NCBI GenBank assembly: GCA_963708025.1
Contig: CAVPSB010000013.1
Location: 32,001 to 96,000 of the forward strand
Direction: 5' to 3'
From: an uncultured Candidatus Rokubacteria bacterium
GTDB taxonomy: Bacteria > Methylomirabilota > Methylomirabilia > Rokubacteriales > DASRDR01
Length of the DNA stretch: 64,000 nucleotides
Part shown: positions 1 to 64,000 of the stretch, in pieces
How positions within the stretch are numbered: position 1 is the stretch's first letter
Layout of the letters: each line of letters opens with the position of its first letter
Position numbers and translations under genes: made by a program
The notes under the pieces: generated by a model
What the model was told of the DNA's origin: nothing
The model's database searches: none
Seen by the model: only the letters and a program-made list of their open reading frames with translations

Positions 1-53
1 TCGTCTACTGGCCCGACCGCTACACGCGCTACCACTCGATCTTCAAGCAGTAG
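1..53 (+). CDS. 3' end of a gene, probably the peptide ABC substrate-binding protein (partial)
   Basis: Frame VYWPDRYTRYHSIFKQ* ends at TAG 51-53, upstream of the dppB-like permease; product inferred from operon position. Confidence 0.5.
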   Translation, partial: VYWPDRYTRYHSIFKQ

Positions 54-162
54 GGTGTTCCCGCTGATCAACCAGGGGTTCCTGCATCTCGGCGAGATGC
101 TCGCCGGTCGGGGGCGGCTCGGCCTCGAGGGGTTCTGATCGGCCCGGCTCCCCCCGCTCCCC

Positions 163-1176
163 ATGATCCGGTACGTCCTGCGCCGGCTCTGTCTGGTTCC
201 GCTGGTCCTGCTCGGCGTGAGCGTGGTGACCTTCGCGGTGACGCGGATCATCCCCGGCGATCCCACCGACCGGCTCGTCGGCAGCGCGTTCCTGACCGAG
301 GAGCGGCGGGCCGAGATCCGCCGCGAGTACGGCCTCGACCGCCCCTACCCCGCCCAGTTCGCCGCCTATCTCCGGGGGCTTGTCCGCGGCGACCTTGGCA
401 CCTCGTTCCTCACCAGCCGCCCGGTCGCTGCCGACCTCCGCCAGCGCTTCCCGGCCACGCTCGAGCTGACCAGCGCCGCCATGTGCTTCGCGGTAGCCGT
501 CGCGGTCCCCCTCGGCGTCGGGTCGGCCGTCTGGAAGGGCTCGTGGCTCGACCACGCGGGCCGCGTCCTCGCCGTGCTCGGGGTCTCGATGCCCGTCTTC
601 TGGTCGGGCCTCCTCCTCCTCTATCTCTTCTTCTTCTTGTGGCAGTGGGCGCCGCCGCCCATCGGGCGGCTCGAGCTGTCCCTGCTGGCCCCCGCGCCGG
701 TGACCGGGCTCCTGACCGTGGACGCGCTCCTGGCCGGCGAGGGCGCGGTGCTCTGGGGCGCCCTGCGGAGCCTGGCCCTCCCGGCCCTCGCCCTCGGCCT
801 GGCGGCGATGGCCCCGCTCGCCCGGATGACCCGGGCGTCGACGCTGGAGGCGCTCGGCTCGGAGTACGTACGGGCGGCCCGGGCTTTTGGGCTCCCCGAG
901 TGCACGGTGGTCGTCCGCCACGCCCTCCGCACCGCGCTGCTGCCCGTGGTGACGATGGTCGCCGTCGTGTTCGGCTACCAGCTCGGCGGGGTCGTCCTCG
1001 TCGAGGCCGTCTTCGCCTGGCCGGGGCTCGGCCAGTACGCCTACAACGCGGTGGCCAACGCCGACCACCCCGCTGTCCAGGGCTTCATCCTCTACACCAC
1101 GACGATGTACGTCCTGCTCTTCCTGGTGGTGGACGTCCTGTACGCAGTGCTCGACCCGCGAGCCCGCGCAACGTGA
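163..1176 (+). CDS. Peptide/nickel ABC transporter permease (DppB/OppB family)
   Basis: MIRYVLRRL..IPGDP..YGLDRP..GDLGTS; EAA loop YVRAARAFG; VEAVFAWPGLG. Confidence 0.93.
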   Translation: MIRYVLRRLCLVPLVLLGVSVVTFAVTRIIPGDPTDRLVGSAFLTEERRAEIRREYGLDRPYPAQFAAYLRGLVRGDLGTSFLTSRPVAADLRQRFPATLELTSAAMCFAVAVAVPLGVGSAVWKGSWLDHAGRVLAVLGVSMPVFWSGLLLLYLFFFLWQWAPPPIGRLELSLLAPAPVTGLLTVDALLAGEGAVLWGALRSLALPALALGLAAMAPLARMTRASTLEALGSEYVRAARAFGLPECTVVVRHALRTALLPVVTMVAVVFGYQLGGVVLVEAVFAWPGLGQYAYNAVANADHPAVQGFILYTTTMYVLLFLVVDVLYAVLDPRARAT

Positions 1177-2079
1177 GCGCGGCACGGATCCGGTCCTTCC
1201 GGCCCCCCCCTCCCCCCGGTGGGTGGGGGAGGGGGGGTGGGGGGGGAGGGCGGGAGGTCCCCAACCAATGTCGAGCCGACGCGACGACCCTGGCCGGCCT
1301 CGCGATCACCCTCGCGCTCGTCCTGGTCGCCCTGCTGGCGCCCTGGCTCGCGCCCCACGACCCGTACGCGACCGATCCGGCGCGCGCGCTCCGCCCGCCG
1401 GCGCCGGCGCATCCTTTCGGCACCGGGGTCTTCGGCGAGGACATCCTCTCCCGCGTCCTCTGGGGGGCTCGCTTCGACCTCCTGATCGCCGCCGGTGCCG
1501 TCGGCATCGCCCTCGTCCTCGGTGGCGCCGTCGGGGCGGTGGCCGGCTTCACCGGCGGCTTCCCCGACGAGGGGCTCATGCGGGCGATGGACGTCCTGCA
1601 GGCCTTCCCGAACTTCGTCCTTGCCCTCGGGATCGCCGCCGCCCTCGGCCCGAGCCTCCCCAACCTGGTCCTCGCCATCGCGCTCACCAACGTGCCCATC
1701 TACGCCCGCCTGATGCGGAGCCAGGTGCTGACGCAGCGGACGGCGCCCTACGCGCTGGCGGCGGTCGGGGTGGGCGAACCCGGTGGCGCGGGTGTTGTTC
1801 GTCCACCTCCTGCCCAACACCTGGTCGCCGATCCTGGTCCAGGCGACGCTCCAGTCCGGGTGGGCGATTCTCCAGGCGGCCGGGCTGTCGTTCATCGGCC
1901 TCGGCGTGCGGGTGCCGACGCCGGAGTGGGGCGTGATGATCGGGATGGGCGTCCAGCAGGCGACCGCGGGCCAGTGGTGGGTGGCGTTCTTCCCGGGCCT
2001 CGCCATCATGGTGGCCGTCATCGGCCTGAACCTGCTGGGTGACGGACTCCAGGACTGGCTGGATCCGAAGCGCCGATGA
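1173..2079 (+). CDS. Peptide ABC transporter permease (DppC/OppC family); frameshift near 1780; repeat-derived N-terminus
   Basis: APWLAPHDP..HPFGT..GEDILSR in one frame, HLLPN..GLSFIGLG..PEWG..NLLGDGLQDWLDP in another; GTG overlaps the upstream TGA. Confidence 0.85.
1174..1265 (+). repeat. Repeat family A copy (degenerate), starting at the dppB TGA
   Basis: CCCCCCCCTCCCCCCGGTGGGTGGGGGAGGGGGG...GGGCGGGAGGTCCC matches the reverse complement of the 37844-38030 units. Confidence 0.85.
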
Positions 2080-3117
2080 ATCGCGCCCCCTCGTCTCAGC
2101 CCTCTCCCCCGGTGGGGGAGAAAGAGAGTCAGCCCCTCCTCTCCATCCAGGGCCTCCAGGTCGAGTTCGCGACGCCCCGCGGGGTGGCGCGCGTCCTCAC
2201 CGGCGTCGACCTGGAGGTGATCCGCGGCGAGGTGGTCGGGCTCGTCGGCGAATCGGGCTGCGGCAAGAGCGTGACGGCCCTCGCGGTTCTCCGCCTCCTG
2301 CGCCATCCCGGCCGCGTCACCGGCGGGAGCGTCCGCTTCCAGGGCCGGGAGCTCCTGGCGCTGCCGGAGGCGGAGATGCAGCGGGTCCGGGGCCGGGGAA
2401 TCGCGATGATCTTCCAGGCGCCCCGGGAGTCGCTGAACCCCGTCCTCACGGTCGGGCGGCAGCTCGGGCTCCTGCTCGCGCGGCACGACGGGATCGCCGG
2501 CCGAGCGGCGGCCGCGCGGGCCCGCGAGCTCGTCGAGATGGTCGAGCTGCCGGACCCCGCGCGGCGTGCTCCGAGCCTACCCACACGAGCTGTCGGGGGG
2601 GATGTGCCAGCGCGCGATGATCGCGCTCGCCCTCGCCTGCCGCCCCGCGCTCCTCATCGCCGACGAGGCGACCACGGCGCTCGACGTGACGGTCCAGCTC
2701 CAGATCCTCCTCCTGCTGCGGCGGCTGCGGGAGACCCTCGGCCTCGCCCAGCTCCTCATCACCCACAATCTCGGGGTGGTCGCCGAGGCGTGCCAGCGGG
2801 TGGCGGTCATGTACGCCGGCGAGATCGTCGAGACGGCGGCGGCCGGCGAGCTGTTCGCGGCCCCGCGACATCCCTACGCGCGCCGGCTCCTGGCGGCGCG
2901 GCCGCGCATCGGCGCGCCTCCGGAAGGCGATCCGATTCCCGGCAGCGTCCCGGACCCGATCGCCCGGCCCCCGGGCTGCCCGTTCCATCCGCGCTGTCAC
3001 CGCGCGCAGGCCTCCTGCGCCGAGCGCCACCCGGCGCTGGACGCGCTCGGGCCCGGGCGCGCGGTCCGGTGCCACTACCCGGAGCCGCCGGCGGACGGTG
3101 AGCCCGCGCTCCGGTGA
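2076..3117 (+). CDS. Peptide ABC transporter ATPase (DppD family); frameshift near 2575
   Basis: GESGCGKS Walker A; YPHELSGGMCQR, IADEATTALD, PPGCPFHPRC in the second frame. Confidence 0.9.
2100..2125. repeat. Palindromic repeat family C (CCCTCTCCCCC-N-GGGGGAGAGGG type) inside the dppD 5' end
   Basis: CCCTCTCCCCCGGTGGGGGAGAAAG; similar to 4128-4172 and 23033-23065. Confidence 0.55.
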
Positions 3118-4097
3118 GCCTCCTCGCCGTCCGGGAGCTGTCGAAGCAGTACCGGGTCGCGAGCGGCGCCTTCAGCCGGCGACCGCTCACGGCCGTGGAC
3201 CGCGTCTCGCTCGCGCTCTCGGCGGGGGAGACGCACGGCCTCGTCGGCGAGAGCGGGAGCGGCAAGTCCACGCTCGCCCGCTGCATCCTCCAGCTCGAGC
3301 GGCCGTCGGGGGGGACGGTGACCTTCGACGGCCGCGAGCTGACGGCGCTGGGCGGGCGCGAGCTCCGGGGCGTGCGCCGGCTGCTCCAGATGGTCTTCCA
3401 GGACCCGGCCGCGTCCCTCAACCCCCGGCTCCGGGTCGGCTACACCGTGGCCGAGCCGCTCCGGCTGCACGCGCTCCGGCGGGGTAAGCCGGCGATCCGC
3501 GCTCGGGTCGAGGAGCTGTTCGGCTGGGTCGGCCTCGGCCCCGAGCACATCGACCGCTACCCGCACCAGCTCTCGGGTGGCCAGCAGCAGCGGGTCGCCG
3601 TCGCCCGCGCGCTGGCCTGCGAGCCGCGGTTCGTCGCCCTCGACGAGCCGACCTCGGCGCTCGACGTCTCGGTCCAGGCCGCCCTCCTGGCGCTGCTCCG
3701 TAACGTCCAGGCCCGGCTCGGCCTGGCTTACCTCTTCATCTCGCACGACCTCGCCGTGGTGAGCGCGATGGCGAGCCGGGTCATGGTGATGTACCTGGGG
3801 CAGGTGGTGGAGGCGGGGCCGACCACGGCGCTCCTCGCCGCGCCCCGCCATCCGTACACGCGCGCGCTCATTTCCGCGATCCCCCGCGACACGCCGTGGG
3901 CCGAGCCCGCCCGCCTGCTCGTGGCCGGCGAGCCGGGCTCGGCGCTCGCCCACGCGCCCGGCTGCCGCTTCGCTCCACGCTGCCCGTGGGCGCTCGAGCG
4001 CTGCGCGAGCGAGCCTCAGCCACTCCGTCCGGTCGGCCCCGACCACGCGGCGGCCTGCTGGCGGGTCGCGGCCGGCGACCTGCCCGCCTGGCCGTGA
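3114..4097 (+). CDS. Peptide ABC transporter ATPase (DppF family)
   Basis: GESGSGKST, YPHQLSGGQQQR, LDEPTSALD, GCRFAPRC C-terminal domain. Confidence 0.93.
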   Translation: MSLLAVRELSKQYRVASGAFSRRPLTAVDRVSLALSAGETHGLVGESGSGKSTLARCILQLERPSGGTVTFDGRELTALGGRELRGVRRLLQMVFQDPAASLNPRLRVGYTVAEPLRLHALRRGKPAIRARVEELFGWVGLGPEHIDRYPHQLSGGQQQRVAVARALACEPRFVALDEPTSALDVSVQAALLALLRNVQARLGLAYLFISHDLAVVSAMASRVMVMYLGQVVEAGPTTALLAAPRHPYTRALISAIPRDTPWAEPARLLVAGEPGSALAHAPGCRFAPRCPWALERCASEPQPLRPVGPDHAAACWRVAAGDLPAWP

Positions 4098-4127
4098 ACG
4101 CGGTGCCTGTCACGACCCCGACCCCCT

Positions 4128-4172
4128 TCCCTCACCCCTACCCTCCCCCCCGGTGGGGGAGAGGGTAGGGGT
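4128..4172. repeat. Palindromic repeat family C between convergent genes (possible terminator role)
   Basis: ACCCCTACCCTC-CCCCCCGGTGGGGGA-GAGGGTAGGGGT inverted repeat. Confidence 0.65.
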
Positions 4173-4199
4173 GGCCGGGGCGATCTCGACTTCCCAGGG

Positions 4200-5005
4200 C
4201 TAGCTGCCGTTCCTGGCCTCTCCCCTCGCCAGCACCAGGTTCGCGCAGGCCAGGCTCCCGGTGAAATCGAGCGTCCCCCTGACGCGGTTCCGTTGCGCCA
4301 CCAGCTGGATGCCGGAGGCGAGGGGCGTGGGGCAGCTCGTCAGGCTGCCGGGAAGCTGCGCCGTCAGCTGGTACACGCCGGGCGCGGTGTTCCGGAAATC
4401 GAACTTCCCGTCGTTGTTCGTCACTCCCTGGGCGGCGACGCCGCCGGCTGAATCCACGAGCCGGACGGTGACACCGGCCCCGTGATCCTGATCCGCCGGT
4501 GGCACGCCGTTGAGCTTCTTCACCTCGCGGGCCAAGATCGTGCCATCGCCGAGCGGCTGGCCCTCCACCTTGACGAGGTCGCCATTCTGGAGGGCGGCGC
4601 AGGTCGTCCCCTCGAACTCGGTGACGCCATTCGCCCGGATGCCCACCCCAGCCACCTGGAACGTGAAGGTCGGGCAGCCGAGGGTCCGGCCGGCGACCAC
4701 TCCCTGGACCTCGCCCTGGGGGCGGCCGCGGGCCCCACCCCGGTCGTTCGCTTGGCGTCGTCCTTCCCCTTGCCGTCGTCGTTCCCCTTGCCGTCGTCCT
4801 TCCCCATGGCCACGCCGCCCTTGCCCTTCTTCTTGTCTGCCGTCACCGCGTCAGCGCTCGGGCTCTCGCTGGCGCTCGTCGAGCCCGTGACCCCGGAGGC
4901 TCCGCGGGAGCCCGAGTCACCACAGCCGGACAGCATCACCATCGCGATCGCGGCCAGGACTCCCACGCCCCACCGCCACGGGGCCCTCCATCCGTGTGCC
5001 CGCAT
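4200..5005 (-). CDS. Lipoprotein with DUF5666-like and carboxypeptidase-regulatory-like domains; frameshift near 4735
   Basis: AGGAGG RBS, lipobox LSGC, GKxDD low-complexity repeats, GDLVKVEG..ILAREV, GKFDFRNTAPGVYQL. Confidence 0.7.
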
Positions 5006-5205
5006 TCCGTGCCTCCTTTTCCCGCGGGCCTCGGCCAGCGCGGGACCGGCGAGCACAGGGAGCAACGAGAGTGCCAGCGACCGGGGAGGCCAAGTACGCG
5101 TGGTGGCGCGGCTCCCGCGTGAGCCCGTCCCGGCCGAGAGGTGAGCGCGGGGGCAAATGAGCGGGGCAGCCGGGCAAACGCCCGCGCGAAGTCGCACCGA
5201 AGCTC

Positions 5206-6186
5206 TCAGAGCGACACGGTCTCGCCGGTCTCGATCGAGCGGTAGGCCGCGAGGACGACCGCCAGGTCCTGGCGGGCCGATTCGGCCGGCAGCGCGGGCG
5301 CCCGGCCGTCGCGCACGGCGCCGACGAACTCGCCGGCCTGAGCGCGCAGCCCGCGACGGTCGCGCAGGAAGACGCGAAGGCGCCTCCGCTCGGGGCCGAG
5401 CACCCGGAGGTAGCGGCCCCGCGCGTCCACCGCCAGCGACCCGGCGGTGCCGCTCGCGATGAGCATCGGGCCGGGCGGCACGCCCGGGGTCGCGATCGAG
5501 GTGGCCAGGACGCCGACGGCGCCGCTCCGGAATCGGACCAGGAGGAACGCGGTGTCCTCACCCTCGACCTCCGTGAAGAGGTTCGACGGGGCCCGGGCGG
5601 TGACCTGGGCGATGGGCCCACCCCAGTCGCGGAGGAGGTGGACGTAGTGCACCCCGCTGTCGATGAGCACGCCGCCGCCCGCGGACTCCCGCGTCCGTCG
5701 CCAGCCCCGGGGGCGCCGGAAGCCACGGGGCGTCGCCACGATCTGGCGGACCTCGCCGATCGCCCCGGCGGCGAGCAGGCGCCGGGCCGCCACGAACGCC
5801 GGCATGAAGTGGAAGTTCTCTCCCACCATGAAGGGGATGCCGGCGGCCCGGGCTTCGGCCAGCATGAGGTCCGCTTCCTCCAGGGTGCGGGCCATCGGCT
5901 TCTCGACGAGGACCGCCTTCCCGTAGCGCGCCGCCAGCCGGACGTTGTCGACGTGGACGTGGTGCGGGGTGCAGAAGAGCAGGGCCTGGACGCGGGCGTC
6001 GGCGGCGGCCTCCTCGTAGGAGCCGAAGGCCGCGATGCCGCCGAAGCGCCGGCGATAGGCCTCGGCGGTCGCCAGGTCACGGCTCGCGAAGGAGACGGCC
6101 ACGCGATCCGGCAGTCCTCGCGCCGCCCGCGCGTGGAAGGCGGCGAAGCGACCGCACCCGGCGATGCAGAGCCCGAACGGCGCCAT
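5206..6186 (-). CDS. Gfo/Idh/MocA family oxidoreductase
   Basis: IAGCG, CTPHHVH, VLVEKPM, GGGVLIDSGVH motifs. Confidence 0.92.
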   Translation of the reverse strand: MAPFGLCIAGCGRFAAFHARAARGLPDRVAVSFASRDLATAEAYRRRFGGIAAFGSYEEAAADARVQALLFCTPHHVHVDNVRLAARYGKAVLVEKPMARTLEEADLMLAEARAAGIPFMVGENFHFMPAFVAARRLLAAGAIGEVRQIVATPRGFRRPRGWRRTRESAGGGVLIDSGVHYVHLLRDWGGPIAQVTARAPSNLFTEVEGEDTAFLLVRFRSGAVGVLATSIATPGVPPGPMLIASGTAGSLAVDARGRYLRVLGPERRRLRVFLRDRRGLRAQAGEFVGAVRDGRAPALPAESARQDLAVVLAAYRSIETGETVSL

Positions 6187-6198
6187 GCCGGTCCGATC

Positions 6199-6327
6199 CT
6201 AGATCCTTCGGGGGGGTCTCGGAAGACCCCCCCGATGCCCCCCCGTCGTGGCGGCGGCGAAGCCGCCGCTCGGACGCTTTTCGTGGCTCACGTCGCACGG
6301 CACGCGACACAGCATGCTCCGACGAGC
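6199..6327 (+). repeat. Repeat family B, full copy
   Basis: CTAG..TTCGGGGGGGTCTCGGAAGACCCCCCCGATGCCCC..GCGGCGAAGCCGC..GACGAGC; aligns over ~125 bp with the reverse complement of 24739-24864. Confidence 0.85.
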
Positions 6328-6414
6328 TCCTGGCACCGCGCGCGCTTCTCGCGACGCGGCGCGTCGGCTACAATGAGCCCGAGGGTCAACCCGGAGGTCT
6401 CACAAGGAGCCAGC

Positions 6415-7575
6415 ATGCGTAACGTCGCGGTGATCGGGGTGGGCGTCACGAAGTTCGGCCGCCACGCGCGGACCTGCGCGGAGCTGTTCGCCGAGGCCGC
6501 CGTCGAGGCCCTCGGCGACGCCGACATCGGGCCGGAGCGGATCCAGGGCCTCTACGTCGGCAACGTCGTCGGCGAGGCCGGCGAGCGCCAGCTCCACATG
6601 GGCCCGCAGGTCGCCTCCGCCCTCGGGATCCCCGCCGTGGCCGCCACGCGCTTCGAGACGGCGTGCGCGTCGAGCCACGCGGCCTTCCGCCACGCGCTGT
6701 TCGAGATCGCCTCCGGCGCGGCCGACGTCCTCCTGGTCGGCGGGGCCGAGCGCGTCCTCACCATGCCGACCGAGCGCTCCACGGAGGTGTTCGCCTACGC
6801 CTCGGACGCCGTCTTCGAGCAGCCGGCCGGCCTCACGTTCCCCGGGGTCTTCGCGCTGATCGCCCGGGCCCACATGGCGAAGCACGGGACCACCGAGGAG
6901 CAGATGGCCCACGTCGCGGTGAAGAACCACCGCCACGGCGCGCTGAACCCGAAGGCCCAGTTCCAGAAGGAGATCACGCTCGAGCAGGTGCTGACCAGCG
7001 CCCGGGTCGCCGACCCGCTCAAGCTCTACGACTGCTGCCCGTTCTCGGACGGCGCCGCGGCCGTGGTCATCGCGGCCGAGGACGTCGCCCGGCGGACCCG
7101 GAAGCCCGTGTGGGTGCTCGGCTCCGCCCAGGCCGGCGACGCGATGTGCCTGCACGACAAGCCGGACCTGAGCCGGGCGCTCGCCACCGAGCGCGCCGCC
7201 CAGCTCGCGTACCGGCAGGCCGGGCTGGGCCCGCAGGCCGTGGACGTGGTGGAGCTCCACGACTGCTTCACGATCGCCGAGATCGTCGCGACCGAGGGCC
7301 TGGGTCTGGTCGAGCCGGGCGGCGGCGGCATCGCCGCCGAGAAGGGCGAGACGAGCCTCGGCGGCCGGATCCCGGTCAACACCTCCGGGGGACTCAAGGC
7401 CAAGGGCCACCCGATCGGCGCGACCGGCGCGGCCCAGATCGCCGAGATCGCCGCCCAGCTCCGCAACGAGGCCGGCCGGCGGCAGGTCGAGGGAGCCCGG
7501 GTGGGCCTGACCCACACCCTCGGCGGCAACACCGCGACCGTGCTGGTGAGCGTGTTCGGCAAGGAGCCGCGGTGA
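6415..7575 (+). CDS. Thiolase family protein (SCP-x/archaeal-like)
   Basis: ETACASS, NPKAQ, DGAAA, ELHDCF, KGHPIGATG; AAGGAG RBS. Confidence 0.92.
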   Translation: MRNVAVIGVGVTKFGRHARTCAELFAEAAVEALGDADIGPERIQGLYVGNVVGEAGERQLHMGPQVASALGIPAVAATRFETACASSHAAFRHALFEIASGAADVLLVGGAERVLTMPTERSTEVFAYASDAVFEQPAGLTFPGVFALIARAHMAKHGTTEEQMAHVAVKNHRHGALNPKAQFQKEITLEQVLTSARVADPLKLYDCCPFSDGAAAVVIAAEDVARRTRKPVWVLGSAQAGDAMCLHDKPDLSRALATERAAQLAYRQAGLGPQAVDVVELHDCFTIAEIVATEGLGLVEPGGGGIAAEKGETSLGGRIPVNTSGGLKAKGHPIGATGAAQIAEIAAQLRNEAGRRQVEGARVGLTHTLGGNTATVLVSVFGKEPR

Positions 7576-7973
7576 GCGCGACCGCGTCCGCCGCCGGCAC
7601 CCTGACCCTCGGGGAGTTCTTCGAGGGCGTGCGCGCCGGCCAGCTCGTCGTCCAGCGCTGCGGCGGCTGTGGCGAGCTCGCGGTCCCGCCGCGGGCCTTC
7701 TGCCCCGCCTGTCATGGCCGGGAATGGACGCGCCTGACGCTCGGCGGCGAGGGCGAGGTCACCTCCTACACCGTGATCCGCGTCCCACCCGGGCCCCTGG
7801 CCGGCCAGGCCCCGTACGCCATCGTCGTCGTCCGGTTCCCGGAAGGGGTCGCCCTGCTCGGCCGCACCACCGGCATCCCGCTCGAGGCCCTCCGCGTCGG
7901 CCTTCCCGTCCGCTTCGCTCCCCCACCCCCGGCCGCCGATCCGCCCGTCATCACCTTCGCGCCCCGCGCCTAG
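7572..7973 (+). CDS. Zn-ribbon/OB-fold (DUF35) partner of the thiolase
   Basis: QRCGGCG..PPRAFCPAC, GEVTSYTVI; GTG overlaps the thiolase TGA. Confidence 0.88.
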   Translation: MSATASAAGTLTLGEFFEGVRAGQLVVQRCGGCGELAVPPRAFCPACHGREWTRLTLGGEGEVTSYTVIRVPPGPLAGQAPYAIVVVRFPEGVALLGRTTGIPLEALRVGLPVRFAPPPPAADPPVITFAPRA

Positions 7974-8003
7974 GGATCTTCGAGGGGGTCTCGGAAGAGC
8001 CCC
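7970..8003 (+). repeat. Repeat family B, partial copy at a shared CTAG stop
   Basis: CTAGGGATCTTCGAGGGGGTCTCGGAAGAGCCC. Confidence 0.7.
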
Positions 8004-8476
8004 TGCGCCTCCTTCCCGGAGTTGACGTCAACCGGCGTCCCGGCCTCGTCTCGCGGAACCGGCGCGCCGCGGTGATCGAGCGGTGGATGGGAGGCTTCCA
8101 CTGCCGACCTGGAGAAGTCCGAGCGGTCCCTGACGGCCGCCAGGTACCGCAGGTCGGCCAGCCGGCGCTCCACGATGCGGGTCAGCTCCGCGCGACGGAC
8201 CGGGTCCGCGTCGTAGCAGCACCGCCAGCCGCGGAGGACTTCCGCCGCCTGGCCGAGCGACCGCCACTGGAGGACCAGCCACGGGCCGGTGAGCCCGGCG
8301 CCGCGGAGCCCGGTGATCACCGCGCGCGCGCACTGGCGCGTCTCTTCCAGCCACTTCGAGCGCTCCTCGACGAGCGGGACCATCGTCTGGCGCAGCAGCA
8401 GCGCGATCCGGCCCCGGCGGGACTGGAAGATCGCCACCAGGTCGGGGGGCACCTCCCCTCCGGGCCACCTCGTCAT
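7970..8476 (-). CDS. Hypothetical protein
   Basis: 168-aa ORF with GGAGGAG RBS; last residues are encoded by the family B repeat. Confidence 0.5.
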   Translation of the reverse strand: MTRWPGGEVPPDLVAIFQSRRGRIALLLRQTMVPLVEERSKWLEETRQCARAVITGLRGAGLTGPWLVLQWRSLGQAAEVLRGWRCCYDADPVRRAELTRIVERRLADLRYLAAVRDRSDFSRSAVEASHPPLDHRGAPVPRDEAGTPVDVNSGKEAQGLFRDPLEDP

Positions 8477-8491
8477 CGGCCGTCTCCTCCA

Positions 8492-8573
8492 TCGGGACCT
8501 CCCTCCTACCCCCCCAACCCCCCTCCCCCACCCACCGGGGGGAGGGGGGAGTCGGAGGACCCATTCGCTCTCA
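8492..8573 (-). repeat. Repeat family A copy, starting at the SPW-gene TGA
   Basis: TCGGGACCTCCC..CCCTCCCCCACCCACCGGGGGGAGGGGGGAGTCGGAGGACCCATTCGCTCTCA. Confidence 0.9.
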
Positions 8574-8762
8574 GTGCTGGGCTCGATGAGTGCTGGCGGA
8601 GGCGAGGGTCTGGTAGCTGAGCAGCCCCAGGACGGCGACGACGATCCCCCCGATCAGGACGTCGGCGCGGGCGACCCGGTCGGCCGCGAAGCGCAGCACC
8701 CACGGGGTGACGGCGAGGATGATCCCGACCAGTACCGTGAGAATCGCGAGTACCTTGGTCAT
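8571..8762 (-). CDS. Small membrane protein, SPW-repeat-like
   Basis: Two hydrophobic segments with GIILAVTPWVLRF; GAGGAGG RBS. Confidence 0.72.
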   Translation of the reverse strand: MTKVLAILTVLVGIILAVTPWVLRFAADRVARADVLIGGIVVAVLGLLSYQTLASASTHRAQH

Positions 8763-8857
8763 GGCCTGTACCTCCTCGGTCTCGAACGGTAACAGCCCAG
8801 GATGAGGGGTCGATGAGACCGAGATGAGAAGTCTCTTAGCGCCGAGCCGTCCCCGGC

Positions 8858-8993
8858 TCAGTTCGGGACCTCCCGCCCCCCCGATCCTTCGACGGCCTTC
8901 GGCCTTTGGCCCCCTCCCCCACCGTTCGACGGCCTTCGGCCTTTGGCGAGGGGGAGGGGGGAGTCGGAGGACCTATTGCTTCACACCCTCTCA
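8858..8993 (-). repeat. Repeat family A copy with 2 nested 20-mers, CTCAG at both ends, starting at the phosphoesterase TGA
   Basis: CTCAGTTCGGGACCTCCC...CACACCCTCTCAG. Confidence 0.92.
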
Positions 8994-9579
8994 GTCGAGG
9001 GCCAGGATCCGGGTCGCCAGGCGCCCCCGGTCGAGGCGCAGCAACCCGACGGTCCGGGGCAGCCGGAAGCGGCGCGGCCCGGCGCTGCCCGGGTTGAAGA
9101 GGAGGGTCGGACCGAGCCGCGCCCGGTAGGGCCGGTGGGAGTGGCCGAAGACGACGATGTCCGGCTGGAGGCGCTCGACCAGTCGCTCCTCCTTCCGGCC
9201 GATCTGGTGCAGCTCGCCGAAGATGTGACGCACGAGGACGCGCCGGCCACCGAGCTGCTCGACCCGCTCGACGGGAAAGCGGCGGAAGTGGTCGTTGTTG
9301 CCCTCGACCGCCAGGACCGGGGCGATCGACTCGAGGGCGGAGATCACTTCCAGCGCGCCGATGTCGCCGGCGTGGAGGATCGCGTTGAACACCCCGGAAG
9401 AGGCGCGGGATGGCGGGGTCGAACCGCCCGTGGGTATCGGAGATGACGCCGATCCTGATCGGGACCTCCCATCTACCCGACCCTTTGACGGCCTTCGGCC
9501 TTTGGCCCCCCTCCCCCATCGTTGGACGGCCTTCGGCCTTTGGCGGGGGGGGGGCCGGAGGGACCCGATTGCTCCACAT
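8991..9579 (-). CDS. YfcE/YfcE-like metallophosphoesterase; frameshift near 9385; start uncertain (within repeat)
   Basis: IGVISDTHG, ILHAGDIG, VEGNND, VFGHSH, FNPGSAG. Confidence 0.88.
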
Positions 9580-9586
9580 GCTCCCG
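9459..9586 (-). repeat. Repeat family A copy with 2 nested 20-mers
   Basis: TCGGGACCTCCC..GACGGCCTTCGGCCTTTGGC x2..GATTGCTCCACATGCTC. Confidence 0.88.
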
Positions 9587-9595
9587 GCCCGGGGC

Positions 9596-11380
9596 CTACT
9601 CGCGCCCGCCCGGGCCCCGGTCGTAGGTCCACGTGACCGGGCCGCGCTCGGCCCGGCCGGCCTCGCGCCGGGCCTTGGTCGCGACGGCGTTGACCTCTCG
9701 CCCCGAGGCGTCCAGCACGACGCCGTAGTCCCGGAGGGCCGCCTCGACCGACACCTTGCCGTCCAGCACGTCGGCCAGCACGAGCGCCTCGTCGCGGTCG
9801 AGCGGGTCTCCGTGGCCGGCGCCGCCGGCGAGCCGGACGTGGAGCGTGTCGCCGGGCCGAAGCGTCAGCATCCGCTTGCCCGGCACCGTCTCCCGCATCC
9901 CGTCGGCGCGCTCGACCACCGCCTCGCCCCCCGCCGCCGGCAGGCCGCCGAAGAGGCCCCACGGCCGCGTGTAGAAGCGCTCGCCGCGGTGCGAGACCGT
10001 GAGGTCGGTCGAGACCGCGTGGAAGGCCTTCTCGAGCCCCAGGCCCCCGCGCCGGCGCCCGGCCCCGCCCGAGTCCCGGCGGGTCCGGCAGTAGGGGATC
10101 CGGATCGGAAAGTTCATCTCCAGCGCTTCGACCGGGATGTTCATGCAGTTGGTGACGTCGGTCTCGACGGCGTCGAGCCCGTCCTTCCGCGGCCGCGCCC
10201 CCATGCCCCCGGCGGCCAGCTCGGCCGCGACGAACGGCCGGCCGGTCTCGGGCCGCGTCCCCCCGATCGCCATGACGAGCAGCGTGCCCGAGCTCGCCGC
10301 CGGCACCTTCTCGGGCAGCGCCCGGACGAACGCGCCGAGCAGCGCGTCCGCGATGCGCTTGACGGTCGCCGTCCGGCCGCTCACCGGCGCCGGCGGGCGC
10401 GGGTTCACGAGACTGCCCTCGGGCAGCACGACCGAGATGGGGCGGAAGCAGCCCGCGTTGTTGGGGATCTCGGGATCGGTGATCGCGCGGATCACGTAGT
10501 ACACGGCCGAGAGCGTGGACGAGGGCACCGAGTTGAAGGGACCGCGCACCTGGGGGCTGGTGCCGGTGAAATCGAAGGTCAGCTCGGAGCCGCGGACGGT
10601 CACCGCCACCCGGATCTCGACCCGCCGGTCCAGGTCGATGCCGTCGTTGTCCATCTGGTCCGCGAAGCGATAGGTGCCGTCGGGGATCGCCGCGATCTGC
10701 CGGCGGGTCATGGTCTCGGCGCGCGCGAACAGCTCCTCGATCGCGGCCAGCACGGTCGCCACGCCGTGGCGGCCGAACAGCTCCCGCATCCGGGCCGCCC
10801 CCAGGCGCCCGGCGGCGATCTGGGCCATGAGGTCGCCGACGACCACGTCGGGGATGCGGACGTTGCGGCGGATGAAGGCGAGCACCGTCGGGTCGGGCTC
10901 GCCCTCGCGCAGCAGGCGGCACGGCGGGATGATGAGCCCTTCCTGGTAGATCTCGGTGGCGTCGGTCGGGATGCTGCCCGGGGTCTTCCCTCCCACGTCC
11001 TGGTGGTGGCACATCGTGGTGGCCAGCGCGACCGTCCGCCCCTCCCACCGGATGGGGACGACGACGACCCAGTCCGGCAGGTGCGTCCCGCCGTCGTAGG
11101 GGTCGTTGAGCAGGAAGGCGTCCCCCTCCCGCATGGACTCCGGCGGGAACGCCTCGATCATGCGCTTCACCGCGAAGATCAGCGAGCCGAGGTGGATCGG
11201 GATCCCGGTCCCCTGGGCGATCGTCTCGCCGCGCGCGTCGAAGAGCGCGGAGGAGGCGTCGAGCCCTTCCTTCACGATCGGGGAGTAGGCGCTCCTGAGG
11301 ATCGTGATCTCCATCTCGTCGGCGATGGCGTCGAACCGGTTCCGGAGCACTTCCAGGAGGATGGGATCGGCGAAGGCCAT
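9596..11380 (-). CDS. Hydantoinase B/oxoprolinase family protein
   Basis: DPILLEV, RSAYSPIVKE, NDPYDGGTHLPD, FDFTGT, DSGGAGRRRGG, GGAGHGDP. Confidence 0.92.
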   Translation of the reverse strand: MAFADPILLEVLRNRFDAIADEMEITILRSAYSPIVKEGLDASSALFDARGETIAQGTGIPIHLGSLIFAVKRMIEAFPPESMREGDAFLLNDPYDGGTHLPDWVVVVPIRWEGRTVALATTMCHHQDVGGKTPGSIPTDATEIYQEGLIIPPCRLLREGEPDPTVLAFIRRNVRIPDVVVGDLMAQIAAGRLGAARMRELFGRHGVATVLAAIEELFARAETMTRRQIAAIPDGTYRFADQMDNDGIDLDRRVEIRVAVTVRGSELTFDFTGTSPQVRGPFNSVPSSTLSAVYYVIRAITDPEIPNNAGCFRPISVVLPEGSLVNPRPPAPVSGRTATVKRIADALLGAFVRALPEKVPAASSGTLLVMAIGGTRPETGRPFVAAELAAGGMGARPRKDGLDAVETDVTNCMNIPVEALEMNFPIRIPYCRTRRDSGGAGRRRGGLGLEKAFHAVSTDLTVSHRGERFYTRPWGLFGGLPAAGGEAVVERADGMRETVPGKRMLTLRPGDTLHVRLAGGAGHGDPLDRDEALVLADVLDGKVSVEAALRDYGVVLDASGREVNAVATKARREAGRAERGPVTWTYDRGPGGRE

Positions 11381-11382
11381 GG

Positions 11383-11537
11383 TCAGTTTGGGACCTCCCG
11401 CCCACCCGATCCTTCGGACGGCCTTCGGCCTTTGGCGACGGCCTTCGGCCTTTGGCCCCCCTCCCCCACCGTTCGACGGCCTTCGGCCTTTGGCGGGGAG
11501 GGGGGAGCCGGAGGACTCGATTCCTTCCGTCCTCCCG
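11383..11537 (-). repeat. Repeat family A copy with 3 nested 20-mers at the hydantoinase A/B junction
   Basis: TCAGTTTGGGACCTCCCG..three GACGGCCTTCGGCCTTTGGC..GATTCCTTCC. Confidence 0.92.
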
Positions 11538-13570
11538 AGGAGCAGGTTCCCCGCCGGATCGGGCAGGGCCGTCCAGCCCGGCGGGACGATCGTCGTGGTG
11601 TCCGCCTGCTCGACGATGGCGGGGCCGGCGATCGCCACGCCGGCCGGCAGCCGGCCGCGCTCGTAGAGCGGGGTGTCGTGCCAGGCGCCGCCGAACCAGG
11701 CCCGGCGCGTCCCCTTCCACGCGGCCGCCGGCGAGCCTTCGGCCGGCGGCCGCTGGCCGAGGCGCGGACGCGGCAGCGGGTAGCGGTGGACGACCCGCAG
11801 GTTCACGATCTCGACGGGGTCCTCCGGCCGGTGATGGCGGTAGACGCGCTGGTGCGCTGCGTGGAAGGCCGCCACGATGGACGGGACCGACTCCGGTGTC
11901 ACTGCCGCCGGCAGCGGCACTTCCAGCTCGTAGGCCTGGCCGACGTACCGCATGTCGGCGGAGAAGCCCACCTCCACGGCTTCCGGTGGCACCCGCTCGT
12001 CGCGCATCTTCGCGCGCCCCTGTCCGTCCAGCTCGGCCAGGATCCGCCGGATGGCGTCGCAGTCGGCCGCGCGCAGATCCTGCACCGCGGTGCGCGCGTG
12101 GGCGTGCTCGATGGCGGCCACCAGGAGGCCGAAGGCGGAGAGGACGCCTGGCGCTTCCGGCACGACGAGGTGCTCGATGGCCAGCTCCTCGGCGAGCGCC
12201 ACGCCGTGGACCGGTCCGGCTCCACCCAGGAGGACCAGGGCGAACTCGCGGGGGTCGTGGCCGCGCTCGATCGTGACCAGCCGGATCTGATCGGCCATCC
12301 GCGCGTTGATCACCCGGTGGATGCCGGCGGCAGCCGCCACCGGACGGAGCCCGAGGGGCGCCGCGACGGCGGCCACCGCGTCGTGGGCCAGCCGCGGGTC
12401 GAGCCTCAGGCTCCCCCCCGCGAAGTAGTCGGGGTCCAGGTAGCCGAGGACGACGCTGGCGTCGGTCACCGTCGCCCGGCTGCCGCCCTGCCCGTAGCAG
12501 GCGGGCCCCGGCTCGGCCCCGGCGCTCTGCGGTCCGACCCGCAGGCCGCCGGCCGCGTCGATCCAGGCCAGGCTGCCCCCGCCGGCCCCGATGGTGTTGA
12601 CGTCGACCATGGGCACCCGGACCGGGTACCCGGCGATGGCGCCACTCTGGCTGATGAGCGGGACCCCGCCCTGGACCAGCGCGACGTCGGAGCTGGTGCC
12701 GCCGATGTCGATCGAGATGATGTCGCGGTGACCCGACGCCGCCGCCGCGAAGAGAGCCCCGACCACGCCGGCCGCCGGCCCGGAAAAGACGAGCGACACC
12801 GGGCGGGCCGCCGCCAGGCGGGCCCCCGTGATGCCGCCGCGCGAGTGCATGATCTGGGCGCCGACGGCGATCCCCAGGCCCTTCAGCGCCCCATCGAGGC
12901 CGCCCAGGTAACGGGCGCAGATCGGCCGCAAGTAGGCGTCGAACGCGGTGACGCAGGACCGCTCGTACTCGCGGAACGTCGGATCGACCTCGCTCGACAG
13001 CGAGACCGCCAGATCGGGGTGCCGCCGGGCGATCAGCTCCCGGGTCCGCTCTTCGTGGGCGGGGCTGAGAAAGGCGAAGAGATAGCAGACCGCGATGGCC
13101 TCGATGCCCTCCGCCGCCCGCAGGCCCTCCACCGCCCGCAGCACGCCGGCCTCGTCCAGCGGCACGAGCACGCGGCCGGCGGCGTCCACCCGCTCCCGGA
13201 CGCCGACCCGGCGCCGCCGGGGGGCGAGGAAGATCGGGGTGTCGGCATCCATGTCGAGGTCGTACATGCGGGAGCGGCGCTGCCGGCCCAGCTCGAGAAC
13301 GTCCTCGAAGCCCTCGGTGGTGAGGACGGCGGTGATCGCGCCTTTCCGCTCGACGACCGCGTTCGTCGCCACCGTGGTCCCGTGGATGAAGCGGGTGACC
13401 TCGGCGGGGCGCGCCCCGGTCAACTGGAGGATCCGCGCCACCGCGTGCCGGATGCCGACCAGCAGGTCCTTGGGCGTGGACGGCACCTTGGTGAAGGCCA
13501 GCCGCTCGCGGTCGACGATGCCGACGATGTCGGTGAAGGTACCGCCGATGTCGACCCCGATCTCGATCAG
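11383..13570 (-). CDS. Hydantoinase A/oxoprolinase family protein; start and stop both lie inside repeat copies
   Basis: IGVDIGGTFTD, HGTTVATNA, SGPAAG, DIGGTSSD, IGAGGGS, GPQSAGAEPGPACYG, MRYVGQ. Confidence 0.9.
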
Positions 13571-13686
13571 TTCGGGACCTCCCGCCTACCCGATCCTTCG
13601 ACGGCCTTCGGCCTTTGGCCCCCCTCCCCCACCCACTGGGGGGAGGGGGGAGCCGGAGAGACGCATTCTCAGTTCACACGCTCTCG
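13567..13686 (-). repeat. Repeat family A copy with 1 nested 20-mer
   Basis: TCAGTTCGGGACCTCCCG..CACACGCTCTCG. Confidence 0.92.
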
Positions 13687-14490
13687 GTCGGAGGACAGGG
13701 TAGGGACGGCGCTGCCGGTCGCCGGGGGTGGGCGGTAGCCGGCGAGGCGCCGGCGCGAGTCGGAGCCCAGGGCGCCCAGGAGCAGCGCGAGATGCCGGCT
13801 CGCCGGCGCCAGGTCGGCCTCCCCCGCCAGCGCGCCGAGGGACCCCTGGAACTCGGCGAGGTCGCCCGAGGAGAGCAGCCCCATCACGCGGTCGTCGAGC
13901 CACAGGTCGGGCGTCGCCGGCCACCGCTCGGCTCCGCGGCCCGGCCGGCAGCACACCGCGCCGCTCACGGCCAGGATCGCGCGCTTGCCGCCGGCCCGGA
14001 GCGCCGCCCCGATGGCCCGGCCCCAGCGGAGGGTCTCCGCGAGATCCGCCAGGTGACAGAGCGAGACGGGGACGATGGGAAACCGTCCACCGGGCGTCAG
14101 GTACCGGAGGGCGCTGACGGTGGCGTCGTCGAGGGGAAGCGCCAACTCCTCGGTGAGGACGACGGGGATCCGGGCGGCCCAGCCGGCCGTGACCAGCGCC
14201 CGCGCGGTCTCCGGGTCCCCCGGGAAGTCGTAGGGAACCGGAGGAACGGCATCGGACGCCTCCGTCCCGGTCAGCGTGCCGGAAAGGCGAGGGGAGCCCG
14301 CCACGTAGGTGTGGAAGGTCGTGACCCACTGGGCCGAGGCGAGGACGATCACGTCCGGGCTGAAGCGGGCCACCTCCTCGCCGAGGGCCCGGAGCCCGCG
14401 CAGCACGGGCTGAGCGGCCGCGCCGGCGCGGTCCGGGTCGGAGCCCCGCGGCGGGGACGGGACGAGCATGCCACGGAGGAGGTTGTCCAT
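13669..14490 (-). CDS. LigB/class III extradiol dioxygenase-fold protein, apparently lacking metal ligands
   Basis: PDVIVLASAQW, YDFPGDPE, LDDATVSAL, WGRAIG..AILAVSG layout. Confidence 0.7.
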   Translation of the reverse strand: MDNLLRGMLVPSPPRGSDPDRAGAAAQPVLRGLRALGEEVARFSPDVIVLASAQWVTTFHTYVAGSPRLSGTLTGTEASDAVPPVPYDFPGDPETARALVTAGWAARIPVVLTEELALPLDDATVSALRYLTPGGRFPIVPVSLCHLADLAETLRWGRAIGAALRAGGKRAILAVSGAVCCRPGRGAERWPATPDLWLDDRVMGLLSSGDLAEFQGSLGALAGEADLAPASRHLALLLGALGSDSRRRLAGYRPPPATGSAVPTLSSDRERVN

Positions 14491-14706
14491 CGTGTCGCGT
14501 CGCCCTCTTGCTCCAGATGGGAACAGGCGCTGAGGCCAGGCCCAACCGGCGGGATCAGGGCTATGACTAACACCCGCTCCCAGGGCTGTCAAGGCAGCCA
14601 GGGCGTTCCCCGGAAAGCTTGGTCCCCCGGGGCCCCCCTAGTACAATAGCGCCGGTTTTTCCCAGCCCAACGACTCGCGGGGCACGGCTCTCCGAGGGGG
14701 ACAGCG

Positions 14707-15813
14707 ATGGCGAAAGCGCGGTGGGCGGTGGTCGGCGTGCTGAGCGCGGTGGTGTGGCTGGGGGCCGAGGCCCCCGCTGCCGCCGTCGATGAGGTGTTCC
14801 TGCGCAACGGCGGGCGGGTCCACGGTGAGCTGGACGACGGTGCCCTCACCCTCCAGACCCCGCAGGGCGCGTATAAGGTGGGTCGCCAGCGGGCCTGGCG
14901 GCTGATCCTCGGCCAGGGCACGACCGGCGACTCGGTGGATCTGCGGAACGGCAACCGGCTCTCCGGCCGGCTCGACGCGCCGCGCTACACCCTGCGGGTC
15001 GCCGGGGGCGAGGCGCGGGCATTCGGCAGGGCGGAGGTCATGTGGATCAAGCTCGGCCCGCCGGCCGCTCCCGGCACCGGCCAGGTCACCGACGTCCTGA
15101 CCCTGAGGAACGGAGACTCCGTCTACGGCCAGGTGACGCCCTCGGAGCTCGCGCTGGCGCTCCCGACCGGAACCCAGCGCTACGGTCGGGACGCGGTCTG
15201 GGGGGTCCGCCTCAACTCCGCGACCGGGGACACGCTGCAGCTCCTGAACGGGGGCCAGCTCTCGGGGATCGTGGCTGAGCCGCGGTACGAGGTGAGGACG
15301 CCCGACGGGCAGACGGTGGCCTTCGGGCGCGACGAGGTGCGGTCGATCGTGTTCCAGCCGCCCCCCAGGCCGCGTGCCGCGGCCGCCGCGCCGGCGCCGC
15401 GAGCCCTCGCCGCCACGCCGCCCCCGGCGGCCGCCCCGCCCCCGGCGGCGCCCGCGCCCCTGCCGCCGGCGGTCCGGGCCGTCCTCCGCGACCTCCAGTT
15501 CGAGTTCGATCGGTGGGAGCTGACCCCGGAGGCCCGGCGCACCCTCGAAGAGCTGGCGACGGCGATGAAGGCGTATCCGGAGCTGCGGCTCACCGTCGAG
15601 GGGCACGCCGACGAGCGGGGGACCAGCGAGTACAACCTGGCGCTCGGCTCCCGCCGCGCCCAGTCGGCCCGGGACTACCTGGTCAGCCTCGGCATCGCGG
15701 CCGAGCGGCTCGAGACCACCTCGTACGGCGAGGAGCGACCGGTCGATCCGGCTCACAACGAGATCGCCTGGGCGCTCAACCGCCGGGCGCACTTCGTGGT
15801 GAAGGCCCCGTGA
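14707..15813 (+). CDS. Secreted protein with four LxNG repeats, Pro/Ala linker and C-terminal OmpA/Pal peptidoglycan-binding domain
   Basis: Signal peptide; FEFDRWEL, VEGHADERGTSEYNLALGSRRA, SYGEERP, LNRRAHF. Confidence 0.88.
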   Translation: MAKARWAVVGVLSAVVWLGAEAPAAAVDEVFLRNGGRVHGELDDGALTLQTPQGAYKVGRQRAWRLILGQGTTGDSVDLRNGNRLSGRLDAPRYTLRVAGGEARAFGRAEVMWIKLGPPAAPGTGQVTDVLTLRNGDSVYGQVTPSELALALPTGTQRYGRDAVWGVRLNSATGDTLQLLNGGQLSGIVAEPRYEVRTPDGQTVAFGRDEVRSIVFQPPPRPRAAAAAPAPRALAATPPPAAAPPPAAPAPLPPAVRAVLRDLQFEFDRWELTPEARRTLEELATAMKAYPELRLTVEGHADERGTSEYNLALGSRRAQSARDYLVSLGIAAERLETTSYGEERPVDPAHNEIAWALNRRAHFVVKAP

Positions 15814-16460
15814 AAGCCGTACGGCTCGCCGCCGTGGTGGGTGGGCTGGTGCTGATCGGGCTGGTCCTGCCGGCCCCGGTCGTGGCCCAGGGCGCCAAGT
15901 CGCCGGAGCCGGCGGTCGGCGCCTGGGCCAGCTATCGCTGGACCTCGACGCTCAGCCAGACGGTGCCGGTGCTGGTGCAGCAGACCGGCGCCGGCGGGCG
16001 GGTGGCCTGGTCGGTCTCCCAGGAGTCGGTCACCCCCGGGCCCCTCGTCGTGACGTACGGCGTGGTCCGCGCCGACCGCGGGAGCTACACGCTGCAGATC
16101 GTGACGCAGGTGGGTCCCGATGCACCGCCGCTCTCGGTCACCCAGGTGACCGTGGACCGAGCCTCCGGGAAGGCCCGGCGCAGCGTCATCCGTGGGCCGA
16201 AGGGCCCCGTCGCCACCCCCGAGTCGGTGCTCCGGCCCTTCCGGGAGGCCGCTGTCGCGCAGGGCCGGCGCGAGGAGGTCGTGGTGCCGGCGGGTCGCCT
16301 GACCGCCGCCCACGGCACGGCCCTGGGGGCGGAGGTCTGGGTCGCCGACACGGTGCCGGTTCTGGCCCTGGTCAAGGCGGTGTGGCGCGACGGGATGCTG
16401 GAGCTCGTGAGCAGCGGTCAGAGCGGCGCCAAGGATCTCCTCAAACCCGGCTCGCAGTAG
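15810..16460 (+). CDS. Secreted hypothetical protein (VxVPAG motif, DUF3108-like beta protein)
   Basis: Signal peptide; EEVVVPAG..EVWVADTVPVLALVK; GTGA coupling to upstream gene. Confidence 0.68.
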   Translation: MKAVRLAAVVGGLVLIGLVLPAPVVAQGAKSPEPAVGAWASYRWTSTLSQTVPVLVQQTGAGGRVAWSVSQESVTPGPLVVTYGVVRADRGSYTLQIVTQVGPDAPPLSVTQVTVDRASGKARRSVIRGPKGPVATPESVLRPFREAAVAQGRREEVVVPAGRLTAAHGTALGAEVWVADTVPVLALVKAVWRDGMLELVSSGQSGAKDLLKPGSQ

Positions 16461-16478
16461 GGGAGGCCAGCTACGACC

Positions 16479-16844
16479 ATGGGCTCGATCGCGCGCGCGC
16501 GGCTCGTTCCGCTCCTTCTCGGCGTCCTGCTGACCGGCGCGGCGGCGTTGTCGCCGGCCCACGCAGACACGCTGGTCCTCACCAACGGCGATCTCCTCTA
16601 CGGGCGGCTCGACGTCACCCAGCTTCCCGTCGCCACGCCCGGCGGGGTGGTCCAGGTGTCAACGGCCGACGTCGCCGACGTCGAGCTCAGCACGATCGCC
16701 GGCGCCGACGTGCTCCGCTACAAGAACGGGACCGCGGTGGGCGGCATCGTCGACCCCCTAGCGTACACGATGCGGCTCGCGTCGGGTCAGACGGTCGTGA
16801 TCGAGCGCTGGCGGGTGAAGGCGATCAAGTTCCGGACCCGCTAA
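16479..16844 (+). CDS. Secreted protein with two LxNG repeats
   Basis: GGAGG RBS; signal peptide AHA|D; DTLVLTNGDLLYG and DVLRYKNGTAVGG. Confidence 0.78.
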   Translation: MGSIARARLVPLLLGVLLTGAAALSPAHADTLVLTNGDLLYGRLDVTQLPVATPGGVVQVSTADVADVELSTIAGADVLRYKNGTAVGGIVDPLAYTMRLASGQTVVIERWRVKAIKFRTR

Positions 16845-16912
16845 TCTCTTCGGGGGGGTCTCGGGAAGACCCCCCGATGCCCCCCCTCGGTTGCGCCGGC
16901 AAGCCGGCGCTC
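16841..16912 (+). repeat. Repeat family B, 5' half, directly after TAA
   Basis: CTAATCTCTTCGGGGGGGTCTCGGGAAGACCCCCCGATGCCCCCCCTCGGTTGCG. Confidence 0.8.
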
Positions 16913-17092
16913 TGAAGCCGCTCCCCGCCGAGCACGGCAGGCCGAAGATCTCCGCTCACTTTGGACATGCCCCTGGCTTATTCGTTCTCCTTCCCTCCGG
17001 CCGTCCGGGGCCGCGCCGGACGGCCCCTCGACCCGCGTGTTACCATGGCCGAAGTGGGGACGATCCACGCGCGCACTGCAGGAGGCACGGTC

Positions 17093-18119
17093 ATGGGCCA
17101 CCCCCGGATCCTCGCCGTCGGGACGGCCGTGCCGGCCACCCGGTTCGACCAGTCGGATCTCCTGGCGCTCGCCGGCTACGACGACGCGCAGCGGCGCGGC
17201 TTCTTCCTCCGTAGCGGGATCGACGGGCGCCACCTCTACATGGACGCGGCCCGGCCCCGGGCCGACGAGAGCGTCGAACGAGCTGACGGCACGCTTCCAG
17301 GAGGGAAGCGTGACCCTCGGGGCCCAGGCGGTCCGGACCTGCCTCGAGCGGGCGAACGCCGACGTCGGCGACGTGGACTTCCTCGCCACCACGACGTGCA
17401 CGGGGCGACTCTGTCCGAGCCTGGACGCCCACCTGATCCGGACGCTCGGCTTCCGCGAGGACGTGCAGCGGGTCCACGTCGGCGACACCGGGTGCGCGAG
17501 CGCGGTGGTCGCTCTCCAGCAGGCGCACAACTACCTGCGCGCCTTCCCGGGCCACCGGGCCCTGGTGGTGGCCGCCGAGATCTGCTCGGCCACCTACGTG
17601 CTGGACGGTGCCCTCGAGACCGCGGTGGCGAACGCCATCTTCGCCGACGGCGCCGGCGCGCTGCTCCTGGGCACCGAGGGGGCGGGGGTCGAGGTCGTCG
17701 GCCACCGCACGCTCATCCGCTCCGAGCACCTGGACCGGATGGGCTTCACCTTCCCCGGCGGGCGTCACCGCGTCCTCCTCAGCAAGGAGATCCGCCGGAT
17801 CGCGCCGGCCATGATGGAGGAGGTCGCGATGCGCCTCCTCAAGGACCATGGGCTCCGGCGCGAGGACGTGCGGTTCTGGGTCCTGCACTCGGCCGGGCGC
17901 CGGGTCATCGAGCGGGCCCAGACCGCGCTCGGCCTCCCCGACTCGGACCTCGTCTTCTCCCGCGAGGTGCTGCGGCGGTTCGGCAACATGTCGTCGGCGA
18001 CGGTGCTCTTCGTGCTCGACGAGGTGCTGCGCACCGGCCACCCGGAGCCCGGCGACTGGGGGGTGATGGTCGCCCTCGGTCCCGGCTTCGCGGCGGAAGG
18101 CGCGCTCCTCCGGTGGTGA
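17093..18119 (+). CDS. Type III polyketide synthase; frameshift near 17278
   Basis: GGAGG RBS; ILAVGTAVP, TTCTG..PSLD, GDTGC (Cys), EICS, IFADG, WVLH (His), FGNMSSAT (Asn), LGPGF. Confidence 0.92.
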
Positions 18120-18229
18120 GGACATCGAAGGGGATTCGGAAGGCCCCCGCATCGAGGGGAACTCGGAAGGCCCCGGCGAGGTCCCGCCGGGCTCTTCGCG
18201 GGCTCTGAGCGGGCGGCGGCGATCGGCGG

Positions 18230-18964
18230 ATGCTTCGCGCCCTTCGCCCCCTGCCCCGTGAGGTGACCCGGCTCGAGCTGCTCGACCGGCCCGGCGCCCC
18301 GTCCTCCGAGCTCGCGGAGAGCCTCGCCGACATCGGCCGCCTCAACCGCCTCGGCCCGACCCGGAGCCTCCTCGACCGCGTCGCGCCGTTCCTGGACCGC
18401 TTCCGCCAGGAGGGACACCGGCGGCCCTTCCGCGTGCTCGACATCGGCACTGGCGGAGCCGACATCCCCGTCGCGCTCGCCGGGTGGGCGCGGGCTCGCG
18501 GCTGCCCGGTCACGGTGCTCGCGCTCGACGCCCAGCCCGAGGTCCTGGCCTGCGTGGCGCCTTCCGCGCGGCGGCTCGCCGAGGTGCGCCTGGTCGCCGG
18601 CGACGCCCGCCACCTGCCCATCCGGCCCCACGGGGTGGACCTCGCCCTCTGCTCGCTGACCCTCCACCACCTTCCGGAGAGCGGCGTGGTCACCCTGCTC
18701 CGCCTGATGGCCGACACCGCCCGGCTCGGCTTCGTGGTCAGCGATCTCCGGCGGAGCCGCTCGGCGTACCTGGGCGCCTGGCTCGCCACACGCCTCATCT
18801 CGCGGAACCGCTTCACTCGTCACGACGGCCCGCTCTCGGTGCGCCGCGCCTTCACGCCGGACGAGCTGCGCGCCCTCTCGGCCGCCGCCACGCTGCCAGA
18901 CGTTCGGTGGCACCGGGCGCCGATGTTCCGGGTCATCGGAGTGTACGCGAATGGCGCGGGTTGA
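18230..18964 (+). CDS. SAM-dependent methyltransferase
   Basis: ELLDRP, VLDIGTGGADIP, SLTLHH, SDLRR, HDGPLSVRRAFT. Confidence 0.88.
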   Translation: MLRALRPLPREVTRLELLDRPGAPSSELAESLADIGRLNRLGPTRSLLDRVAPFLDRFRQEGHRRPFRVLDIGTGGADIPVALAGWARARGCPVTVLALDAQPEVLACVAPSARRLAEVRLVAGDARHLPIRPHGVDLALCSLTLHHLPESGVVTLLRLMADTARLGFVVSDLRRSRSAYLGAWLATRLISRNRFTRHDGPLSVRRAFTPDELRALSAAATLPDVRWHRAPMFRVIGVYANGAG

Positions 18965-20172
18965 CGTCGTGGTGGTGGGGGCCGGCCCGGCCGGCGCCGC
19001 CACCGCCATCCTGCTGGCCGAGGCCGGCCACGAGGTGGTGCTGCTCGACCGCGCGCGCTTCCCGCGGGACAAGGTCTGCGGCGAGTACCTGTCGCCGGAA
19101 GGGAGCCGGATCCTCGACCGCCTCGGGGTGCTGAAGGCGGTGGAAGCGGCCGGCGCCCGGCCGCTCCGCGGCATGCGGATCGTCGCGCCGGACGGCACCA
19201 CGCTGATCGGCGACTACCCGCGGAGCGGCCGCTGGCGCGGCTACCGCGATCACGCCCTCGCGGTCCGGCGCCTGGCCTTCGACGCCGTCCTGGTCGAGCG
19301 CGCCCGGGCGCTGCCGGTCACGGTGCGCGAAGGCTTCCGGGTCACCGGGCTCGTCCGGGACGGCGCGGGCGTGGCCGGGGTGGAGGGCATCCCGGAGGGG
19401 ACCGCGGGACCAGTGGAGCGCCTCGACGCCCGCCTCGTGGTCGGCGCCGACGGGCGCGCCTCGGTCGTCGCCCGCCGCCTCGACCTCGTCCGCCCCCATC
19501 GCTGGCTCCGGCGGCTCGCTCTCATGACCCATGCCGAGGGGGTCGTCCACGACGCCGAGCGCGGCGAGATCTTCCTGGCCCCGCCGGCTTACTCGATCGT
19601 CAACCCCGTGGGTGACGGGCAGGTGAACCTGAGCCTCGTGGTGCCGGCGGCCGAGGGCGTCCGTCACAAGGCGGACCTCGCCGGCTACTTCGACCGCACG
19701 CTGGCCACGCTCCCCCGCCTCCGCGACCGGCTCGGCGGGGCGCCATCGGGTGCGCCCGGTGCGGGCCCTCGGCCCCCTCGCCTACCGGGTGGCGCCGCCG
19801 CGCCACGACGGCGTCCTCCTGGTCGGGGACGCCTTCGGCTTCCTCGACCCGTTCACCGGCGAGGGCATCTTCGCCGCGCTCCGCTCCGCGGAGGTGGCCG
19901 GCGAGGTCGCCGACGCCGCGCTGCGGGCCGGCGACTGCTCGGCGGCGGCGCTGGCACCGGCCCACGCGCGGCGCCGGGCGGCGCTCGCGGGCAAGGAGCG
20001 CCTCGCGATCCTGCTCCAGCGGCTGATCGCACGCCGGTGGCTGGCGGTCCGCGTGGCCCGCCGGCTGGCGGCGCATCCCGAGGCGCTCGAGCTGCTCATG
20101 GGCGTCATCGGCGATTTCGTCCCGCCGGCTGCGGTGCTCTCGCCGCGGTTCGTCGCGCGGCTCTGCCGGTGA
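18951..20172 (+). CDS. FAD-dependent oxidoreductase (geranylgeranyl-reductase-like); frameshift near 19740
   Basis: VVVGAGPAG, FPRDKVCGE, VVGADG, LVGDAFGFLDPFTGEGI. Confidence 0.88.
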
Positions 20173-20999
20173 GCCCCGACCCGGGTCGCTTCGCGAGGCT
20201 GGCCGGGGCGGCCGAGGGGACCGTCCGCCTGGCGGAGGCGGCCCTGTGGGTGGCGGCCGAGGAGTACCCGGAGCTCGACATCGCGGCCTGGCTCCGCCGG
20301 CTCGACACGCTCGGGGACGCCGCCCGGCGCCGCATCCCGTCGGAGGCGACGGCCGACGAGGCGGCGGCCGCGCTCCGGGCGCTGCTCGCCGAGGAGGAAG
20401 GGCTCCGCGGCAACGCCGAGGACTACTACGATCCGCGCAACAGCTTCCTGAACGACGTGCTCGAGCGGCGGCTCGGGATCCCGATCACGCTCTCCGTGAT
20501 CTACATCGACGTCGCCGCCCGGGCCGGCGTGAGCGTCCGCGGGGTCGGCCTGCCCGGCCATTTCATCGTCCGGCTCACCCGCCACGGGGCGGCCCGTCTG
20601 CTCGATCCCTTCAACGGCGGCGTGGTCATCGGCGAGGCCGACTGCCACGCCCTCGTGCGGCGGGTGCGCGGGCCGGACGCCGGGTTCGACGCGGCGTACG
20701 TCCGCCCCGTCACGACCGCGGAGATCGTCGCCCGGATGCTCGCCAACCTCAAGGCCATCTATACCGGCCGGGGCGACTGGCCGCCGGCGCTCCGCACCGT
20801 CGAGTGCCTGGTCGCGCTCCAACCCGAGGCGCTGGGCGAGGTCCGCGATCGCGGATCGATCCACGGCAAGCTGGGAGACGCCCGGGCGGCCATCCGCGAC
20901 TGGGAGCGCTATCTCCGTGCCGCCCCGGAGGCGGCCGACGCGGACGACGTTCGCCAGCGCCTGCGCGCGCTTCGCCAGTCGCTCGGCGTCCTCAACTAG
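20169..20999 (+). CDS. SirB1/YchA family transglutaminase-like TPR protein
   Basis: GNAEDYYDPRNSFLNDVLERRLGIPITLS, PGHF, DPFNGG, RMLANLK. Confidence 0.9.
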   Translation: MSPDPGRFARLAGAAEGTVRLAEAALWVAAEEYPELDIAAWLRRLDTLGDAARRRIPSEATADEAAAALRALLAEEEGLRGNAEDYYDPRNSFLNDVLERRLGIPITLSVIYIDVAARAGVSVRGVGLPGHFIVRLTRHGAARLLDPFNGGVVIGEADCHALVRRVRGPDAGFDAAYVRPVTTAEIVARMLANLKAIYTGRGDWPPALRTVECLVALQPEALGEVRDRGSIHGKLGDARAAIRDWERYLRAAPEAADADDVRQRLRALRQSLGVLN

Positions 21000-21111
21000 G
21001 CTCTCCAGGCAGTGGGACCGCGACCGCCGGCATGTCCCATCTGGGACGGAGCGGAAAGCTTGGTCGGCCGGGCCGGGGCCGGGTATGTTGAAACCCTGAT
21101 CGGCAACTACC

Positions 21112-22590
21112 ATGGCTGGCCTGTCCATCCGCGCCCGGGGTCCGCGCCTCCCGGAAGATGACGCCATCTTCCGGGCGCGCCGGCGTGAGCGCCGGCTCCT
21201 CCAGGAGATCGCGGTCCGTGCCACCCTCTGCCTGGCCTTCCTCGCGCTCAACGAGCTTCTCGATCTCGGGACCGGCCCGCTGGCCAACCCGATCGTCCGC
21301 GCCGCCGCGCTCCTCGCCCTCCTCCTGAACCTGCCGTACTACCTCGCGGCGCGCCTCGGGCGACGGCTGCGGGCTCAGGCCTATGGCCGCATGCTGGTCA
21401 ACGTCGCCCTCCTCACCCTCGGCCTCTACGGGGCCGGTGGCCTCGCGGCCGCTCCCTACGTCGCGGTCTACGCCATCGTGGCCGTTTACGCCGGCACCGT
21501 CCTCTCCAGCCTGGCCTGCGTCGTGGCCACGCTCACGGCGACCGCGAGCTATCTCCTCGTCGTCGTCCTCCAGGGGAAGGGCGTTCTGCCGGCCACCGGC
21601 GTGGTGCCGCCTAACGCGTGGGCGGTGGCGATGTTCAACCTGCTCCTGGTCAACGTGGTCGGCGCGCTCGCCGCGACCCTCTCCGAGGCCTACCGGCAGA
21701 GCCGCCGGCGGCTCGCCACCTTGTACCAGGAGCTGGAGCGCGCCTACGACGGCTCGTCCAAGCTCAACGCCGAGATCCAGCGCTCCGCCCGGCTCAACGT
21801 GCTCGGCGAGGTCGTCGCCGGGATCACCCACGAGATCCGCAACGCGCTCCAGGGCTCGGTCCTCGCGCTCGAGATGGTCCGCCAGGAGGTCGCTGCCGCC
21901 GTCCCGGCCGTCCTCGGCGAGCTGGACCGGATCGAGCATGGCTGCGAGACCGCGCTGCGCATCGTGCGCAACGTGCTCCACACGGCGCGTCACGCCTCGG
22001 AAGAAAAGGGACCGGTCTCGCTGGCCGAGATCGCGCGGCGGACGGTCGATCTCCGGGGCTACGACCTCCGGCGCGAGGGGATCGCCATCCAGCTCGACTT
22101 CCCGCGGGAGTTCCCGCTCGTCATCGGCAACCCCTTCCGGCTCCAGCAGGTGCTGCTGAACCTCGTGACCAACGCCCAGGAGGCCCTCCGCGCGGGCGGG
22201 CGCACCCGGACGATCGCCCTCGTCGGCTCGGCTGGCGAGGGGCGCGCGGTCGTCGAGGTCCACGACACCGGCCCCGGCATCGCCGAGGGCGCCCTCCCGC
22301 GCCTCTTCGAGCCGTTCTTCACGACCAAGCCGAACGGCACCGGGCTCGGCCTCGCGATCTCGGTCAACATCGTGCGCGAGTGCGGCGGGGACCTCAGCGC
22401 CCGAAACCGCCCCGAGGGCGGCGCCATCTTCCGCGTGAGCCTGCCGCTGGCGCCGGCCTCGAAGGGCGAGGCGCCGGGGGCGACGAGCGTGGACCGGCGT
22501 CCCGCCTCGCCGCAGAACGGGTCGCGGGTGGACGGTCAGGCGCCCCGCCCCAGCTCCACCGTGACCGCCAGCCCGCCCTCCGCCCGGTAG
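21112..22590 (+). CDS. Membrane-bound sensor histidine kinase
   Basis: Multiple TM segments; ITHEIRN H-box, QQVLLNL..NA, DTGPGI, FEPFFTTK..GTGLGL. Confidence 0.9.
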   Translation: MAGLSIRARGPRLPEDDAIFRARRRERRLLQEIAVRATLCLAFLALNELLDLGTGPLANPIVRAAALLALLLNLPYYLAARLGRRLRAQAYGRMLVNVALLTLGLYGAGGLAAAPYVAVYAIVAVYAGTVLSSLACVVATLTATASYLLVVVLQGKGVLPATGVVPPNAWAVAMFNLLLVNVVGALAATLSEAYRQSRRRLATLYQELERAYDGSSKLNAEIQRSARLNVLGEVVAGITHEIRNALQGSVLALEMVRQEVAAAVPAVLGELDRIEHGCETALRIVRNVLHTARHASEEKGPVSLAEIARRTVDLRGYDLRREGIAIQLDFPREFPLVIGNPFRLQQVLLNLVTNAQEALRAGGRTRTIALVGSAGEGRAVVEVHDTGPGIAEGALPRLFEPFFTTKPNGTGLGLAISVNIVRECGGDLSARNRPEGGAIFRVSLPLAPASKGEAPGATSVDRRPASPQNGSRVDGQAPRPSSTVTASPPSAR

Positions 22591-22981
22591 ACCGCGAACT
22601 CGGCGCCCGTGAGCTGGCGGATCACCGCCATGTTGGTCGTGCCGTGGCGGGTGAGCGGCACCGTGCGGAGGGCACCGCCGCCGGCCGGGCCAGGGGGACG
22701 AGGAGCTGGTCGGCCAGGTGGGGGCCGACCGGCACCTGAGCCGCGAGGTACTGGCGCACCTCCTGGACCGCGTGGTCGGCCACCGCCTCGGCCCGCACGT
22801 TGACCTCGCCGAAGCCCGTGAACACCTCGGTCACGTGCTCGCTCTCGAGCTCGAGCAGCACCACGTTGCCCGGGCCGCGGGCTCCGTCGCGCGCGCCCAG
22901 CGTCACCGCCTCCAGCTCGTCGGGACGGAAGCCCAGCTTGTCCCGCACGACCCGCAGCTCCCGGTGGGCGATGCTGGCAAC
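22536..22981 (-). pseudogene. rtcA: RNA 3'-terminal phosphate cyclase, C-terminal fragment only
   Basis: IAHREL, GPGNVV, TEVFTGFG..RAEAVA, VGPHLADQLLVP, TRHGTTN; 5' part absent and a frameshift near 22690. Confidence 0.82.
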
Positions 22982-23032
22982 TACGGGTTGGATACTCCTT
23001 GAGAGCGGCTGGGCGGGGCGGACGGGTTGCGC

Positions 23033-23065
23033 CTTCCCTCTCCCCCGACCGGGGGAGAGGGAAGG
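23033..23065. repeat. Palindromic repeat family C downstream of gnd
   Basis: CCTTCCCTCTCCCCCG-AC-CGGGGGAGAGGGAAGG inverted repeat. Confidence 0.75.
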
Positions 23066-23098
23066 AACTCAGAGCCGGCGCGGGTTTCCGATCGAAGT

Positions 23099-24121
23099 CT
23101 AGTGGCCTCCGAACTTGCGGCGCATCGCCTGGAGCACCCGGCAGGCGAACTTGTCCTCGCCGCGCGACGTGAAGCGCTCGTACAACGAGGCGGTGAGCAC
23201 CGTTGCCGGCACCCCTTCCTCGATGGCGGCGAGCACGGTCCAGCGGCCCTCACCGGAGTCCGGCACCTCGGCCTTGTCGTGCGACAGCTCGGGGTCCTCG
23301 GCCAGGGCCGCGGCCGTCAGGTCCAGCAGCCACGACGCGACCACGCTGCCGCGCCGCCACACCTCGGCGATGTCCGGCAGGTTGAAGTCGTACTGGAAGT
23401 GCTGGGGATCCCGCAGGGGCGTGATCTCGGCGCTCGCGGCCTCGCGGCCCTGCTTGCCGACGTTGGCGTGCTTGATGATGTTGAGGCCCTCGCCGTAGGC
23501 GGCCATCAGACCGTACTCGATGCCATTGTGGACCATCTTGACGAAGTGGCCGGCACCGGCGGGGCCGCAGTGGAGGTAGCCGTCCTCGGCGGTGCTCTTG
23601 ACCTTCTCGCGGCCGGGCGTGCGCGGGGCGTCGCCGCGGCCGGGCGCCAGCGCCTTGAAGATCGGGTCGAGGTGCTTCACCGCCGCGTCCGGCCCGCCGA
23701 TCATCAGGCAGTAGCCGCGCTCCAGACCCCAGACGCCGCCGCTCGTGCCGACGTCCATGTACTGGATGCCCTTGGGGGCCAGCTCCTTGCTGCGGCGGAT
23801 GTCGTCGATGTAGTAGGAGTTGCCACCGTCGATGACGATGTCGCCCGACTGCAGCATCGGGACGAGGTCCGCGAGGACGCGGTCCACCACGCCGGCGGGT
23901 GTCATCAGCCAGACGGCCCGCGGCGGGCTCAGCTTCGAGACGAGGTCCTTGAGCGCGGACGTCCCCGCGGCCTGGGCTCCCGCCTCCTTCTGCACCCGCT
24001 GCGCCGTCTCGGCGACCACCTCGGCGCTGCGATCATTGACGACCATCTGGTGCCCGGCCTTGGCCAGGCGGACCACCATATTCTGTCCCATGCGGCCCAG
24101 ACCTACCATGCCCAGCTGCAC
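23099..24121 (-). CDS. gnd: 6-phosphogluconate dehydrogenase, decarboxylating (short YqeC-type)
   Basis: [56 protein letters not shown] before GTG. Confidence 0.95.
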
Positions 24122-24340
24122 GATGGTGCTCCTTTCGGGTGGTTGGGGGTGTCCTTCGCGTCTCGCCAGTGAGCCGAAGCCGTCGCCATCGACAGGCGTA
24201 GTGGAACAAAAGCACGTTTCCGGGTAAGGCGTCAAGCCCGGGGGTGGCTGGCCGCTGCGTCTTCTCCCGCCGCAGCCTCCTCCCGGCACCCTCCCTTCGG
24301 CGCGTTGACCGGTCGCCGGGGCCTGCGTACCCTACCGGGC

Positions 24341-24712
24341 ATGGCGGTAGCCCGGAAGGGAGCATGGGCACTCGCCCTCGGCGCTGGGCTGCTCGTGGCG
24401 CCGGCGCGGCTGCCCGCCCAGGAGATCTACCAGGCGGTCATCCTGGACCTGACCGACCTCGCGGTCCACGTCACCGTGGCGCGGGCCCGGGGCGACGACC
24501 AGCTCCGGCTGCTCCTCCGGGACGCCGCCGGCCGGATCCGCCAGGCGAGCGCCACTCCGGTCTCGGCCGGCCAGGCCTCCGGCGGGACGACGATCCTGAC
24601 CATCCCGCTGCCGCTCCTGGACGCCCGGGAGACGGAGTTCGCGGTGGTGCTGGTCCGGGGCGGGACGGAGATCCACCGGACGGAGTGGCGCCCGATCTTC
24701 GGATCGCGATGA
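24341..24712 (+). CDS. Secreted hypothetical protein
   Basis: Signal-peptide-like N-terminus, beta-rich body, GC3-biased codons. Confidence 0.6.
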   Translation: MAVARKGAWALALGAGLLVAPARLPAQEIYQAVILDLTDLAVHVTVARARGDDQLRLLLRDAAGRIRQASATPVSAGQASGGTTILTIPLPLLDARETEFAVVLVRGGTEIHRTEWRPIFGSR

Positions 24713-24738
24713 TTCGCCCTCCGCCCCTCCCGCTGGGT

Positions 24739-24864
24739 GCTCGTCGAGGTATCTCGTGTCGCGTGCAGTGCGGACTGAGCCACGAACAGCGTCCGAGCGG
24801 CGGCTTCGCCGCCGCAACCGAGGAGGGGCATCGGGGGCTCTTCCGAGACCCCCCGAAGTTCTAG
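24739..24864 (-). repeat. Repeat family B, full copy, directly after TAG
   Basis: Reverse complement CTAGAACTTCGGGGGGTCTCGGAAGAGCCCCCGATGCCCC..GCGGCGAAGCCGCCGCTCGGACGC..GACGAGC. Confidence 0.85.
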
Positions 24865-25064
24865 CCGACGAAGCGCTTGAGGTTCTTCAGGTAGTACGCG
24901 AGGGCCAGCGTGATCAGCGCCGTGACGATGGCGACCACCAGGTTCTCGAGGTGCCCCGTGTGTCGGTACTGCGCCGCCTCCCACCAGGTGAAGAAGACGC
25001 CGAAGAGGATGGCGGCGCCGATCAGGATGCGGTGGGCGATCAGGATGAGTGACGGCGCGCTCAT
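24861..25064 (-). CDS. Small two-TM membrane protein
   Basis: 67 aa, two hydrophobic helices, basic C-terminus. Confidence 0.65.
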   Translation of the reverse strand: MSAPSLILIAHRILIGAAILFGVFFTWWEAAQYRHTGHLENLVVAIVTALITLALAYYLKNLKRFVG

Positions 25065-25119
25065 CTCAATAGCCGGGCCGAGGCCCGAGGACGACCAGCC
25101 GCGACGGGTATCGGCACGG

Positions 25120-25909
25120 CTATACGACCCAGCCGCCGTCGACGCACAGCACCTGCCCCGTGACGTAGTTGGCGGCCGGCGACGCCAGGAAGACCACCGC
25201 CTCCGCGATGTCCTCGGGCTCGCCCATCCGCGGGATGGGGAGCGCCTCGACGGCATAGCGGAACCCCCGGGTCATCTCGGTCTCCACGCCCCCCGGCGCC
25301 ACCGCGTTCACGTAGATCCCCGCGTGCCCCACGTCCTTGGCGACCCACTTGGTGAGCGCGAGGACGCCACCCTTGGCGGCGGCGTAGGCCGGCCCCGAGC
25401 GCCCCTGGCGGGACGCGGGGTCGGCGCCGGCCCGCGAGACCGCGCCCCCGATGATCCCCGAGATCGACGCGATCGTCACGATCTTGCCGTAGCCCTGGGC
25501 CCGCATGACCGGCACCACGGCCTGGATCGTGAGGAAGGTCCCCTTGAGGACGACGTCCACCACCCGGTCCCAGGTCGCCTCGCTGGTCTCCTCGAGCGCG
25601 TCCCGGTGGACGACGCCGGCGGACGTGACCAGGATGTCGAGCCGGCCCAGCTCGCGCGCCACGCGCTCCACCGCGCCTCGGACGTCGGCCGCCGCGGTGA
25701 CGTCGAGGCGCAGGCCGAGCGCGCGGCGGCCGTGCTGGCCGACGAGGGCGATCGTCTCGTCCACCCGGCAGCAGATCGGCGGCGGCGACGTCGGCGCCGC
25801 CGCGGGCGAGGGCGACGGCGCAGGCCCGGCCGATGCCCCGGGCGGCCCCGGTGACCAACGCCACCTGGCCACGCAGGTCGCCGGGCCGGCTGGACCGCGC
25901 CTGGATCAT
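25120..25909 (-). CDS. SDR family oxidoreductase; frameshift near 25770
   Basis: ALVTGAARGIG, LDILVTSAG, YAAAKGG, VNAVAPG, VTGQVLCVDGG. Confidence 0.9.
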
Positions 25910-26349
25910 GCCCGCCGCGGGGTCGGTCGTGCCTCCTCCAGGCGCCCAAGCATGCGCTCGGCGGTCCCCTCGATGAAGCGGCGGTAGTCCTCGGGGGCGA
26001 GGACCTCGACGGGCCGGCTGGCGCCGAACTCCCGCGCGCACGCCACCGCGCTCGTGTTGTAGATCACGTACCGGACGCCGGGCCGCTCGGGGTAGGACCC
26101 GATGGCCCGCTCGGCCCGCGCGCGGAGCTCGGCGATCTCGCTGCGCGACGCCCGCTTGGTGGCGTTCGGCGCGCGCCGCTTCAGCACCGTCTCGTGGTGA
26201 TAGGCCTCCGGCGCAACGGGCTGACCCGTCACCGGGTCAACGAGCTTGTCGGGGTTGGGCGCCAGCGCGAGGCCGGCGAAGCCGCGGGCGTGCGCCTCGG
26301 CGAAGACGGCGGGAACCCGGTACTGGTCATCCTGGGCGGCGTCGGCCAT
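25906..26349 (-). CDS. Hypothetical protein
   Basis: 147 aa, GAGGAG RBS, ATGA coupling with the SDR gene. Confidence 0.7.
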   Translation of the reverse strand: MADAAQDDQYRVPAVFAEAHARGFAGLALAPNPDKLVDPVTGQPVAPEAYHHETVLKRRAPNATKRASRSEIAELRARAERAIGSYPERPGVRYVIYNTSAVACAREFGASRPVEVLAPEDYRRFIEGTAERMLGRLEEARPTPRRA

Positions 26350-26525
26350 CAGGCACTCCTCGCTCGGCGGCCCGTCGGGACCGGACCCGGCGTGAATGCG
26401 TTGCCTCGCGCGCCGCCGTCGCGGCGCTCTCCGGGAGGTACCTGTGCGGGAAAGCGCGCCGCCCGAGCGGGCCGGCGGGCTCTCCTGCCCCTAGTGAGGC
26501 ACGGGCGCGCGCCGCTGTCAAGATT

Positions 26526-26608
26526 CGGGGTCAGGCCTTTCAATCTTTCAGTTCGGCTCCGCCGAGCGCGGCCGGGCTCGAACTGTAAGAATGAAAGGCC
26601 TGACCCCG
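26526..26608. repeat. REP-like inverted pair (GGGGTCAGG type)
   Basis: CGGGGTCAGGCCTTTCAATCTTTCAGTTCG ... CGAACTGTAAGAATGAAAGGCCTGACCCCG; 30-bp arms with 2 mismatches. Confidence 0.8.
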
Positions 26609-26609
26609 G

Positions 26610-26713
26610 CTAGTGCCGTTCCAACTAGATGAGCCAGACTGGACAAGCGATTCTTGAAGCACCGACTTACCACATTCCTCGAAAGCACTGGCTGGAAGTT
26701 GGAACGGCACTAG
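26610..26713. mobile_element. MITE-like element with perfect terminal inverted repeats
   Basis: CTAGTGCCGTTCCAACT ... AGTTGGAACGGCACTAG (17 bp including CTAG); lower-GC interior; overlaps the treS TAG. Confidence 0.8.
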
Positions 26714-28380
26714 AGGCCGTAGCAGCTCCAGGCGTCGGGCTCGGCTTCGCCCACCGGCTCCAGGTGGAACCAGTAGTAGCCGTAGGGGCCCAGGCTGAGG
26801 GGGTAGAGGTCCGTCCCGATGAGCGGGAACCGGGCGCCGCCCAGCGCCTCGACCGGCACCCGGCCCGCGAACCGCCGGAGGTCCAGGTGGACCGGCTGGG
26901 CCGAGGCGGCCAGGTTGTTGACGACCAGCAGCGTCTGGCCCTGGTGCTCGCGCAGGTACGCCAGGACCCGATGGTTCACCGGGCGCAGGAACTCGATTGC
27001 GCCCCGCCCCAGCGCCCGGTAGCGCTTCCGGGCCCCGATGAGCTGGCGCATGGCGTTGAGCAGGGACGCCGGCGTGCGAAGCTGCGCCTCGACGTTGATC
27101 GCCTGGTAGCCGTAGACCGGGTCCCGGATCACCGGGCTGTACAGCCGCGACGGCTCGGCCCGCGAGAAGCCGGCGTTGCCGTCCCCCGACCACTGCATCG
27201 GGGTGCGGACGCCGTTCCGGTCCCCCAGGTAGATGTTGTCGCCCATCCCGATCTCGTCGCCGTAGTAGAGGACCGGGCTGCCCGGCATCGTGAAGAGCAT
27301 GCTCGTCAGCAGCTCGATCTTCCGCCGGTCGTTGTCGAGGAGGGGCGCCAGCCGGCGGCGGATCCCGAGGTTCAGCTTGGCCTGCCGGTCGGGGGCGTAG
27401 GCATAGTACATGTACTCCCGCTCCTCCTCCGTGACCATCTCGAGCGTCAGCTCGTCGTGGTTGCGGAGGAAGAAGCACCACTGGCAGGTCCCGGGGATGG
27501 CCGGGGTGTGGGTGAAGATGTCGGTGATCGGTCGCCGGTCCTCGCTCTTGACCGCCATGAACATGCGGGGCATCAGCGGGAAGTGGAACGCCATGTGGAA
27601 CTCGTCCCCGTCCGCGAAGTAGGCCCGCACGTCCTCCGGCCACTGGTTCGCCTCGGCCAGCAGGATCCGTCCCGGATACGTCTCGTCGAGCCGGCGGCGG
27701 AGCGCCCGCAGGTAGGCGTGGGTCTCGGGCAGGTTCTCGCAGCTGGTGCCCTCCCGCTCGAAGAGGTAGGGCACCGCGTCGCAGCGGAAGCCGTCCAGCC
27801 CCTTCTCGAGCCAGAACGACATGACGTCGAGCATGGCCGCCCGGACCGCCGGGTTGTCGTAGTTGAGGTCCGGCTGGTGGCTGAAGAAGCGGTGCCAGTA
27901 GTACTGCCCGGCCAGCGGGTCCCAGGTCCAGTTCGAGCGCTCGGTGTCCGTGAAGATGATCCGGGCGTCCCGGTAGCGCCCCGGGTCGTCGCTCCAGACG
28001 TAGTAGTCCCGGAGCGGCGACGCCGGATCCCGGCGCGCCTCCTGGAACCAGGGGTGTTGGTCCGAGGTGTGGTTCATGACGAGGTCGGCGATCACGCGCA
28101 GACCGCGCCGGTGGGCCTCGTCCAGGAAATCCTTGAAGTCGCCGAGGGTGCCGTAGTCCGGGTGGACCGAGCAGAAGTCGGCGATGTCGTAGCCGTCGTC
28201 GCGGAGCGGCGAGGGATACATCGGCAGGATCCACAGGCAGTCCACGCCGAGCCGCTGGATGTAGTCGAGCTTCTGGGTGAGACCCCGGAAGTCCCCGATC
28301 CCGTCGCCGTTCGAGTCGTGGAACGCCTTGACGTGGACCTCGTAGAAGACGGCGTCCTTGTACCAGAGGTCGTCGGTCAT
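26710..28380 (-). CDS. treS: Trehalose synthase / maltose alpha-D-glucosyltransferase (GH13)
   Basis: [72 protein letters not shown]. Confidence 0.95.
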
Positions 28381-28458
28381 GTCAGCGCTCGGCTGAACTC
28401 ATCTTACCGTAGACGACGCCTGCCCTCCGAGCAGTGCATGGCGTGGCCGGCCGGATGC

Positions 28459-29733
28459 TCAGCGCCAGCGGTCGACGAGCTCGCCCTTCAGCGTCTCGAA
28501 GGCTTGGGCCTGGCGCTCGAGCAGCCGCTCCTGGACGGAGGCCGGCTGGCCCGCCGCGTCCCGGCTGAGCGCGGCCATGCGCCCGAGATAGAGCGGGACC
28601 AGGCTCCGGAGCAGGTGGCCGCGGTGGAGCGCCCGGAAGCGGTGGGCGAGCAGGAAATCGTAGACGACCCGGGCCCACAGCTCGGCCGGGAAGGCGAACT
28701 CCTCCGGCGCCAGGTCCCCCAGCGCATACAGGTCGGCGAGGGTGGCGGCGGTGAGGACCTGTTCCCAGATCGGCGGGAGGTCCCGCAGCCCCTGGCGGAA
28801 CACGGCCACCATCCGGGCCAGCGCGGCCGGGGGCGTGGCGCTCGCGGTCGCGGCCGGCTCCCCTAGCCGGGCGGGCGGCGACCCGGGTCCCCGATCGTGC
28901 CACGGCTCCTCGTAGAGCTCGGCCAGCGCGAAGGCCGCCCCGACGGCCTCGCTCATGATGTCCCCGAGGTCCAGCCGCCCCTCCCGTGGCTCCGCGTCGC
29001 GGCCGCCGAGCCAGGCTTCGCCGAGCCGGGCGCCGGTAGCGGCGGCGACCGTCGCGGTGAAGAGGGGCAGCGTCCGACTAGCCGCCGTCCCCCAGCCGGG
29101 CGCCTCGCACAATCGCGCGACCAGCGGGTGGGAGAGGCTCAGCTCGGCGGTCACCAGGGACCGCACCGAGGCGCCGTACAGCGCGCGGGTCAGCGGGTAG
29201 AGGAGGCAGGTCGTGACCGGGCCGTCGAGCACCGCCCGCGCGAAGAGCGGCGTCACCAGGTCGAGCTCGCCCGCCCAGGCCGGGCGGAGGAGGCGGTCCA
29301 CCCACTCGTCGGGCAGGACCCGGAGGTCGGCCCCGACGAGCAGCACGGCCCGGGCGCCGGAGGCTCGCGCCACCTGGCACACGGCGCGGAACGCGAGGTC
29401 GCCGCCCGGGACGCCGTGGACCGGCGCCAGCTGGCGCGGCGCCGGGGCCAGCCGGCCCGGCAGCGTGAGGACGCGCAGGCCGCCGGCCGCCTGGGTCGCA
29501 GCCTCCCGGGTCCCGTCCGTGGACCCCGCGTCCCAGTGAGCGATCGCGGCCCGGACCCCCGGGAAGCGCGCCGCCACCCCCGCGTCGAGGGCGCGGACGA
29601 CGCCCCCGATGGTCCGGGCGTGCTGGTAGGAGAGCACGGCGAGGACGAGGTCCAGCTCGCCAATCTCGCCGGATCCGCCCTCGACGTCGAGCGGCAGCGC
29701 CGTGTCCACCAGCGACCCGGAGGGCGCCGTCAC
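28459..29733 (-). CDS. GT-A fold glycosyltransferase-like protein (glucosyl-3-phosphoglycerate-synthase-like)
   Basis: SYQHARTI, DAGSTDGT, ADLR, YPLTRALYG, LWARVVYDF, LVPLYLGR. Confidence 0.72.
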   Translation of the reverse strand: MTAPSGSLVDTALPLDVEGGSGEIGELDLVLAVLSYQHARTIGGVVRALDAGVAARFPGVRAAIAHWDAGSTDGTREAATQAAGGLRVLTLPGRLAPAPRQLAPVHGVPGGDLAFRAVCQVARASGARAVLLVGADLRVLPDEWVDRLLRPAWAGELDLVTPLFARAVLDGPVTTCLLYPLTRALYGASVRSLVTAELSLSHPLVARLCEAPGWGTAASRTLPLFTATVAAATGARLGEAWLGGRDAEPREGRLDLGDIMSEAVGAAFALAELYEEPWHDRGPGSPPARLGEPAATASATPPAALARMVAVFRQGLRDLPPIWEQVLTAATLADLYALGDLAPEEFAFPAELWARVVYDFLLAHRFRALHRGHLLRSLVPLYLGRMAALSRDAAGQPASVQERLLERQAQAFETLKGELVDRWR

Positions 29734-30926
29734 CCGGCCAGGCGCGTCAGGAGCGTGAGGTCGTCGGCCAGGTGTCGGGTGATCAGGAAGTTCCGCCTGA
29801 CGTGCTCGCGTCCGGCTCCGCCCAGCCGGCTGATCGCCTCCGGGTTGTTGAGCAGGTACCGGAGCCAGAAGGCGGCGCCCTCCGGCGAGTGGACCACGTA
29901 CCCCGTGACGTCGTGGATGATCTGCGCGGTGATGCCGCCGGCCGCGCCCCCGATCACGGGCTTCCCCTTCCACATCGCCTCGGCCACCGTGAGCCCGAAC
30001 CCCTCCCGCAGCGACTTCTGGAGGACGACGGTGGCCCCCCGCTGCAGGGCGTTGATCTCGAGGTGGGCGTCGGGCGGTAGCTCCAGCACGTGCATGTCGG
30101 GATCGCGGCCCATGACCTCGCGCACCTCGGCCAGGACGGCCGCGCCCTCCGGGTCGTCGGCGCCGCCGCCGCCGGCCAGGACCAGCCGGCAGTCGTTGTG
30201 CCGGCGGACCAGCCGGAAGGCGTTGATGACACCCACGGGGTCGGCGAAGCGGTCGAAGCGCGAGACCTGGAGGACGATCGGCTTGTCGCGCGGGATCTGG
30301 AGGCGGTCGAGGGTGGCCTCCACCTCCTGCCGCGTGAGCCGGCGGTTCTTGTCGCCGAGCGGGTCGATCGAGGGGTAGACGAGATACTTGGGGATCGGGA
30401 GCTGCGGGGCGAAGCGCGGGAGCGAGAAGACGGCCGCGTCGTACCGGGTGACGTACCGCCGGAGGAAGCTCCAGACGCGCCGCTGAGGGGCCGAGACGTC
30501 GATGTGGCAGCGCCAGACCCAGCGGCCGGCCGGCGGCCGGTACTCGACGAGGCCCGCCGGTGGGGCCTCGTGGACGAGGACCAGGTCCGCCTCGAGTGGG
30601 AGCCGCCGGGCGTTCTCGCGGGTGACCGCCCGGTAGGCCTCGAGCATCTCCTCGGTGACGACCTGCTCGGTGCCCTGGAGCGCGTGGTGGAGCGCCCGGG
30701 TCGTCCGGTAGAAGAGCGGGTTGCCGGTGATGACCTCCCACGAGGCGTCCACGCCGAGCTCGGTCAGCATGGGCCCCATGCGGTGGAGGAGCTCGGCCAC
30801 CCCGCCGCCGTAGCGGGTGGCGCTGATGTTGAGCAGTCGGCGGCCCTTCACGCGCTCGGCCATCCGGCTGATGAAGTCGACCGTCCCCTTGGGGGCGATC
30901 TCTCGGTAGTCGCTCAGCGTGGTCAT
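29730..30926 (-). CDS. treT: Trehalose glycosyltransferring synthase (GT4, TreT-like)
   Basis: GGGVAELL, WVWRCHID, PSIDPL..KN, QVSRFD..DPVG, DDPEG, QKSLREGFGLTVAEAMWK. Confidence 0.85.
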   Translation of the reverse strand: MTTLSDYREIAPKGTVDFISRMAERVKGRRLLNISATRYGGGVAELLHRMGPMLTELGVDASWEVITGNPLFYRTTRALHHALQGTEQVVTEEMLEAYRAVTRENARRLPLEADLVLVHEAPPAGLVEYRPPAGRWVWRCHIDVSAPQRRVWSFLRRYVTRYDAAVFSLPRFAPQLPIPKYLVYPSIDPLGDKNRRLTRQEVEATLDRLQIPRDKPIVLQVSRFDRFADPVGVINAFRLVRRHNDCRLVLAGGGGADDPEGAAVLAEVREVMGRDPDMHVLELPPDAHLEINALQRGATVVLQKSLREGFGLTVAEAMWKGKPVIGGAAGGITAQIIHDVTGYVVHSPEGAAFWLRYLLNNPEAISRLGGAGREHVRRNFLITRHLADDLTLLTRLAG

Positions 30927-30936
30927 CGGGGCCGCC

Positions 30937-31590
30937 TCACGCCGCGCCTTCCAGGGCCTCGTCCACCAGCGTCAGCAGCCGGGAGCGGACCCGCTCGAGA
31001 CTCCCCACGTAGGGATTGATGCGGGCGACCCGGTCGGCCAGCTCGGGCGCCCCCACCTGGCGGCGGAGCCATTGCGAGAAGTCGTTCTCCTGCCGCCCCT
31101 GCCGCACCCGCGCGTCGAAGAGGTGGAAAAAGATCGAGCTGACCTCCACCTCGGCCAGGTCGTCCCGGAACTCCGCGAGCGTGGCCGCCGACCGGCCGAC
31201 CGGCAGCTCGAGGACGTGGCTCTGCAGGAAGTCGAACGGCTGACCGCGGTCGATGCGGGGGACGGCGCGGAGGTGCCGGAGGTGGTGATCGATGACGGAG
31301 ACCAGCTCCTCCCGGAGGGCCTCGAGGTCCGGGAACTCGAAGGGGTCCACCATGGCCAGCTTCTCGCCGAGGACGGGGTCGCGAACCTCTCCGACGACCC
31401 AGGCCGCGAAGTCGTTCGTGTAGGTGCTGGCAAAGATCCGGTGCCGGAGAAAGAAGCCGTGGGTGTGGTAGTACACCGAGCCCGAGGGGGCCTGGGCCAG
31501 GAGGTCGGCCAGCTCCTTCTCGTCCTCGGCCCGCTGGCCGAGGATCTCCCGCAACTCGACGCACCCCACGAACACGAACGGCTCCATCAC
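30937..31590 (-). CDS. DUF5752-like protein
   Basis: SVYYHTH..YTNDFAAWV..LGEKL, repeated as SIFFH..NDFSQWL; typical neighbour of TreT. Confidence 0.8.
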   Translation of the reverse strand: MMEPFVFVGCVELREILGQRAEDEKELADLLAQAPSGSVYYHTHGFFLRHRIFASTYTNDFAAWVVGEVRDPVLGEKLAMVDPFEFPDLEALREELVSVIDHHLRHLRAVPRIDRGQPFDFLQSHVLELPVGRSAATLAEFRDDLAEVEVSSIFFHLFDARVRQGRQENDFSQWLRRQVGAPELADRVARINPYVGSLERVRSRLLTLVDEALEGAA

Positions 31591-31651
31591 CCGCCCCAGC
31601 TCCCTCGAAGCCGGACGGTCATGACAGGTCGAGTTTCCCGGGGGGCGGGAC

Positions 31652-31836
31652 GACGACGCCCTGCGAAGCTCATCGGCCCCGCCCGATCATGCCCGAGGCG
31701 GCCAGCGCGCGGGGGCGGGGCCGAGGAGCGAGCAGGGCTAGGACGCAGGGAGTCGCTGACCGCAGGCGTATGCCGCATACGCCGAGGATCGGCGACGACC
31801 GAGGACGACGCCCTGCGAAGCTCATCGGCCCCGCCC
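31652..31836. repeat. 33-bp direct repeat pair enclosing a hairpin element (family D)
   Basis: GACGACGCCCTGCGAAGCTCATCGGCCCCGCCC at 31652-31684 and 31804-31836; internal GGCGTATG-CCG-CATACGCC. Confidence 0.8.
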
Positions 31837-31837
31837 C

Positions 31838-34240
31838 CTACTCCAAAGCGAAGCCGAGCGCTTCCGCCAGCGGTACCAGCACCCTCCGCCCGCCGGCGTC
31901 GTGGGCGCGCCACAGCTCGAAGAGCCGGTTCTGGGCGGCCCAGAGATCGGGCATGGCGCCGATCCGCTGGGCGAGCCGGATCACCGCCACCGCGCTCTCC
32001 ACGCGGTCCGGCAGCGCGCGGTCCCGGAGCCGGAACATCCGGGCCAGCAGGGCCTGCTCGAGCGCGGGGGTGACCCGCTCCCGCTCCAGCGCCAGGTCGA
32101 TGCCGAGGGAGCGGGCCTCCACCACCAGCTCGTTGATCCTCTCGGCCACGTCGTCCTGCTGGATCAGTCGGGTCAGCTCCCGCTCGACATCGCGCTGGAG
32201 CACGTACCGCGCCGCCAGCACCAGCGCGTCGGGCGGCCGGGCGTCCACCTCGCGCAGGTACTGCATGAGCCGGCGGGTCTGCTCGTAGAGCTGGCGGTAC
32301 GTGTCCTCGAAGCGCTGGAGCACGCCGTCGGTCACGGTAGCCAGGATCTTGCGCCGCTCCTCCAGGAACAGGTCCCGGATCCCGTAGGTCCGCCCCTGGA
32401 AGTGGCGATCGAGGGCGCGGACCACCTCCGAGAGGCTATGGCCGACGAAGTGCCGGAACAGCTCGTCCCGGATCGCCGCGAAGCCAGCCGGATCCGAGTA
32501 GCTCCGGGTCGCGCAGTGGAAGTCGTAGCCACCGTAATGCAGGACGGCGACCCCGGCCTCCTCGCTCTCCATGGTGACGTCCGAGATCACCCGGACGTGG
32601 CCCACCGTCAGCGAACTGTCGCCGGACGCTTCCCGCTGCCACTCCCGCCGGGCGACCGAGTAGGCGTAGACCTTCGCCTCCTCGCCGTAGGGCTGGTACG
32701 GCGCGGCGATGGCGTAGTGGGCAATGACGCGGTGGAGGTTGACAACGGCCGGCAGGACGTACCGCCGGTAGACGGCGTCGCCGGCGCCCAGCTCGGGCAG
32801 GTTCGAGGGCGCGGCCACCAGCCGGACCATGAACGCGGCTTCCAGATCGCTGCCGCCCCCCAGCTCCCCGGCGAGCTGGACGACCCGCGCCGCGTACTTG
32901 AGCACCTGGACCGTCTCGATCCCCGAGATCTCGTCGAAGAACCAGCCGCACGAGGTGTACATGAGCAGGCGATGGCGCTGGAGCTCCAGGAGCTTGATCG
33001 TCTCGATCGCCTCGGGCGCCGAGAGCGGACGGAGCTGATGGCGAGCGAAGTAGGCCGCCACGCTGGCCGGCGACCGGGCCAGGATCACCTCGATGTAGTC
33101 GTCCCGGGCCGCCCACGGATCCTTCAGCAGCGTGGACGCCCGCGCCTCGAAGAGGGGGTCCACCACGTCGCGAAGCCAGTCCAGCGCTTCGCGGAGCGGC
33201 GCCCGCCAGCGCTGATGCCAGCCCTTGCGCCCGGAGTTGCAGCCGCAATCCGCGCGCCAGCGCTCCACGCCGTGCGCGCAGCTCCACGACGAGGGCGCGG
33301 TGATCTCCACCTCGTGGGCGGGTGGAGAGCCGGCCAGGAAGGCCCCGTAGTTCGTCAGCCTCGCTCTCCCGTCGCGCTCGATCCGGTCGCAGGCGGCGGC
33401 CAGCGCCATGTCGCCGAACGGGTGGTGGTGGCCGTACGACTCGCCGTCGGTCGCGATGTGGACGAGCTGGGCCCCCAACCGCCGCTCGTCGAAGCCGGCC
33501 ATGAGCCGCTCGGCGAAGGCGTCGCCGGAGGCGAGCAGGCCCTCGAACGCCACCGCGTGCGAGATCGGACCGTCGTAGAAGAAGAGGGCCAGGCTCCGCC
33601 CGTCGGTTCCGCTCCACCGATAGGCCCGGCTCGGATCGATCCCGCCGCCGACCTCCTGCCACTCCTTGTCCGGCAGCACCCGCACGCGCGCAGCCTGCTT
33701 GGGCGCCAGGATCGTGAAGGCGATGCCGTGGTCGGCCAGCACCTCCAGTGTCTCCTCGTCCACCGCCGTCTCCGGCAGCCACATCCCTTCCGGCTCGCGG
33801 CCGAACCGGTGACGGAAGTCCGCCAGGCCCCAGCGCACCTGGGTGAGCTTGTCCCGGTAGGTGCAGAGCGGCATGATCGCGTGGTTGTACGGCTGAGCGA
33901 TCGCGTTGCCGTGGCCGCCGCGGGCCACCACGCTCGTCCGGTCGGCCTCGAGGATCCGAGCGTAGACGTCGGGACGCTCGCCGGCCAGCCAGTGCATCAG
34001 GGTGGGTCCCACGTTGAAGGAGCTCCGCTCGAAGTTGTTGGTGATGTCGGTGATGCGGTTCTGGCCGTCGACCCGCCGGGCGGCGGTGTTGGGAGCGTAG
34101 CACTCGACGGTCACCCGCACGTTCCAGTCGTGGTAGGGGAAGGCCGAGTCCTGGACCTCGACCGCCTCCAGCCACGGGTTCTCGCGGGGCGGCTGATAGA
34201 AGTGCCCGTGGATGGCGATGAAGCGCGGCTCGTCGTTCAT
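31838..34240 (-). CDS. GH57 glycoside hydrolase with DUF3536 domain
   Basis: IHGHFYQPPRENPW, GMWLPETA, ATDGESYGHH, SWSCAHGVERW, MYTSCGWFFD. Confidence 0.93.
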   Translation of the reverse strand: MNDEPRFIAIHGHFYQPPRENPWLEAVEVQDSAFPYHDWNVRVTVECYAPNTAARRVDGQNRITDITNNFERSSFNVGPTLMHWLAGERPDVYARILEADRTSVVARGGHGNAIAQPYNHAIMPLCTYRDKLTQVRWGLADFRHRFGREPEGMWLPETAVDEETLEVLADHGIAFTILAPKQAARVRVLPDKEWQEVGGGIDPSRAYRWSGTDGRSLALFFYDGPISHAVAFEGLLASGDAFAERLMAGFDERRLGAQLVHIATDGESYGHHHPFGDMALAAACDRIERDGRARLTNYGAFLAGSPPAHEVEITAPSSWSCAHGVERWRADCGCNSGRKGWHQRWRAPLREALDWLRDVVDPLFEARASTLLKDPWAARDDYIEVILARSPASVAAYFARHQLRPLSAPEAIETIKLLELQRHRLLMYTSCGWFFDEISGIETVQVLKYAARVVQLAGELGGGSDLEAAFMVRLVAAPSNLPELGAGDAVYRRYVLPAVVNLHRVIAHYAIAAPYQPYGEEAKVYAYSVARREWQREASGDSSLTVGHVRVISDVTMESEEAGVAVLHYGGYDFHCATRSYSDPAGFAAIRDELFRHFVGHSLSEVVRALDRHFQGRTYGIRDLFLEERRKILATVTDGVLQRFEDTYRQLYEQTRRLMQYLREVDARPPDALVLAARYVLQRDVERELTRLIQQDDVAERINELVVEARSLGIDLALERERVTPALEQALLARMFRLRDRALPDRVESAVAVIRLAQRIGAMPDLWAAQNRLFELWRAHDAGGRRVLVPLAEALGFALE

Positions 34241-34499
34241 CCGGTCAGATGTCTCGCGTGGATGGTCCGGACCGAGACCCGAGCCCCGGCCACAGGCCGA
34301 TGGCCGTCCGAAGGACGCAGGGAGGAGGCGGGCCGAGGCGTATGCCGCCGTTGACGACCTAGTCGCGACGCCTTGGGCCTCCGGCCCTCGGGACGTCGCT
34401 TCCTTGTGGGAGGCCCGCCGACGACCCCGGAGGCCGGGACGTCCTCGGCCCGGTCGGGATGAACGGACGACCCCGGGGCGACGGGTATCGGCACGGACC

Positions 34500-35738
34500 T
34501 CAGAACAGGTCCTCCAGGTTCAGGACGTGAGCCCGCCCCCCTCGCGGGATCACGACGATGCCGGAGTCATCGCGGTGCCAGCGCCGCGCGTCCTCCTCGC
34601 GGTCCTCGCCCACGATCGTGCCCTGCTCCAGCCGGTTGAACCGGTCCACGATGGCCCGGCGGAGGCGCACGCCCTTCTCGAGGCGGGTCCCGTCCATCAC
34701 GATCGAGTCCTCGACCACGCACCCTTCCTCGACCCGGACGTCGCGGCCCAGGATCGAGTTTCGCACGGTGGCGTGGCGGATCAGGCTCCCCTCGCCGACG
34801 TGCGCGTTCTCGATGTGGCCGCCCAGGATGCGGGCGGCGGGGCCGGCGTGGCGGCTGGCCAGAATGGGCCAGGCCTCGTTGTCGAGGTCGAACCGAGGGG
34901 TGTCGCCCAGGAGGTCCATGTGGGCGCGCCAGTAGCTCTCGATGGTCCCGATGTCTCGCCAGTAGCCGCGCTCCTCGTAGGGCTTCAGTCCCGGGATCTC
35001 GTTGGCCTGGAAGTCGTAGGCGAACGCCCGCCCGTGCAGGAACAGCGCGGGGATGACGCTGCGCCCGAAGTCGTGGCCGGTGGACCGGCTGGCGCCTTCC
35101 AGGAGCGTGTCCACCAGGATGTCGCGGTCGAACAGGTAGTTGCCCATCGAGGCGAAGGCGAGGTCGGGGCGATCGGGGATGGCCTGCGGCCGGGCCGGCT
35201 TTTCCTGGAAGGCCACGATGCGGCTGTCCCGGTCGACACCGATGACGCCGAACCCGGTCGCTTGCTCGACGGGGACCGAGAGTGCCGCCACCGTAACCTG
35301 GGCGCCGTGCGCGGCGTGGAAGTCCATCATCTGACGCACGTCCATCCGGTAGACGTGGTCGGCGCCGAAGACGGCCACGAGGTCCGGCCGGAAGTCCTCT
35401 ACGAGATTCAGATTCTGGAGAACGGCGTCGGCGGTGCCCCGGTACCACACCTCGCCCATCCGCATCTGGGGCGGAACCACGGTCACGAAGTGGTCAGCGA
35501 CGAGGCCACCCGACCGCCAGGCCAGCCGCAGGTGCTCGATGAGGGACTGCGACTTGTACTGCACCAGGACGTAGAGGGAGAGGACGCCCGAGTTGACGAA
35601 GTTCGAGAGGACGAAGTCGACGATGCGGTAGCGGCCGCCGAACGGCACCGCCGGCTTCGAGCGCTCGCGGGTGAGCGGACTCAGGCGCTCCCCCTTGCCG
35701 CCGGCCATGATGAAGGCGAGGACCCGCGCCGGCCTCAT
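34500..35738 (-). CDS. glgC: Glucose-1-phosphate adenylyltransferase
   Basis: MAGGKGERL.PLT..RSKPAVPFGG, WYRGTADAV, ADHVYRMD, FQEKP, ASMGNY, YWRDIGT. Confidence 0.95.
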   Translation of the reverse strand: MRPARVLAFIMAGGKGERLSPLTRERSKPAVPFGGRYRIVDFVLSNFVNSGVLSLYVLVQYKSQSLIEHLRLAWRSGGLVADHFVTVVPPQMRMGEVWYRGTADAVLQNLNLVEDFRPDLVAVFGADHVYRMDVRQMMDFHAAHGAQVTVAALSVPVEQATGFGVIGVDRDSRIVAFQEKPARPQAIPDRPDLAFASMGNYLFDRDILVDTLLEGASRSTGHDFGRSVIPALFLHGRAFAYDFQANEIPGLKPYEERGYWRDIGTIESYWRAHMDLLGDTPRFDLDNEAWPILASRHAGPAARILGGHIENAHVGEGSLIRHATVRNSILGRDVRVEEGCVVEDSIVMDGTRLEKGVRLRRAIVDRFNRLEQGTIVGEDREEDARRWHRDDSGIVVIPRGGRAHVLNLEDLF

Positions 35739-35787
35739 GCTCCGGGGCCGATCCCCGCCGCCGGGCGGCGCTCCCCGTCCCGTCCGC

Positions 35788-37551
35788 TCATCGCGCCGCC
35801 GGGCCCCGGATCCAGGCCGGGTCGATGTCGGCGAACAGGAAGTCTTCCCGCTCCAGCCGGCGCAGCGCCTCCTCCTCGTCGGGGCCGAGCGTGCCCGTCT
35901 GGGCGAGCTTGTCCGACAGCTCGAGCAGGTGCTTGAACTCCGCGTAGTGCTCGGCAAAGCGCCGCTCCGCGTAGTCCCGCGCCGACCGGGTGGTGATGAG
36001 GAATTGCCAGTCCGAGGCCTGGAGCAGGAGCGCCTCGCGACAGGCCTGGGCCAGCACCCGCTGGTGGAGCGCCGAGCCGTCGCCCGCGCGGCCGAGGCGC
36101 TCGACGAGCGCCTGCTCGGCGTCGTAGACGCGGTCCCAGGTCCACTCGGTTTGCGGGTTGAGCCAGACCCGGTGGTCGCCGCCCTCGCCCCACGATCCCT
36201 CCTCCAGCGTCATCACCTCGCCGGGAACGCCGGCGTCCACCACCTCGGCCAGCGTGACGGGCCGCACGCCGTCCCGGGCCAGGCGACGCGCCACCGCCTC
36301 CAGGAAGTCCGGGCCCTCGAACCACCAGTGTCCGAAGAGCTCGGCGTCGTATGGCGACACGACGACCGGCGGGTATCCGCCGCCGTCATCGGCGGCTTCC
36401 TTCAACGTGCGCTCCACCAGGTGGACGAAGTGGTCGGCGTGGCTCTGAACCCGCTCGGCCGCCACCTCCGGGGAATAGAGCTGCTTGTCGCCGAGGTCCA
36501 CGCCGGCCCCGGTGACCCGCCAGTACCGGAAGCCGCCGGGGAAGTGCTTCTTGTGGAACTCGAGGTACTGGGGCTCGCCGGGATAGCCCTGCTCGCGGCT
36601 CCAGACCTGGACGGTCGTCTTCGGATCCCGGACGAACGCCACCGCCGTGCCCGTCCCACCGCGCGAGGCCACCTGGTAGGGACGATAGGGGCTGGCCGCC
36701 TTCGCCGCGCGCGACGACCGCACCGGCGGCCGCTCCCGGGGCAGCGCGGCCAGCGCCGGGAAGAAGTCGCGGTAGGCCGAGAGCGGCGTCCCGCTCCGGA
36801 TGAGGTGCGTGTCCACGAGGAAGAACTCGATCCCGTACTCGGCCAGCAGCTCCTCGATCCCGGGCCGGAGCCCCCGCGGCGCCGCCGAGCCGCCGACGGG
36901 CGGCTTCCAGTCGTAGCGCGGGCGGTAGGCGCACTCGGGCAGCCAGATGCCGCGAGGCCGGCGGCCGAAGTGCCGCTGGTGGCTCGCGACCGCAGTCCCG
37001 AGCTGGAGGCGGATCGACTCGTCCCGGGAGAGCAGCGGGAGGTAGCCGTGGGTCGCCGCGCAGGTGATGATCTCCAGGTGACCGGCGGCGCCCAGCTCGG
37101 CGAAGGCGCCCAGGAGGTCACCGCCCACCCCCCGCAGCAGCGCCCACATCCGCTCGAAGTACTCTTCCCAGTACCGCGTCAGCGCGACCAGCTCGTCCTG
37201 TCCGGTCCGGCGGAAATACGCCCGGTTGTCCTCGACGTAGCGCAGGCGCGTCCCGATGAAGAACTCGAACTCCTTCTGGAAGGCGCCGGAGGCGAGCTGC
37301 TCGGCCAGGACCGGCGAGATGTTGATCGTCCACCGGGGGGAGATCCCGGACGCGACCAGCCGGCGGGCTACGTCGAGGAGCGGGAGGTAGCACTCGGTCG
37401 CGGCCTCGCTGAGCCAGTCGGAGCCGTGAGGCCACCGGCCGTGGTTCAGGACGAACGGCAGGTGCGTGTGGAGAACGAGGGCGAAGCCGGCGACGGAGGG
37501 ACCCGCCGCGGGACCCGAGGACGACGCCCGGCTGGACTCGCGCTTTTTCAC
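35788..37551 (-). CDS. GH57 1,4-alpha-glucan branching enzyme (DUF1957)
   Basis: LVLHTHLPFV, ATHGYLPLL, GIWLPECAY, YDAELFGHWWFEG, LLQASDWQF. Confidence 0.92.
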   Translation of the reverse strand: MKKRESSRASSSGPAAGPSVAGFALVLHTHLPFVLNHGRWPHGSDWLSEAATECYLPLLDVARRLVASGISPRWTINISPVLAEQLASGAFQKEFEFFIGTRLRYVEDNRAYFRRTGQDELVALTRYWEEYFERMWALLRGVGGDLLGAFAELGAAGHLEIITCAATHGYLPLLSRDESIRLQLGTAVASHQRHFGRRPRGIWLPECAYRPRYDWKPPVGGSAAPRGLRPGIEELLAEYGIEFFLVDTHLIRSGTPLSAYRDFFPALAALPRERPPVRSSRAAKAASPYRPYQVASRGGTGTAVAFVRDPKTTVQVWSREQGYPGEPQYLEFHKKHFPGGFRYWRVTGAGVDLGDKQLYSPEVAAERVQSHADHFVHLVERTLKEAADDGGGYPPVVVSPYDAELFGHWWFEGPDFLEAVARRLARDGVRPVTLAEVVDAGVPGEVMTLEEGSWGEGGDHRVWLNPQTEWTWDRVYDAEQALVERLGRAGDGSALHQRVLAQACREALLLQASDWQFLITTRSARDYAERRFAEHYAEFKHLLELSDKLAQTGTLGPDEEEALRRLEREDFLFADIDPAWIRGPAAR

Positions 37552-37843
37552 GGCTCTCGCCTCCCGTGCCTGGAATCGGGGGCCCCGGGGACACCCCCGG
37601 TCGGGCGAGCCACCCGAGGCCCGGCAGGGATGCGCGTCCGGCCAGCCAACGACACCGGTTCGGTTACGAATACGGGAACTTACGCAACAAGGCTAGGGTT
37701 GCAGAAGGCCACCGGGGTGTCAAGCCGAAAGCCCGGACGCCCGGAGTGATGCGGCACGCCCGGGGGCGGCTCACCCGCGGGCCGAAGACGAGCAGGGGAG
37801 ACCAGCGCGCCCAGGATCAGGACCTCGAGGTGCGGGCGCGGTC

Positions 37844-38030
37844 TCAGTTCGGGACCTCCCGCCCACCCCCCCAGCCCCCCTCCCCCACCCACCGGGGGGA
37901 GGGGGGAGTCGGAGAACCCCATTCCTTCACACGCTCTCAGTTCGGGACCTCCCGCCCACCCCCCAACCCCCCTCCCCCACCCACCGGGGGGAGGGGGGAG
38001 CCGGAGCGTCCATTCCTTCACGCGCTCTCA
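37844..38030 (-). repeat. Repeat family A, tandem dimer (93 + 91 bp) starting at the treZ TGA
   Basis: Unit boundaries TCA at 37844, 37937 and 38028; best-preserved copies. Confidence 0.95.
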
Positions 38031-39884
38031 TCGGGTGGCGACGTCCTCGTGGAGGTAGACCAGCGTCCGGTAGGGCGAGAGCGCGAGCGCGGCGCGTCCG
38101 CCCTCGAGGCCGGCCGGCGCCGCGGCCGGCCCCGGCCCGCCGAACTCCCGCGCCTCGCTGTCGAGATGGAGCCGCCAGCGACCCTCCGGCACCACGACCT
38201 CGACGTCGCCGGGCGCCGCACCGTAGCCGAGGACCACCCACGCCGCCTCGCCGGTCGCGGCCCACCGGTGGAGCGCGAGGGTCGACCCGCCGCGCGTCAG
38301 GCGGGTCCGCTCCCGGTCCGGCGCCCGGAGCGCCGGATGGGTGGCGCGCAGGCGCAGCAGCTCCCGGTACCAGGCGAGGACGTGCGCCTGGGGCGGCTCC
38401 GCCCGGCGGCGCCGGTCGAGCCGGCAGGCGGCGAAGGTCGCCTCGGCCTGAGGATCGGGAACCTCGACGTCCCAGGCGAACTTCGCGAACTCACGGCGAC
38501 GACCGTGGCGCACGGCCTCCCCGAGTGCCGGATCGCCGAAGCTCGTGAAGAAGGCGAAGGGCGCCGTCTCGCCGTACTCCTCGCCCATGAACACGAGGGG
38601 CAGGTAGGGGGCGCAGAGTACCGTGGCGGCCGCGAGCTTCACCGCGGCCAGCGGCACCTCGGTGATCAGGCGCCGGCCGCACCCGCCATTCCCCACCTGG
38701 TCGTGGTTCTGGGCGAAGACGACGAAGGCCTCCCCGGGCAGCCCGACGCTCGGGGTGCCGAGCACGAAGCCCCTGAAAGGCGAGAGCCGGCCCTGGTACA
38801 CCCAGGCGTCCCGGAGGGCGACCTCGAGGTCGTCCAGGCCGCCCGTGAAGTCGTCGTAGTAGCCGCCACGGGCCCCGGTGAGCGTGACCCGGAGCGCGTG
38901 GTGCAGGTCGTCGCTCCACTGCGAGGCGAGCCCGTAGCCGCCCCGGCTCCGCGGCAGGACGATCCGGCACTCGTTCCGGTTCGATTCCGCGATCACGTGG
39001 ACCGCGCGACCGAGCTCCTGGGCCTGCCTCTCGACCGCCTCCCCCAGCTCGGCCAGGATGTGGGTCCGGCCCGTGTCCCGGATGGCGTGGACGGCGTCGA
39101 GCCGCAACCCGTCCAGGTGATACTCCCGGATCCAGTAGCAGGCGTTTCCCAGGACGTGGCGCCGGACCCCGGCCGACTCCTCGCCGTCCCAGTTCAGGCC
39201 CTCGCCCCACGGCGTCCGGGACTCCGCGAAGTAGGGCCCGAACTCGGCCAGGTAGTTCCCCTCCGGGCCCAGGTGGTTGTAGACGACGTCGAGGATGACC
39301 GCGAGGCCCGTCCGATGGGCGGCGTCCACCAGGCGCCGCAAGCCCTCCGGCCCACCGTAGCTCGACTGGGGCGCGAAGAGGTGCACGCCGTCGTAGCCCC
39401 AGTTCCGGGGACCGGGGAACTCCGCCAGCGGCATCAGCTCGACCGCCGTGAGGCCGAGGTCCCGCAGCTCCGGGAGGTGCGGGATCACGGCCTCGAAGGT
39501 GCCGGCTTGCGTGAAGGTGCCGACGTGCAGCTCGTAGAGGCGCAGGTCGGCCAGCGGCACGCCTCGCCAGTCGGCGTCCGTCCAGCGAAAGGCGGCGGGA
39601 TCCACGACGGCCGACGGACCGTGGACGCCATCCGGCTGGGAGCGGGAGACAGGATCGGGCCGACCGGCCCGGCCGTCGGGGCGATAGTGATAGCGGGCCC
39701 CGACCTCGAGATCCGGCACCAGGGCCTCGAAGATGCCGGCCGGCCGGGGCGCCAGCGCCAGGCGCCGGGCCGGCCCCGGACCCACGATCTCCACCTCGAC
39801 CCGGCGGCAGCGCGGCGCCCAGACGCGGAAGCGCACGCCGCGTGGGTCGGGGCGGGCGCCGAGGTCGGACCCGCCGGAGGCCAG
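38028..39884 (-). CDS. treZ: Malto-oligosyltrehalose trehalohydrolase; start codon uncertain
   Basis: FRVWAP, PDPVSRSQPDGVHGPS, YELHVGTF, WGYDGV, DVVYNHLGPEGNYL, RLDAVHAI, QNHDQVGN, FMGEEYG. Confidence 0.93.
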   Translation of the reverse strand: MASGGSDLGARPDPRGVRFRVWAPRCRRVEVEIVGPGPARRLALAPRPAGIFEALVPDLEVGARYHYRPDGRAGRPDPVSRSQPDGVHGPSAVVDPAAFRWTDADWRGVPLADLRLYELHVGTFTQAGTFEAVIPHLPELRDLGLTAVELMPLAEFPGPRNWGYDGVHLFAPQSSYGGPEGLRRLVDAAHRTGLAVILDVVYNHLGPEGNYLAEFGPYFAESRTPWGEGLNWDGEESAGVRRHVLGNACYWIREYHLDGLRLDAVHAIRDTGRTHILAELGEAVERQAQELGRAVHVIAESNRNECRIVLPRSRGGYGLASQWSDDLHHALRVTLTGARGGYYDDFTGGLDDLEVALRDAWVYQGRLSPFRGFVLGTPSVGLPGEAFVVFAQNHDQVGNGGCGRRLITEVPLAAVKLAAATVLCAPYLPLVFMGEEYGETAPFAFFTSFGDPALGEAVRHGRRREFAKFAWDVEVPDPQAEATFAACRLDRRRRAEPPQAHVLAWYRELLRLRATHPALRAPDRERTRLTRGGSTLALHRWAATGEAAWVVLGYGAAPGDVEVVVPEGRWRLHLDSEAREFGGPGPAAAPAGLEGGRAALALSPYRTLVYLHEDVATR

Positions 39885-39901
39885 GTCTCCGCCGGCGGTT
39901 G

Positions 39902-40213
39902 CTACCAGCGGGGCGATCGGCGCGGACCCCCGCCGCCGCGGCCGCCACCACCGCCCGGGCGCGCCCCCTGGGGGTTGGCGATCTGGACCGTGATCGGACG
40001 GCCGTCGAGGTTCTGCCCGTTCAGCGTGCTGATCGCGGCCTGCGCCTCCTCGTTGGTGGACATCTCCACGAAGCCGAAGCCGCGCGACTGGCCCGAGTCT
40101 CGATCGGTGATGACGGTGGCGGACTCGACGGTCCCGCACCGGGCGAACTGCTCCCGCAGCGTCTCGGACGTCGTCGAGTAGGAAAGTCCTCCCACGTACA
40201 GCTTGACTGCCAT
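39902..40213 (-). CDS. RRM RNA-binding protein with Gly-rich tail
   Basis: LYVGGLSY (RNP2), RGFGFVEM (RNP1); AAAGGAGG RBS. Confidence 0.95.
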   Translation of the reverse strand: MAVKLYVGGLSYSTTSETLREQFARCGTVESATVITDRDSGQSRGFGFVEMSTNEEAQAAISTLNGQNLDGRPITVQIANPQGARPGGGGGRGGGGPRRSPRW

Positions 40214-40263
40214 GCTGCCTCCTTTGTGAGGGCCCGGACGAACCCAGGGGCGTACGCGGTTCG

Positions 40264-40293
40264 AGCATATCGGCTAGCCGGCGGTGCCGTCAA
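40264..40293 (-). promoter_or_regulatory. Putative sigma70 promoter for the RRM gene
   Basis: TTGACG-N18-TATGCT on the minus strand; divergent TATAAT at 40313-40318 on the plus strand. Confidence 0.45.
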
Positions 40294-40388
40294 ATCACCA
40301 CGGCGGTTCGTCTATAATACCGGGGCATCGGGGCCCCATCGGCGCCCTTCGATTCCCCGCGAGACCGAGGCACCAAGGAGGCGAGACG

Positions 40389-41549
40389 ATGAGACGGACA
40401 CTCCTGCTCGTGGCGTGCGCGATCGCGCTGGCGGCGACTCCGGCGGCGGCCGCCGAGAAGGTCAAGATCGGGTTCATCGCCACCTTCTCCGGCCCGATCG
40501 GGGTCATCGGGCAGCACATGATCGACGCGTTCACGCTCGGCATCGAGCACGCGGGCGGGAAGCTCGGCGGGCTCCCGGTCGAGGTCGTCAAGGAAGACGA
40601 CCAGCTCAAGCCCGACGTCGGCCTCCAGGTGGCGAAGAAGCTGCTCGAGCGCGATCGCGTCAACTTCGTGGTCGGCACCGTGTTCTCCAACGTCATGATG
40701 GCCATCTACAGGCCGATCGTCAACGCCCGGATCTTCCTCATCGGCTCGAACGCCGGGCCGTCGCCCATCGCCGGGGCCCAGTGCTCGCCCTGGTTCTTCT
40801 CGGTCTCCTGGCAGAACGACCAGCCCCACGAGGCGATGGGCAAGCACGTCCAGGACAAGGGCGTGAAGCGCGTCTACCTGATGGCCCCGAACTACCAGGC
40901 CGGCAAGGACGCCCTGGCCGGGTTCAAGCGCTACTTCAAGGGGGAGGTCGTCGGCGAGGTCTACACCCAGATCAACCAGACCGACTACTCGGCCGAGCTG
41001 GCCCAGCTCCGGGCCGCCAAGCCCGACGCGCTCTACACCTTCCACCCCGGCGGGCTGGGCGTCAACTTCGTCAAGCAGTACGCGCAGGCCGGGCTGATGT
41101 CCGAGGTGCCGTTCTTCTCGGCCTTCACCATCGACGAGACGACGCTCAAGGCCCAGGGCGACGCGGCCGTCGGCACTTTCGGCACCGCCTTCTGGAGCGC
41201 GGACCTCAAGAACCCGGCCAACGAGCGCTTCGTGGCCGAGTTCCGGAAGAAGTTCGGCTACGAGCCGTCAACCTATTCGGCGCAGTCCTACGACGCCGCT
41301 CTCCTGCTGGACGCCGGCATCAAGGCCGTCGGGGGCAAGATCGAGGACAAGGAGTCGCTGCGGGCGGCCTTCCGCAAGGCCGACTTCCGGTCGGTGCGCG
41401 GGGCCTTCAAGTACAACACCAACCACTTCCCGATCCAGAACTTCTACCTGCGCCAGGTCGTGAAGGAGGGGGCTGACCTCAAGCTCGTGAGCCGCGGCCT
41501 CGTCTTCAGCGAGCACGCCGACGTGTATGCGAAGGACTGCAAGATGTGA
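40389..41549 (+). CDS. Branched-chain-type ABC substrate-binding protein (aromatic-acid-binding-like)
   Basis: Signal peptide; KIGFIATFSGP, EDDQLKPD, FSNVMMA, SNAGPS, APNYQAG. Confidence 0.9.
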   Translation: MRRTLLLVACAIALAATPAAAAEKVKIGFIATFSGPIGVIGQHMIDAFTLGIEHAGGKLGGLPVEVVKEDDQLKPDVGLQVAKKLLERDRVNFVVGTVFSNVMMAIYRPIVNARIFLIGSNAGPSPIAGAQCSPWFFSVSWQNDQPHEAMGKHVQDKGVKRVYLMAPNYQAGKDALAGFKRYFKGEVVGEVYTQINQTDYSAELAQLRAAKPDALYTFHPGGLGVNFVKQYAQAGLMSEVPFFSAFTIDETTLKAQGDAAVGTFGTAFWSADLKNPANERFVAEFRKKFGYEPSTYSAQSYDAALLLDAGIKAVGGKIEDKESLRAAFRKADFRSVRGAFKYNTNHFPIQNFYLRQVVKEGADLKLVSRGLVFSEHADVYAKDCKM

Positions 41550-41578
41550 GGTAGGGCGGGAAGCGCCGCTCCCACCCC

Positions 41579-42493
41579 ATGCTGCTGCTCATCCAGGCCC
41601 TGAACGGGCTCCAGCTCGGGGTCATGCTCTTCCTGATGGCGGCCGGGCTCACCCTCGTCTTCGGGATCATGAACCTGGTCAACCTCGCCCACGGCTCTCT
41701 CTACATGGTCGGCGCCTACTTCGCGGCCGTCTTTCAGCAGTGGACGGGCTCGTTCCTGCTCGCGGTCCTCCTCGCCCTGCCCGCCACCGCGCTGGTGGGG
41801 GTCGCCGTCGAGGTCGTGGTCCTGCGCACCCTCTACGCTCGCGATCACCTCGACCAGGTGCTGGCCACGTTCGGGCTCATCCTGTTCTTCAACGAGATGG
41901 TACGGATCCTGGGCGGCAAGGCGGCCCGCTACATGGCGCTGCCGGCCGGCCTCGAGGGCCACGTGACCCTCCTGCCCGGCGTTCGCTACCCGGCCTACCG
42001 GCTGGCGATCGTCTCGGTGGGGCTCGCGGTCGCCCTCTTCCTCTACCTCCTCATCACGCGCACCCGGCTCGGCATGCTGATCCGGGCGGGGGCGAGCAAC
42101 CGGACGATGGTGGGCGCGCTGGGGGTGAACATCCGCCTGCTCTACACGCTGGTCTTCGGGCTCGGCGCGGCGCTGGCCGGCCTGGCCGGCCTCATGGCGG
42201 GCCCCACCGTGTCCATCGAGTCCGGGATGGGCGAGCCGGTGCTGATCCTCACCTTCGTGGTCATCGTGATCGGGGGCATCGGATCGATCCGGGGCGCCCT
42301 GGTGGCCGCACTCCTGGTGGGCCTGGTGGACACCGTCGGGCGCGCCTTCCTGCCGCCGCTCCTGGGCACGGTCCTGCCGCCCCAGGCGGCGAACCAGGCC
42401 GGCCCGGCCCTGGCCTCCATGCTCATCTACGTCCTCATGGCCGCCGTCCTCGCGTTCCGGCCCGAGGGGCTCTTCCCGGCCCGCGCCGGCTGA
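41579..42493 (+). CDS. Branched-chain ABC permease (LivH family)
   Basis: AAGLTLVFG..VNLAHGSLYM, TRLGMLIRA, VVIVIGGIGS. Confidence 0.92.
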   Translation: MLLLIQALNGLQLGVMLFLMAAGLTLVFGIMNLVNLAHGSLYMVGAYFAAVFQQWTGSFLLAVLLALPATALVGVAVEVVVLRTLYARDHLDQVLATFGLILFFNEMVRILGGKAARYMALPAGLEGHVTLLPGVRYPAYRLAIVSVGLAVALFLYLLITRTRLGMLIRAGASNRTMVGALGVNIRLLYTLVFGLGAALAGLAGLMAGPTVSIESGMGEPVLILTFVVIVIGGIGSIRGALVAALLVGLVDTVGRAFLPPLLGTVLPPQAANQAGPALASMLIYVLMAAVLAFRPEGLFPARAG

Positions 42494-43437
42494 TGCGTCA
42501 CCGGCTGGGCGTCCTCACGCTGGCGGTGGGGTTGGTGGTGCTGGCCCTCGTGCCCCCGGCCGCCCGGGCGCTCGACGAGCCCTTCTACCTCACGCTGTTC
42601 GGTCGGATCATGATCTTCGCGATCGCCGCCCTGAGCCTGGACCTCATCCTGGGCTACGGAGGGCTGGTCAGCTTCGGGCACGCCGCCTACCTGGGCGTCG
42701 GCGTCTACACGGTGGGCATCCTCTCCGCCCACGGCGTCGGCAGCGGCTTCGTCCAGTGGCCGGTCGCCGTCCTGGCCTCGGCCCTGATCGCCGCGGCGAT
42801 CGGCGCCGTGTCGCTCCGGACGAGCGGCGTGTCCTTCATCATGATCACCCTCGCCTTCGCCCAGATGCTCTACTTCCTGGGCGTCAGCCTGAAGGCGTAC
42901 GGCGGCGACGACGGCATGACGATCGCGAGCCGCAGCCGGTTCGGGGGCCTCCTCGATCTCGAGGAGGCCTCGGTCTTCTACTACCTGGTCCTGGTGCTCC
43001 TGCTCGGGTTCCACTACCTCGCCTGGCGGCTCGTCCACTCGCGGTTCGGCATGGTGGTCCGCGGCTGCCGCTCCAACGAGCGGCGGATGCGCGCGATCGG
43101 CTTCCCGACCTACCGCTACAAGCTCACCGCCTTCGTCATCGCCGGCACGATGTGCGGGGTGGCCGGCGTGCTGCTCGCGAACTTCACCAAGTACATGAGC
43201 CCGGCTTTCATGCACTGGACGCGCTCGGGGGAGATCATGGTCATGGTGATCCTGGGCGGGATGGGCACCGTCTTCGGCCCGGCCCTCGGCGCCTTCGCCT
43301 TCCTGCTCCTCGAGGAGCTGCTCGCCGGGTACACCGAGTACTGGCCGGTTTTCCTGGGCCCGATCCTCGTCTTCATCGTGCTGTTCGCCAAGCGGGGGTT
43401 GTTCGGCCTCCTCTTTCCCGCCGTGCGCCGTGGCTGA
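42493..43437 (+). CDS. Branched-chain ABC permease (LivM family)
   Basis: LGYGGLVSFGHAAY, MITLAFAQ, GGDDG, SRFG..NERR, ILGGMGT. Confidence 0.92.
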   Translation: MRHRLGVLTLAVGLVVLALVPPAARALDEPFYLTLFGRIMIFAIAALSLDLILGYGGLVSFGHAAYLGVGVYTVGILSAHGVGSGFVQWPVAVLASALIAAAIGAVSLRTSGVSFIMITLAFAQMLYFLGVSLKAYGGDDGMTIASRSRFGGLLDLEEASVFYYLVLVLLLGFHYLAWRLVHSRFGMVVRGCRSNERRMRAIGFPTYRYKLTAFVIAGTMCGVAGVLLANFTKYMSPAFMHWTRSGEIMVMVILGGMGTVFGPALGAFAFLLLEELLAGYTEYWPVFLGPILVFIVLFAKRGLFGLLFPAVRRG

Positions 43438-44194
43438 AGCGCTCCTCGAGACCCGGGGCCTCACCAAGCGGTTCGGCGGCGTCGTGGCCACCGACCAGGT
43501 GAGCCTGGCCGTCCAGTCCGGGGAGATCCACGCGGTGATCGGGCCAAACGGCGCCGGCAAGACCACCCTCATCGCCCAGCTCGCCGGCGAGCTGGCCCCC
43601 GACGCCGGGGCCATCCGCTTCGCGGGTGCCGACGTGACCGCCCTGCCCGTCCACGCCCGCTCGGCCCTCGGGCTCGCGCGCTCCTTCCAGATCACCAGCA
43701 TCTTCCGCGACTTCCCGGTGCTCGAGAACGTCGCCCTCGCCGTGCAGGCGCACGCCGGGCACAGCTTCCGCTTCTGGCGCGACACCCGGCGCCAGGCGGC
43801 CCTCCGCGACCCGGCCCGCGCCGTCCTGCGCGACGTCGGCCTGCTCGACCGGGCCGACGTCGTGGCCGCCGACCTCGCCCACGGCGAGCAGCGCCAGCTC
43901 GAGATCGCGATGGCCCTGGCGACGCGGCCGCGCCTCCTGCTCCTGGACGAGCCGACCGCGGGGATGGGTCCCGAGGAGTCGGCGCGGATGGTCGCGCTCC
44001 TCCGGACGCTGAGAGGCCAGCAGACCCTGGTCCTGGTCGAGCACGACATGGACGCCGTCTTCGCGCTCGCCGACCGTATCACGGTGCTGGTCTACGGGCG
44101 GGTCATCGCGACCGGACCGCCCGATGCCATCGCCGCCAGCCCGGTCGTCCGCGAGGCCTATCTCGGCGACTGGGCCGAGGGAGGGGGCGCGTAG
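43430..44194 (+). CDS. Branched-chain ABC ATPase (LivG family)
   Basis: GPNGAGKTT, ARSFQ, LLLDEPTAG, VEHDMD, VREAYLG. Confidence 0.93.
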   Translation: MAEALLETRGLTKRFGGVVATDQVSLAVQSGEIHAVIGPNGAGKTTLIAQLAGELAPDAGAIRFAGADVTALPVHARSALGLARSFQITSIFRDFPVLENVALAVQAHAGHSFRFWRDTRRQAALRDPARAVLRDVGLLDRADVVAADLAHGEQRQLEIAMALATRPRLLLLDEPTAGMGPEESARMVALLRTLRGQQTLVLVEHDMDAVFALADRITVLVYGRVIATGPPDAIAASPVVREAYLGDWAEGGGA

Positions 44195-44916
44195 TGCTGG
44201 AGGTGGAGGGCGTCGAGACCTGTTACGGGGAGAGCCAGGTGCTCTTCGGCATGAGCCTCGCCGTCGGCGCCGGCGAGGTCATCACCCTGCTCGGCCGGAA
44301 CGGCATGGGCAAGACCACCACCGTGCGAACGATCATGGGGCTGACGCCGCCGCGGGCCGGGGTGATCCGCTTCGAGGGCCGGGCCATCCACCGGTGGCCC
44401 GACTACCGGATCGCCCAGGCCGGGCTCGGGCTGGTGCCCGAGGGCCGGCAGGTCTTCCCGAACCTCACCGTGCGCGAGAACCTGGTCGCCACCGCCGCCA
44501 ACCGGCGCCGGGTGGTCGAGCCGTGGACGCTCGAGCGCGTCCTCGCGTTCTTCCCCGCGCTGGCCGCCCGGCAGCGCGGGCTGGGGAGCGCCCTCTCCGG
44601 CGGCGAGCAGCAGATGCTCGCCATCGGGCGGGCGCTGATGACCAACCCCCGGCTCCTGATCCTCGACGAGGCGACCGAGGGCCTGGCGCCGCTCGTCCGG
44701 GCGGAGATCTGGCGGTGCCTGGGAACGCTCAAGGCCGCCGGGCAGGCCATCCTCGTCATCGACAAGAACGTCGAGGCGCTGACCCGCATCGCCGACCGGC
44801 ACTACGTCATCGAGAAGGGCCGGGTCGTGTGGACCGGCGACTCCGCCGCGCTGCGGTCGGCGGCCGACGTCCAGCTCCGCCACCTCGGCGTCGCGCGAAG
44901 GGGAGGAACACCGTGA
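44194..44916 (+). CDS. Branched-chain ABC ATPase (LivF family)
   Basis: GRNGMGKTT, VPEGRQVF, LSGGEQQMLAIGRAL, LDEATEGLAP. Confidence 0.93.
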   Translation: MLEVEGVETCYGESQVLFGMSLAVGAGEVITLLGRNGMGKTTTVRTIMGLTPPRAGVIRFEGRAIHRWPDYRIAQAGLGLVPEGRQVFPNLTVRENLVATAANRRRVVEPWTLERVLAFFPALAARQRGLGSALSGGEQQMLAIGRALMTNPRLLILDEATEGLAPLVRAEIWRCLGTLKAAGQAILVIDKNVEALTRIADRHYVIEKGRVVWTGDSAALRSAADVQLRHLGVARRGGTP

Positions 44917-46142
44917 GGATCGCGCCGTTCCGCGGCTACCGCCACGGCGGTACCGCGCGGGACCTGACCTCCGTCGTGGCGCCGCCCTACGACCAGATCA
45001 GCCCGCCCATGCAGGAGGCGCTCTACGCCATGAGCCCGGACAACATCGTCCGGGTCTCCTTCCCGCGAGACACGGCGGACGACAAGTACCGCCGGGCCCG
45101 GGAGACGCTCGATCGCTGGCTGGCGGAGGGGGTGTGGGTGCGCGAGGAGGTGCCCGCGATCTATCCCTACCAGCAGACCTACGGTGTGGGCGACGCCACC
45201 ATCACCCGGGCCGGCCTGGTCGTCCTCGGGGAGGTGACGCCGTACGCGCAGGGCACCGTCCTGCCCCACGAGCGGACCCACGCCGGCCCCAAGCGTGACC
45301 GCATGCGGCTCCTCGAGGCGACCGGCGCGGACATCGGCCTCCTCTTCATGCTGGCCAGCGACCCGACGGGCGAGATCCGGCGGGCCAGCACCCTGGCGAC
45401 CGACCCGATCGCCGAGGCCCGGGACCTGCGTGGCGAGACGCACCGGCTCTGGCGGGTGACCGACCCGGAGGCGATCCGGCGCGTCCAGGCGGCCACGGCG
45501 GAGGCCCGGGTGATCATCGCCGACGGCCATCATCGCTACGAGACGGCCGTCGAGTACGCGGGGCGACACCCCGAGGGCCGCTACAAGCTGATGGCCCTGT
45601 TCGCCCTCGAGGCGCCGGGCTTGACCATCCTGCCGAACCACCGGCTGGTCCACGGGGTCGAGGGCTTCGCCTGGCCGCGCTTCCTCGCGGCGGCCGCGCC
45701 CTGGTTCGACGCGGCGCCCCTCCCCGACCCCCTCGCGTTCCGGCCGACCAACCGGTCCCTCGGGGTGGTCGCGGGCGTGGAGTCGGCCGTCCTCACGCTG
45801 CGCGACGACGCGTTCGACCGCCTCCCCTGGCCGCCCGGCACCTCCGCGGCCTGGCGCGCGCTGGCGGTGTCGATCCTCCACGAGGGCCTCCTCCGCCCGC
45901 TGCTGGACATCACGGACGCCCGGCTGGATGCCCGGACCCACGTCAACTACACCGCGGACCAGGCGGAGGCGGTGAGCCTGGCCCGCGCCGGCCGCTACCA
46001 GGCGGCGTTCCTGATCGCCCCGACCACGCCGCCCGAGCTGCAGGCGGTCGTGCGGGGCGGCGAGCTCCTGCCCCAGAAGTCGACGCACTTCTACCCGAAG
46101 CTGCTCGACGGGCTGGTGTTCAACAGGCTGGGAGATTCGTAG
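44913..46142 (+). CDS. DUF1015 family protein
   Basis: IAPFRG, APPYD, PHERT, IADGHHRYETA, LPNHRLV, PQKSTHFYPKLLDGL. Confidence 0.92.
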   Translation: MRIAPFRGYRHGGTARDLTSVVAPPYDQISPPMQEALYAMSPDNIVRVSFPRDTADDKYRRARETLDRWLAEGVWVREEVPAIYPYQQTYGVGDATITRAGLVVLGEVTPYAQGTVLPHERTHAGPKRDRMRLLEATGADIGLLFMLASDPTGEIRRASTLATDPIAEARDLRGETHRLWRVTDPEAIRRVQAATAEARVIIADGHHRYETAVEYAGRHPEGRYKLMALFALEAPGLTILPNHRLVHGVEGFAWPRFLAAAAPWFDAAPLPDPLAFRPTNRSLGVVAGVESAVLTLRDDAFDRLPWPPGTSAAWRALAVSILHEGLLRPLLDITDARLDARTHVNYTADQAEAVSLARAGRYQAAFLIAPTTPPELQAVVRGGELLPQKSTHFYPKLLDGLVFNRLGDS

Positions 46143-46200
46143 GAAGGGTTCGGAGGGGACTCCCGTTCGCTGGGAGCCCCCTCCGATGATCTACTGGTCG

Positions 46201-47218
46201 CTACTGGAGCTGGAACGGCTGCATGAACTGCGCGGCGAGATCCAGCGCGACGAACGCCGGCGCCAGCAGGAGCGGCTCGTTGCTGGGATCCCAGACGAAG
46301 CACTCTCCCGCCCAGGCGACGGAGCGGGCCTGGACGGAACTCGGGAGTCCGGCCGGATCCTCGACCCAGACCCGCCCGCCGTTGTCCACCGCGGCGGCAC
46401 GGAACGCCGTCATGGACGGCAGGACGAAGGCGGTACCCGTCTGGCTGCTACAGTTGTCGCCGTCAAAGTACACGGCACCTCCGACCAGCGCGCCGAATTC
46501 GAGTCTCAAGCCAAAGACCGCCCCTTGGCTCTTGAAGCCGACGAGCGGGAACCCAGCGTCGAATGTCACGACGGGCCCGACGACGAGCGGAGTAGTACTG
46601 GAGTCCACAACTTCGACGAATGCCGAGCCCCCGGTGCCCGGGTCACCCTTCGGACCTTGCAGACCCTGCAGCCCTTGCAGACCCTGCAGCCCTTGCAGAC
46701 CCTGCAGCCCTTGCAGACCCTGGGCGCCCTGTGGGCCAGCGGGACCAGCGGGACCAGCCGGGCCGACGGCACCAGCCGGACCGGTCGCGCCTTGCGGACC
46801 AGCCGGGCCCATGGCACCGGCCGGACCGGCCGGACCGGTCAAGCCAGCCGGACCAGCGGGACCAGCCGGCCCGGTCGCGCCCTTGGCACCGGCCGGACCG
46901 GCGACGCCGGCGGGACCAGCCGGGCCCACGGCCCCGGCGGCACCAGTCGCGCCCTTGGGACCGGCCGGAGCCGGCCGGGCCGGTAAGCCCCTGCGCGCCG
47001 ACCGGACCTCTCGGTCCCATCCGATTCCACTCCAGACGCCCCTCGTGTCGCGAGCACCGCTCGCGCGGCCCCACGACGCGCACGTGGCCGTTGGAGTACT
47101 GCACGCACGCGTGAATCACGTCCGAGGACCCGCCGCTGTTGGCCACGGCGACAGCCCCAGCGGCGGCGAGCACAAGCAGGATGACGACGGGACCTCCGCG
47201 ACGGGCCAGCTTGAGCAT
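46201..47218 (-). CDS. Secreted collagen-like protein; frameshift near 46970
   Basis: Signal peptide, IHACV..C..LEWN domain, about 40 Gly-X-Y triplets, globular C-terminus. Confidence 0.85.
46655..46720. repeat. 18-bp tandem repeat encoding (GLQ)7
   Basis: CCTTGCAGACCCTGCAGC x3 plus a partial unit. Confidence 0.9.
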
Positions 47219-47449
47219 TGCCTCGCTCCTCCCTCCCCCTCTAGGGGTTTCCATGTAGAAGAGCAAGTTTCGGACCACGGCTGGAATGGCCCGGTTGGCT
47301 TCTCAGACGGGCACTTGTCGTAGGGGGATTCCCGTATGAGCCGAGGACGTCGCGGCCCGCTTGACGATTTGCGCACCAGCGGTGCCGGATTGACCAGGGT
47401 TCCAATTAGGATCCCCGGGAGTGGAAGCGCCGGGGCCGCCCGGCGAGAC

Positions 47450-47731
47450 TCAGCGCGCCGCGCGAGACCGCCGGGAGGACGGTGGGCGGGGCGTCCGGCC
47501 GAGGCGCCCCGGCTCGACCTCGGGGATCAGGCCGTTCACCTCGCCCAGCGCCCACAGGGCGAGGTGGCACTCGGTCTCGATGATCTGGGCGACCCGCTCC
47601 ACCGCGGGCGCCGTCGCCTCCCGGCGCAGCGCGTGAGCCAGGCGCCGCAGCGTCTGGAGGCGACGCACGGCTCGCGCCCGGTCGCCGGCGCGCGGGCCAG
47701 GCTTTGGTCCGGACCGGGCGCGCCGGCTCAT
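47450..47731 (-). CDS. Small hypothetical protein
   Basis: ATG overlaps the CoA-ligase TGA (ATGA); helical core AVERVAQIIETECHLALWALGE. Confidence 0.5.
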   Translation of the reverse strand: MSRRARSGPKPGPRAGDRARAVRRLQTLRRLAHALRREATAPAVERVAQIIETECHLALWALGEVNGLIPEVEPGRLGRTPRPPSSRRSRAAR

Positions 47732-49116
47732 GTCGAGAGCTGCCAGCGATGCCCGGCCGGTCGATGGTCGAAGAACCGCTTCGCCTTCAGCTCGTAGCGC
47801 GGCAGGCTCCCCGACCGCAGCACCTCGACGGCGATCGTCACGCCGATCGTCGCCTTGAGCAACCCCTCCGCCTGGCCGCGGAGCCCCGCGTATCCGGTCT
47901 CCGGCACGTCGGCCCCGGCCTCGACCTTGACGAGGACCACGTCGTTCGACCCTTCCCGGCTCACGTGCAGCTCGTGGTGCTCCGACAGGCCCGCTACACG
48001 GTGGAGGAGGGCCTCGACTGCCGTCGGATACACGTTCACGCCCTTGGCGATGATCATGTGGTCGGTGCGGCCGAGGACGCCGCCCGGATAGCCGAGCCAG
48101 GTGGTGCCGCAGCCGCACCGGGCGTGGGTCCACCGCACCAGGTCGTGGGTGCGGTACTTGATGAGCGGCTGCCCGTGCTGGATGTAGGAGGTGACGAGGT
48201 GCTCGCCGACCTCGCCGTCGCGCACCCGCCGCCCCGTTTCGTCCACCACGAGCGCGTGGTACCAGTCCTCGCAGAGGTGGACCCGGTCGCCGAGCCGGCA
48301 GCCCGGGTTGGTCGGGCCCAGCTCGGCGATCCCGTACAGCTCGTACACCCGCGCGTCCCACAGCTCCGCGATGGCGTCGCGCGTCGTCGGGATCGAGCCG
48401 CCCGGCTCCCCCGACACGATGACGACGGACACCGACGTCTTCCGGAGGTCCACGTTCATCTCGCGCGCCACCTCGCCGAGGTACAGCGCGTACGTCGGCG
48501 TCGCCACCACGACGTCCGGGCGGTAGGCCAGGATCTGCTGGATCCGCGCCCGCGAGTCGAGACCCCCGCCCGACACCACGGTGCCGCCGAGCCGGCGCAC
48601 GCCCATGTAGGCGCTCCAGAACGCGGCGAAGATCCCCCAGTGGAACGGGAAGTAGAAGGTGTGCCGGGGACGGAGGCCGACGGTCCAGTAGAGGTAGACC
48701 CAGGACTCGCCCCACAGGAGCGAGGAGTGGTAGGTCAGCGGGATGTGGAGCGGCGCGCCGGTCGAGCCCGACGTCTGGAACCGATGGAGGAAGAAATCCT
48801 CCGGCACCGCCAGCGCCTCGCCGAACGGCGGGCTGACCGCCTGAGCGTCGAGGATCTCCTTCTTGTCGATCACCGGCAGCCGCTGCTCGAAGTCGTCCAT
48901 CGAGCGGATCTGCGCGGGCTTCACGCGGGCCCGGTCCAGGAGGCGCCGGTACATCGGGCTCCGCTGGTAGGCGTAGTTGACGAGCGCGCGGAGCTTGGCC
49001 AGGTGGAGCCGGTCCAGCTCGGCCCGGGGAAGGGTCTGTGTCCAGGGGTTCCAGAAGCGCGCCCGCAGGGTGCGGGGCTTGAAGAGCCGGGGGGACGGGG
49101 GCGTCGGAGCACCCAT
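47728..49116 (-). CDS. Phenylacetate-CoA ligase family protein
   Basis: QTSGSTG, ATPTYALYL, SGEPGG, YGIAE, PLIKYRTHD, GRTDHM..KGVNVYP; ATG lies within a family A half-copy. Confidence 0.9.
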   Translation of the reverse strand: MGAPTPPSPRLFKPRTLRARFWNPWTQTLPRAELDRLHLAKLRALVNYAYQRSPMYRRLLDRARVKPAQIRSMDDFEQRLPVIDKKEILDAQAVSPPFGEALAVPEDFFLHRFQTSGSTGAPLHIPLTYHSSLLWGESWVYLYWTVGLRPRHTFYFPFHWGIFAAFWSAYMGVRRLGGTVVSGGGLDSRARIQQILAYRPDVVVATPTYALYLGEVAREMNVDLRKTSVSVVIVSGEPGGSIPTTRDAIAELWDARVYELYGIAELGPTNPGCRLGDRVHLCEDWYHALVVDETGRRVRDGEVGEHLVTSYIQHGQPLIKYRTHDLVRWTHARCGCGTTWLGYPGGVLGRTDHMIIAKGVNVYPTAVEALLHRVAGLSEHHELHVSREGSNDVVLVKVEAGADVPETGYAGLRGQAEGLLKATIGVTIAVEVLRSGSLPRYELKAKRFFDHRPAGHRWQLST

Positions 49117-49133
49117 TCCGTCGCGCGCGCTCA
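49087..49133 (-). repeat. Repeat family A, 5' half, starting at the VIT1-gene TGA
   Basis: Sense TGAGCGCGCGCGACGGAATGGGTGCTCCGACGCCCCCGTCCCCCCGG versus TGAGAGCGTGTGAAGGAATGGGGTTCTCCGACTCCCCCCTCCCCCCGG. Confidence 0.78.
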
Positions 49134-50099
49134 GAGCGAGATCCCCCACAAGGCCCGGGCGACGCTCCCGATCGCGTACGTCACGCCGACGGCGGCCGCG
49201 ATGATGACCAGGTTCGTCAGGACGCGGCGCCGGACGTCCATGCCGGACAGGAACGCCAGCAGCACCGAGACCAGGATGATCAGGGTCCCGGCAGCGAGCA
49301 TGGAGGCGAGGGCCGTCCGGGCCCCGAGGACGACCGGGAGCACCGGCACCAGGGCGCCCGCCAGGTAGCTGGCCCCGACCACGAGCGCCGAGGCCGCCGG
49401 GCTCTCCGCCGGCTCGGCCGGCGGCACGTCGTCCTCCCCGCTCAGGAAGCGGGCCCGCCGCTGCTCCATCTGCTGCACCTCGGACTCGGAGCCGACCGCC
49501 ACGTAGGCGCCGGCCGCCATCGAGAGCGAGCCGGCGACGGCGACGGTGGAGCCGGCGACCAGGACGGTCGCGGCGTCCGAGAATGCGGCGAAGAAGCCGC
49601 TGACCGCGCCGAGGATCTCGACGAGGCCGTCGTTCAGCCCGAGGAAGATGTCACGGACCCGCTGCGGGTTGATCCGTCGCTCGGCCAGACCGGTGACCAC
49701 GGTGTCCTCGTGCTCGAGCTCGTCCTCGAGGATGCCGCGGACCGCCGTCCCCAGCGGCCCGCCGCGGTAGGCATCCCACAGCGCGAGGTACTTGCGCACC
49801 CCGTACACCTCGATCGCCTCCAGCGCGAGGTGGATCGCGGGGTCGCCGACCACGCGACAGAGGAGGAGGAGCATCCGGAGCTTCACGCGGCGACCCCGGT
49901 CGAGCGCGGTGACCCGGATGTCGTAGAAGTCCTGCCAGAAGGCGAAGTGCCGGGTCTCGACCTCGATCAGCTCGTCCAGCGTCTTCCGGAGCTCGCCGTC
50001 CGTGATGTCGCGGAGGGCGCGGTAGAGCGAGAGGTCGAACAGCTCGTCGAGGACCAGGCGGGCGGCCAGCTTCGGGTCGACGGGAACCGGCGTCGCCAT
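49131..50099 (-). CDS. Ferritin/rubrerythrin-like domain fused to VIT1/CCC1 transporter
   Basis: DELFD..Y, ETRH, E..Y, DELEH diiron pattern; RDIFLGLNDGLVE, AGSLSMAAGAY. Confidence 0.88.
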   Translation of the reverse strand: MATPVPVDPKLAARLVLDELFDLSLYRALRDITDGELRKTLDELIEVETRHFAFWQDFYDIRVTALDRGRRVKLRMLLLLCRVVGDPAIHLALEAIEVYGVRKYLALWDAYRGGPLGTAVRGILEDELEHEDTVVTGLAERRINPQRVRDIFLGLNDGLVEILGAVSGFFAAFSDAATVLVAGSTVAVAGSLSMAAGAYVAVGSESEVQQMEQRRARFLSGEDDVPPAEPAESPAASALVVGASYLAGALVPVLPVVLGARTALASMLAAGTLIILVSVLLAFLSGMDVRRRVLTNLVIIAAAVGVTYAIGSVARALWGISL

Positions 50100-50163
50100 C
50101 CCCCCGATCTTACCCCGAACGGCGCGAGCCCCGCCGGCCCGCCCGCGGCCCGGCGCCTCGTGG

Positions 50164-51747
50164 TCAGGAACTCCAGGGGCGCGGGGCCGAGCGCAGCGCG
50201 GCCCCGAGCGCGCCGAGGCCGAGGCACAGGACGGCGACGTGGAGCGCGGGGCCGACCAGCGGGAGCTCGAAGCCGACGAGCAGGATCGCGACCCCGAGCA
50301 CGAGCGCCGGGAGCCAGCCGCGCGGCCCGGTGCCCCGCGAGCCGAGCAGCGCGCGACCGAGCGAGGCCCCCACGACGATCTTGGCGGCGTAGAGGCCGAG
50401 CAGGTAGAGGCCGAGCGCGATCAAGGCCAGGGGCAGCCCGACCAGGGTGAGCGCGGCCAGGAGCGCGGCGACCGGCACGCCGACGAGCAGCGCCGCGCCG
50501 AGCCCCAGGCTCGGCGCCCAGGCCCGGACCGAGCGGACGCCGCGCTCGAAGAACGTCGGGACGAGCGCCCGGGCCACGCCGCCGAGCAGCAGCGCCCCGA
50601 ACAGCTGGACCCCGAGCCAGAAGTAGAACGCGGGCTCCGCGTAGACCGCGCTCCCCGGGGGCGCCACCGCCGTGTCCCGGGCCCCGGCGATGGTCGCCCC
50701 GGGCTGGATGTCGAGGTCACCGACCCGCTCGTCGCGAGGGCCGTAGAAGGAATGGGATGCTCCGACGCGCGCGAACAGGCTCCCACCGATGCGGGCCGGG
50801 GCTTGCACGGCGAGCCGATGCGCGCGGACGGTCAGGTCTCCGGTGACCGTGCCGCCCACGGTCGCGGTCGCGCCGAAGATCCACACGCCCCGGCCGACGG
50901 CGCCCGCGAGGTCCAGGCCGCGGCCGATCGCGCTCAGGTCCCCGGCGATCCGCCCGGCGGGCTCGAGACGCGTAGCGCGGTCGAGCGCGTAGACGTTGCG
51001 GGCGATCCGGCCCCGGATCACCAGCGCGCCGGTGACCGCGTAGACGTTCCCTTCGACGACGCCGGCGATCTCGGCGGTGCCGGCCACGACGATCAGGTCG
51101 CCCCGGACCGTGCCCCCGATGGCCACCGTGCGCGCGGCGACCACCAGGTCGCCGTCGACCGTCCCCGCGATCTCCACGGCGTCGCCGCTGGCTACGAGCG
51201 TGCCGCTCACCGTCTCGCCGGCGGCGACGGCCACGGTGCGCCCCGTCCGCGTCTCCAGCGCGGAGGCCGGCGAGGGGCCGATCAGCAGGGCGAGGACCAG
51301 CAGGCCGATCGCCGCCGAAGGCCGGCGGACGAGGTAGGTGGCGGCGGCGACCGTGAGCGCCAGCATGGTGAGGAGGGCCAGCGCGCTGGCGAGCGAGGCC
51401 AGGGCGCTCGCGTTCAGGACCAGGAAGAGGACCGCCTCCAGCGCGAGGCCCGGCCAGTCCACGCCGGACGGGGCGCCGGCGCCCGCCCCCCAGGCCAGGG
51501 CGCCGGCGATCGCGGCCAGACCGATCCCGGCAGCGATCCACCGCCAGACCGGGGTCGCCGCCCCCGCCGCCTCGCGCTCGGCGTCGGCCAGCACCGCTCC
51601 CAGGACGTGGTTCTCCTCGCGCAGGGCGGCCACGGTCCCCCGGCAGCGTGCACAGTCCGGGAGGTGCCGCTCGACCGCCGCCCGCTCCTCCGCGGGCAGC
51701 TCGTCGTCCGCGTACAGCGCGCAGGTCAGCTCACTGAAGCAGCTCAT
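50164..51747 (-). CDS. Zinc-finger anti-sigma factor with bactofilin/polymer-forming-like repeats and C-terminal TM domain
   Basis: HLPDCARC (HxxxCxxC), TM helices, repeated IAGTVDGDL/IGGTVRGDL/IAGVVEGNV, LTLVGLP TM block. Confidence 0.82.
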   Translation of the reverse strand: MSCFSELTCALYADDELPAEERAAVERHLPDCARCRGTVAALREENHVLGAVLADAEREAAGAATPVWRWIAAGIGLAAIAGALAWGAGAGAPSGVDWPGLALEAVLFLVLNASALASLASALALLTMLALTVAAATYLVRRPSAAIGLLVLALLIGPSPASALETRTGRTVAVAAGETVSGTLVASGDAVEIAGTVDGDLVVAARTVAIGGTVRGDLIVVAGTAEIAGVVEGNVYAVTGALVIRGRIARNVYALDRATRLEPAGRIAGDLSAIGRGLDLAGAVGRGVWIFGATATVGGTVTGDLTVRAHRLAVQAPARIGGSLFARVGASHSFYGPRDERVGDLDIQPGATIAGARDTAVAPPGSAVYAEPAFYFWLGVQLFGALLLGGVARALVPTFFERGVRSVRAWAPSLGLGAALLVGVPVAALLAALTLVGLPLALIALGLYLLGLYAAKIVVGASLGRALLGSRGTGPRGWLPALVLGVAILLVGFELPLVGPALHVAVLCLGLGALGAALRSAPRPWSS

Positions 51748-52319
51748 CCCGTCGTCCTCTCCGCCGTGCCGAGCCGCCGGCGCAGCTCGTGCTTGGCGCG
51801 GAAGATCAGCGTCGCCACGTGGTTGCGCTTGAGCTGAAGCTCCGCCGCGATCTGCTCGTAGCTCAGCTCGCCGTAGTACCGGAGCGCCAGGGGCACGCGG
51901 TACTGGTCCGGCAGGGCCGCCAGCGCCTCGCGCAGCGCCTCGCGCCGCTCGTCCAGCAGGAGCCGCCCGAGCGGCGACGGGGTCGGGCCCGCGGTGTCGG
52001 GGTCCGGGACCGCCTCCGCCTCGTCGCCGAGGAAGAGGCGGGGCTCGAGCCGGCGGCGCCGCAGCAGGTCCAGGCAGTAGTGGCTGACCACGGTGAGGAG
52101 CCAGCGCGGGAACGGCAGCGACGGGTCATAGGTGCGGAGCGCGCGGGGGAGCCGCAAGAACAGCTCGCCCCGGGCGTCCTCCGCGGCCTCCGGGGAGCCG
52201 AGCATGTGCCGGCAGAGGCCGTAGACCCGGCGCCCGAACTGACGGTAGAGCTCCGTCAGGGCATCCGGATCCCCCTGGCCGGCGCGGGCCACGACCCCCT
52301 CGACCTCCGTCGGTGCCAT
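51744..52319 (-). CDS. ECF sigma factor
   Basis: GDPDAL..LY, AEDA..ELFL, FPRWL..HYCLD, LPDQYR..LRYY.ELSYEQIA..IFRAK. Confidence 0.93.
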   Translation of the reverse strand: MAPTEVEGVVARAGQGDPDALTELYRQFGRRVYGLCRHMLGSPEAAEDARGELFLRLPRALRTYDPSLPFPRWLLTVVSHYCLDLLRRRRLEPRLFLGDEAEAVPDPDTAGPTPSPLGRLLLDERREALREALAALPDQYRVPLALRYYGELSYEQIAAELQLKRNHVATLIFRAKHELRRRLGTAERTTG

Positions 52320-52347
52320 TCCCCGTCCCGGGACCCCCGCCGGGTAT

Positions 52348-52373
52348 TACGGCCGGGTGACGCCGGAGTTTCA
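52348..52373 (-). promoter_or_regulatory. ECF (SigW-type) promoter for the sigma/anti-sigma operon
   Basis: TGAAAC-N16-CGTA on the minus strand, ~30 bp upstream of the sigma ATG. Confidence 0.75.
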
Positions 52374-52383
52374 AGCCACCGCC

Positions 52384-52409
52384 TGAAACTCCTCAGCCGG
52401 CGGGCCGTA
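52384..52409 (+). promoter_or_regulatory. ECF (SigW-type) promoter for the ICMT / cyclase-fusion operon
   Basis: TGAAAC (52384-89)-N16-CGTA (52406-09). Confidence 0.75.
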
Positions 52410-52449
52410 TACCGGAGTGAGGCCCCTCGAGGGCCCGAGGAGAACCGCC

Positions 52450-52965
52450 ATGCGCTGCCTGACGCATCCGATCCCCCGGCTCCTGGCCGCGGATCCCGGA
52501 GACCAGCCGGGCGTCATCGCCCGGCCGCCGCGCCTCTACCTCGCGTTCCTGGCCGGCGGCGTCGTCCTGGACCTCCTCTGGCCGACATCCATCCGCCCGG
52601 GCGGCGCTCCGGCCACCGCGTGGTACGGCGGCGCCGGCGCGCTGGTCGCCCTGGGTGTCGGGCTCATGGCGGCCGCCGTGCGGGCATTCGGTCGGGCGGC
52701 CACGCCGGTCGAGACGTACCGGCCCACCGCCGCCCTCGTCAGCGACGGCGTGTTCCGGCGCTCCCGCAACCCGATGTACGTCGCGCTGACCCTGATGTAT
52801 GTGGGCCTGGCGGTCGCCGCGAACAACCTCTGGCTGCTGGGGCTGCTCGTTCCCCTCCTCGCCCTGATCCGCTACGGCGTGGTCGCGCGCGAGGAGCGCT
52901 ACCTGGAGGCGAGGTTCGGCGAGCGGTACCGGACCTACCGGGCGAGGGTCCGGCGATGGCTGTGA
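52450..52965 (+). CDS. Isoprenylcysteine carboxyl methyltransferase / PEMT family membrane protein
   Basis: LVSDGVFRRSRNPMYV, REERYLEARFGERYRTY..VRRWL; AGGAG RBS. Confidence 0.9.
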   Translation: MRCLTHPIPRLLAADPGDQPGVIARPPRLYLAFLAGGVVLDLLWPTSIRPGGAPATAWYGGAGALVALGVGLMAAAVRAFGRAATPVETYRPTAALVSDGVFRRSRNPMYVALTLMYVGLAVAANNLWLLGLLVPLLALIRYGVVAREERYLEARFGERYRTYRARVRRWL

Positions 52966-54682
52966 GCGGGGCCGAGGCGCGCGTGGACCCCGACGCGGTG
53001 GACCGCCGGCTGGCCGCCATCCTGAGCGCGGATGCCGTCGGTTACGGCGGCCTCATGGCCCGGGACGACGTGGCGACGCTCCGCACTCTCACCGCCTACC
53101 GCGAGCAGATCACGGTGCTGGTCCGCCAGCACCGGGGCCGGCTCGTCGACGCCCCGGGCGACAACCTGCTGGCCGAGTTCCCGAGCGCGCTCGAGGCGAC
53201 CCGCTGCGCCCTCGAGATCCAGCGCGTCCTGGCGGCGCGGAACGCCGGGCTCCCCGCCGAGCGCCGCATGGCGTTCCGGGTGGGCGTGCATCTCGGCGAC
53301 GTGCTCGTCGAGGGAGACCGGATCTACGGAGACGGCGTCAACCTGGCGGCGCGGCTTCAGGCCCTGGCCGAGCCGGGTGGCGTCTCGATCTCCGGCGCCG
53401 TCCACGAGCAGGTGCGCGACAAGCTGCCGGTCGGAGTCGAGGATCTCGGCGATCAGCCGATCAAGAACAGCCCCCACCCGGTGCGGGTGTACCGGCTGCC
53501 GGTGGCCTCCGACGGGCTGGCCCGGCCCGAGGGGCTTCCCGGCCTCGCCGGCCGGACCGACGTGGCGGTGCTGGTCATCCCGGCCGCCTGGGCGGCCTAC
53601 GTCGCGATCGTCTTCGAGATCCTCTTCATGATCAGCCCCTTCGCCCTCCACTACTACGCGGCCTACGGGCCGTCGCTGAACGTCCTCCACCGCTGGCGGG
53701 GGACCGCCTGGCTCACCGACTTCTTCCTGCCCCACTTCTCCCAGACCGGCAGCCCCTGGCTCGACGGGCTGCACGGGGCCGCCGCGATCCTCATCGTCAC
53801 GGGCGCGGTGGTGTTCGGTGTCGCGTTCCTCCAGGTCTACGGGGCGAAGCTCGGGAGCCGGGGCCCGGTCACCGGCGGGCTCTACGGCGTCATTCGCCAT
53901 CCCCAGTACCTGGGCCTCGCCGTCCTGGGGCTGGGCACGCTGCTGCTCTGGCCCCGGGTGCTGGTGCTGATCGCCTACCTGACGATGCTCTTCCTCTACG
54001 GCGCGCTCGCCCGCCGGGAGGAGGCCCGCTGTCTCGCCCGCTTCGGGGAGGCGTACCGGCGCTACGCTGAGCGGACGGGCCGGTTCCTCCCCGGCCGGCT
54101 CGGCGCCGGCTGGCCGCGCCTCCTGCCGGCGGCGGGTCGCCCGCGCCTGGTGGCCGCCCTCGCGCTCCAGACCGCCACGCTCGTGGCCGGTGTCGGCCTG
54201 GCCTACACGCTGCGCGACTACTCGCTGGCGCGGGTGAGCGCGCTCTACACCGAGGAGGCCGCGGTGCTCTCGCCGGCCCGCCTCGCCCCGGTGGAGCTGC
54301 GGGCGGCCCTCGAGGTCGCCCGGGCCGACGACCGGGTCCGGCAGGTGCTCGAGGCGCCCGGCGCGGGTCCGGCGGGAAGCTCCTCGTCTACGTCGTTCCG
54401 CTCGGCTGGGCGCTGCCCGACCTCCCGCTCGACGGAGCGCCGGCCGGCGGTCACGGGGGTCACGCCCACCCCGCCGACTTCGAGCGGGGGCGCTACCGGG
54501 TGCTGTTCACCCGGACCCGGACCCACCACCCGGAGAGCGCCGGACCGGCGATCGTGCGAACGGCCTACGGCCGCGAGCCGCTCGTGGTGGCGACCGTGAA
54601 CACCGAGACGCGGCAGGTGACGGGCATCGCCACGCCGCCACCCCACGTGCGCTGGGGCGACATCCCGACGCCGCTCTTTTAG
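52962..54682 (+). CDS. Class III nucleotide cyclase fused to ICMT/PEMT membrane domain and C-terminal soluble domain; frameshift near 54370
   Basis: LAAILSAD, PGDNLL, FRVGVHLGD, YGDGVNLAARLQ, then in the same frame GGLYGVIRHPQY..REEARC..FGEAYRRY. Confidence 0.85.
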
Positions 54683-54795
54683 ACCGGAGGGGGCGCCTCG
54701 ACGGCCCCCCCGTCCCAGCAGTCGCCCGGGCGCCCTGGCCGGCCCGCTACGATGTTGACCCGCTCCCCCGTCCCGGCCTTCGAGCGCAACGACTC

Positions 54796-57700
54796 TCATG
54801 TCAACTCCCGCATCTCCGCCTCCGCCTGCGTCAGCCAGAAGCCCATGTCCATCTCGCGGTACATCGTGATCGCGGTTGCCAGGTGCTCGTCGCCCGTCGT
54901 GCGCTCGTCGATGCGGCGGTAGAGCTTGCCGAGGCCGAGGTGGCAGTGGGCCACGAGCGGCCGCATCCCGAGCTCGGTGGCGAGGGCGAGAGCCTGGCGG
55001 TAGTGGCCCTCGGCGGTCTCGGCGTCGAGCGGATCGCCTCGGGAGGCGATCTCGCCCAGGAGCCGGAGGGCATAGGCCTCGTGGCCCCGTTGACCCCGTT
55101 CGCGCGTCAGTGCCAGGGCCCGCCCGGCCATGGCCCGTGCCTCCTCCAGCCGCCCGGCGACGATGTACGCCTCGCCGAGATCCACGAGAAATTTCGAGAG
55201 ATAGATGCCCGTCCCAAAGGGTTCGCGAGCCTCCTGGGCCCATCGCAGCAGGTCGAGGCCCTCCGCCACTCGCCCCGACCGCACGAGGACATCGCCCAGG
55301 ACCCCCGCGTTATGCACCGACAGATTGAGGATGTGGGCCTCGCGCGACACCGCGAGCCCGCGTTCGAGCAGGCGGACGGCCTGGCTGAAGTCCCCCTTGA
55401 GCCCGTGCAGGTACCCAAGCAGCCAGGTCGCCATGCCCAGGCTGCCCGCGTGACCGAGCGCTTCGGCGAGGCGGATTGCGTCCTGCCCGTACGCGAGACC
55501 GTGGGCGAAGGCGCCGCGTTCGGCCAGGGCTCGCGTCAGCCAGGCCCGGGACAGCACGGCGGGGAACCCGTGCAGACCGCAGCGCTCGCGAGCCAGATCG
55601 CCGTCGAGTGACCGCACGACCTCCCCGAGCAGGTCCTCGGCCCGCCGATAGTCCCCGACGTCGATGCAGGCCGTGCCCAGCAGGAATGTCGCCGCGACCT
55701 GGAGGGGGACATCCGCCAGCGTCTGGCCGATCGCCCGCGCCTGCTCGGCGCACGTCCGCTGGGGCGTGGCTTCATCCATGGAAAAGAAATTCTGGCTCAT
55801 GTGGAGGTGGACCCAGCCGAGCCGCCGGAGATCATCGAGCGTCCGGACCAGGCGTTCGGCCTGGCGAAGCAACTCCGCGCACCGCCCGACTTCTCCAAGC
55901 AGGAAGAGCACATTGCGAAGATCGAACCGCAGATCGATGCCCTGCTCGGCCGTCTCGCGCGTCTCCGGCAGATGCGCCAACGCGTTCAGCGCCTGCTCGA
56001 AGCAGGTGGCCGATTCCCGGTTGGCCGATGCCGCGAACGCCTTGGCCCCCGCCTGGCGGAGGTAGCGCACGGCCTTCTCCCACACCTCACCCCGGGTCGC
56101 GTGGTGGGCCAGCCGCTCCACGTGCTCGGCCAGACGGCCGGCGTAGAGCGCTTCGCTGGCCTCGACGATCCGGGCGTGGAGGGCGCGCCGCCGCTCCTGG
56201 AGCAGGCTGCCGTACGCCACCTCGTGGGTCAGGGCGTGCTTGAAGGTGTACTCGAGGTCGGGAAACAGGCGAGCCTCGTAGAGAAACTCGCCGGCCTGGA
56301 GGGTGGCGAGACTGTGCCGCAGGACGTCCTCGGGAACCTCCGCGATCGCCTGGAGGACGGCAAAGGGCACATCCTTGCCGATGACCGCGGCCGCCTGGAG
56401 GAGGCGCTTCTCCTCGGCCGCGAGCCGGTCGATCCGCGCGGCCAGGACCGCCTGGACCGTCGCCGGGACCTGGATGCTCGGGAGCGCGTGGGCGAGGCGA
56501 TAGGCGCCGCGCTCCCCGGTCAGCACCTTGGTCTCCACGAGCGTGCGGACGCTCTCCTCCAGGAAGAACGGGTTCCCCTCGGTGCGCGCGATCAGGAGCT
56601 GCTTGAGCGGCCGAAGGGCGGGGTCCGCGCCCACGAGCGCATCCAGCAGGGCCTCGGCGCTCTCGGGCGGCAGGGGGTCGAGCCGGAGCTGGGTGTAGTA
56701 CGTCTTGCTGCCCCAGCGATGCGTGTACTCGGGGCGGTAGTTCACGAGGAGGAGCATCCGGGCCGCCGGCAGGCTCTCGACCAGACTGTCCAGGACCGCC
56801 TGGGTCTCGCCGTCGACCCAGTGGAGGTCCTCGAGGACGACGAGCAGCGGCTGGACCTGGCTCTCGCGCAGGAGCAGACGCTTGACCGCGTCCAGGGTCC
56901 GCTGGCGGCGCTGCGGCGGGTCGAGCGCCGACCATGCGGCGTCGTCCACCGGCACGTCCAGCAGCGCCAGGAACGCCGGCACCGTGGGCTTGAGGGCCTC
57001 GTCCAGCGTCAGGAGCTTGCCGGTGACCTTCTCGCGGACGGCCCGCGGATCGTCCTGGTCTTGAATCTTCAAGTAGCCCTTGAGCAGGTCGATCACGGGT
57101 AGATACGGCGTGGCCTTGCCGTAGGAGACCGAGCTGGCCTGCACGCTGAGCCAGCCGTGGGTCCGGTGGGAGTGGGTGACCTCCCACACCAGCCGCGACT
57201 TGCCCACGCCGGGCTCCCCGACCAGGGCCACGAGCTGGCCATGCCCCGCGGCGGCGCGGCCGAGCGCCTGGCGGAGCTGCTCGACCTCGGTCTCCCGCCC
57301 GACGAAGCGCGTGAGCCCGCGCGCGGCGGCGGCCTGGAGGCGCGACCGCACGGGGCCCGCTCCCAGCATCTCGTAGACCTCGACGGGCGCCTCCAGGCCC
57401 TTGATCGGCACCGGTCCGACGGGCTTGACGGCGACGAAGCCTTCGGCGAGGCGCAGCGTGTCCGCGGTCAGGAGGGTGGTGCCGGCGCTGGCGAGTTGCT
57501 CCATGCGGGCCGCGAGGTGGGTGGTCTGTCCCACCGCCGTGTAGTCCATCCGGAGGTCGCTCCCGATGGCCCGCACGACGACCTCCCCCGAGTTCAGCCC
57601 GACGCGAATCTCCGTCAGGATTCCGTGGGTGCGCCGAACCTCCTCGGCGTACCGCCGGATCGCCGCCTGCATGTCGAGCGCGGCATAGCAGGCGCGCACC

Positions 57701-58160
57701 GCATGGTCCTCGTGGGCGAGGGGGCGCCGAAGAGCGCCATGATCCCGTCGCCCATGACCTGGTTGACGGTGCCCTCGTAGCGGTGGACCGCCTCCATCAT
57801 GCGTTCGAGCACGGGATCGAGGAGCTTCCGGGCCTCCTCGGGGTCGCGGTCGGCCAGCAACTCCATGGAGCCCTTGAGGTCGGCGAAGAGCACGGTGACC
57901 TGCTTGCGCTCGCCTTCGAGGGCGCTCTTCGAGGTGAGGATCTTCTCGGCGAGGTGCTGGGGGGTGTAGGACTGCGGAGAGGCGAACCGTGCCGGCTCGG
58001 TCCCGTGACTGTCGGTCGGCTTCCCGCAATCAAGGCAGAACTTGGCGCCAGCAGGCAACGGGGTGCCGCACTGGGCGCAGGCGACGGCGAACCGGACTCC
58101 GCACTCCAGACAGAACTTCGCTTGCGGCGGGTTCTCGTGCTGGCACCGGGGACACTGCAT
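54796..58160 (-). CDS. Double zinc ribbon - class III cyclase - AAA/STAND ATPase - TPR protein; frameshift near 57722
   Basis: CPRC..CLECG..CAQC..CLDCG; VLFADLKGS, GDGIMALFGAP; FVGRE, GEPGVGKSRL, LEDLHW, GNPFF, FKHAL; TPR tail. Confidence 0.92.
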
Positions 58161-58344
58161 GCCGGGGCCTCCAATTGGGGGGCAGCCGGGCCGGTTTGCT
58201 ACGCGGGACGAGTGGGCCGAGCTTAGCCGGAGGCTCTCCGGGGGTCAAGGATCGCCGATCCGGCGTGGAACGAGACAGCGGGTTCACGAGCCGTGGTGCA
58301 GGACGCCTCCTCGGTCGCTCGTGCCTTGGGTCGGCCACGCGCTG

Positions 58345-58484
58345 GTCGCCCATGCCGTAGTGCACGGCACGGGCGTCCTGGATCGAGCCGAGGCGCTCGG
58401 GGAAGGCCGGCCGGTACTTCAGCGTCCTGAACTGCGCCTCGGAGAAGGGGTTGTCGTCGGGGGACAGAGGCGAGCCGAGGTGGG
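58345..58484 (-). mobile_element. IS3-family transposase remnant
   Basis: DDNPFSEAQFRTLKYRPAFPERLGSIQDARA then VHYG; short fragment with an internal deletion. Confidence 0.75.
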
Positions 58485-59132
58485 TTACGAGGCTCCCGGG
58501 CGGGCCCGCGGGGCGGTCTCCTCCTGCGCCTTGATCACCGCGTCGGCGAGCGCGACGAGCGACACCCGGCGGTCCATGGCGGTCTTCTGCAGGACTCGGA
58601 AGGCCTCCGCCTCCGTGACCCCGAGGCGGGTCATGAGGAGTCCCTTGGCCCGCTCGATGCGCTTCCGCTCCGCCAGCGCCTGGCGGAGCGACGCCGCCTC
58701 GCGGCTGGCCTCGTCGATCTCGGCGAAGCGCGCGATCGCCAGCTCGATGGCCGGCTCCAGCTCCTCGGGCCGGAGCGGCTTGAGGAGGTACGCCATGGCC
58801 CCCGAGCTGCGCGCTCGCCGCGCGACGTCGGCCCCGGCCCGGCTGGTCAGCAGCACGATGGGACACGGCGCGCGCCGCATGATCTCGGCCGCCACCTCCA
58901 CCCCATCCCGATCCGGCAGCCCGACGGCCAGCACGACGTCGTCGGGGCGGAGGCCCTCGACCAGCTCGATGCCGGCCGCGGCGGTGTCCGCCTCGGCGAT
59001 GACCGCGCCCCCCAGGGACGCCACCGTCTTCACCACCAGCGCACGCGACCGCGCGTGGTCGTCGATGACGGCGATCCGCCACCGGACGCCGGGCTGCCGG
59101 ACGCCCCCCCGCTTCGGCATCACGGTCTGCAT
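58485..59132 (-). CDS. ANTAR-domain regulator with atypical receiver (NasT/AmiR-like)
   Basis: IAVIDD, YLLKP; ERKRIERAKGLLM..EAEAF..LQKTAMD; phosphoacceptor position is Ala (VVLAVGLP). Confidence 0.9.
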   Translation of the reverse strand: MQTVMPKRGGVRQPGVRWRIAVIDDHARSRALVVKTVASLGGAVIAEADTAAAGIELVEGLRPDDVVLAVGLPDRDGVEVAAEIMRRAPCPIVLLTSRAGADVARRARSSGAMAYLLKPLRPEELEPAIELAIARFAEIDEASREAASLRQALAERKRIERAKGLLMTRLGVTEAEAFRVLQKTAMDRRVSLVALADAVIKAQEETAPRARPGAS

Positions 59133-59275
59133 CTGTTCTCCACGTAGGCGAACCACGTGATCTCCTCCCACAGCGTCTTCGGCTTCTCCTCTGTCTTCTT
59201 CTCCTGGGCGGCGGCGATCCCCACCGCCGCCAGCACCAGCGCCAGCCGGGCCATCCACCGTCCCCGTCGCCGCAT
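59120..59275 (-). pseudogene. Truncated secreted protein (outer-membrane porin-like N-terminus)
   Basis: GGAGGA RBS; signal peptide AAA|QEKK then KTLWEEITWFAYVEN; stops abruptly at the ANTAR gene start. Confidence 0.55.
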
Positions 59276-59354
59276 GAGTCCTCCGGCTGTGGTGAACGTG
59301 ATGAGCCGCTTGCCGCTCATCGGCTCTGCTCGGCCGCCATCCCGCCGACCCGGC

Positions 59355-59388
59355 AAAAGAAAAACGGCGCCACCCGGGTGGCGCCGTT
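59355..59388 (-). terminator. Intrinsic terminator in the 5' leader (attenuator)
   Basis: Sense AACGGCGCCACC-CG-GGTGGCGCCGTT followed by TTTCTTTT. Confidence 0.82.
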
Positions 59389-59418
59389 GCCACGACCTTC
59401 CGCGACGTCGGCGTCGCG
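59380..59418 (-). promoter_or_regulatory. Putative ANTAR-binding twin-hairpin RNA
   Basis: P2 GGC-AACGGC-GCC (loop A1/G4) overlaps the terminator 5' arm; P1 CGCGAC-GCCGAC-GTCGCG (G4 kept, A1 not). Confidence 0.68.
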
Positions 59419-59435
59419 CGCTCGCCGGTCACCGG

Positions 59436-59451
59436 TGCAACGGTCGTGCCC
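59436..59451 (-). promoter_or_regulatory. Sigma54 (-24/-12) promoter
   Basis: GGGCACG-ACCG-TTGCA versus consensus TGGCACG-N4-TTGC. Confidence 0.72.
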
Positions 59452-59524
59452 GCAACCGCCCGGACGTAACCGTGCGACGGTGTGGACGCGCGCGCCCGCC
59501 TGGCCCCGCGCGGCGCTCGGGACG

Positions 59525-59562
59525 TGCCGCATTCGTGGGCAGCCCTGCCCACGGCCTGGGCA
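59525..59562. promoter_or_regulatory. Two tandem NtrC-type enhancer sites
   Basis: TGCCGCATTCGTGGGCA (59525-41) and TGCCCACGGCCTGGGCA (59546-62); both TGC-N11-GCA, 21 bp apart. Confidence 0.6.
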
Positions 59563-59623
59563 GCGCGCCCGTACCGTCCCGGCCATTGCGACCGCAAAAC
59601 CGCTTCGGCTACGATGGGGCGCC

Positions 59624-60631
59624 GTGCGCTTCAGTGTTCGGGTCAACAACGACTTGACGCTCGCCGAGCACGTCGCGCTGGCGCGGACGGCCGAGGCGGC
59701 CGGGTTCGATCAGTTCTGGGTGAGCGACGACCTCTTCTTCCGGAGCGCGCCGGTCATCGTCTCCGCCATCGTCACCGCGACCCAACGGATCGAGGTCGGC
59801 ACCGGCATCCTCAACCCGTACACGATCCATCCCGCCGAGCTGGCGATGCTGGCCGCCACCCTCGACGAGCTGAGCGGCGGTCGCTTCAACCTCGGCCTCG
59901 CCGCCGGCGCTCCCAGCTTCCTGGCCTGGGTGGGCCTGGCCCAGGAGCGCCCGCTGGCGGCCGTGCGCGAGACGATCGAGGCGGTGCGCGGGCTCCTGGC
60001 CGGCGAGCGGGTGCCCCGGCAGGGCCGGTTCCTGCGCTGGACCGGCGACGCCTACCTGCGGTTCCAGGCGCCGCGGCGCACGCCGATCTACGTCGGCGCG
60101 ATGAGCCCGAACATGCTGCGCCTGGCCGGTGAGGCGGGGGACGGCGCGCTGCCGCTCCTGATGCCGCCCGAGCACTACTTCGGCGTGCGGCCGTACCTGG
60201 AGGCGGGAGCGCAGCGCCGGGACCCCGGACTGGGACCGCTCGATCTGGCCGCCTGTGTGTGGGTCTCCCTCGACGAGGACCCCGCCGCGGCGCGGCGGGC
60301 CCTGGCCGAGAAGGTCGCCTACTACGGCCACGCGCTGGGCCCGCTCATCCTGGAGCGCCTCGGGCTGACCGCGGAGGACTTCGCCCCGGTGACGCGGGCC
60401 ATGATCCACGAGCGGGACGTGGACCGGGCGTGCCGCCTCGTGGACGAGCGCATGCTCCGGATCGGCGTCGTGGGCGGGCCGGCGGAGGTCATCGCCCGCC
60501 TGGAGCCCCTGGTGGAGGCCGGGGTCCGGCACCTCTCCTTCGGTCCCCCGCTGGGGCCGGATCCGCGGCGCGCGGTGGAGCTGCTGGGACGGACCGTGCT
60601 GCCTCACTTCCGGTCCCGGACGCGCGATTGA
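59624..60631 (+). CDS. LLM-class flavin/F420-dependent oxidoreductase
   Basis: AEAAGFD.FW, GTGILNP..HP, LDELSGGRF.LG, PIYVGAMSP.ML.LAG..GDG. Confidence 0.9.
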   Translation: MRFSVRVNNDLTLAEHVALARTAEAAGFDQFWVSDDLFFRSAPVIVSAIVTATQRIEVGTGILNPYTIHPAELAMLAATLDELSGGRFNLGLAAGAPSFLAWVGLAQERPLAAVRETIEAVRGLLAGERVPRQGRFLRWTGDAYLRFQAPRRTPIYVGAMSPNMLRLAGEAGDGALPLLMPPEHYFGVRPYLEAGAQRRDPGLGPLDLAACVWVSLDEDPAAARRALAEKVAYYGHALGPLILERLGLTAEDFAPVTRAMIHERDVDRACRLVDERMLRIGVVGGPAEVIARLEPLVEAGVRHLSFGPPLGPDPRRAVELLGRTVLPHFRSRTRD

Positions 60632-60681
60632 GAGCGCGGGAAGGAAGGGGGGCGCCGGGCGGTGGGCCGGAGGTCCCGAAC
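60629..60681 (+). repeat. Repeat family A, internally deleted copy from the LLM TGA to the livG GTG
   Basis: TGAGAGCGCGGGAAGGAAGGGG...GGTGGGCCGGAGGTCCCGAAC|GTG; both ends retained. Confidence 0.8.
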
Positions 60682-61442
60682 GTGCTCGAGGTCCGCAACC
60701 TGGCCAAGTCCTTCGGCAGCCTCGCCGCGCTCGACGACGTCACGTTCGGCGTCGGCGCCCGCACCATCACCGGGCTGATCGGGCCCAACGGCGCCGGCAA
60801 GACCACGCTGTTCGACACGGTGGCCGGGATGCAGCGCGCCGATCGCGGCGAGATCCGCCTCCGGGGCGAGCGCATCGACGGCGAGCGCCCGGACCGGATC
60901 TTCCGGCGCGGGCTGGCCCGCACCTTTCAGATCCCGCGCCCGTTCGGCGGCATGACGGTGCTGGAGAACGTGATGCTGGCGCCGGGCGGCCAGGCCGGCG
61001 AGCGCTTCTGGAACAGCTGGATCCGGTATCAGCCGGGTGGCCCGCGAGGAGCACGCCATCCGCCGGCGCGCGCTGGAGCTGCTGCGGTTCTGCGAGCTGG
61101 ACGGTCAGGCCGGCGCGCTGGCGCGGACGCTCTCGGGGGGCCAGCAGAAGCTCCTGGAGCTGGCCCGCGTCCTCATGGCGGACGCCGAGCCTGATCCTGC
61201 TCGACGAGCCGGCGGCCGGGGTGAACCCGGCGCTGATGGGGACCCTGGTCGAGAAGATCCGCGAGCTCCACCGGAGCGGGATCACGTTCCTGGTCATCGA
61301 GCACAACATGGACCTGGTGATGTCGATCTGCCACCCGATCGTCGTGATGGCCCGCGGGCGGATCATCTATCAGGGCGACGCCGCCGGCGCCCGCGCCGAT
61401 CCCCAGGTGCTCGACGCGTACCTGGGCGACGTCCCGGGGTGA
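60682..61442 (+). CDS. Branched-chain ABC ATPase (LivG family); frameshifts near 61030 and 61190
   Basis: GPNGAGKTT, ARTFQ, LSGGQQKLLE, LLDEPAAGVNP, IEHNM, AYLG across three frames. Confidence 0.85.
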
Positions 61443-61449
61443 CGGGCCC

Positions 61450-62163
61450 GTGCTCGAAGCCGAGAGCCTCGTCGCCGGCTACGTGCCCGGCCTGCCGATC
61501 CTGCACGGCGTCTCCCTCCGGGTGGCGGCCGGCGAGATCGTCTGCGTCATCGGGCCGAACGGCGCCGGCAAGTCGACGCTGGTCAAGGCCATCGCGGGCC
61601 TGATCCCCGTCGAGGCCGGCTCGGTGCGCCTCGGCGACCGGGACATCACCGGCGTGGCCACCCACGAGCTGGCGGGCGCCGGCGTCGGCTATGTCCCCCA
61701 GACGGCCAACGTCTTCACCACGCTCACCGTCCACGAGAACCTGCTCGTGGCCGGGCACCGGCTGGGACCCGACCGCGCGGGACGGATCGAGCGCGTGTAC
61801 GGGCTCTTCCCCGACCTGGCCGCCCGCCGCCGGGACCGCGGCCGGGTGCTGTCCGGCGGACAGCGCCAGCTCCTCGCGCTCGCGCGCGCCCTGGTGATCG
61901 AGCCGGTGGCGATGATGCTCGACGAGGCGACGGCCGGGCTGGCCCCGCGCGCGGCGGCCGACGTGTTCGCCCGCATGCGGGAGCTGGCCGGCCAGGGCGT
62001 GGCGATCCTGATGGTGGAGCAGAACGCCCGGGCCGCCCTCTCCGTCTCCGATCGGGGCTACGTCCTCACCGAGGGCCGGAACCGGCTGAGCGGGGCGGCG
62101 CGCGACCTACTGGCCGATCCCGCGATCGGCGAGATCTACCTGGGCGGCGGGCGCAGTCGATGA
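61450..62163 (+). CDS. Branched-chain ABC ATPase (LivF family)
   Basis: GPNGAGKST, LSGGQRQ, LDEATAGLAP, VEQNA. Confidence 0.92.
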   Translation: MLEAESLVAGYVPGLPILHGVSLRVAAGEIVCVIGPNGAGKSTLVKAIAGLIPVEAGSVRLGDRDITGVATHELAGAGVGYVPQTANVFTTLTVHENLLVAGHRLGPDRAGRIERVYGLFPDLAARRRDRGRVLSGGQRQLLALARALVIEPVAMMLDEATAGLAPRAAADVFARMRELAGQGVAILMVEQNARAALSVSDRGYVLTEGRNRLSGAARDLLADPAIGEIYLGGGRSR

Positions 62164-63056
62164 TCGGGCAGCTGGTGGCCGACGGCCTCTCCGCCGGCGC
62201 GATCCTCGCGCTGGCGGCGGTCGGGCTCAGCCTCGGCATGCAGATCCTCCGCTTCGCCAACTTTGCCCACGCGGAGTTCGCGACCTGGGGGGCGTACCTG
62301 GCGCTCACCTTCGTGTGGCTCGGCGCCGGCGCCGCCCCCATCGCGCCCTTCTCGTTCGGCTGGCCGCTGCTGGTCGCCATGGTCCTGGCCGGCGCCGGCA
62401 CCGCCGCCCTGGCGCTCCTCACCGACCGCCTGATGTTCCGCCCGCTGCGCGCCCGGGGCGCGGCGCCGGTCACGCTGATCTTCGCCTCGTTCGGCGTCGC
62501 GCTGGTGCTCCGCAACCTGCTGCTCCTGGCGTGGGGGCCGCACGCGCACTACTACAGCCGGGAGCTGCCGATGGCGGTGGAGGTCCTGCCCGGCGTGCGG
62601 CTCCTGCCCGACCAGGTCCTCGTCCTCGGGCTCGCCGTCCTGCTGGTCCTCGCTCTCCACGGATTTCTCCGGTACACGCGGCTCGGGCTGGCCATGCGGG
62701 CCACCGCCGAGAGCCCGACGCTCGCCCGCGTGAGCGGGATCGAGGTGGAGGGCGTCATCCGCTGGACCTTCGGCCTGGCCGGCGCCCTCGCCGCCATGGG
62801 CGGCGTCTTCTTCGGCGTGACGGTCCAGATCCGACCCGAGATGGGCTTCTCCCTGCTGCTGCCGATCTTCGCGGCGGCGATCCTCGGCGGCATGGAGAGC
62901 CTGGTGGGGGCGGTGGTCGGCGGCCTGGTGGTCGGGCTCGCCGAGAGCCTCTCCCTCCTCGTCGTCCCGCCCGGCTACAAGCCCGCCGTGCCGTTCGTGC
63001 TCCTGATCGTGATCCTGTTCTTCAAACCGACGGGTCTGTTCGGCCGCGCGCGCTGA
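62160..63056 (+). CDS. Branched-chain ABC permease (LivH family)
   Basis: FANFAHA, TRLGLAMRA, FAAAILGG, KPTGLFG. Confidence 0.92.
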   Translation: MIGQLVADGLSAGAILALAAVGLSLGMQILRFANFAHAEFATWGAYLALTFVWLGAGAAPIAPFSFGWPLLVAMVLAGAGTAALALLTDRLMFRPLRARGAAPVTLIFASFGVALVLRNLLLLAWGPHAHYYSRELPMAVEVLPGVRLLPDQVLVLGLAVLLVLALHGFLRYTRLGLAMRATAESPTLARVSGIEVEGVIRWTFGLAGALAAMGGVFFGVTVQIRPEMGFSLLLPIFAAAILGGMESLVGAVVGGLVVGLAESLSLLVVPPGYKPAVPFVLLIVILFFKPTGLFGRAR

Positions 63057-63086
63057 CGGGCCCGCCACCTGGAAAGGACGACCTCC

Positions 63087-63575
63087 ATGGCGAGAACGCT
63101 CATCTCCACCGGCACCCGGTTCGAGACGCTGGCCAGCTACTCCCGGGCCGTCGTCAACGGCGACATGATCTACATGGCAGGGAGCGTGGGGTACGACTAC
63201 GCGACGGGACGGATCCCCCCGGACGCCGTCGAGCAGACGGAGCAGATCTTCCGCAACGTCGTGGCGGTCCTTCGCGAGGTCCGGGCCACGCTGGCCGACG
63301 TCCTTCGCCTCCGGGTTTTCCTGGCCGACCGCGCCGACCTGATCCCGGTGTGCGAGGTCATCGGGCGGCACTTCCGGGACATCCGGCCGGCCAACACCAC
63401 GGTCGTCACCTCGCTCGCCACCGAGGAGATGAAGGTGGAGATCGAGTTCACCGCCCGCCGGGGCTCGGCCCGGATCGCGCGGTCCCGGGCCCTGGGCGAC
63501 ACCGCGCGGGCCAGACGGCCCGCCGGCGGAGGCCGGCCCGGACCCCGGCGTTCGGGACCGCGGCGCGGGAAATAG
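63087..63575 (+). CDS. RidA/YjgF family protein with basic C-terminal tail
   Basis: FETLASYSRAV, MAGS, FRDIRPANT, VEIE. Confidence 0.88.
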   Translation: MARTLISTGTRFETLASYSRAVVNGDMIYMAGSVGYDYATGRIPPDAVEQTEQIFRNVVAVLREVRATLADVLRLRVFLADRADLIPVCEVIGRHFRDIRPANTTVVTSLATEEMKVEIEFTARRGSARIARSRALGDTARARRPAGGGRPGPRRSGPRRGK

Positions 63576-63650
63576 GGGATGGTTCCGGCTCCCCCCTCCC
63601 CCCAGTGGGTGGGGGAGGGGGGCTGGGGGGGTGGGCGGGAGGTCCCGAAC
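63560..63650 (+). repeat. Repeat family A copy ending directly at the livM ATG
   Basis: CCGGCTCCCCCCTCCCCCCAGTGGGTGGGGGAGGGGGG..GGGCGGGAGGTCCCGAAC|ATG. Confidence 0.9.
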
Positions 63651-64000
63651 ATGCCGAACATGCTGGGTCTGGTCTCCTACGCGGTCTTCTTCTTCATCAT
63701 CGTCCTGGTGTTCGCGATCGCGGCGCTGGGGCTCAACCTCCAGTGGGGATCCACCGGCCTGTTCAACGCCGGCGTCGTCGGCTTCTTCGCCGTCGGCGGC
63801 TACGCGCTGGCCATCCTGACCGGCCCCGATCGCCCGGAGCTCATCGGGGGCTTCGGCCTTCCATTCGTCGTCGGGCTGGCCGGGGCCATGGCCGCCTCCG
63901 CCCTGGCGGCGCTGGTCGTGGGCCTCGCGACCATCCGGCTCCGCGAGGACTACCTCGCCATCGCCACCTTCGGGACCGCGGTGACGATCCAGCTCGTCGC
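63651..64000 (+). CDS. Branched-chain ABC permease (LivM family), partial
   Basis: ALGLNLQWGSTGLFNAG..FFAVGGY, RLREDYLAIAT; runs off the window. Confidence 0.9.
   Translation, partial: MPNMLGLVSYAVFFFIIVLVFAIAALGLNLQWGSTGLFNAGVVGFFAVGGYALAILTGPDRPELIGGFGLPFVVGLAGAMAASALAALVVGLATIRLREDYLAIATFGTAVTIQLV

Follow-up and report, generated by a model that had tools for sequence, protein, structure and literature searches.

A short repeat of a Rokubacteria soil bacterium that probably enters operons at TGA triplets and persists at stop codons

Why should a short non-coding sequence recur between unrelated genes of one bacterium, pointing the same way as the gene before it and often beginning exactly where that gene ends? 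The question is raised by 64,000 nucleotides, here called the window, from the genome of an uncultured Rokubacteria soil bacterium (G000; 99.67% complete, and the sole member of its genus among the genomes compared). A preliminary description of the window had listed 11 copies of such a repeat, family A, and read it as a non-autonomous element that targets, or is tolerated only at, TGA stops in a fixed orientation. The family is real and lies far beyond chance: its 32-nt hairpin core, with at most 3 mismatches allowed, occurs six times in the window and not once in 100 shuffles, and its 18-nt head four times against 0.04 expected. A profile built from five window copies finds 413 matches in the genome at E<1e-3, and an iterated profile finds 460, totalling 45,348 bp, which are scattered over many contigs and lie within housekeeping operons.

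The basic unit is 93 nt long, with consensus ends GAGAGCG... and ...CCCGAAC, and longer forms contain internal modules of 22 or roughly 66 nt. The head contains a second TGA 10 nt beyond the first. Each element has a single central hairpin, predicted at 12 bp, with folding z-scores of +0.27 to -1.22 against shuffled sequence that are uninformative for a sequence of such C and G runs. The 3' end consists of GGGAGG and 7-8 further nucleotides, after which comes either another TGA or the start of the downstream gene. Tandem units are direct and have one TGA in common; among the 234 copies whose head can be recognised, 13 follow another unit in this way. An internal relay ORF or TGA read-through was considered and rejected on unit length, which shows no multiple-of-three bias among 164 copies (62/54/48 in the three classes), although homopolymer lengths in the assembly may be unreliable and such errors could blur this result. 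Long terminal inverted repeats, whose absence had been claimed, are indeed lacking: the ends, compared by eye, are not inverted copies, and the central hairpin is the only one found. Nor does the repeat belong to an already described Rfam family, the window giving no match at the gathering scores; at E<=1 only miRNA and snoRNA hairpin models appear, with 17-24 bits against cut-offs of 55-105. Another repeat family, family B, lies directly behind a stop codon, whichever of the three it is, in 114 of its 153 copies.

Nine of the 11 window copies are located by the iterated profile (at 1174, 8491, 8862, 9458, 11387, 13571, 37847, 37941 and 63567), whereas two are partial forms recognised by eye and missed by both profiles. 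All 11 run in the sense of the upstream gene, and at all six loci for which it had been claimed the head TGA is the end of a called gene, the gene names being backed by the Pfam domains BPD_transp_1, SPW, Metallophos_2, Alpha-amylase, VIT1, Bac_luciferase and LigB. On the plus strand, the copy at 1174-1265 opens with the stop of a dppB-like permease (1174-1176) and carries the tail GGGAGGTCCCCAAC at 1252-1265; an ATG follows at 1270, with the dppC reading frame 1 nt off it. On the minus strand, the copy at 8491-8573 begins with the stop of the SPW-domain gene (8573-8571), and that at 8861-8993, which contains two 22-nt CCAAAGGCCGAAGGCCGTCGAA modules, with the stop of the Metallophos_2 gene (8993-8991). 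A tandem pair occupies 37847-38030: its first unit (37940-38030, minus) begins with the stop of an alpha-amylase-family, treZ-like gene (38030-38028), and its second (37847-37939, minus), the nearest to consensus, has its hairpin arms within 37875-37906 and is followed by TGA at 37846-37844. The TGAG reported after the elements at 8858 and 37844 is present in both cases. The two partial copies likewise coincide with stops, one of them (49089-49133, minus) being truncated to the head and C arm after the VIT1 gene (TGA 49133-49131), and the other (60629-60681, plus) a 53-nt form of head and tail without the hairpin, which opens with the stop of a luciferase-like monooxygenase (60629-60631) and is directly followed by GTG at 60682.

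Four window copies remain. The module-rich copy at 9457-9585 (minus) has a head that begins about 10 nt past the TAG stop of a hydantoinase gene, and is therefore not anchored at a TGA. The head of the copy at 63559-63650 (plus) is decayed and contains the TAG end of the upstream L-PSP gene, its tail GGGAGGTCCCGAAC leading directly to an ATG at 63651. In the copy at 13570-13686 (minus) the head reads CGA and the LigB gene continues to the next TGA (RERVN*), exactly as had been described. The copy at 11386-11536 (minus) has three modules and has lost both head TGAs; as assembled, it forms an in-frame linker of about 49 aa that joins Hydantoinase_A and Hydantoinase_B halves.

The same two properties, orientation and coincidence with stop codons, hold across the genome. 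According to our own crude gene caller, whose genes cover only 80% of the genome, the 413 matches divide into 286 SS, 60 SO, 31 OO and 17 OS, with 19 inside called genes. In co-directional gaps this amounts to 286 sense against 31 antisense copies (binomial p 8e-53), in a genome whose gene pairs lie on both strands (2841 ++ and 2697 --). Divergent promoter gaps are depleted, holding 17 of 394 flank-classified copies, compared with 818 divergent pairs among 7177 gene pairs. A head can be recognised in 234 copies. Its first TGA terminates a gene in 103 of them and its second TGA does so in 10; for comparison, 536 of 5000 TGA sites drawn at random from outside the interiors of genes are gene stops (10.7%). 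Of the 234, 77 have no stop codon nearby. The share associated with stops climbs with the age of the copy, from 16/48 through 45/106 to 42/80, which indicates that selection, and not targeting alone, shapes the pattern. The genome-wide tests that the preliminary description had proposed thus favour its interpretation, which is supported with amendments: no more than roughly half of the copies are in contact with a stop, there is also an antisense subfamily, and the preferred site is CTGA, not any TGA.

What happens at the two ends of a copy bears on how it arrived. TGA stands on both flanks of 16 of the 20 copies with at least 93% identity to the consensus, as against 49 of 153 older copies, a pattern that a duplication of the target would produce; overall the figure is 64 of 164. 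Among the 12 commonest 3'-flank triplets of these 164 anchored copies there are 83 TGA and 3 TAA but no TAG, the triplet that ends 2047 of 7203 called genes; the 3' TGA is missing in 81 of the 164. Empty sites are found in relatives. The junction between dppB and dppC is filled in G000 and L122, and empty in L123, where it reads ATGA, and in L121, L131 and L145, where it reads TGATG; the pattern of filled and empty junctions does not correspond to protein similarity. One X1 contig, about 84% alike, connects position 1167 to position 1275 through 14 other letters. L029 was considered as an empty site within the same genus and rejected, having 94% identity over the best segment but only 62.6% over DppB; it belongs to G020. 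We infer insertion with duplication of the triplet, rather than an element that brings its own TGA.

The preliminary description had overlooked that the tail bears a Shine-Dalgarno motif and that start codons arise where the 3' end meets the following sequence. The 3' end of the 16S rRNA is CACCUCCUUUCU, and the GGGAGG of the tail is complementary to its CCUCC. Where a copy ends in a 3' TGA and a gene follows on the same strand (89 copies), the long coding frame shares the phase of the junction NTG in 43 cases and takes the alternative phase in 16. Of 82 copies that end AAC|TGA, and so form CTG, 29 are followed by an NTG-phase gene, compared with a chance baseline of 359 in 2235 (p 2.6e-5). 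Ends yielding ATG or TTG are followed by such a gene more often (24/38 versus 29/82; Fisher p 0.006), and TGA-ended copies as a whole have one in 53 of 120, the chance baseline for CTGA being 16%.

For three genes, homology confirms that the N terminus predicted from the junction is the appropriate one. In the window, the last base of the LigB copy, C at 13570, together with the following TG, gives a CTG at the first residue of a hydantoinase gene; read from there, the Hydant_A_N domain begins at residue 4, and the orthologue in G001 has ATG ATC GAG where G000 has CTG ATC GAG. A gene of the MR/MLE family, read from its CTG, aligns with solved structures from residue 1, and residue 5 of a quinone oxidoreductase, likewise read from its CTG, aligns with residue 6 of E. 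coli QOR; in both genes an in-frame TAG lies five codons upstream of the CTG. Such junctions may be former overlaps of a stop and a start codon, the gene now having CTG as its start, or else an ATG or TTG that has been restored, and it is probable that the Shine-Dalgarno box and the CTG are actually used. The A or G expected before the 5' TGA at former overlaps was found in only 5 of the 18 copies in G000 that combine a 5' gene stop with an NTG-phase downstream gene. Many of these 18 look like chance in-frame cases, with the real ATG further on.

Other genera of the same family of bacteria have their own versions of the element, in which the layout is kept while the head sequence changes, and the 12-bp C/G hairpin forms the core conserved between genera. 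These versions end in ATGA; the junction is CTGA in G000 and ATGA in G001. BLAST finds family A most often in G000, G001 (21 matches) and G002 (9). In two of four sense-strand folds CCUCC of the head paired with GGAGG of the tail, an idea that was abandoned because the heads of relatives are without CCUCC.

We consider it probable that family A is a mobile, non-autonomous repeat that enters at TGA and persists at stops because translation of the flanking genes survives its arrival. In outline, a copy would enter at a TGA triplet, preferably CTGA, in an orientation fixed relative to that triplet, leaving TGA on either side. The first three bases of the unit would restore the upstream stop, and the second TGA, 10 nt on, would close another reading frame. 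The last 14 nt, comprising GGGAGG and a spacer of 7-8 nt, would serve as a Shine-Dalgarno box for the downstream gene; since the tail thus brings its own box, a gene that had overlapped or abutted the stop would be restarted from the junction NTG, or at an ATG or GTG a few nucleotides beyond it. The hairpin may be a handle for the mobilising enzyme and possibly also a barrier at the mRNA 3' end. Copies would persist mainly at stop-codon TGAs because there the unit keeps translation alive on both sides, and an element with its own ribosome-binding site could reside in operons without silencing its neighbours.

A mobile repeat of this kind calls for an enzyme. The Y1/RAYT transposase family (PF01797) has no match in G000, although 6 of 14 control genomes match; TnpB (PF07282) likewise has none, and neither reverse transcriptase nor small GIY-YIG genes were found in the genome, its sole GIY-YIG match sitting in a 641-aa open frame, presumably uvrC. 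The search for long copies enclosing a transposase or recombinase, which the preliminary description had proposed, came out negative genome-wide: matches to the 5' part alone pair with 3' parts just 44-66 nt off, and none encloses a gene. No family A ends that would mark a cognate autonomous insertion sequence were seen at 10 IS110-type genes or at six examined copies of a DUF222 element. IS110 was rejected both as the mobiliser and as an element that uses the repeat for its target, a family A copy lying within 6 kb at only 2 of the 10 loci and adjacent at none. An integron attC site was also dismissed, since the ends misfit the R''/R' cores (RYYYAAC ... GTTRRRY) on reading and the copies are scattered through housekeeping operons. 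Viral contigs and a plasmid collection gave no match to family A. With no enzyme, long copy or terminal inverted repeat found, the argument for mobility is built on the number of copies, the empty sites and the flanking TGAs. Another multi-copy repeat, L260, is 1.1 kb long and encodes a 397-aa ORF that matches no Pfam family.

Could the repeat instead serve its host? An intercistronic RNA module, whose hairpin shielded the upstream cistron from 3' exonucleases and whose Shine-Dalgarno box set the output of the downstream one, would be kept and spread by operon-tuning selection and would not be selfish. The sense bias, the depletion in divergent gaps, the layout conserved between genera despite a changing head, the similar position of family B and the more frequent association of older copies with stops all suit such a module. 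It leaves unexplained, however, the arrival of about 460 near-identical units in unrelated operons, the TGA on both flanks of young copies, the single TGA common to tandem units and the filled and empty dppB|dppC junctions that do not track protein similarity. Moreover, family A makes poor CTG starts that later appear repaired, and its folding is energetically no more favourable than that of shuffled sequence. As an account that dispenses with mobility we find this unlikely; it concerns why copies persist, and is compatible with their having moved.

Among mobile systems, a palindromic element of the REP/REPIN or IS200/IS605 type, moved as single-stranded DNA by a Y1 HUH transposase (RAYT or TnpA) and inserted 3' of a short target word, would account for the strong G+C hairpin, the absence of terminal inverted repeats, the short specific target and strand-specific insertion; the outcome in sequence would equal insertion 3' of the target word by an element with its own terminal TGA. 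The lack of PF01797 and TnpB in G000, the direct tandems in place of inverted pairs and an orientation that follows genes on both strands, far exceeding what a replication-strand rule would give, make this extremely unlikely. A DUF222-HNH nuclease acting in trans, by cutting at or near (N)TGA beside the hairpin so that repair copies the unit in, is in our judgement very unlikely. The repeat of about 1.56 kb that encodes it is the commonest multi-copy coding element in G000, and PF02720 has 16 matches in G000, 7 in G001, 9 in G002, 2 in G006 and 3 in G005, the first three being the genomes in which BLAST matches to family A are commonest; mycobacteria, too, have both mycobacterial interspersed repetitive units (MIRUs) and DUF222-HNH '13E12' repeats. 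These genomes are related, however, so the co-occurrence may reflect just one clade. G005 has the gene without a family A BLAST match, whereas G003 and several genomes of genus g5 match without the gene, PF02720 being found neither in G003 nor in any of the 15 genomes of g5. The ends of the DUF222 elements and of family A are not the same, the nearest family A copy is 1.2-13 kb from each of the six examined, and to our knowledge no biochemistry ties the protein to transposition. To a wider proposal, that family A and its sister families constitute a new class of mobile DNA, in which recombination at an (N)TGA core matched to the element's own junction homes to stops and stop/start overlaps and regenerates both signals under an enzyme not recognised as a transposase, we give only a small chance. 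For mobile DNA of that class, the multi-copy DUF222-HNH nuclease is the only enzyme lead.

The closest analogue of family A is the MIRU, reportedly described by Supply et al. in 1997. As portrayed in excerpts of two papers (PMC12548453, PMC3184786), MIRUs are units of 40-100 bp, present in dozens of copies within polycistronic operons, with G+C-rich internal inverted repeats and ends that overlap the stop and start codons of adjoining genes; occupied and unoccupied sites, together with direct repeats of a tetranucleotide, suggest transposition, and insertion, by an enzyme that is not known, is believed to leave the gene downstream translatable. Family A similarly lies between co-directional genes in sense orientation, its ends overlapping the upstream stop and the downstream start. 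It differs in having about ten times more copies, in a different phylum and without sequence likeness, in the CTG, not ATG, left by its main subfamily in G000, and in having a Shine-Dalgarno box and no length constraint where MIRUs, as far as those excerpts go, rely on a short relay ORF with coupling at -4 nt.

Other comparisons are more partial. REP, BIME and REPIN sequences are also short, G+C-rich extragenic hairpins in hundreds of copies, often near an upstream stop, built as mosaics of interchangeable modules and with proposed roles in mRNA stability or translation, according to excerpts of PMC2817692 and PMC12306157. Family A, by contrast, resides in a genome without a RAYT gene, its units are direct and sense-oriented rather than alternating, and it has flanking TGA direct repeats with a built-in Shine-Dalgarno box and stop codon. 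The classical bacterial MITEs (Correia/NEMIS, ERIC, RUP) are small, non-autonomous elements co-transcribed with their neighbours, with terminal inverted repeats, a cognate IS and a short target duplication, usually TA or TNA, in either orientation. Family A, too, shows an apparent short target-site duplication, but unlike them it is strongly oriented and has neither a cognate IS nor inverted repeats at its ends. IS200/IS605 elements differ through TnpA/TnpB and through subterminal hairpins at both ends in place of a single central one. Neisseria REP2 and Borrelia inverted-repeat sequences, in the excerpt of PMC3184786, sit directly in front of genes and provide them with a ribosome-binding site and start codon, much as family A would, but also carry a promoter and act as 5' leaders, with neither upstream-stop anchoring nor TGA duplication. 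The literature searched, mostly in the form of abstracts, yielded no published description of such an element in Rokubacteria or Methylomirabilota, or of any TGA-anchored repeat.

Family A would thus be a selfish repeat that colonises the most constrained of non-coding positions, the stop/start junctions inside operons, by carrying in its own stop codon and ribosome-binding site together with most of a start codon. Alongside MIRUs it offers a second case, and a much more abundant one, for studying the mechanism of mobilisation; were the proposed new class of mobile DNA real, the same logic might explain MIRU movement, a question open since 1997. There are practical consequences too. The contigs of relatives mostly end at family A elements, and the repeat accounts for the breaks that short-read assemblies of these soil bacteria show at such sites. 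Dozens of genes in G000 appear to begin with an NTG of the junction, in many cases CTG, which gene callers will miss, and at least one pair of genes appears to have been fused through a translated copy.

A profile built from five window copies of family A, the 93-nt non-coding repeat that lies between operon genes, found 413 matches at E<1e-3 in the source genome (8.17 Mb, 49 contigs, ~71% G+C): 259 include both model ends, 128 the 3' part only, 21 the 5' part only, and five neither. After iteration, the profile located 460 places with a total length of 45,348 bp, nine of them in the window. The preliminary description counted 11 window copies; nine are thus recovered, and the remaining two are fragments recognized by eye only, one at 49089-49133 comprising the head (the 5' end, with the first TGA) and the C arm, and the other at 60629-60681 comprising the head and the tail (the 3' end, with GGGAGG) without the hairpin. 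The finer details that it reported are all present, namely the six genes (dppB, SPW, phosphoesterase, treZ, VIT1, and LLM) whose stop codons coincide with family A heads, the LigB copy in which CGA allows read-through, a tandem pair of units, and TGAG beyond two of the copies. With up to 3 mismatches allowed, the 32-nt hairpin core has six occurrences in the window and none in 100 shuffles.

The consensus unit consists of a head, TGAGAGCGTGTGAAGGAAT-N-GGGTCCTCCGRCT, a 12-bp hairpin, CCCCCCTCCCCCC / RGTGGGT / GGGGGAGGGGGG, and a tail, YTGGGGGGGTGGGCGGGAGGTCCCGAAC, after which TGAG usually recurs. Most lengths fall at 90-93, around 113, or around 135 nt, since the loop or the G-run can be swapped for one or two 22-nt modules (CCAAAGGCCGAAGGCCGTCSAA), and a further variant carries a structured insert of about 66 nt within the loop. 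The 164 copies with both anchors found (the other 249 of the 413 matches, with one anchor missing, were left out) show no bias toward multiples of three, their lengths modulo 3 being distributed 62/54/48. The 22-nt module occurs 267 times in the genome and is common to family A and another repeat family, and family A is therefore a mosaic. The module carries a GGCC/GGCC mini-hairpin, whose other strand forms a UUCG loop, and lies in the window at 8890-8957, 9487-9554, 11437-11504, and 13600-13625. A family A tail is found within 110 nt of 107 of 231 arrays of the module; the other repeat family that carries it is a third one, GACGCAGGGAGTCGCCGACCGCAGGCGTACTCC....

The relationship of the element to its neighboring genes was examined with our own codon-usage gene caller (7226 genes), which covers only 80% of the genome and is therefore crude; the gene calls and coding tests are approximate. 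Both flanking genes share the sense of the element in 286 of the 413 copies, and both oppose it in 31; 60 copies lie in convergent gaps (upstream gene sense, downstream opposite), 17 in divergent gaps (upstream opposite, downstream sense), and 19 inside a called gene. The ratio of 286:31 (binomial p 8e-53) extends to the whole genome the fixed orientation first seen in the window, and a replication-strand rule could not yield it, since gene pairs are about equally frequent on both strands (2841 ++ and 2697 --). Anchoring to stop codons was assessed independently of the gene list by requiring upstream of the stop an open frame of ≥60 codons scoring ≥12 for coding, a test passed by 881 of 1000 called gene ends. 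In the 299 matches extending to the 5' model end, the head is recognizable in 234 and not in 65. Among these 234, the first TGA is a gene stop in 103, the second TGA (10 nt on) in ten, 13 are tandem followers of another unit, 31 have a gene stop within 60 nt upstream, and 77 belong to no such class. Gene stops made up 536 of 5000 control TGA triplets sampled outside gene interiors on either strand (p 1e-38), and the proposed coincidence of the head TGA with a gene stop thus exceeds chance genome-wide. The share of gene stops rises from 16/48 in the highest-scoring copies through 45/106 to 42/80 in the lowest-scoring, which implies that post-insertion selection adds to whatever targeting exists.

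The likely identity of the target can be read from the flanks. TGA stands at the start of 115 of the 164 anchored copies, after the end of 83, and on both sides of 64; both-sided TGA is found in 16/20 young copies (≥93% identical to the consensus) versus 49/153 older ones. Among the 12 commonest 3' flanking triplets TAG does not feature and TAA accounts for only three copies, despite TAG being the stop of 2047 of 7203 called genes, and the site of family A is therefore TGA rather than any stop codon. C precedes the 5' gene-stop TGA in 62 of 86 copies versus 2235 of 4792 among all TGA stops, an excess that points to CTGA as the preferred site, matching the AAC/TGA end of the unit itself. The suggested association with TGA stops is thus supported and narrowed. 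Within the OO class, in which both flanking genes oppose the element, 17 of the 31 copies (counted by hand) form an antisense subfamily with its own diagnostic changes, reading TCA[GAGCG...GGGAGGGAGGTCCCGAAGATC]TCA, with the 3' TCA serving as the stop of a gene on the opposite strand 3-6 nt away; this subfamily uses the same target word, read on the other strand.

Each unit end would regenerate a target, from which tandem units with one TGA between them would be expected, and tandem units do have one TGA in common. Two routes would leave the same sequence: insertion with duplication of the target, and insertion beside a TGA by a unit that brings its own. In two related genomes, the start of a unit repeats the sequence after the unit end beyond the TGA, the shared word being TGACCCTC at locus L253 (G020) and CCCGATGA at L250 (G008). 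These longer words hint that, in those lineages, either the duplication or the shared core extends further. Empty sites, the search for which had been proposed, are present at the dppB-dppC junction in four JGI metagenome contigs encoding DppB relatives: L123 (DppB 91.4% identical to that of the source genome) has ACATGAGG, an ATGA overlap, and L131 (82.4%), L145 (81.1%), and L121 (80.7%) have TGATG. The junction is filled in the source genome and in L122 (85.4%), where the contig ends within the hairpin; the short-read contigs of relatives mostly end at the elements. That filled and empty states do not track protein similarity implies repeated gain or precise loss.

What might mobilize family A was sought in the source genome (99.67% complete). 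The preliminary description noted that the window lacks a transposase and proposed a search for long copies enclosing a transposase or recombinase; the genome holds no long copy at all. Y1 transposase, TnpB, and RVT_1 reverse transcriptase gave no match, and the sole GIY-YIG match lies inside a 641-aa open frame, presumably uvrC. Ten IS110-type genes are present, none adjoining a family A copy, and nothing similar to family A was found among viral contigs and plasmids. The commonest coding repeat in a self-comparison is a ~1.56-kb element encoding DUF222+HNH (491 aa in the fetched locus L258), with copies at C13:513884-515451, C2:141254-142812, C15:235156-236717, C28:4390-5950, C19:85448-86987, C37:51330-52915, and elsewhere. 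It is a lead only. PF02720 matches number 16 in the source genome, seven in G001, nine in G002, two in G006, and three in G005, with zero in G003 and in all 15 genomes of the related genus g5, counts that roughly track the abundance of family A-like repeats, although the genomes compared are kin. The ends of the element are unrelated to family A, and each of six copies examined lies 1.2-13 kb from its closest family A copy. Among 14 control genomes only Corynebacterium has PF02720, making this an unusual gene family for the phylum. Another repeat, of ~1.1 kb with up to eight partners (C49:195597-196699, C24:67238-68338, C14:23204-24321, and C22:226973-228171), contains a 397-aa ORF that matched no Pfam family.

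The 3' end of the unit offers features that the preliminary description missed, a Shine-Dalgarno tail and start codons at the junction. GGGAGG is followed by 7-8 nt and then the unit end and, as the 16S rRNA ends in ...CACCUCCUUUCU, constitutes a Shine-Dalgarno box. Among 353 tailed copies, 79 with both neighbors in sense (60 + 19) have a downstream coding frame open at the element end and a nearby start (ATG, GTG, or TTG in frame, between -4 and +8 nt relative to the unit end), window cases being GAAC/ATG at 63651 and GAAC/GTG at 60682. Where TGA follows the unit, its TG and the last unit base form a codon, NTG. In 89 copies of this kind the downstream gene is on the same strand; 43 of them have a long coding frame in NTG phase, 16 have one in the other possible phase, and 30 have none. 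The test is passed by 29/82 AAC/TGA copies (p 2.6e-5), of which perhaps twenty, not all 29, are real, given the 16% chance rate observed at ordinary CTGA stops (359/2235).

In three cases, comparison with homologs confirms an N-terminus at the junction. The window hydantoinase read from 13570 begins CTG ATC GAG ATC GGG, its G001 ortholog (85% identical) begins ATG ATC GAG ATC GGG, and seven more orthologs begin ATG or GTG CAG ATC GGC at the same residue; the motif is present in 8/9 loci examined, and Pfam Hydant_A_N starts at residue 4. Elsewhere on C13, an MR/MLE-family gene (C13:361234) read from CTG aligns over residues 1-353 with residues 1-359 of the solved structure 3tj4_A, and residue 5 of a quinone oxidoreductase (C13:387521) read likewise aligns with residue 6 of the structure 1qor_A; both genes have an in-frame TAG five codons upstream of the CTG and their next canonical start 14 codons downstream. 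Unit ends of AAA, AAT, or AA with the C lost create ATG or TTG at the junction and are enriched where an NTG-phase gene follows (24/38 versus 29/82; Fisher p 0.006), as expected if CTG is a poor start repaired by selection. An A or G before the 5' TGA, predicted as the relic of an ATGA or GTGA overlap in copies that combine a 5' gene stop with an NTG-phase downstream gene, was found in only 5/18, several of which 18 have a real ATG with its own Shine-Dalgarno box visible further on.

The hairpin-to-tail part was found by BLAST, with one unit as query, in 12 of 41 related genomes including the source genome (21 matches in G001, nine in G002); 11 belong to the same family, and the twelfth, of family f2, has a single marginal match (E 6.6e-4). 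A strict core pattern occurs 140 times in the source genome; across 201 genomes of the phylum, the only other occurrence is a single one in G004. All these counts are minima because fragmented assemblies under-report repeats. Forty loci fetched from relatives revealed lineage-specific families with different heads and a common plan: a TGA(G) start, a C/G hairpin with the register of its T-A pair kept, a G-rich Shine-Dalgarno-like run, and NTGA. The 3' end is ATGA in 18 of 24 copies, GTGA in three, CTGA in two, and TTGA in one, and in 18/24 the NTG frame scores positive for coding and stays open as far as the fetched sequence extends. A candidate gene-stop TGA lies 29-68 nt before the hairpin in 12/23, preceded by A or G in 11/12. 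Together, these flanks indicate that a complete ATGA overlap is restored by the unit in other genera; the burst in the source genome is derived from a master ending in C.

The window matched no Rfam family, a match with which had been named among the refuting outcomes, and the literature that we searched describes no such element in this phylum. Family A lacks the terminal inverted repeats and cognate IS of a MITE, and it fails the defining tests of REP/RAYT and IS200/IS605 elements. The nearest described system is MIRU, which is reported to be intercistronic, with ends that overlap the stop and start of its neighbors, to have G+C-rich internal repeats, to exist as empty and filled sites with tetranucleotide direct repeats, and to be 'mobile', its mobilizing enzyme unknown; it has been proposed to leave translation of the downstream gene intact (PMC12548453, PMC3184786). 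Family A would do the same job in another phylum, with a Shine-Dalgarno box in place of the MIRU relay ORF and with ten times as many copies.

Because hundreds of repeats are resolved, the assembly is probably long-read, so that C/G run lengths, and with them single-base frames such as those of dppC at 1270 and the hyuA-hyuB fusion, may be wrong. The ATG at 1270 after copy 1 (1268-1275) is one base out of frame with dppC, the relatives of which begin MRTAD or MRHPD where the in-frame sequence here is ..NQCRAD..; a single-base assembly indel is probable, the alternative being a real frameshift. At 9599-13570 (minus strand), a single 1324-aa frame, as assembled, contains the Hydantoinase_A and Hydantoinase_B halves, joined by a linker of ~49 aa through a translated family A copy (11386-11536) with both head TGAs lost, and Hydantoinase_B runs from residue 735. 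Either the repeat has been exonized, fusing the two genes, or the assembly contains an indel error.

A second repeat family, B, with the core CTTCGGGGGGGTCTCGGAAGACCCCC, has 153 copies at ≤4 mismatches, those in the window lying at 6206-6258, 7978-8019, 16848-16900, 18123-18202, and 24808-24853 (reverse). In 114/153, the stop of a sense gene (TAG, TGA, or TAA) is found no more than 12 nt upstream, compared with three in the control (other end, opposite strand), and family B is a stop-proximal hairpin independent of TGA. Finally, a long array with a 9-nt period (ACCCTGCAG / CCCTTGCAG units, 15 or more overlapping copies) at 46645-47011 probably falls within a gene encoding a three-residue repeat.
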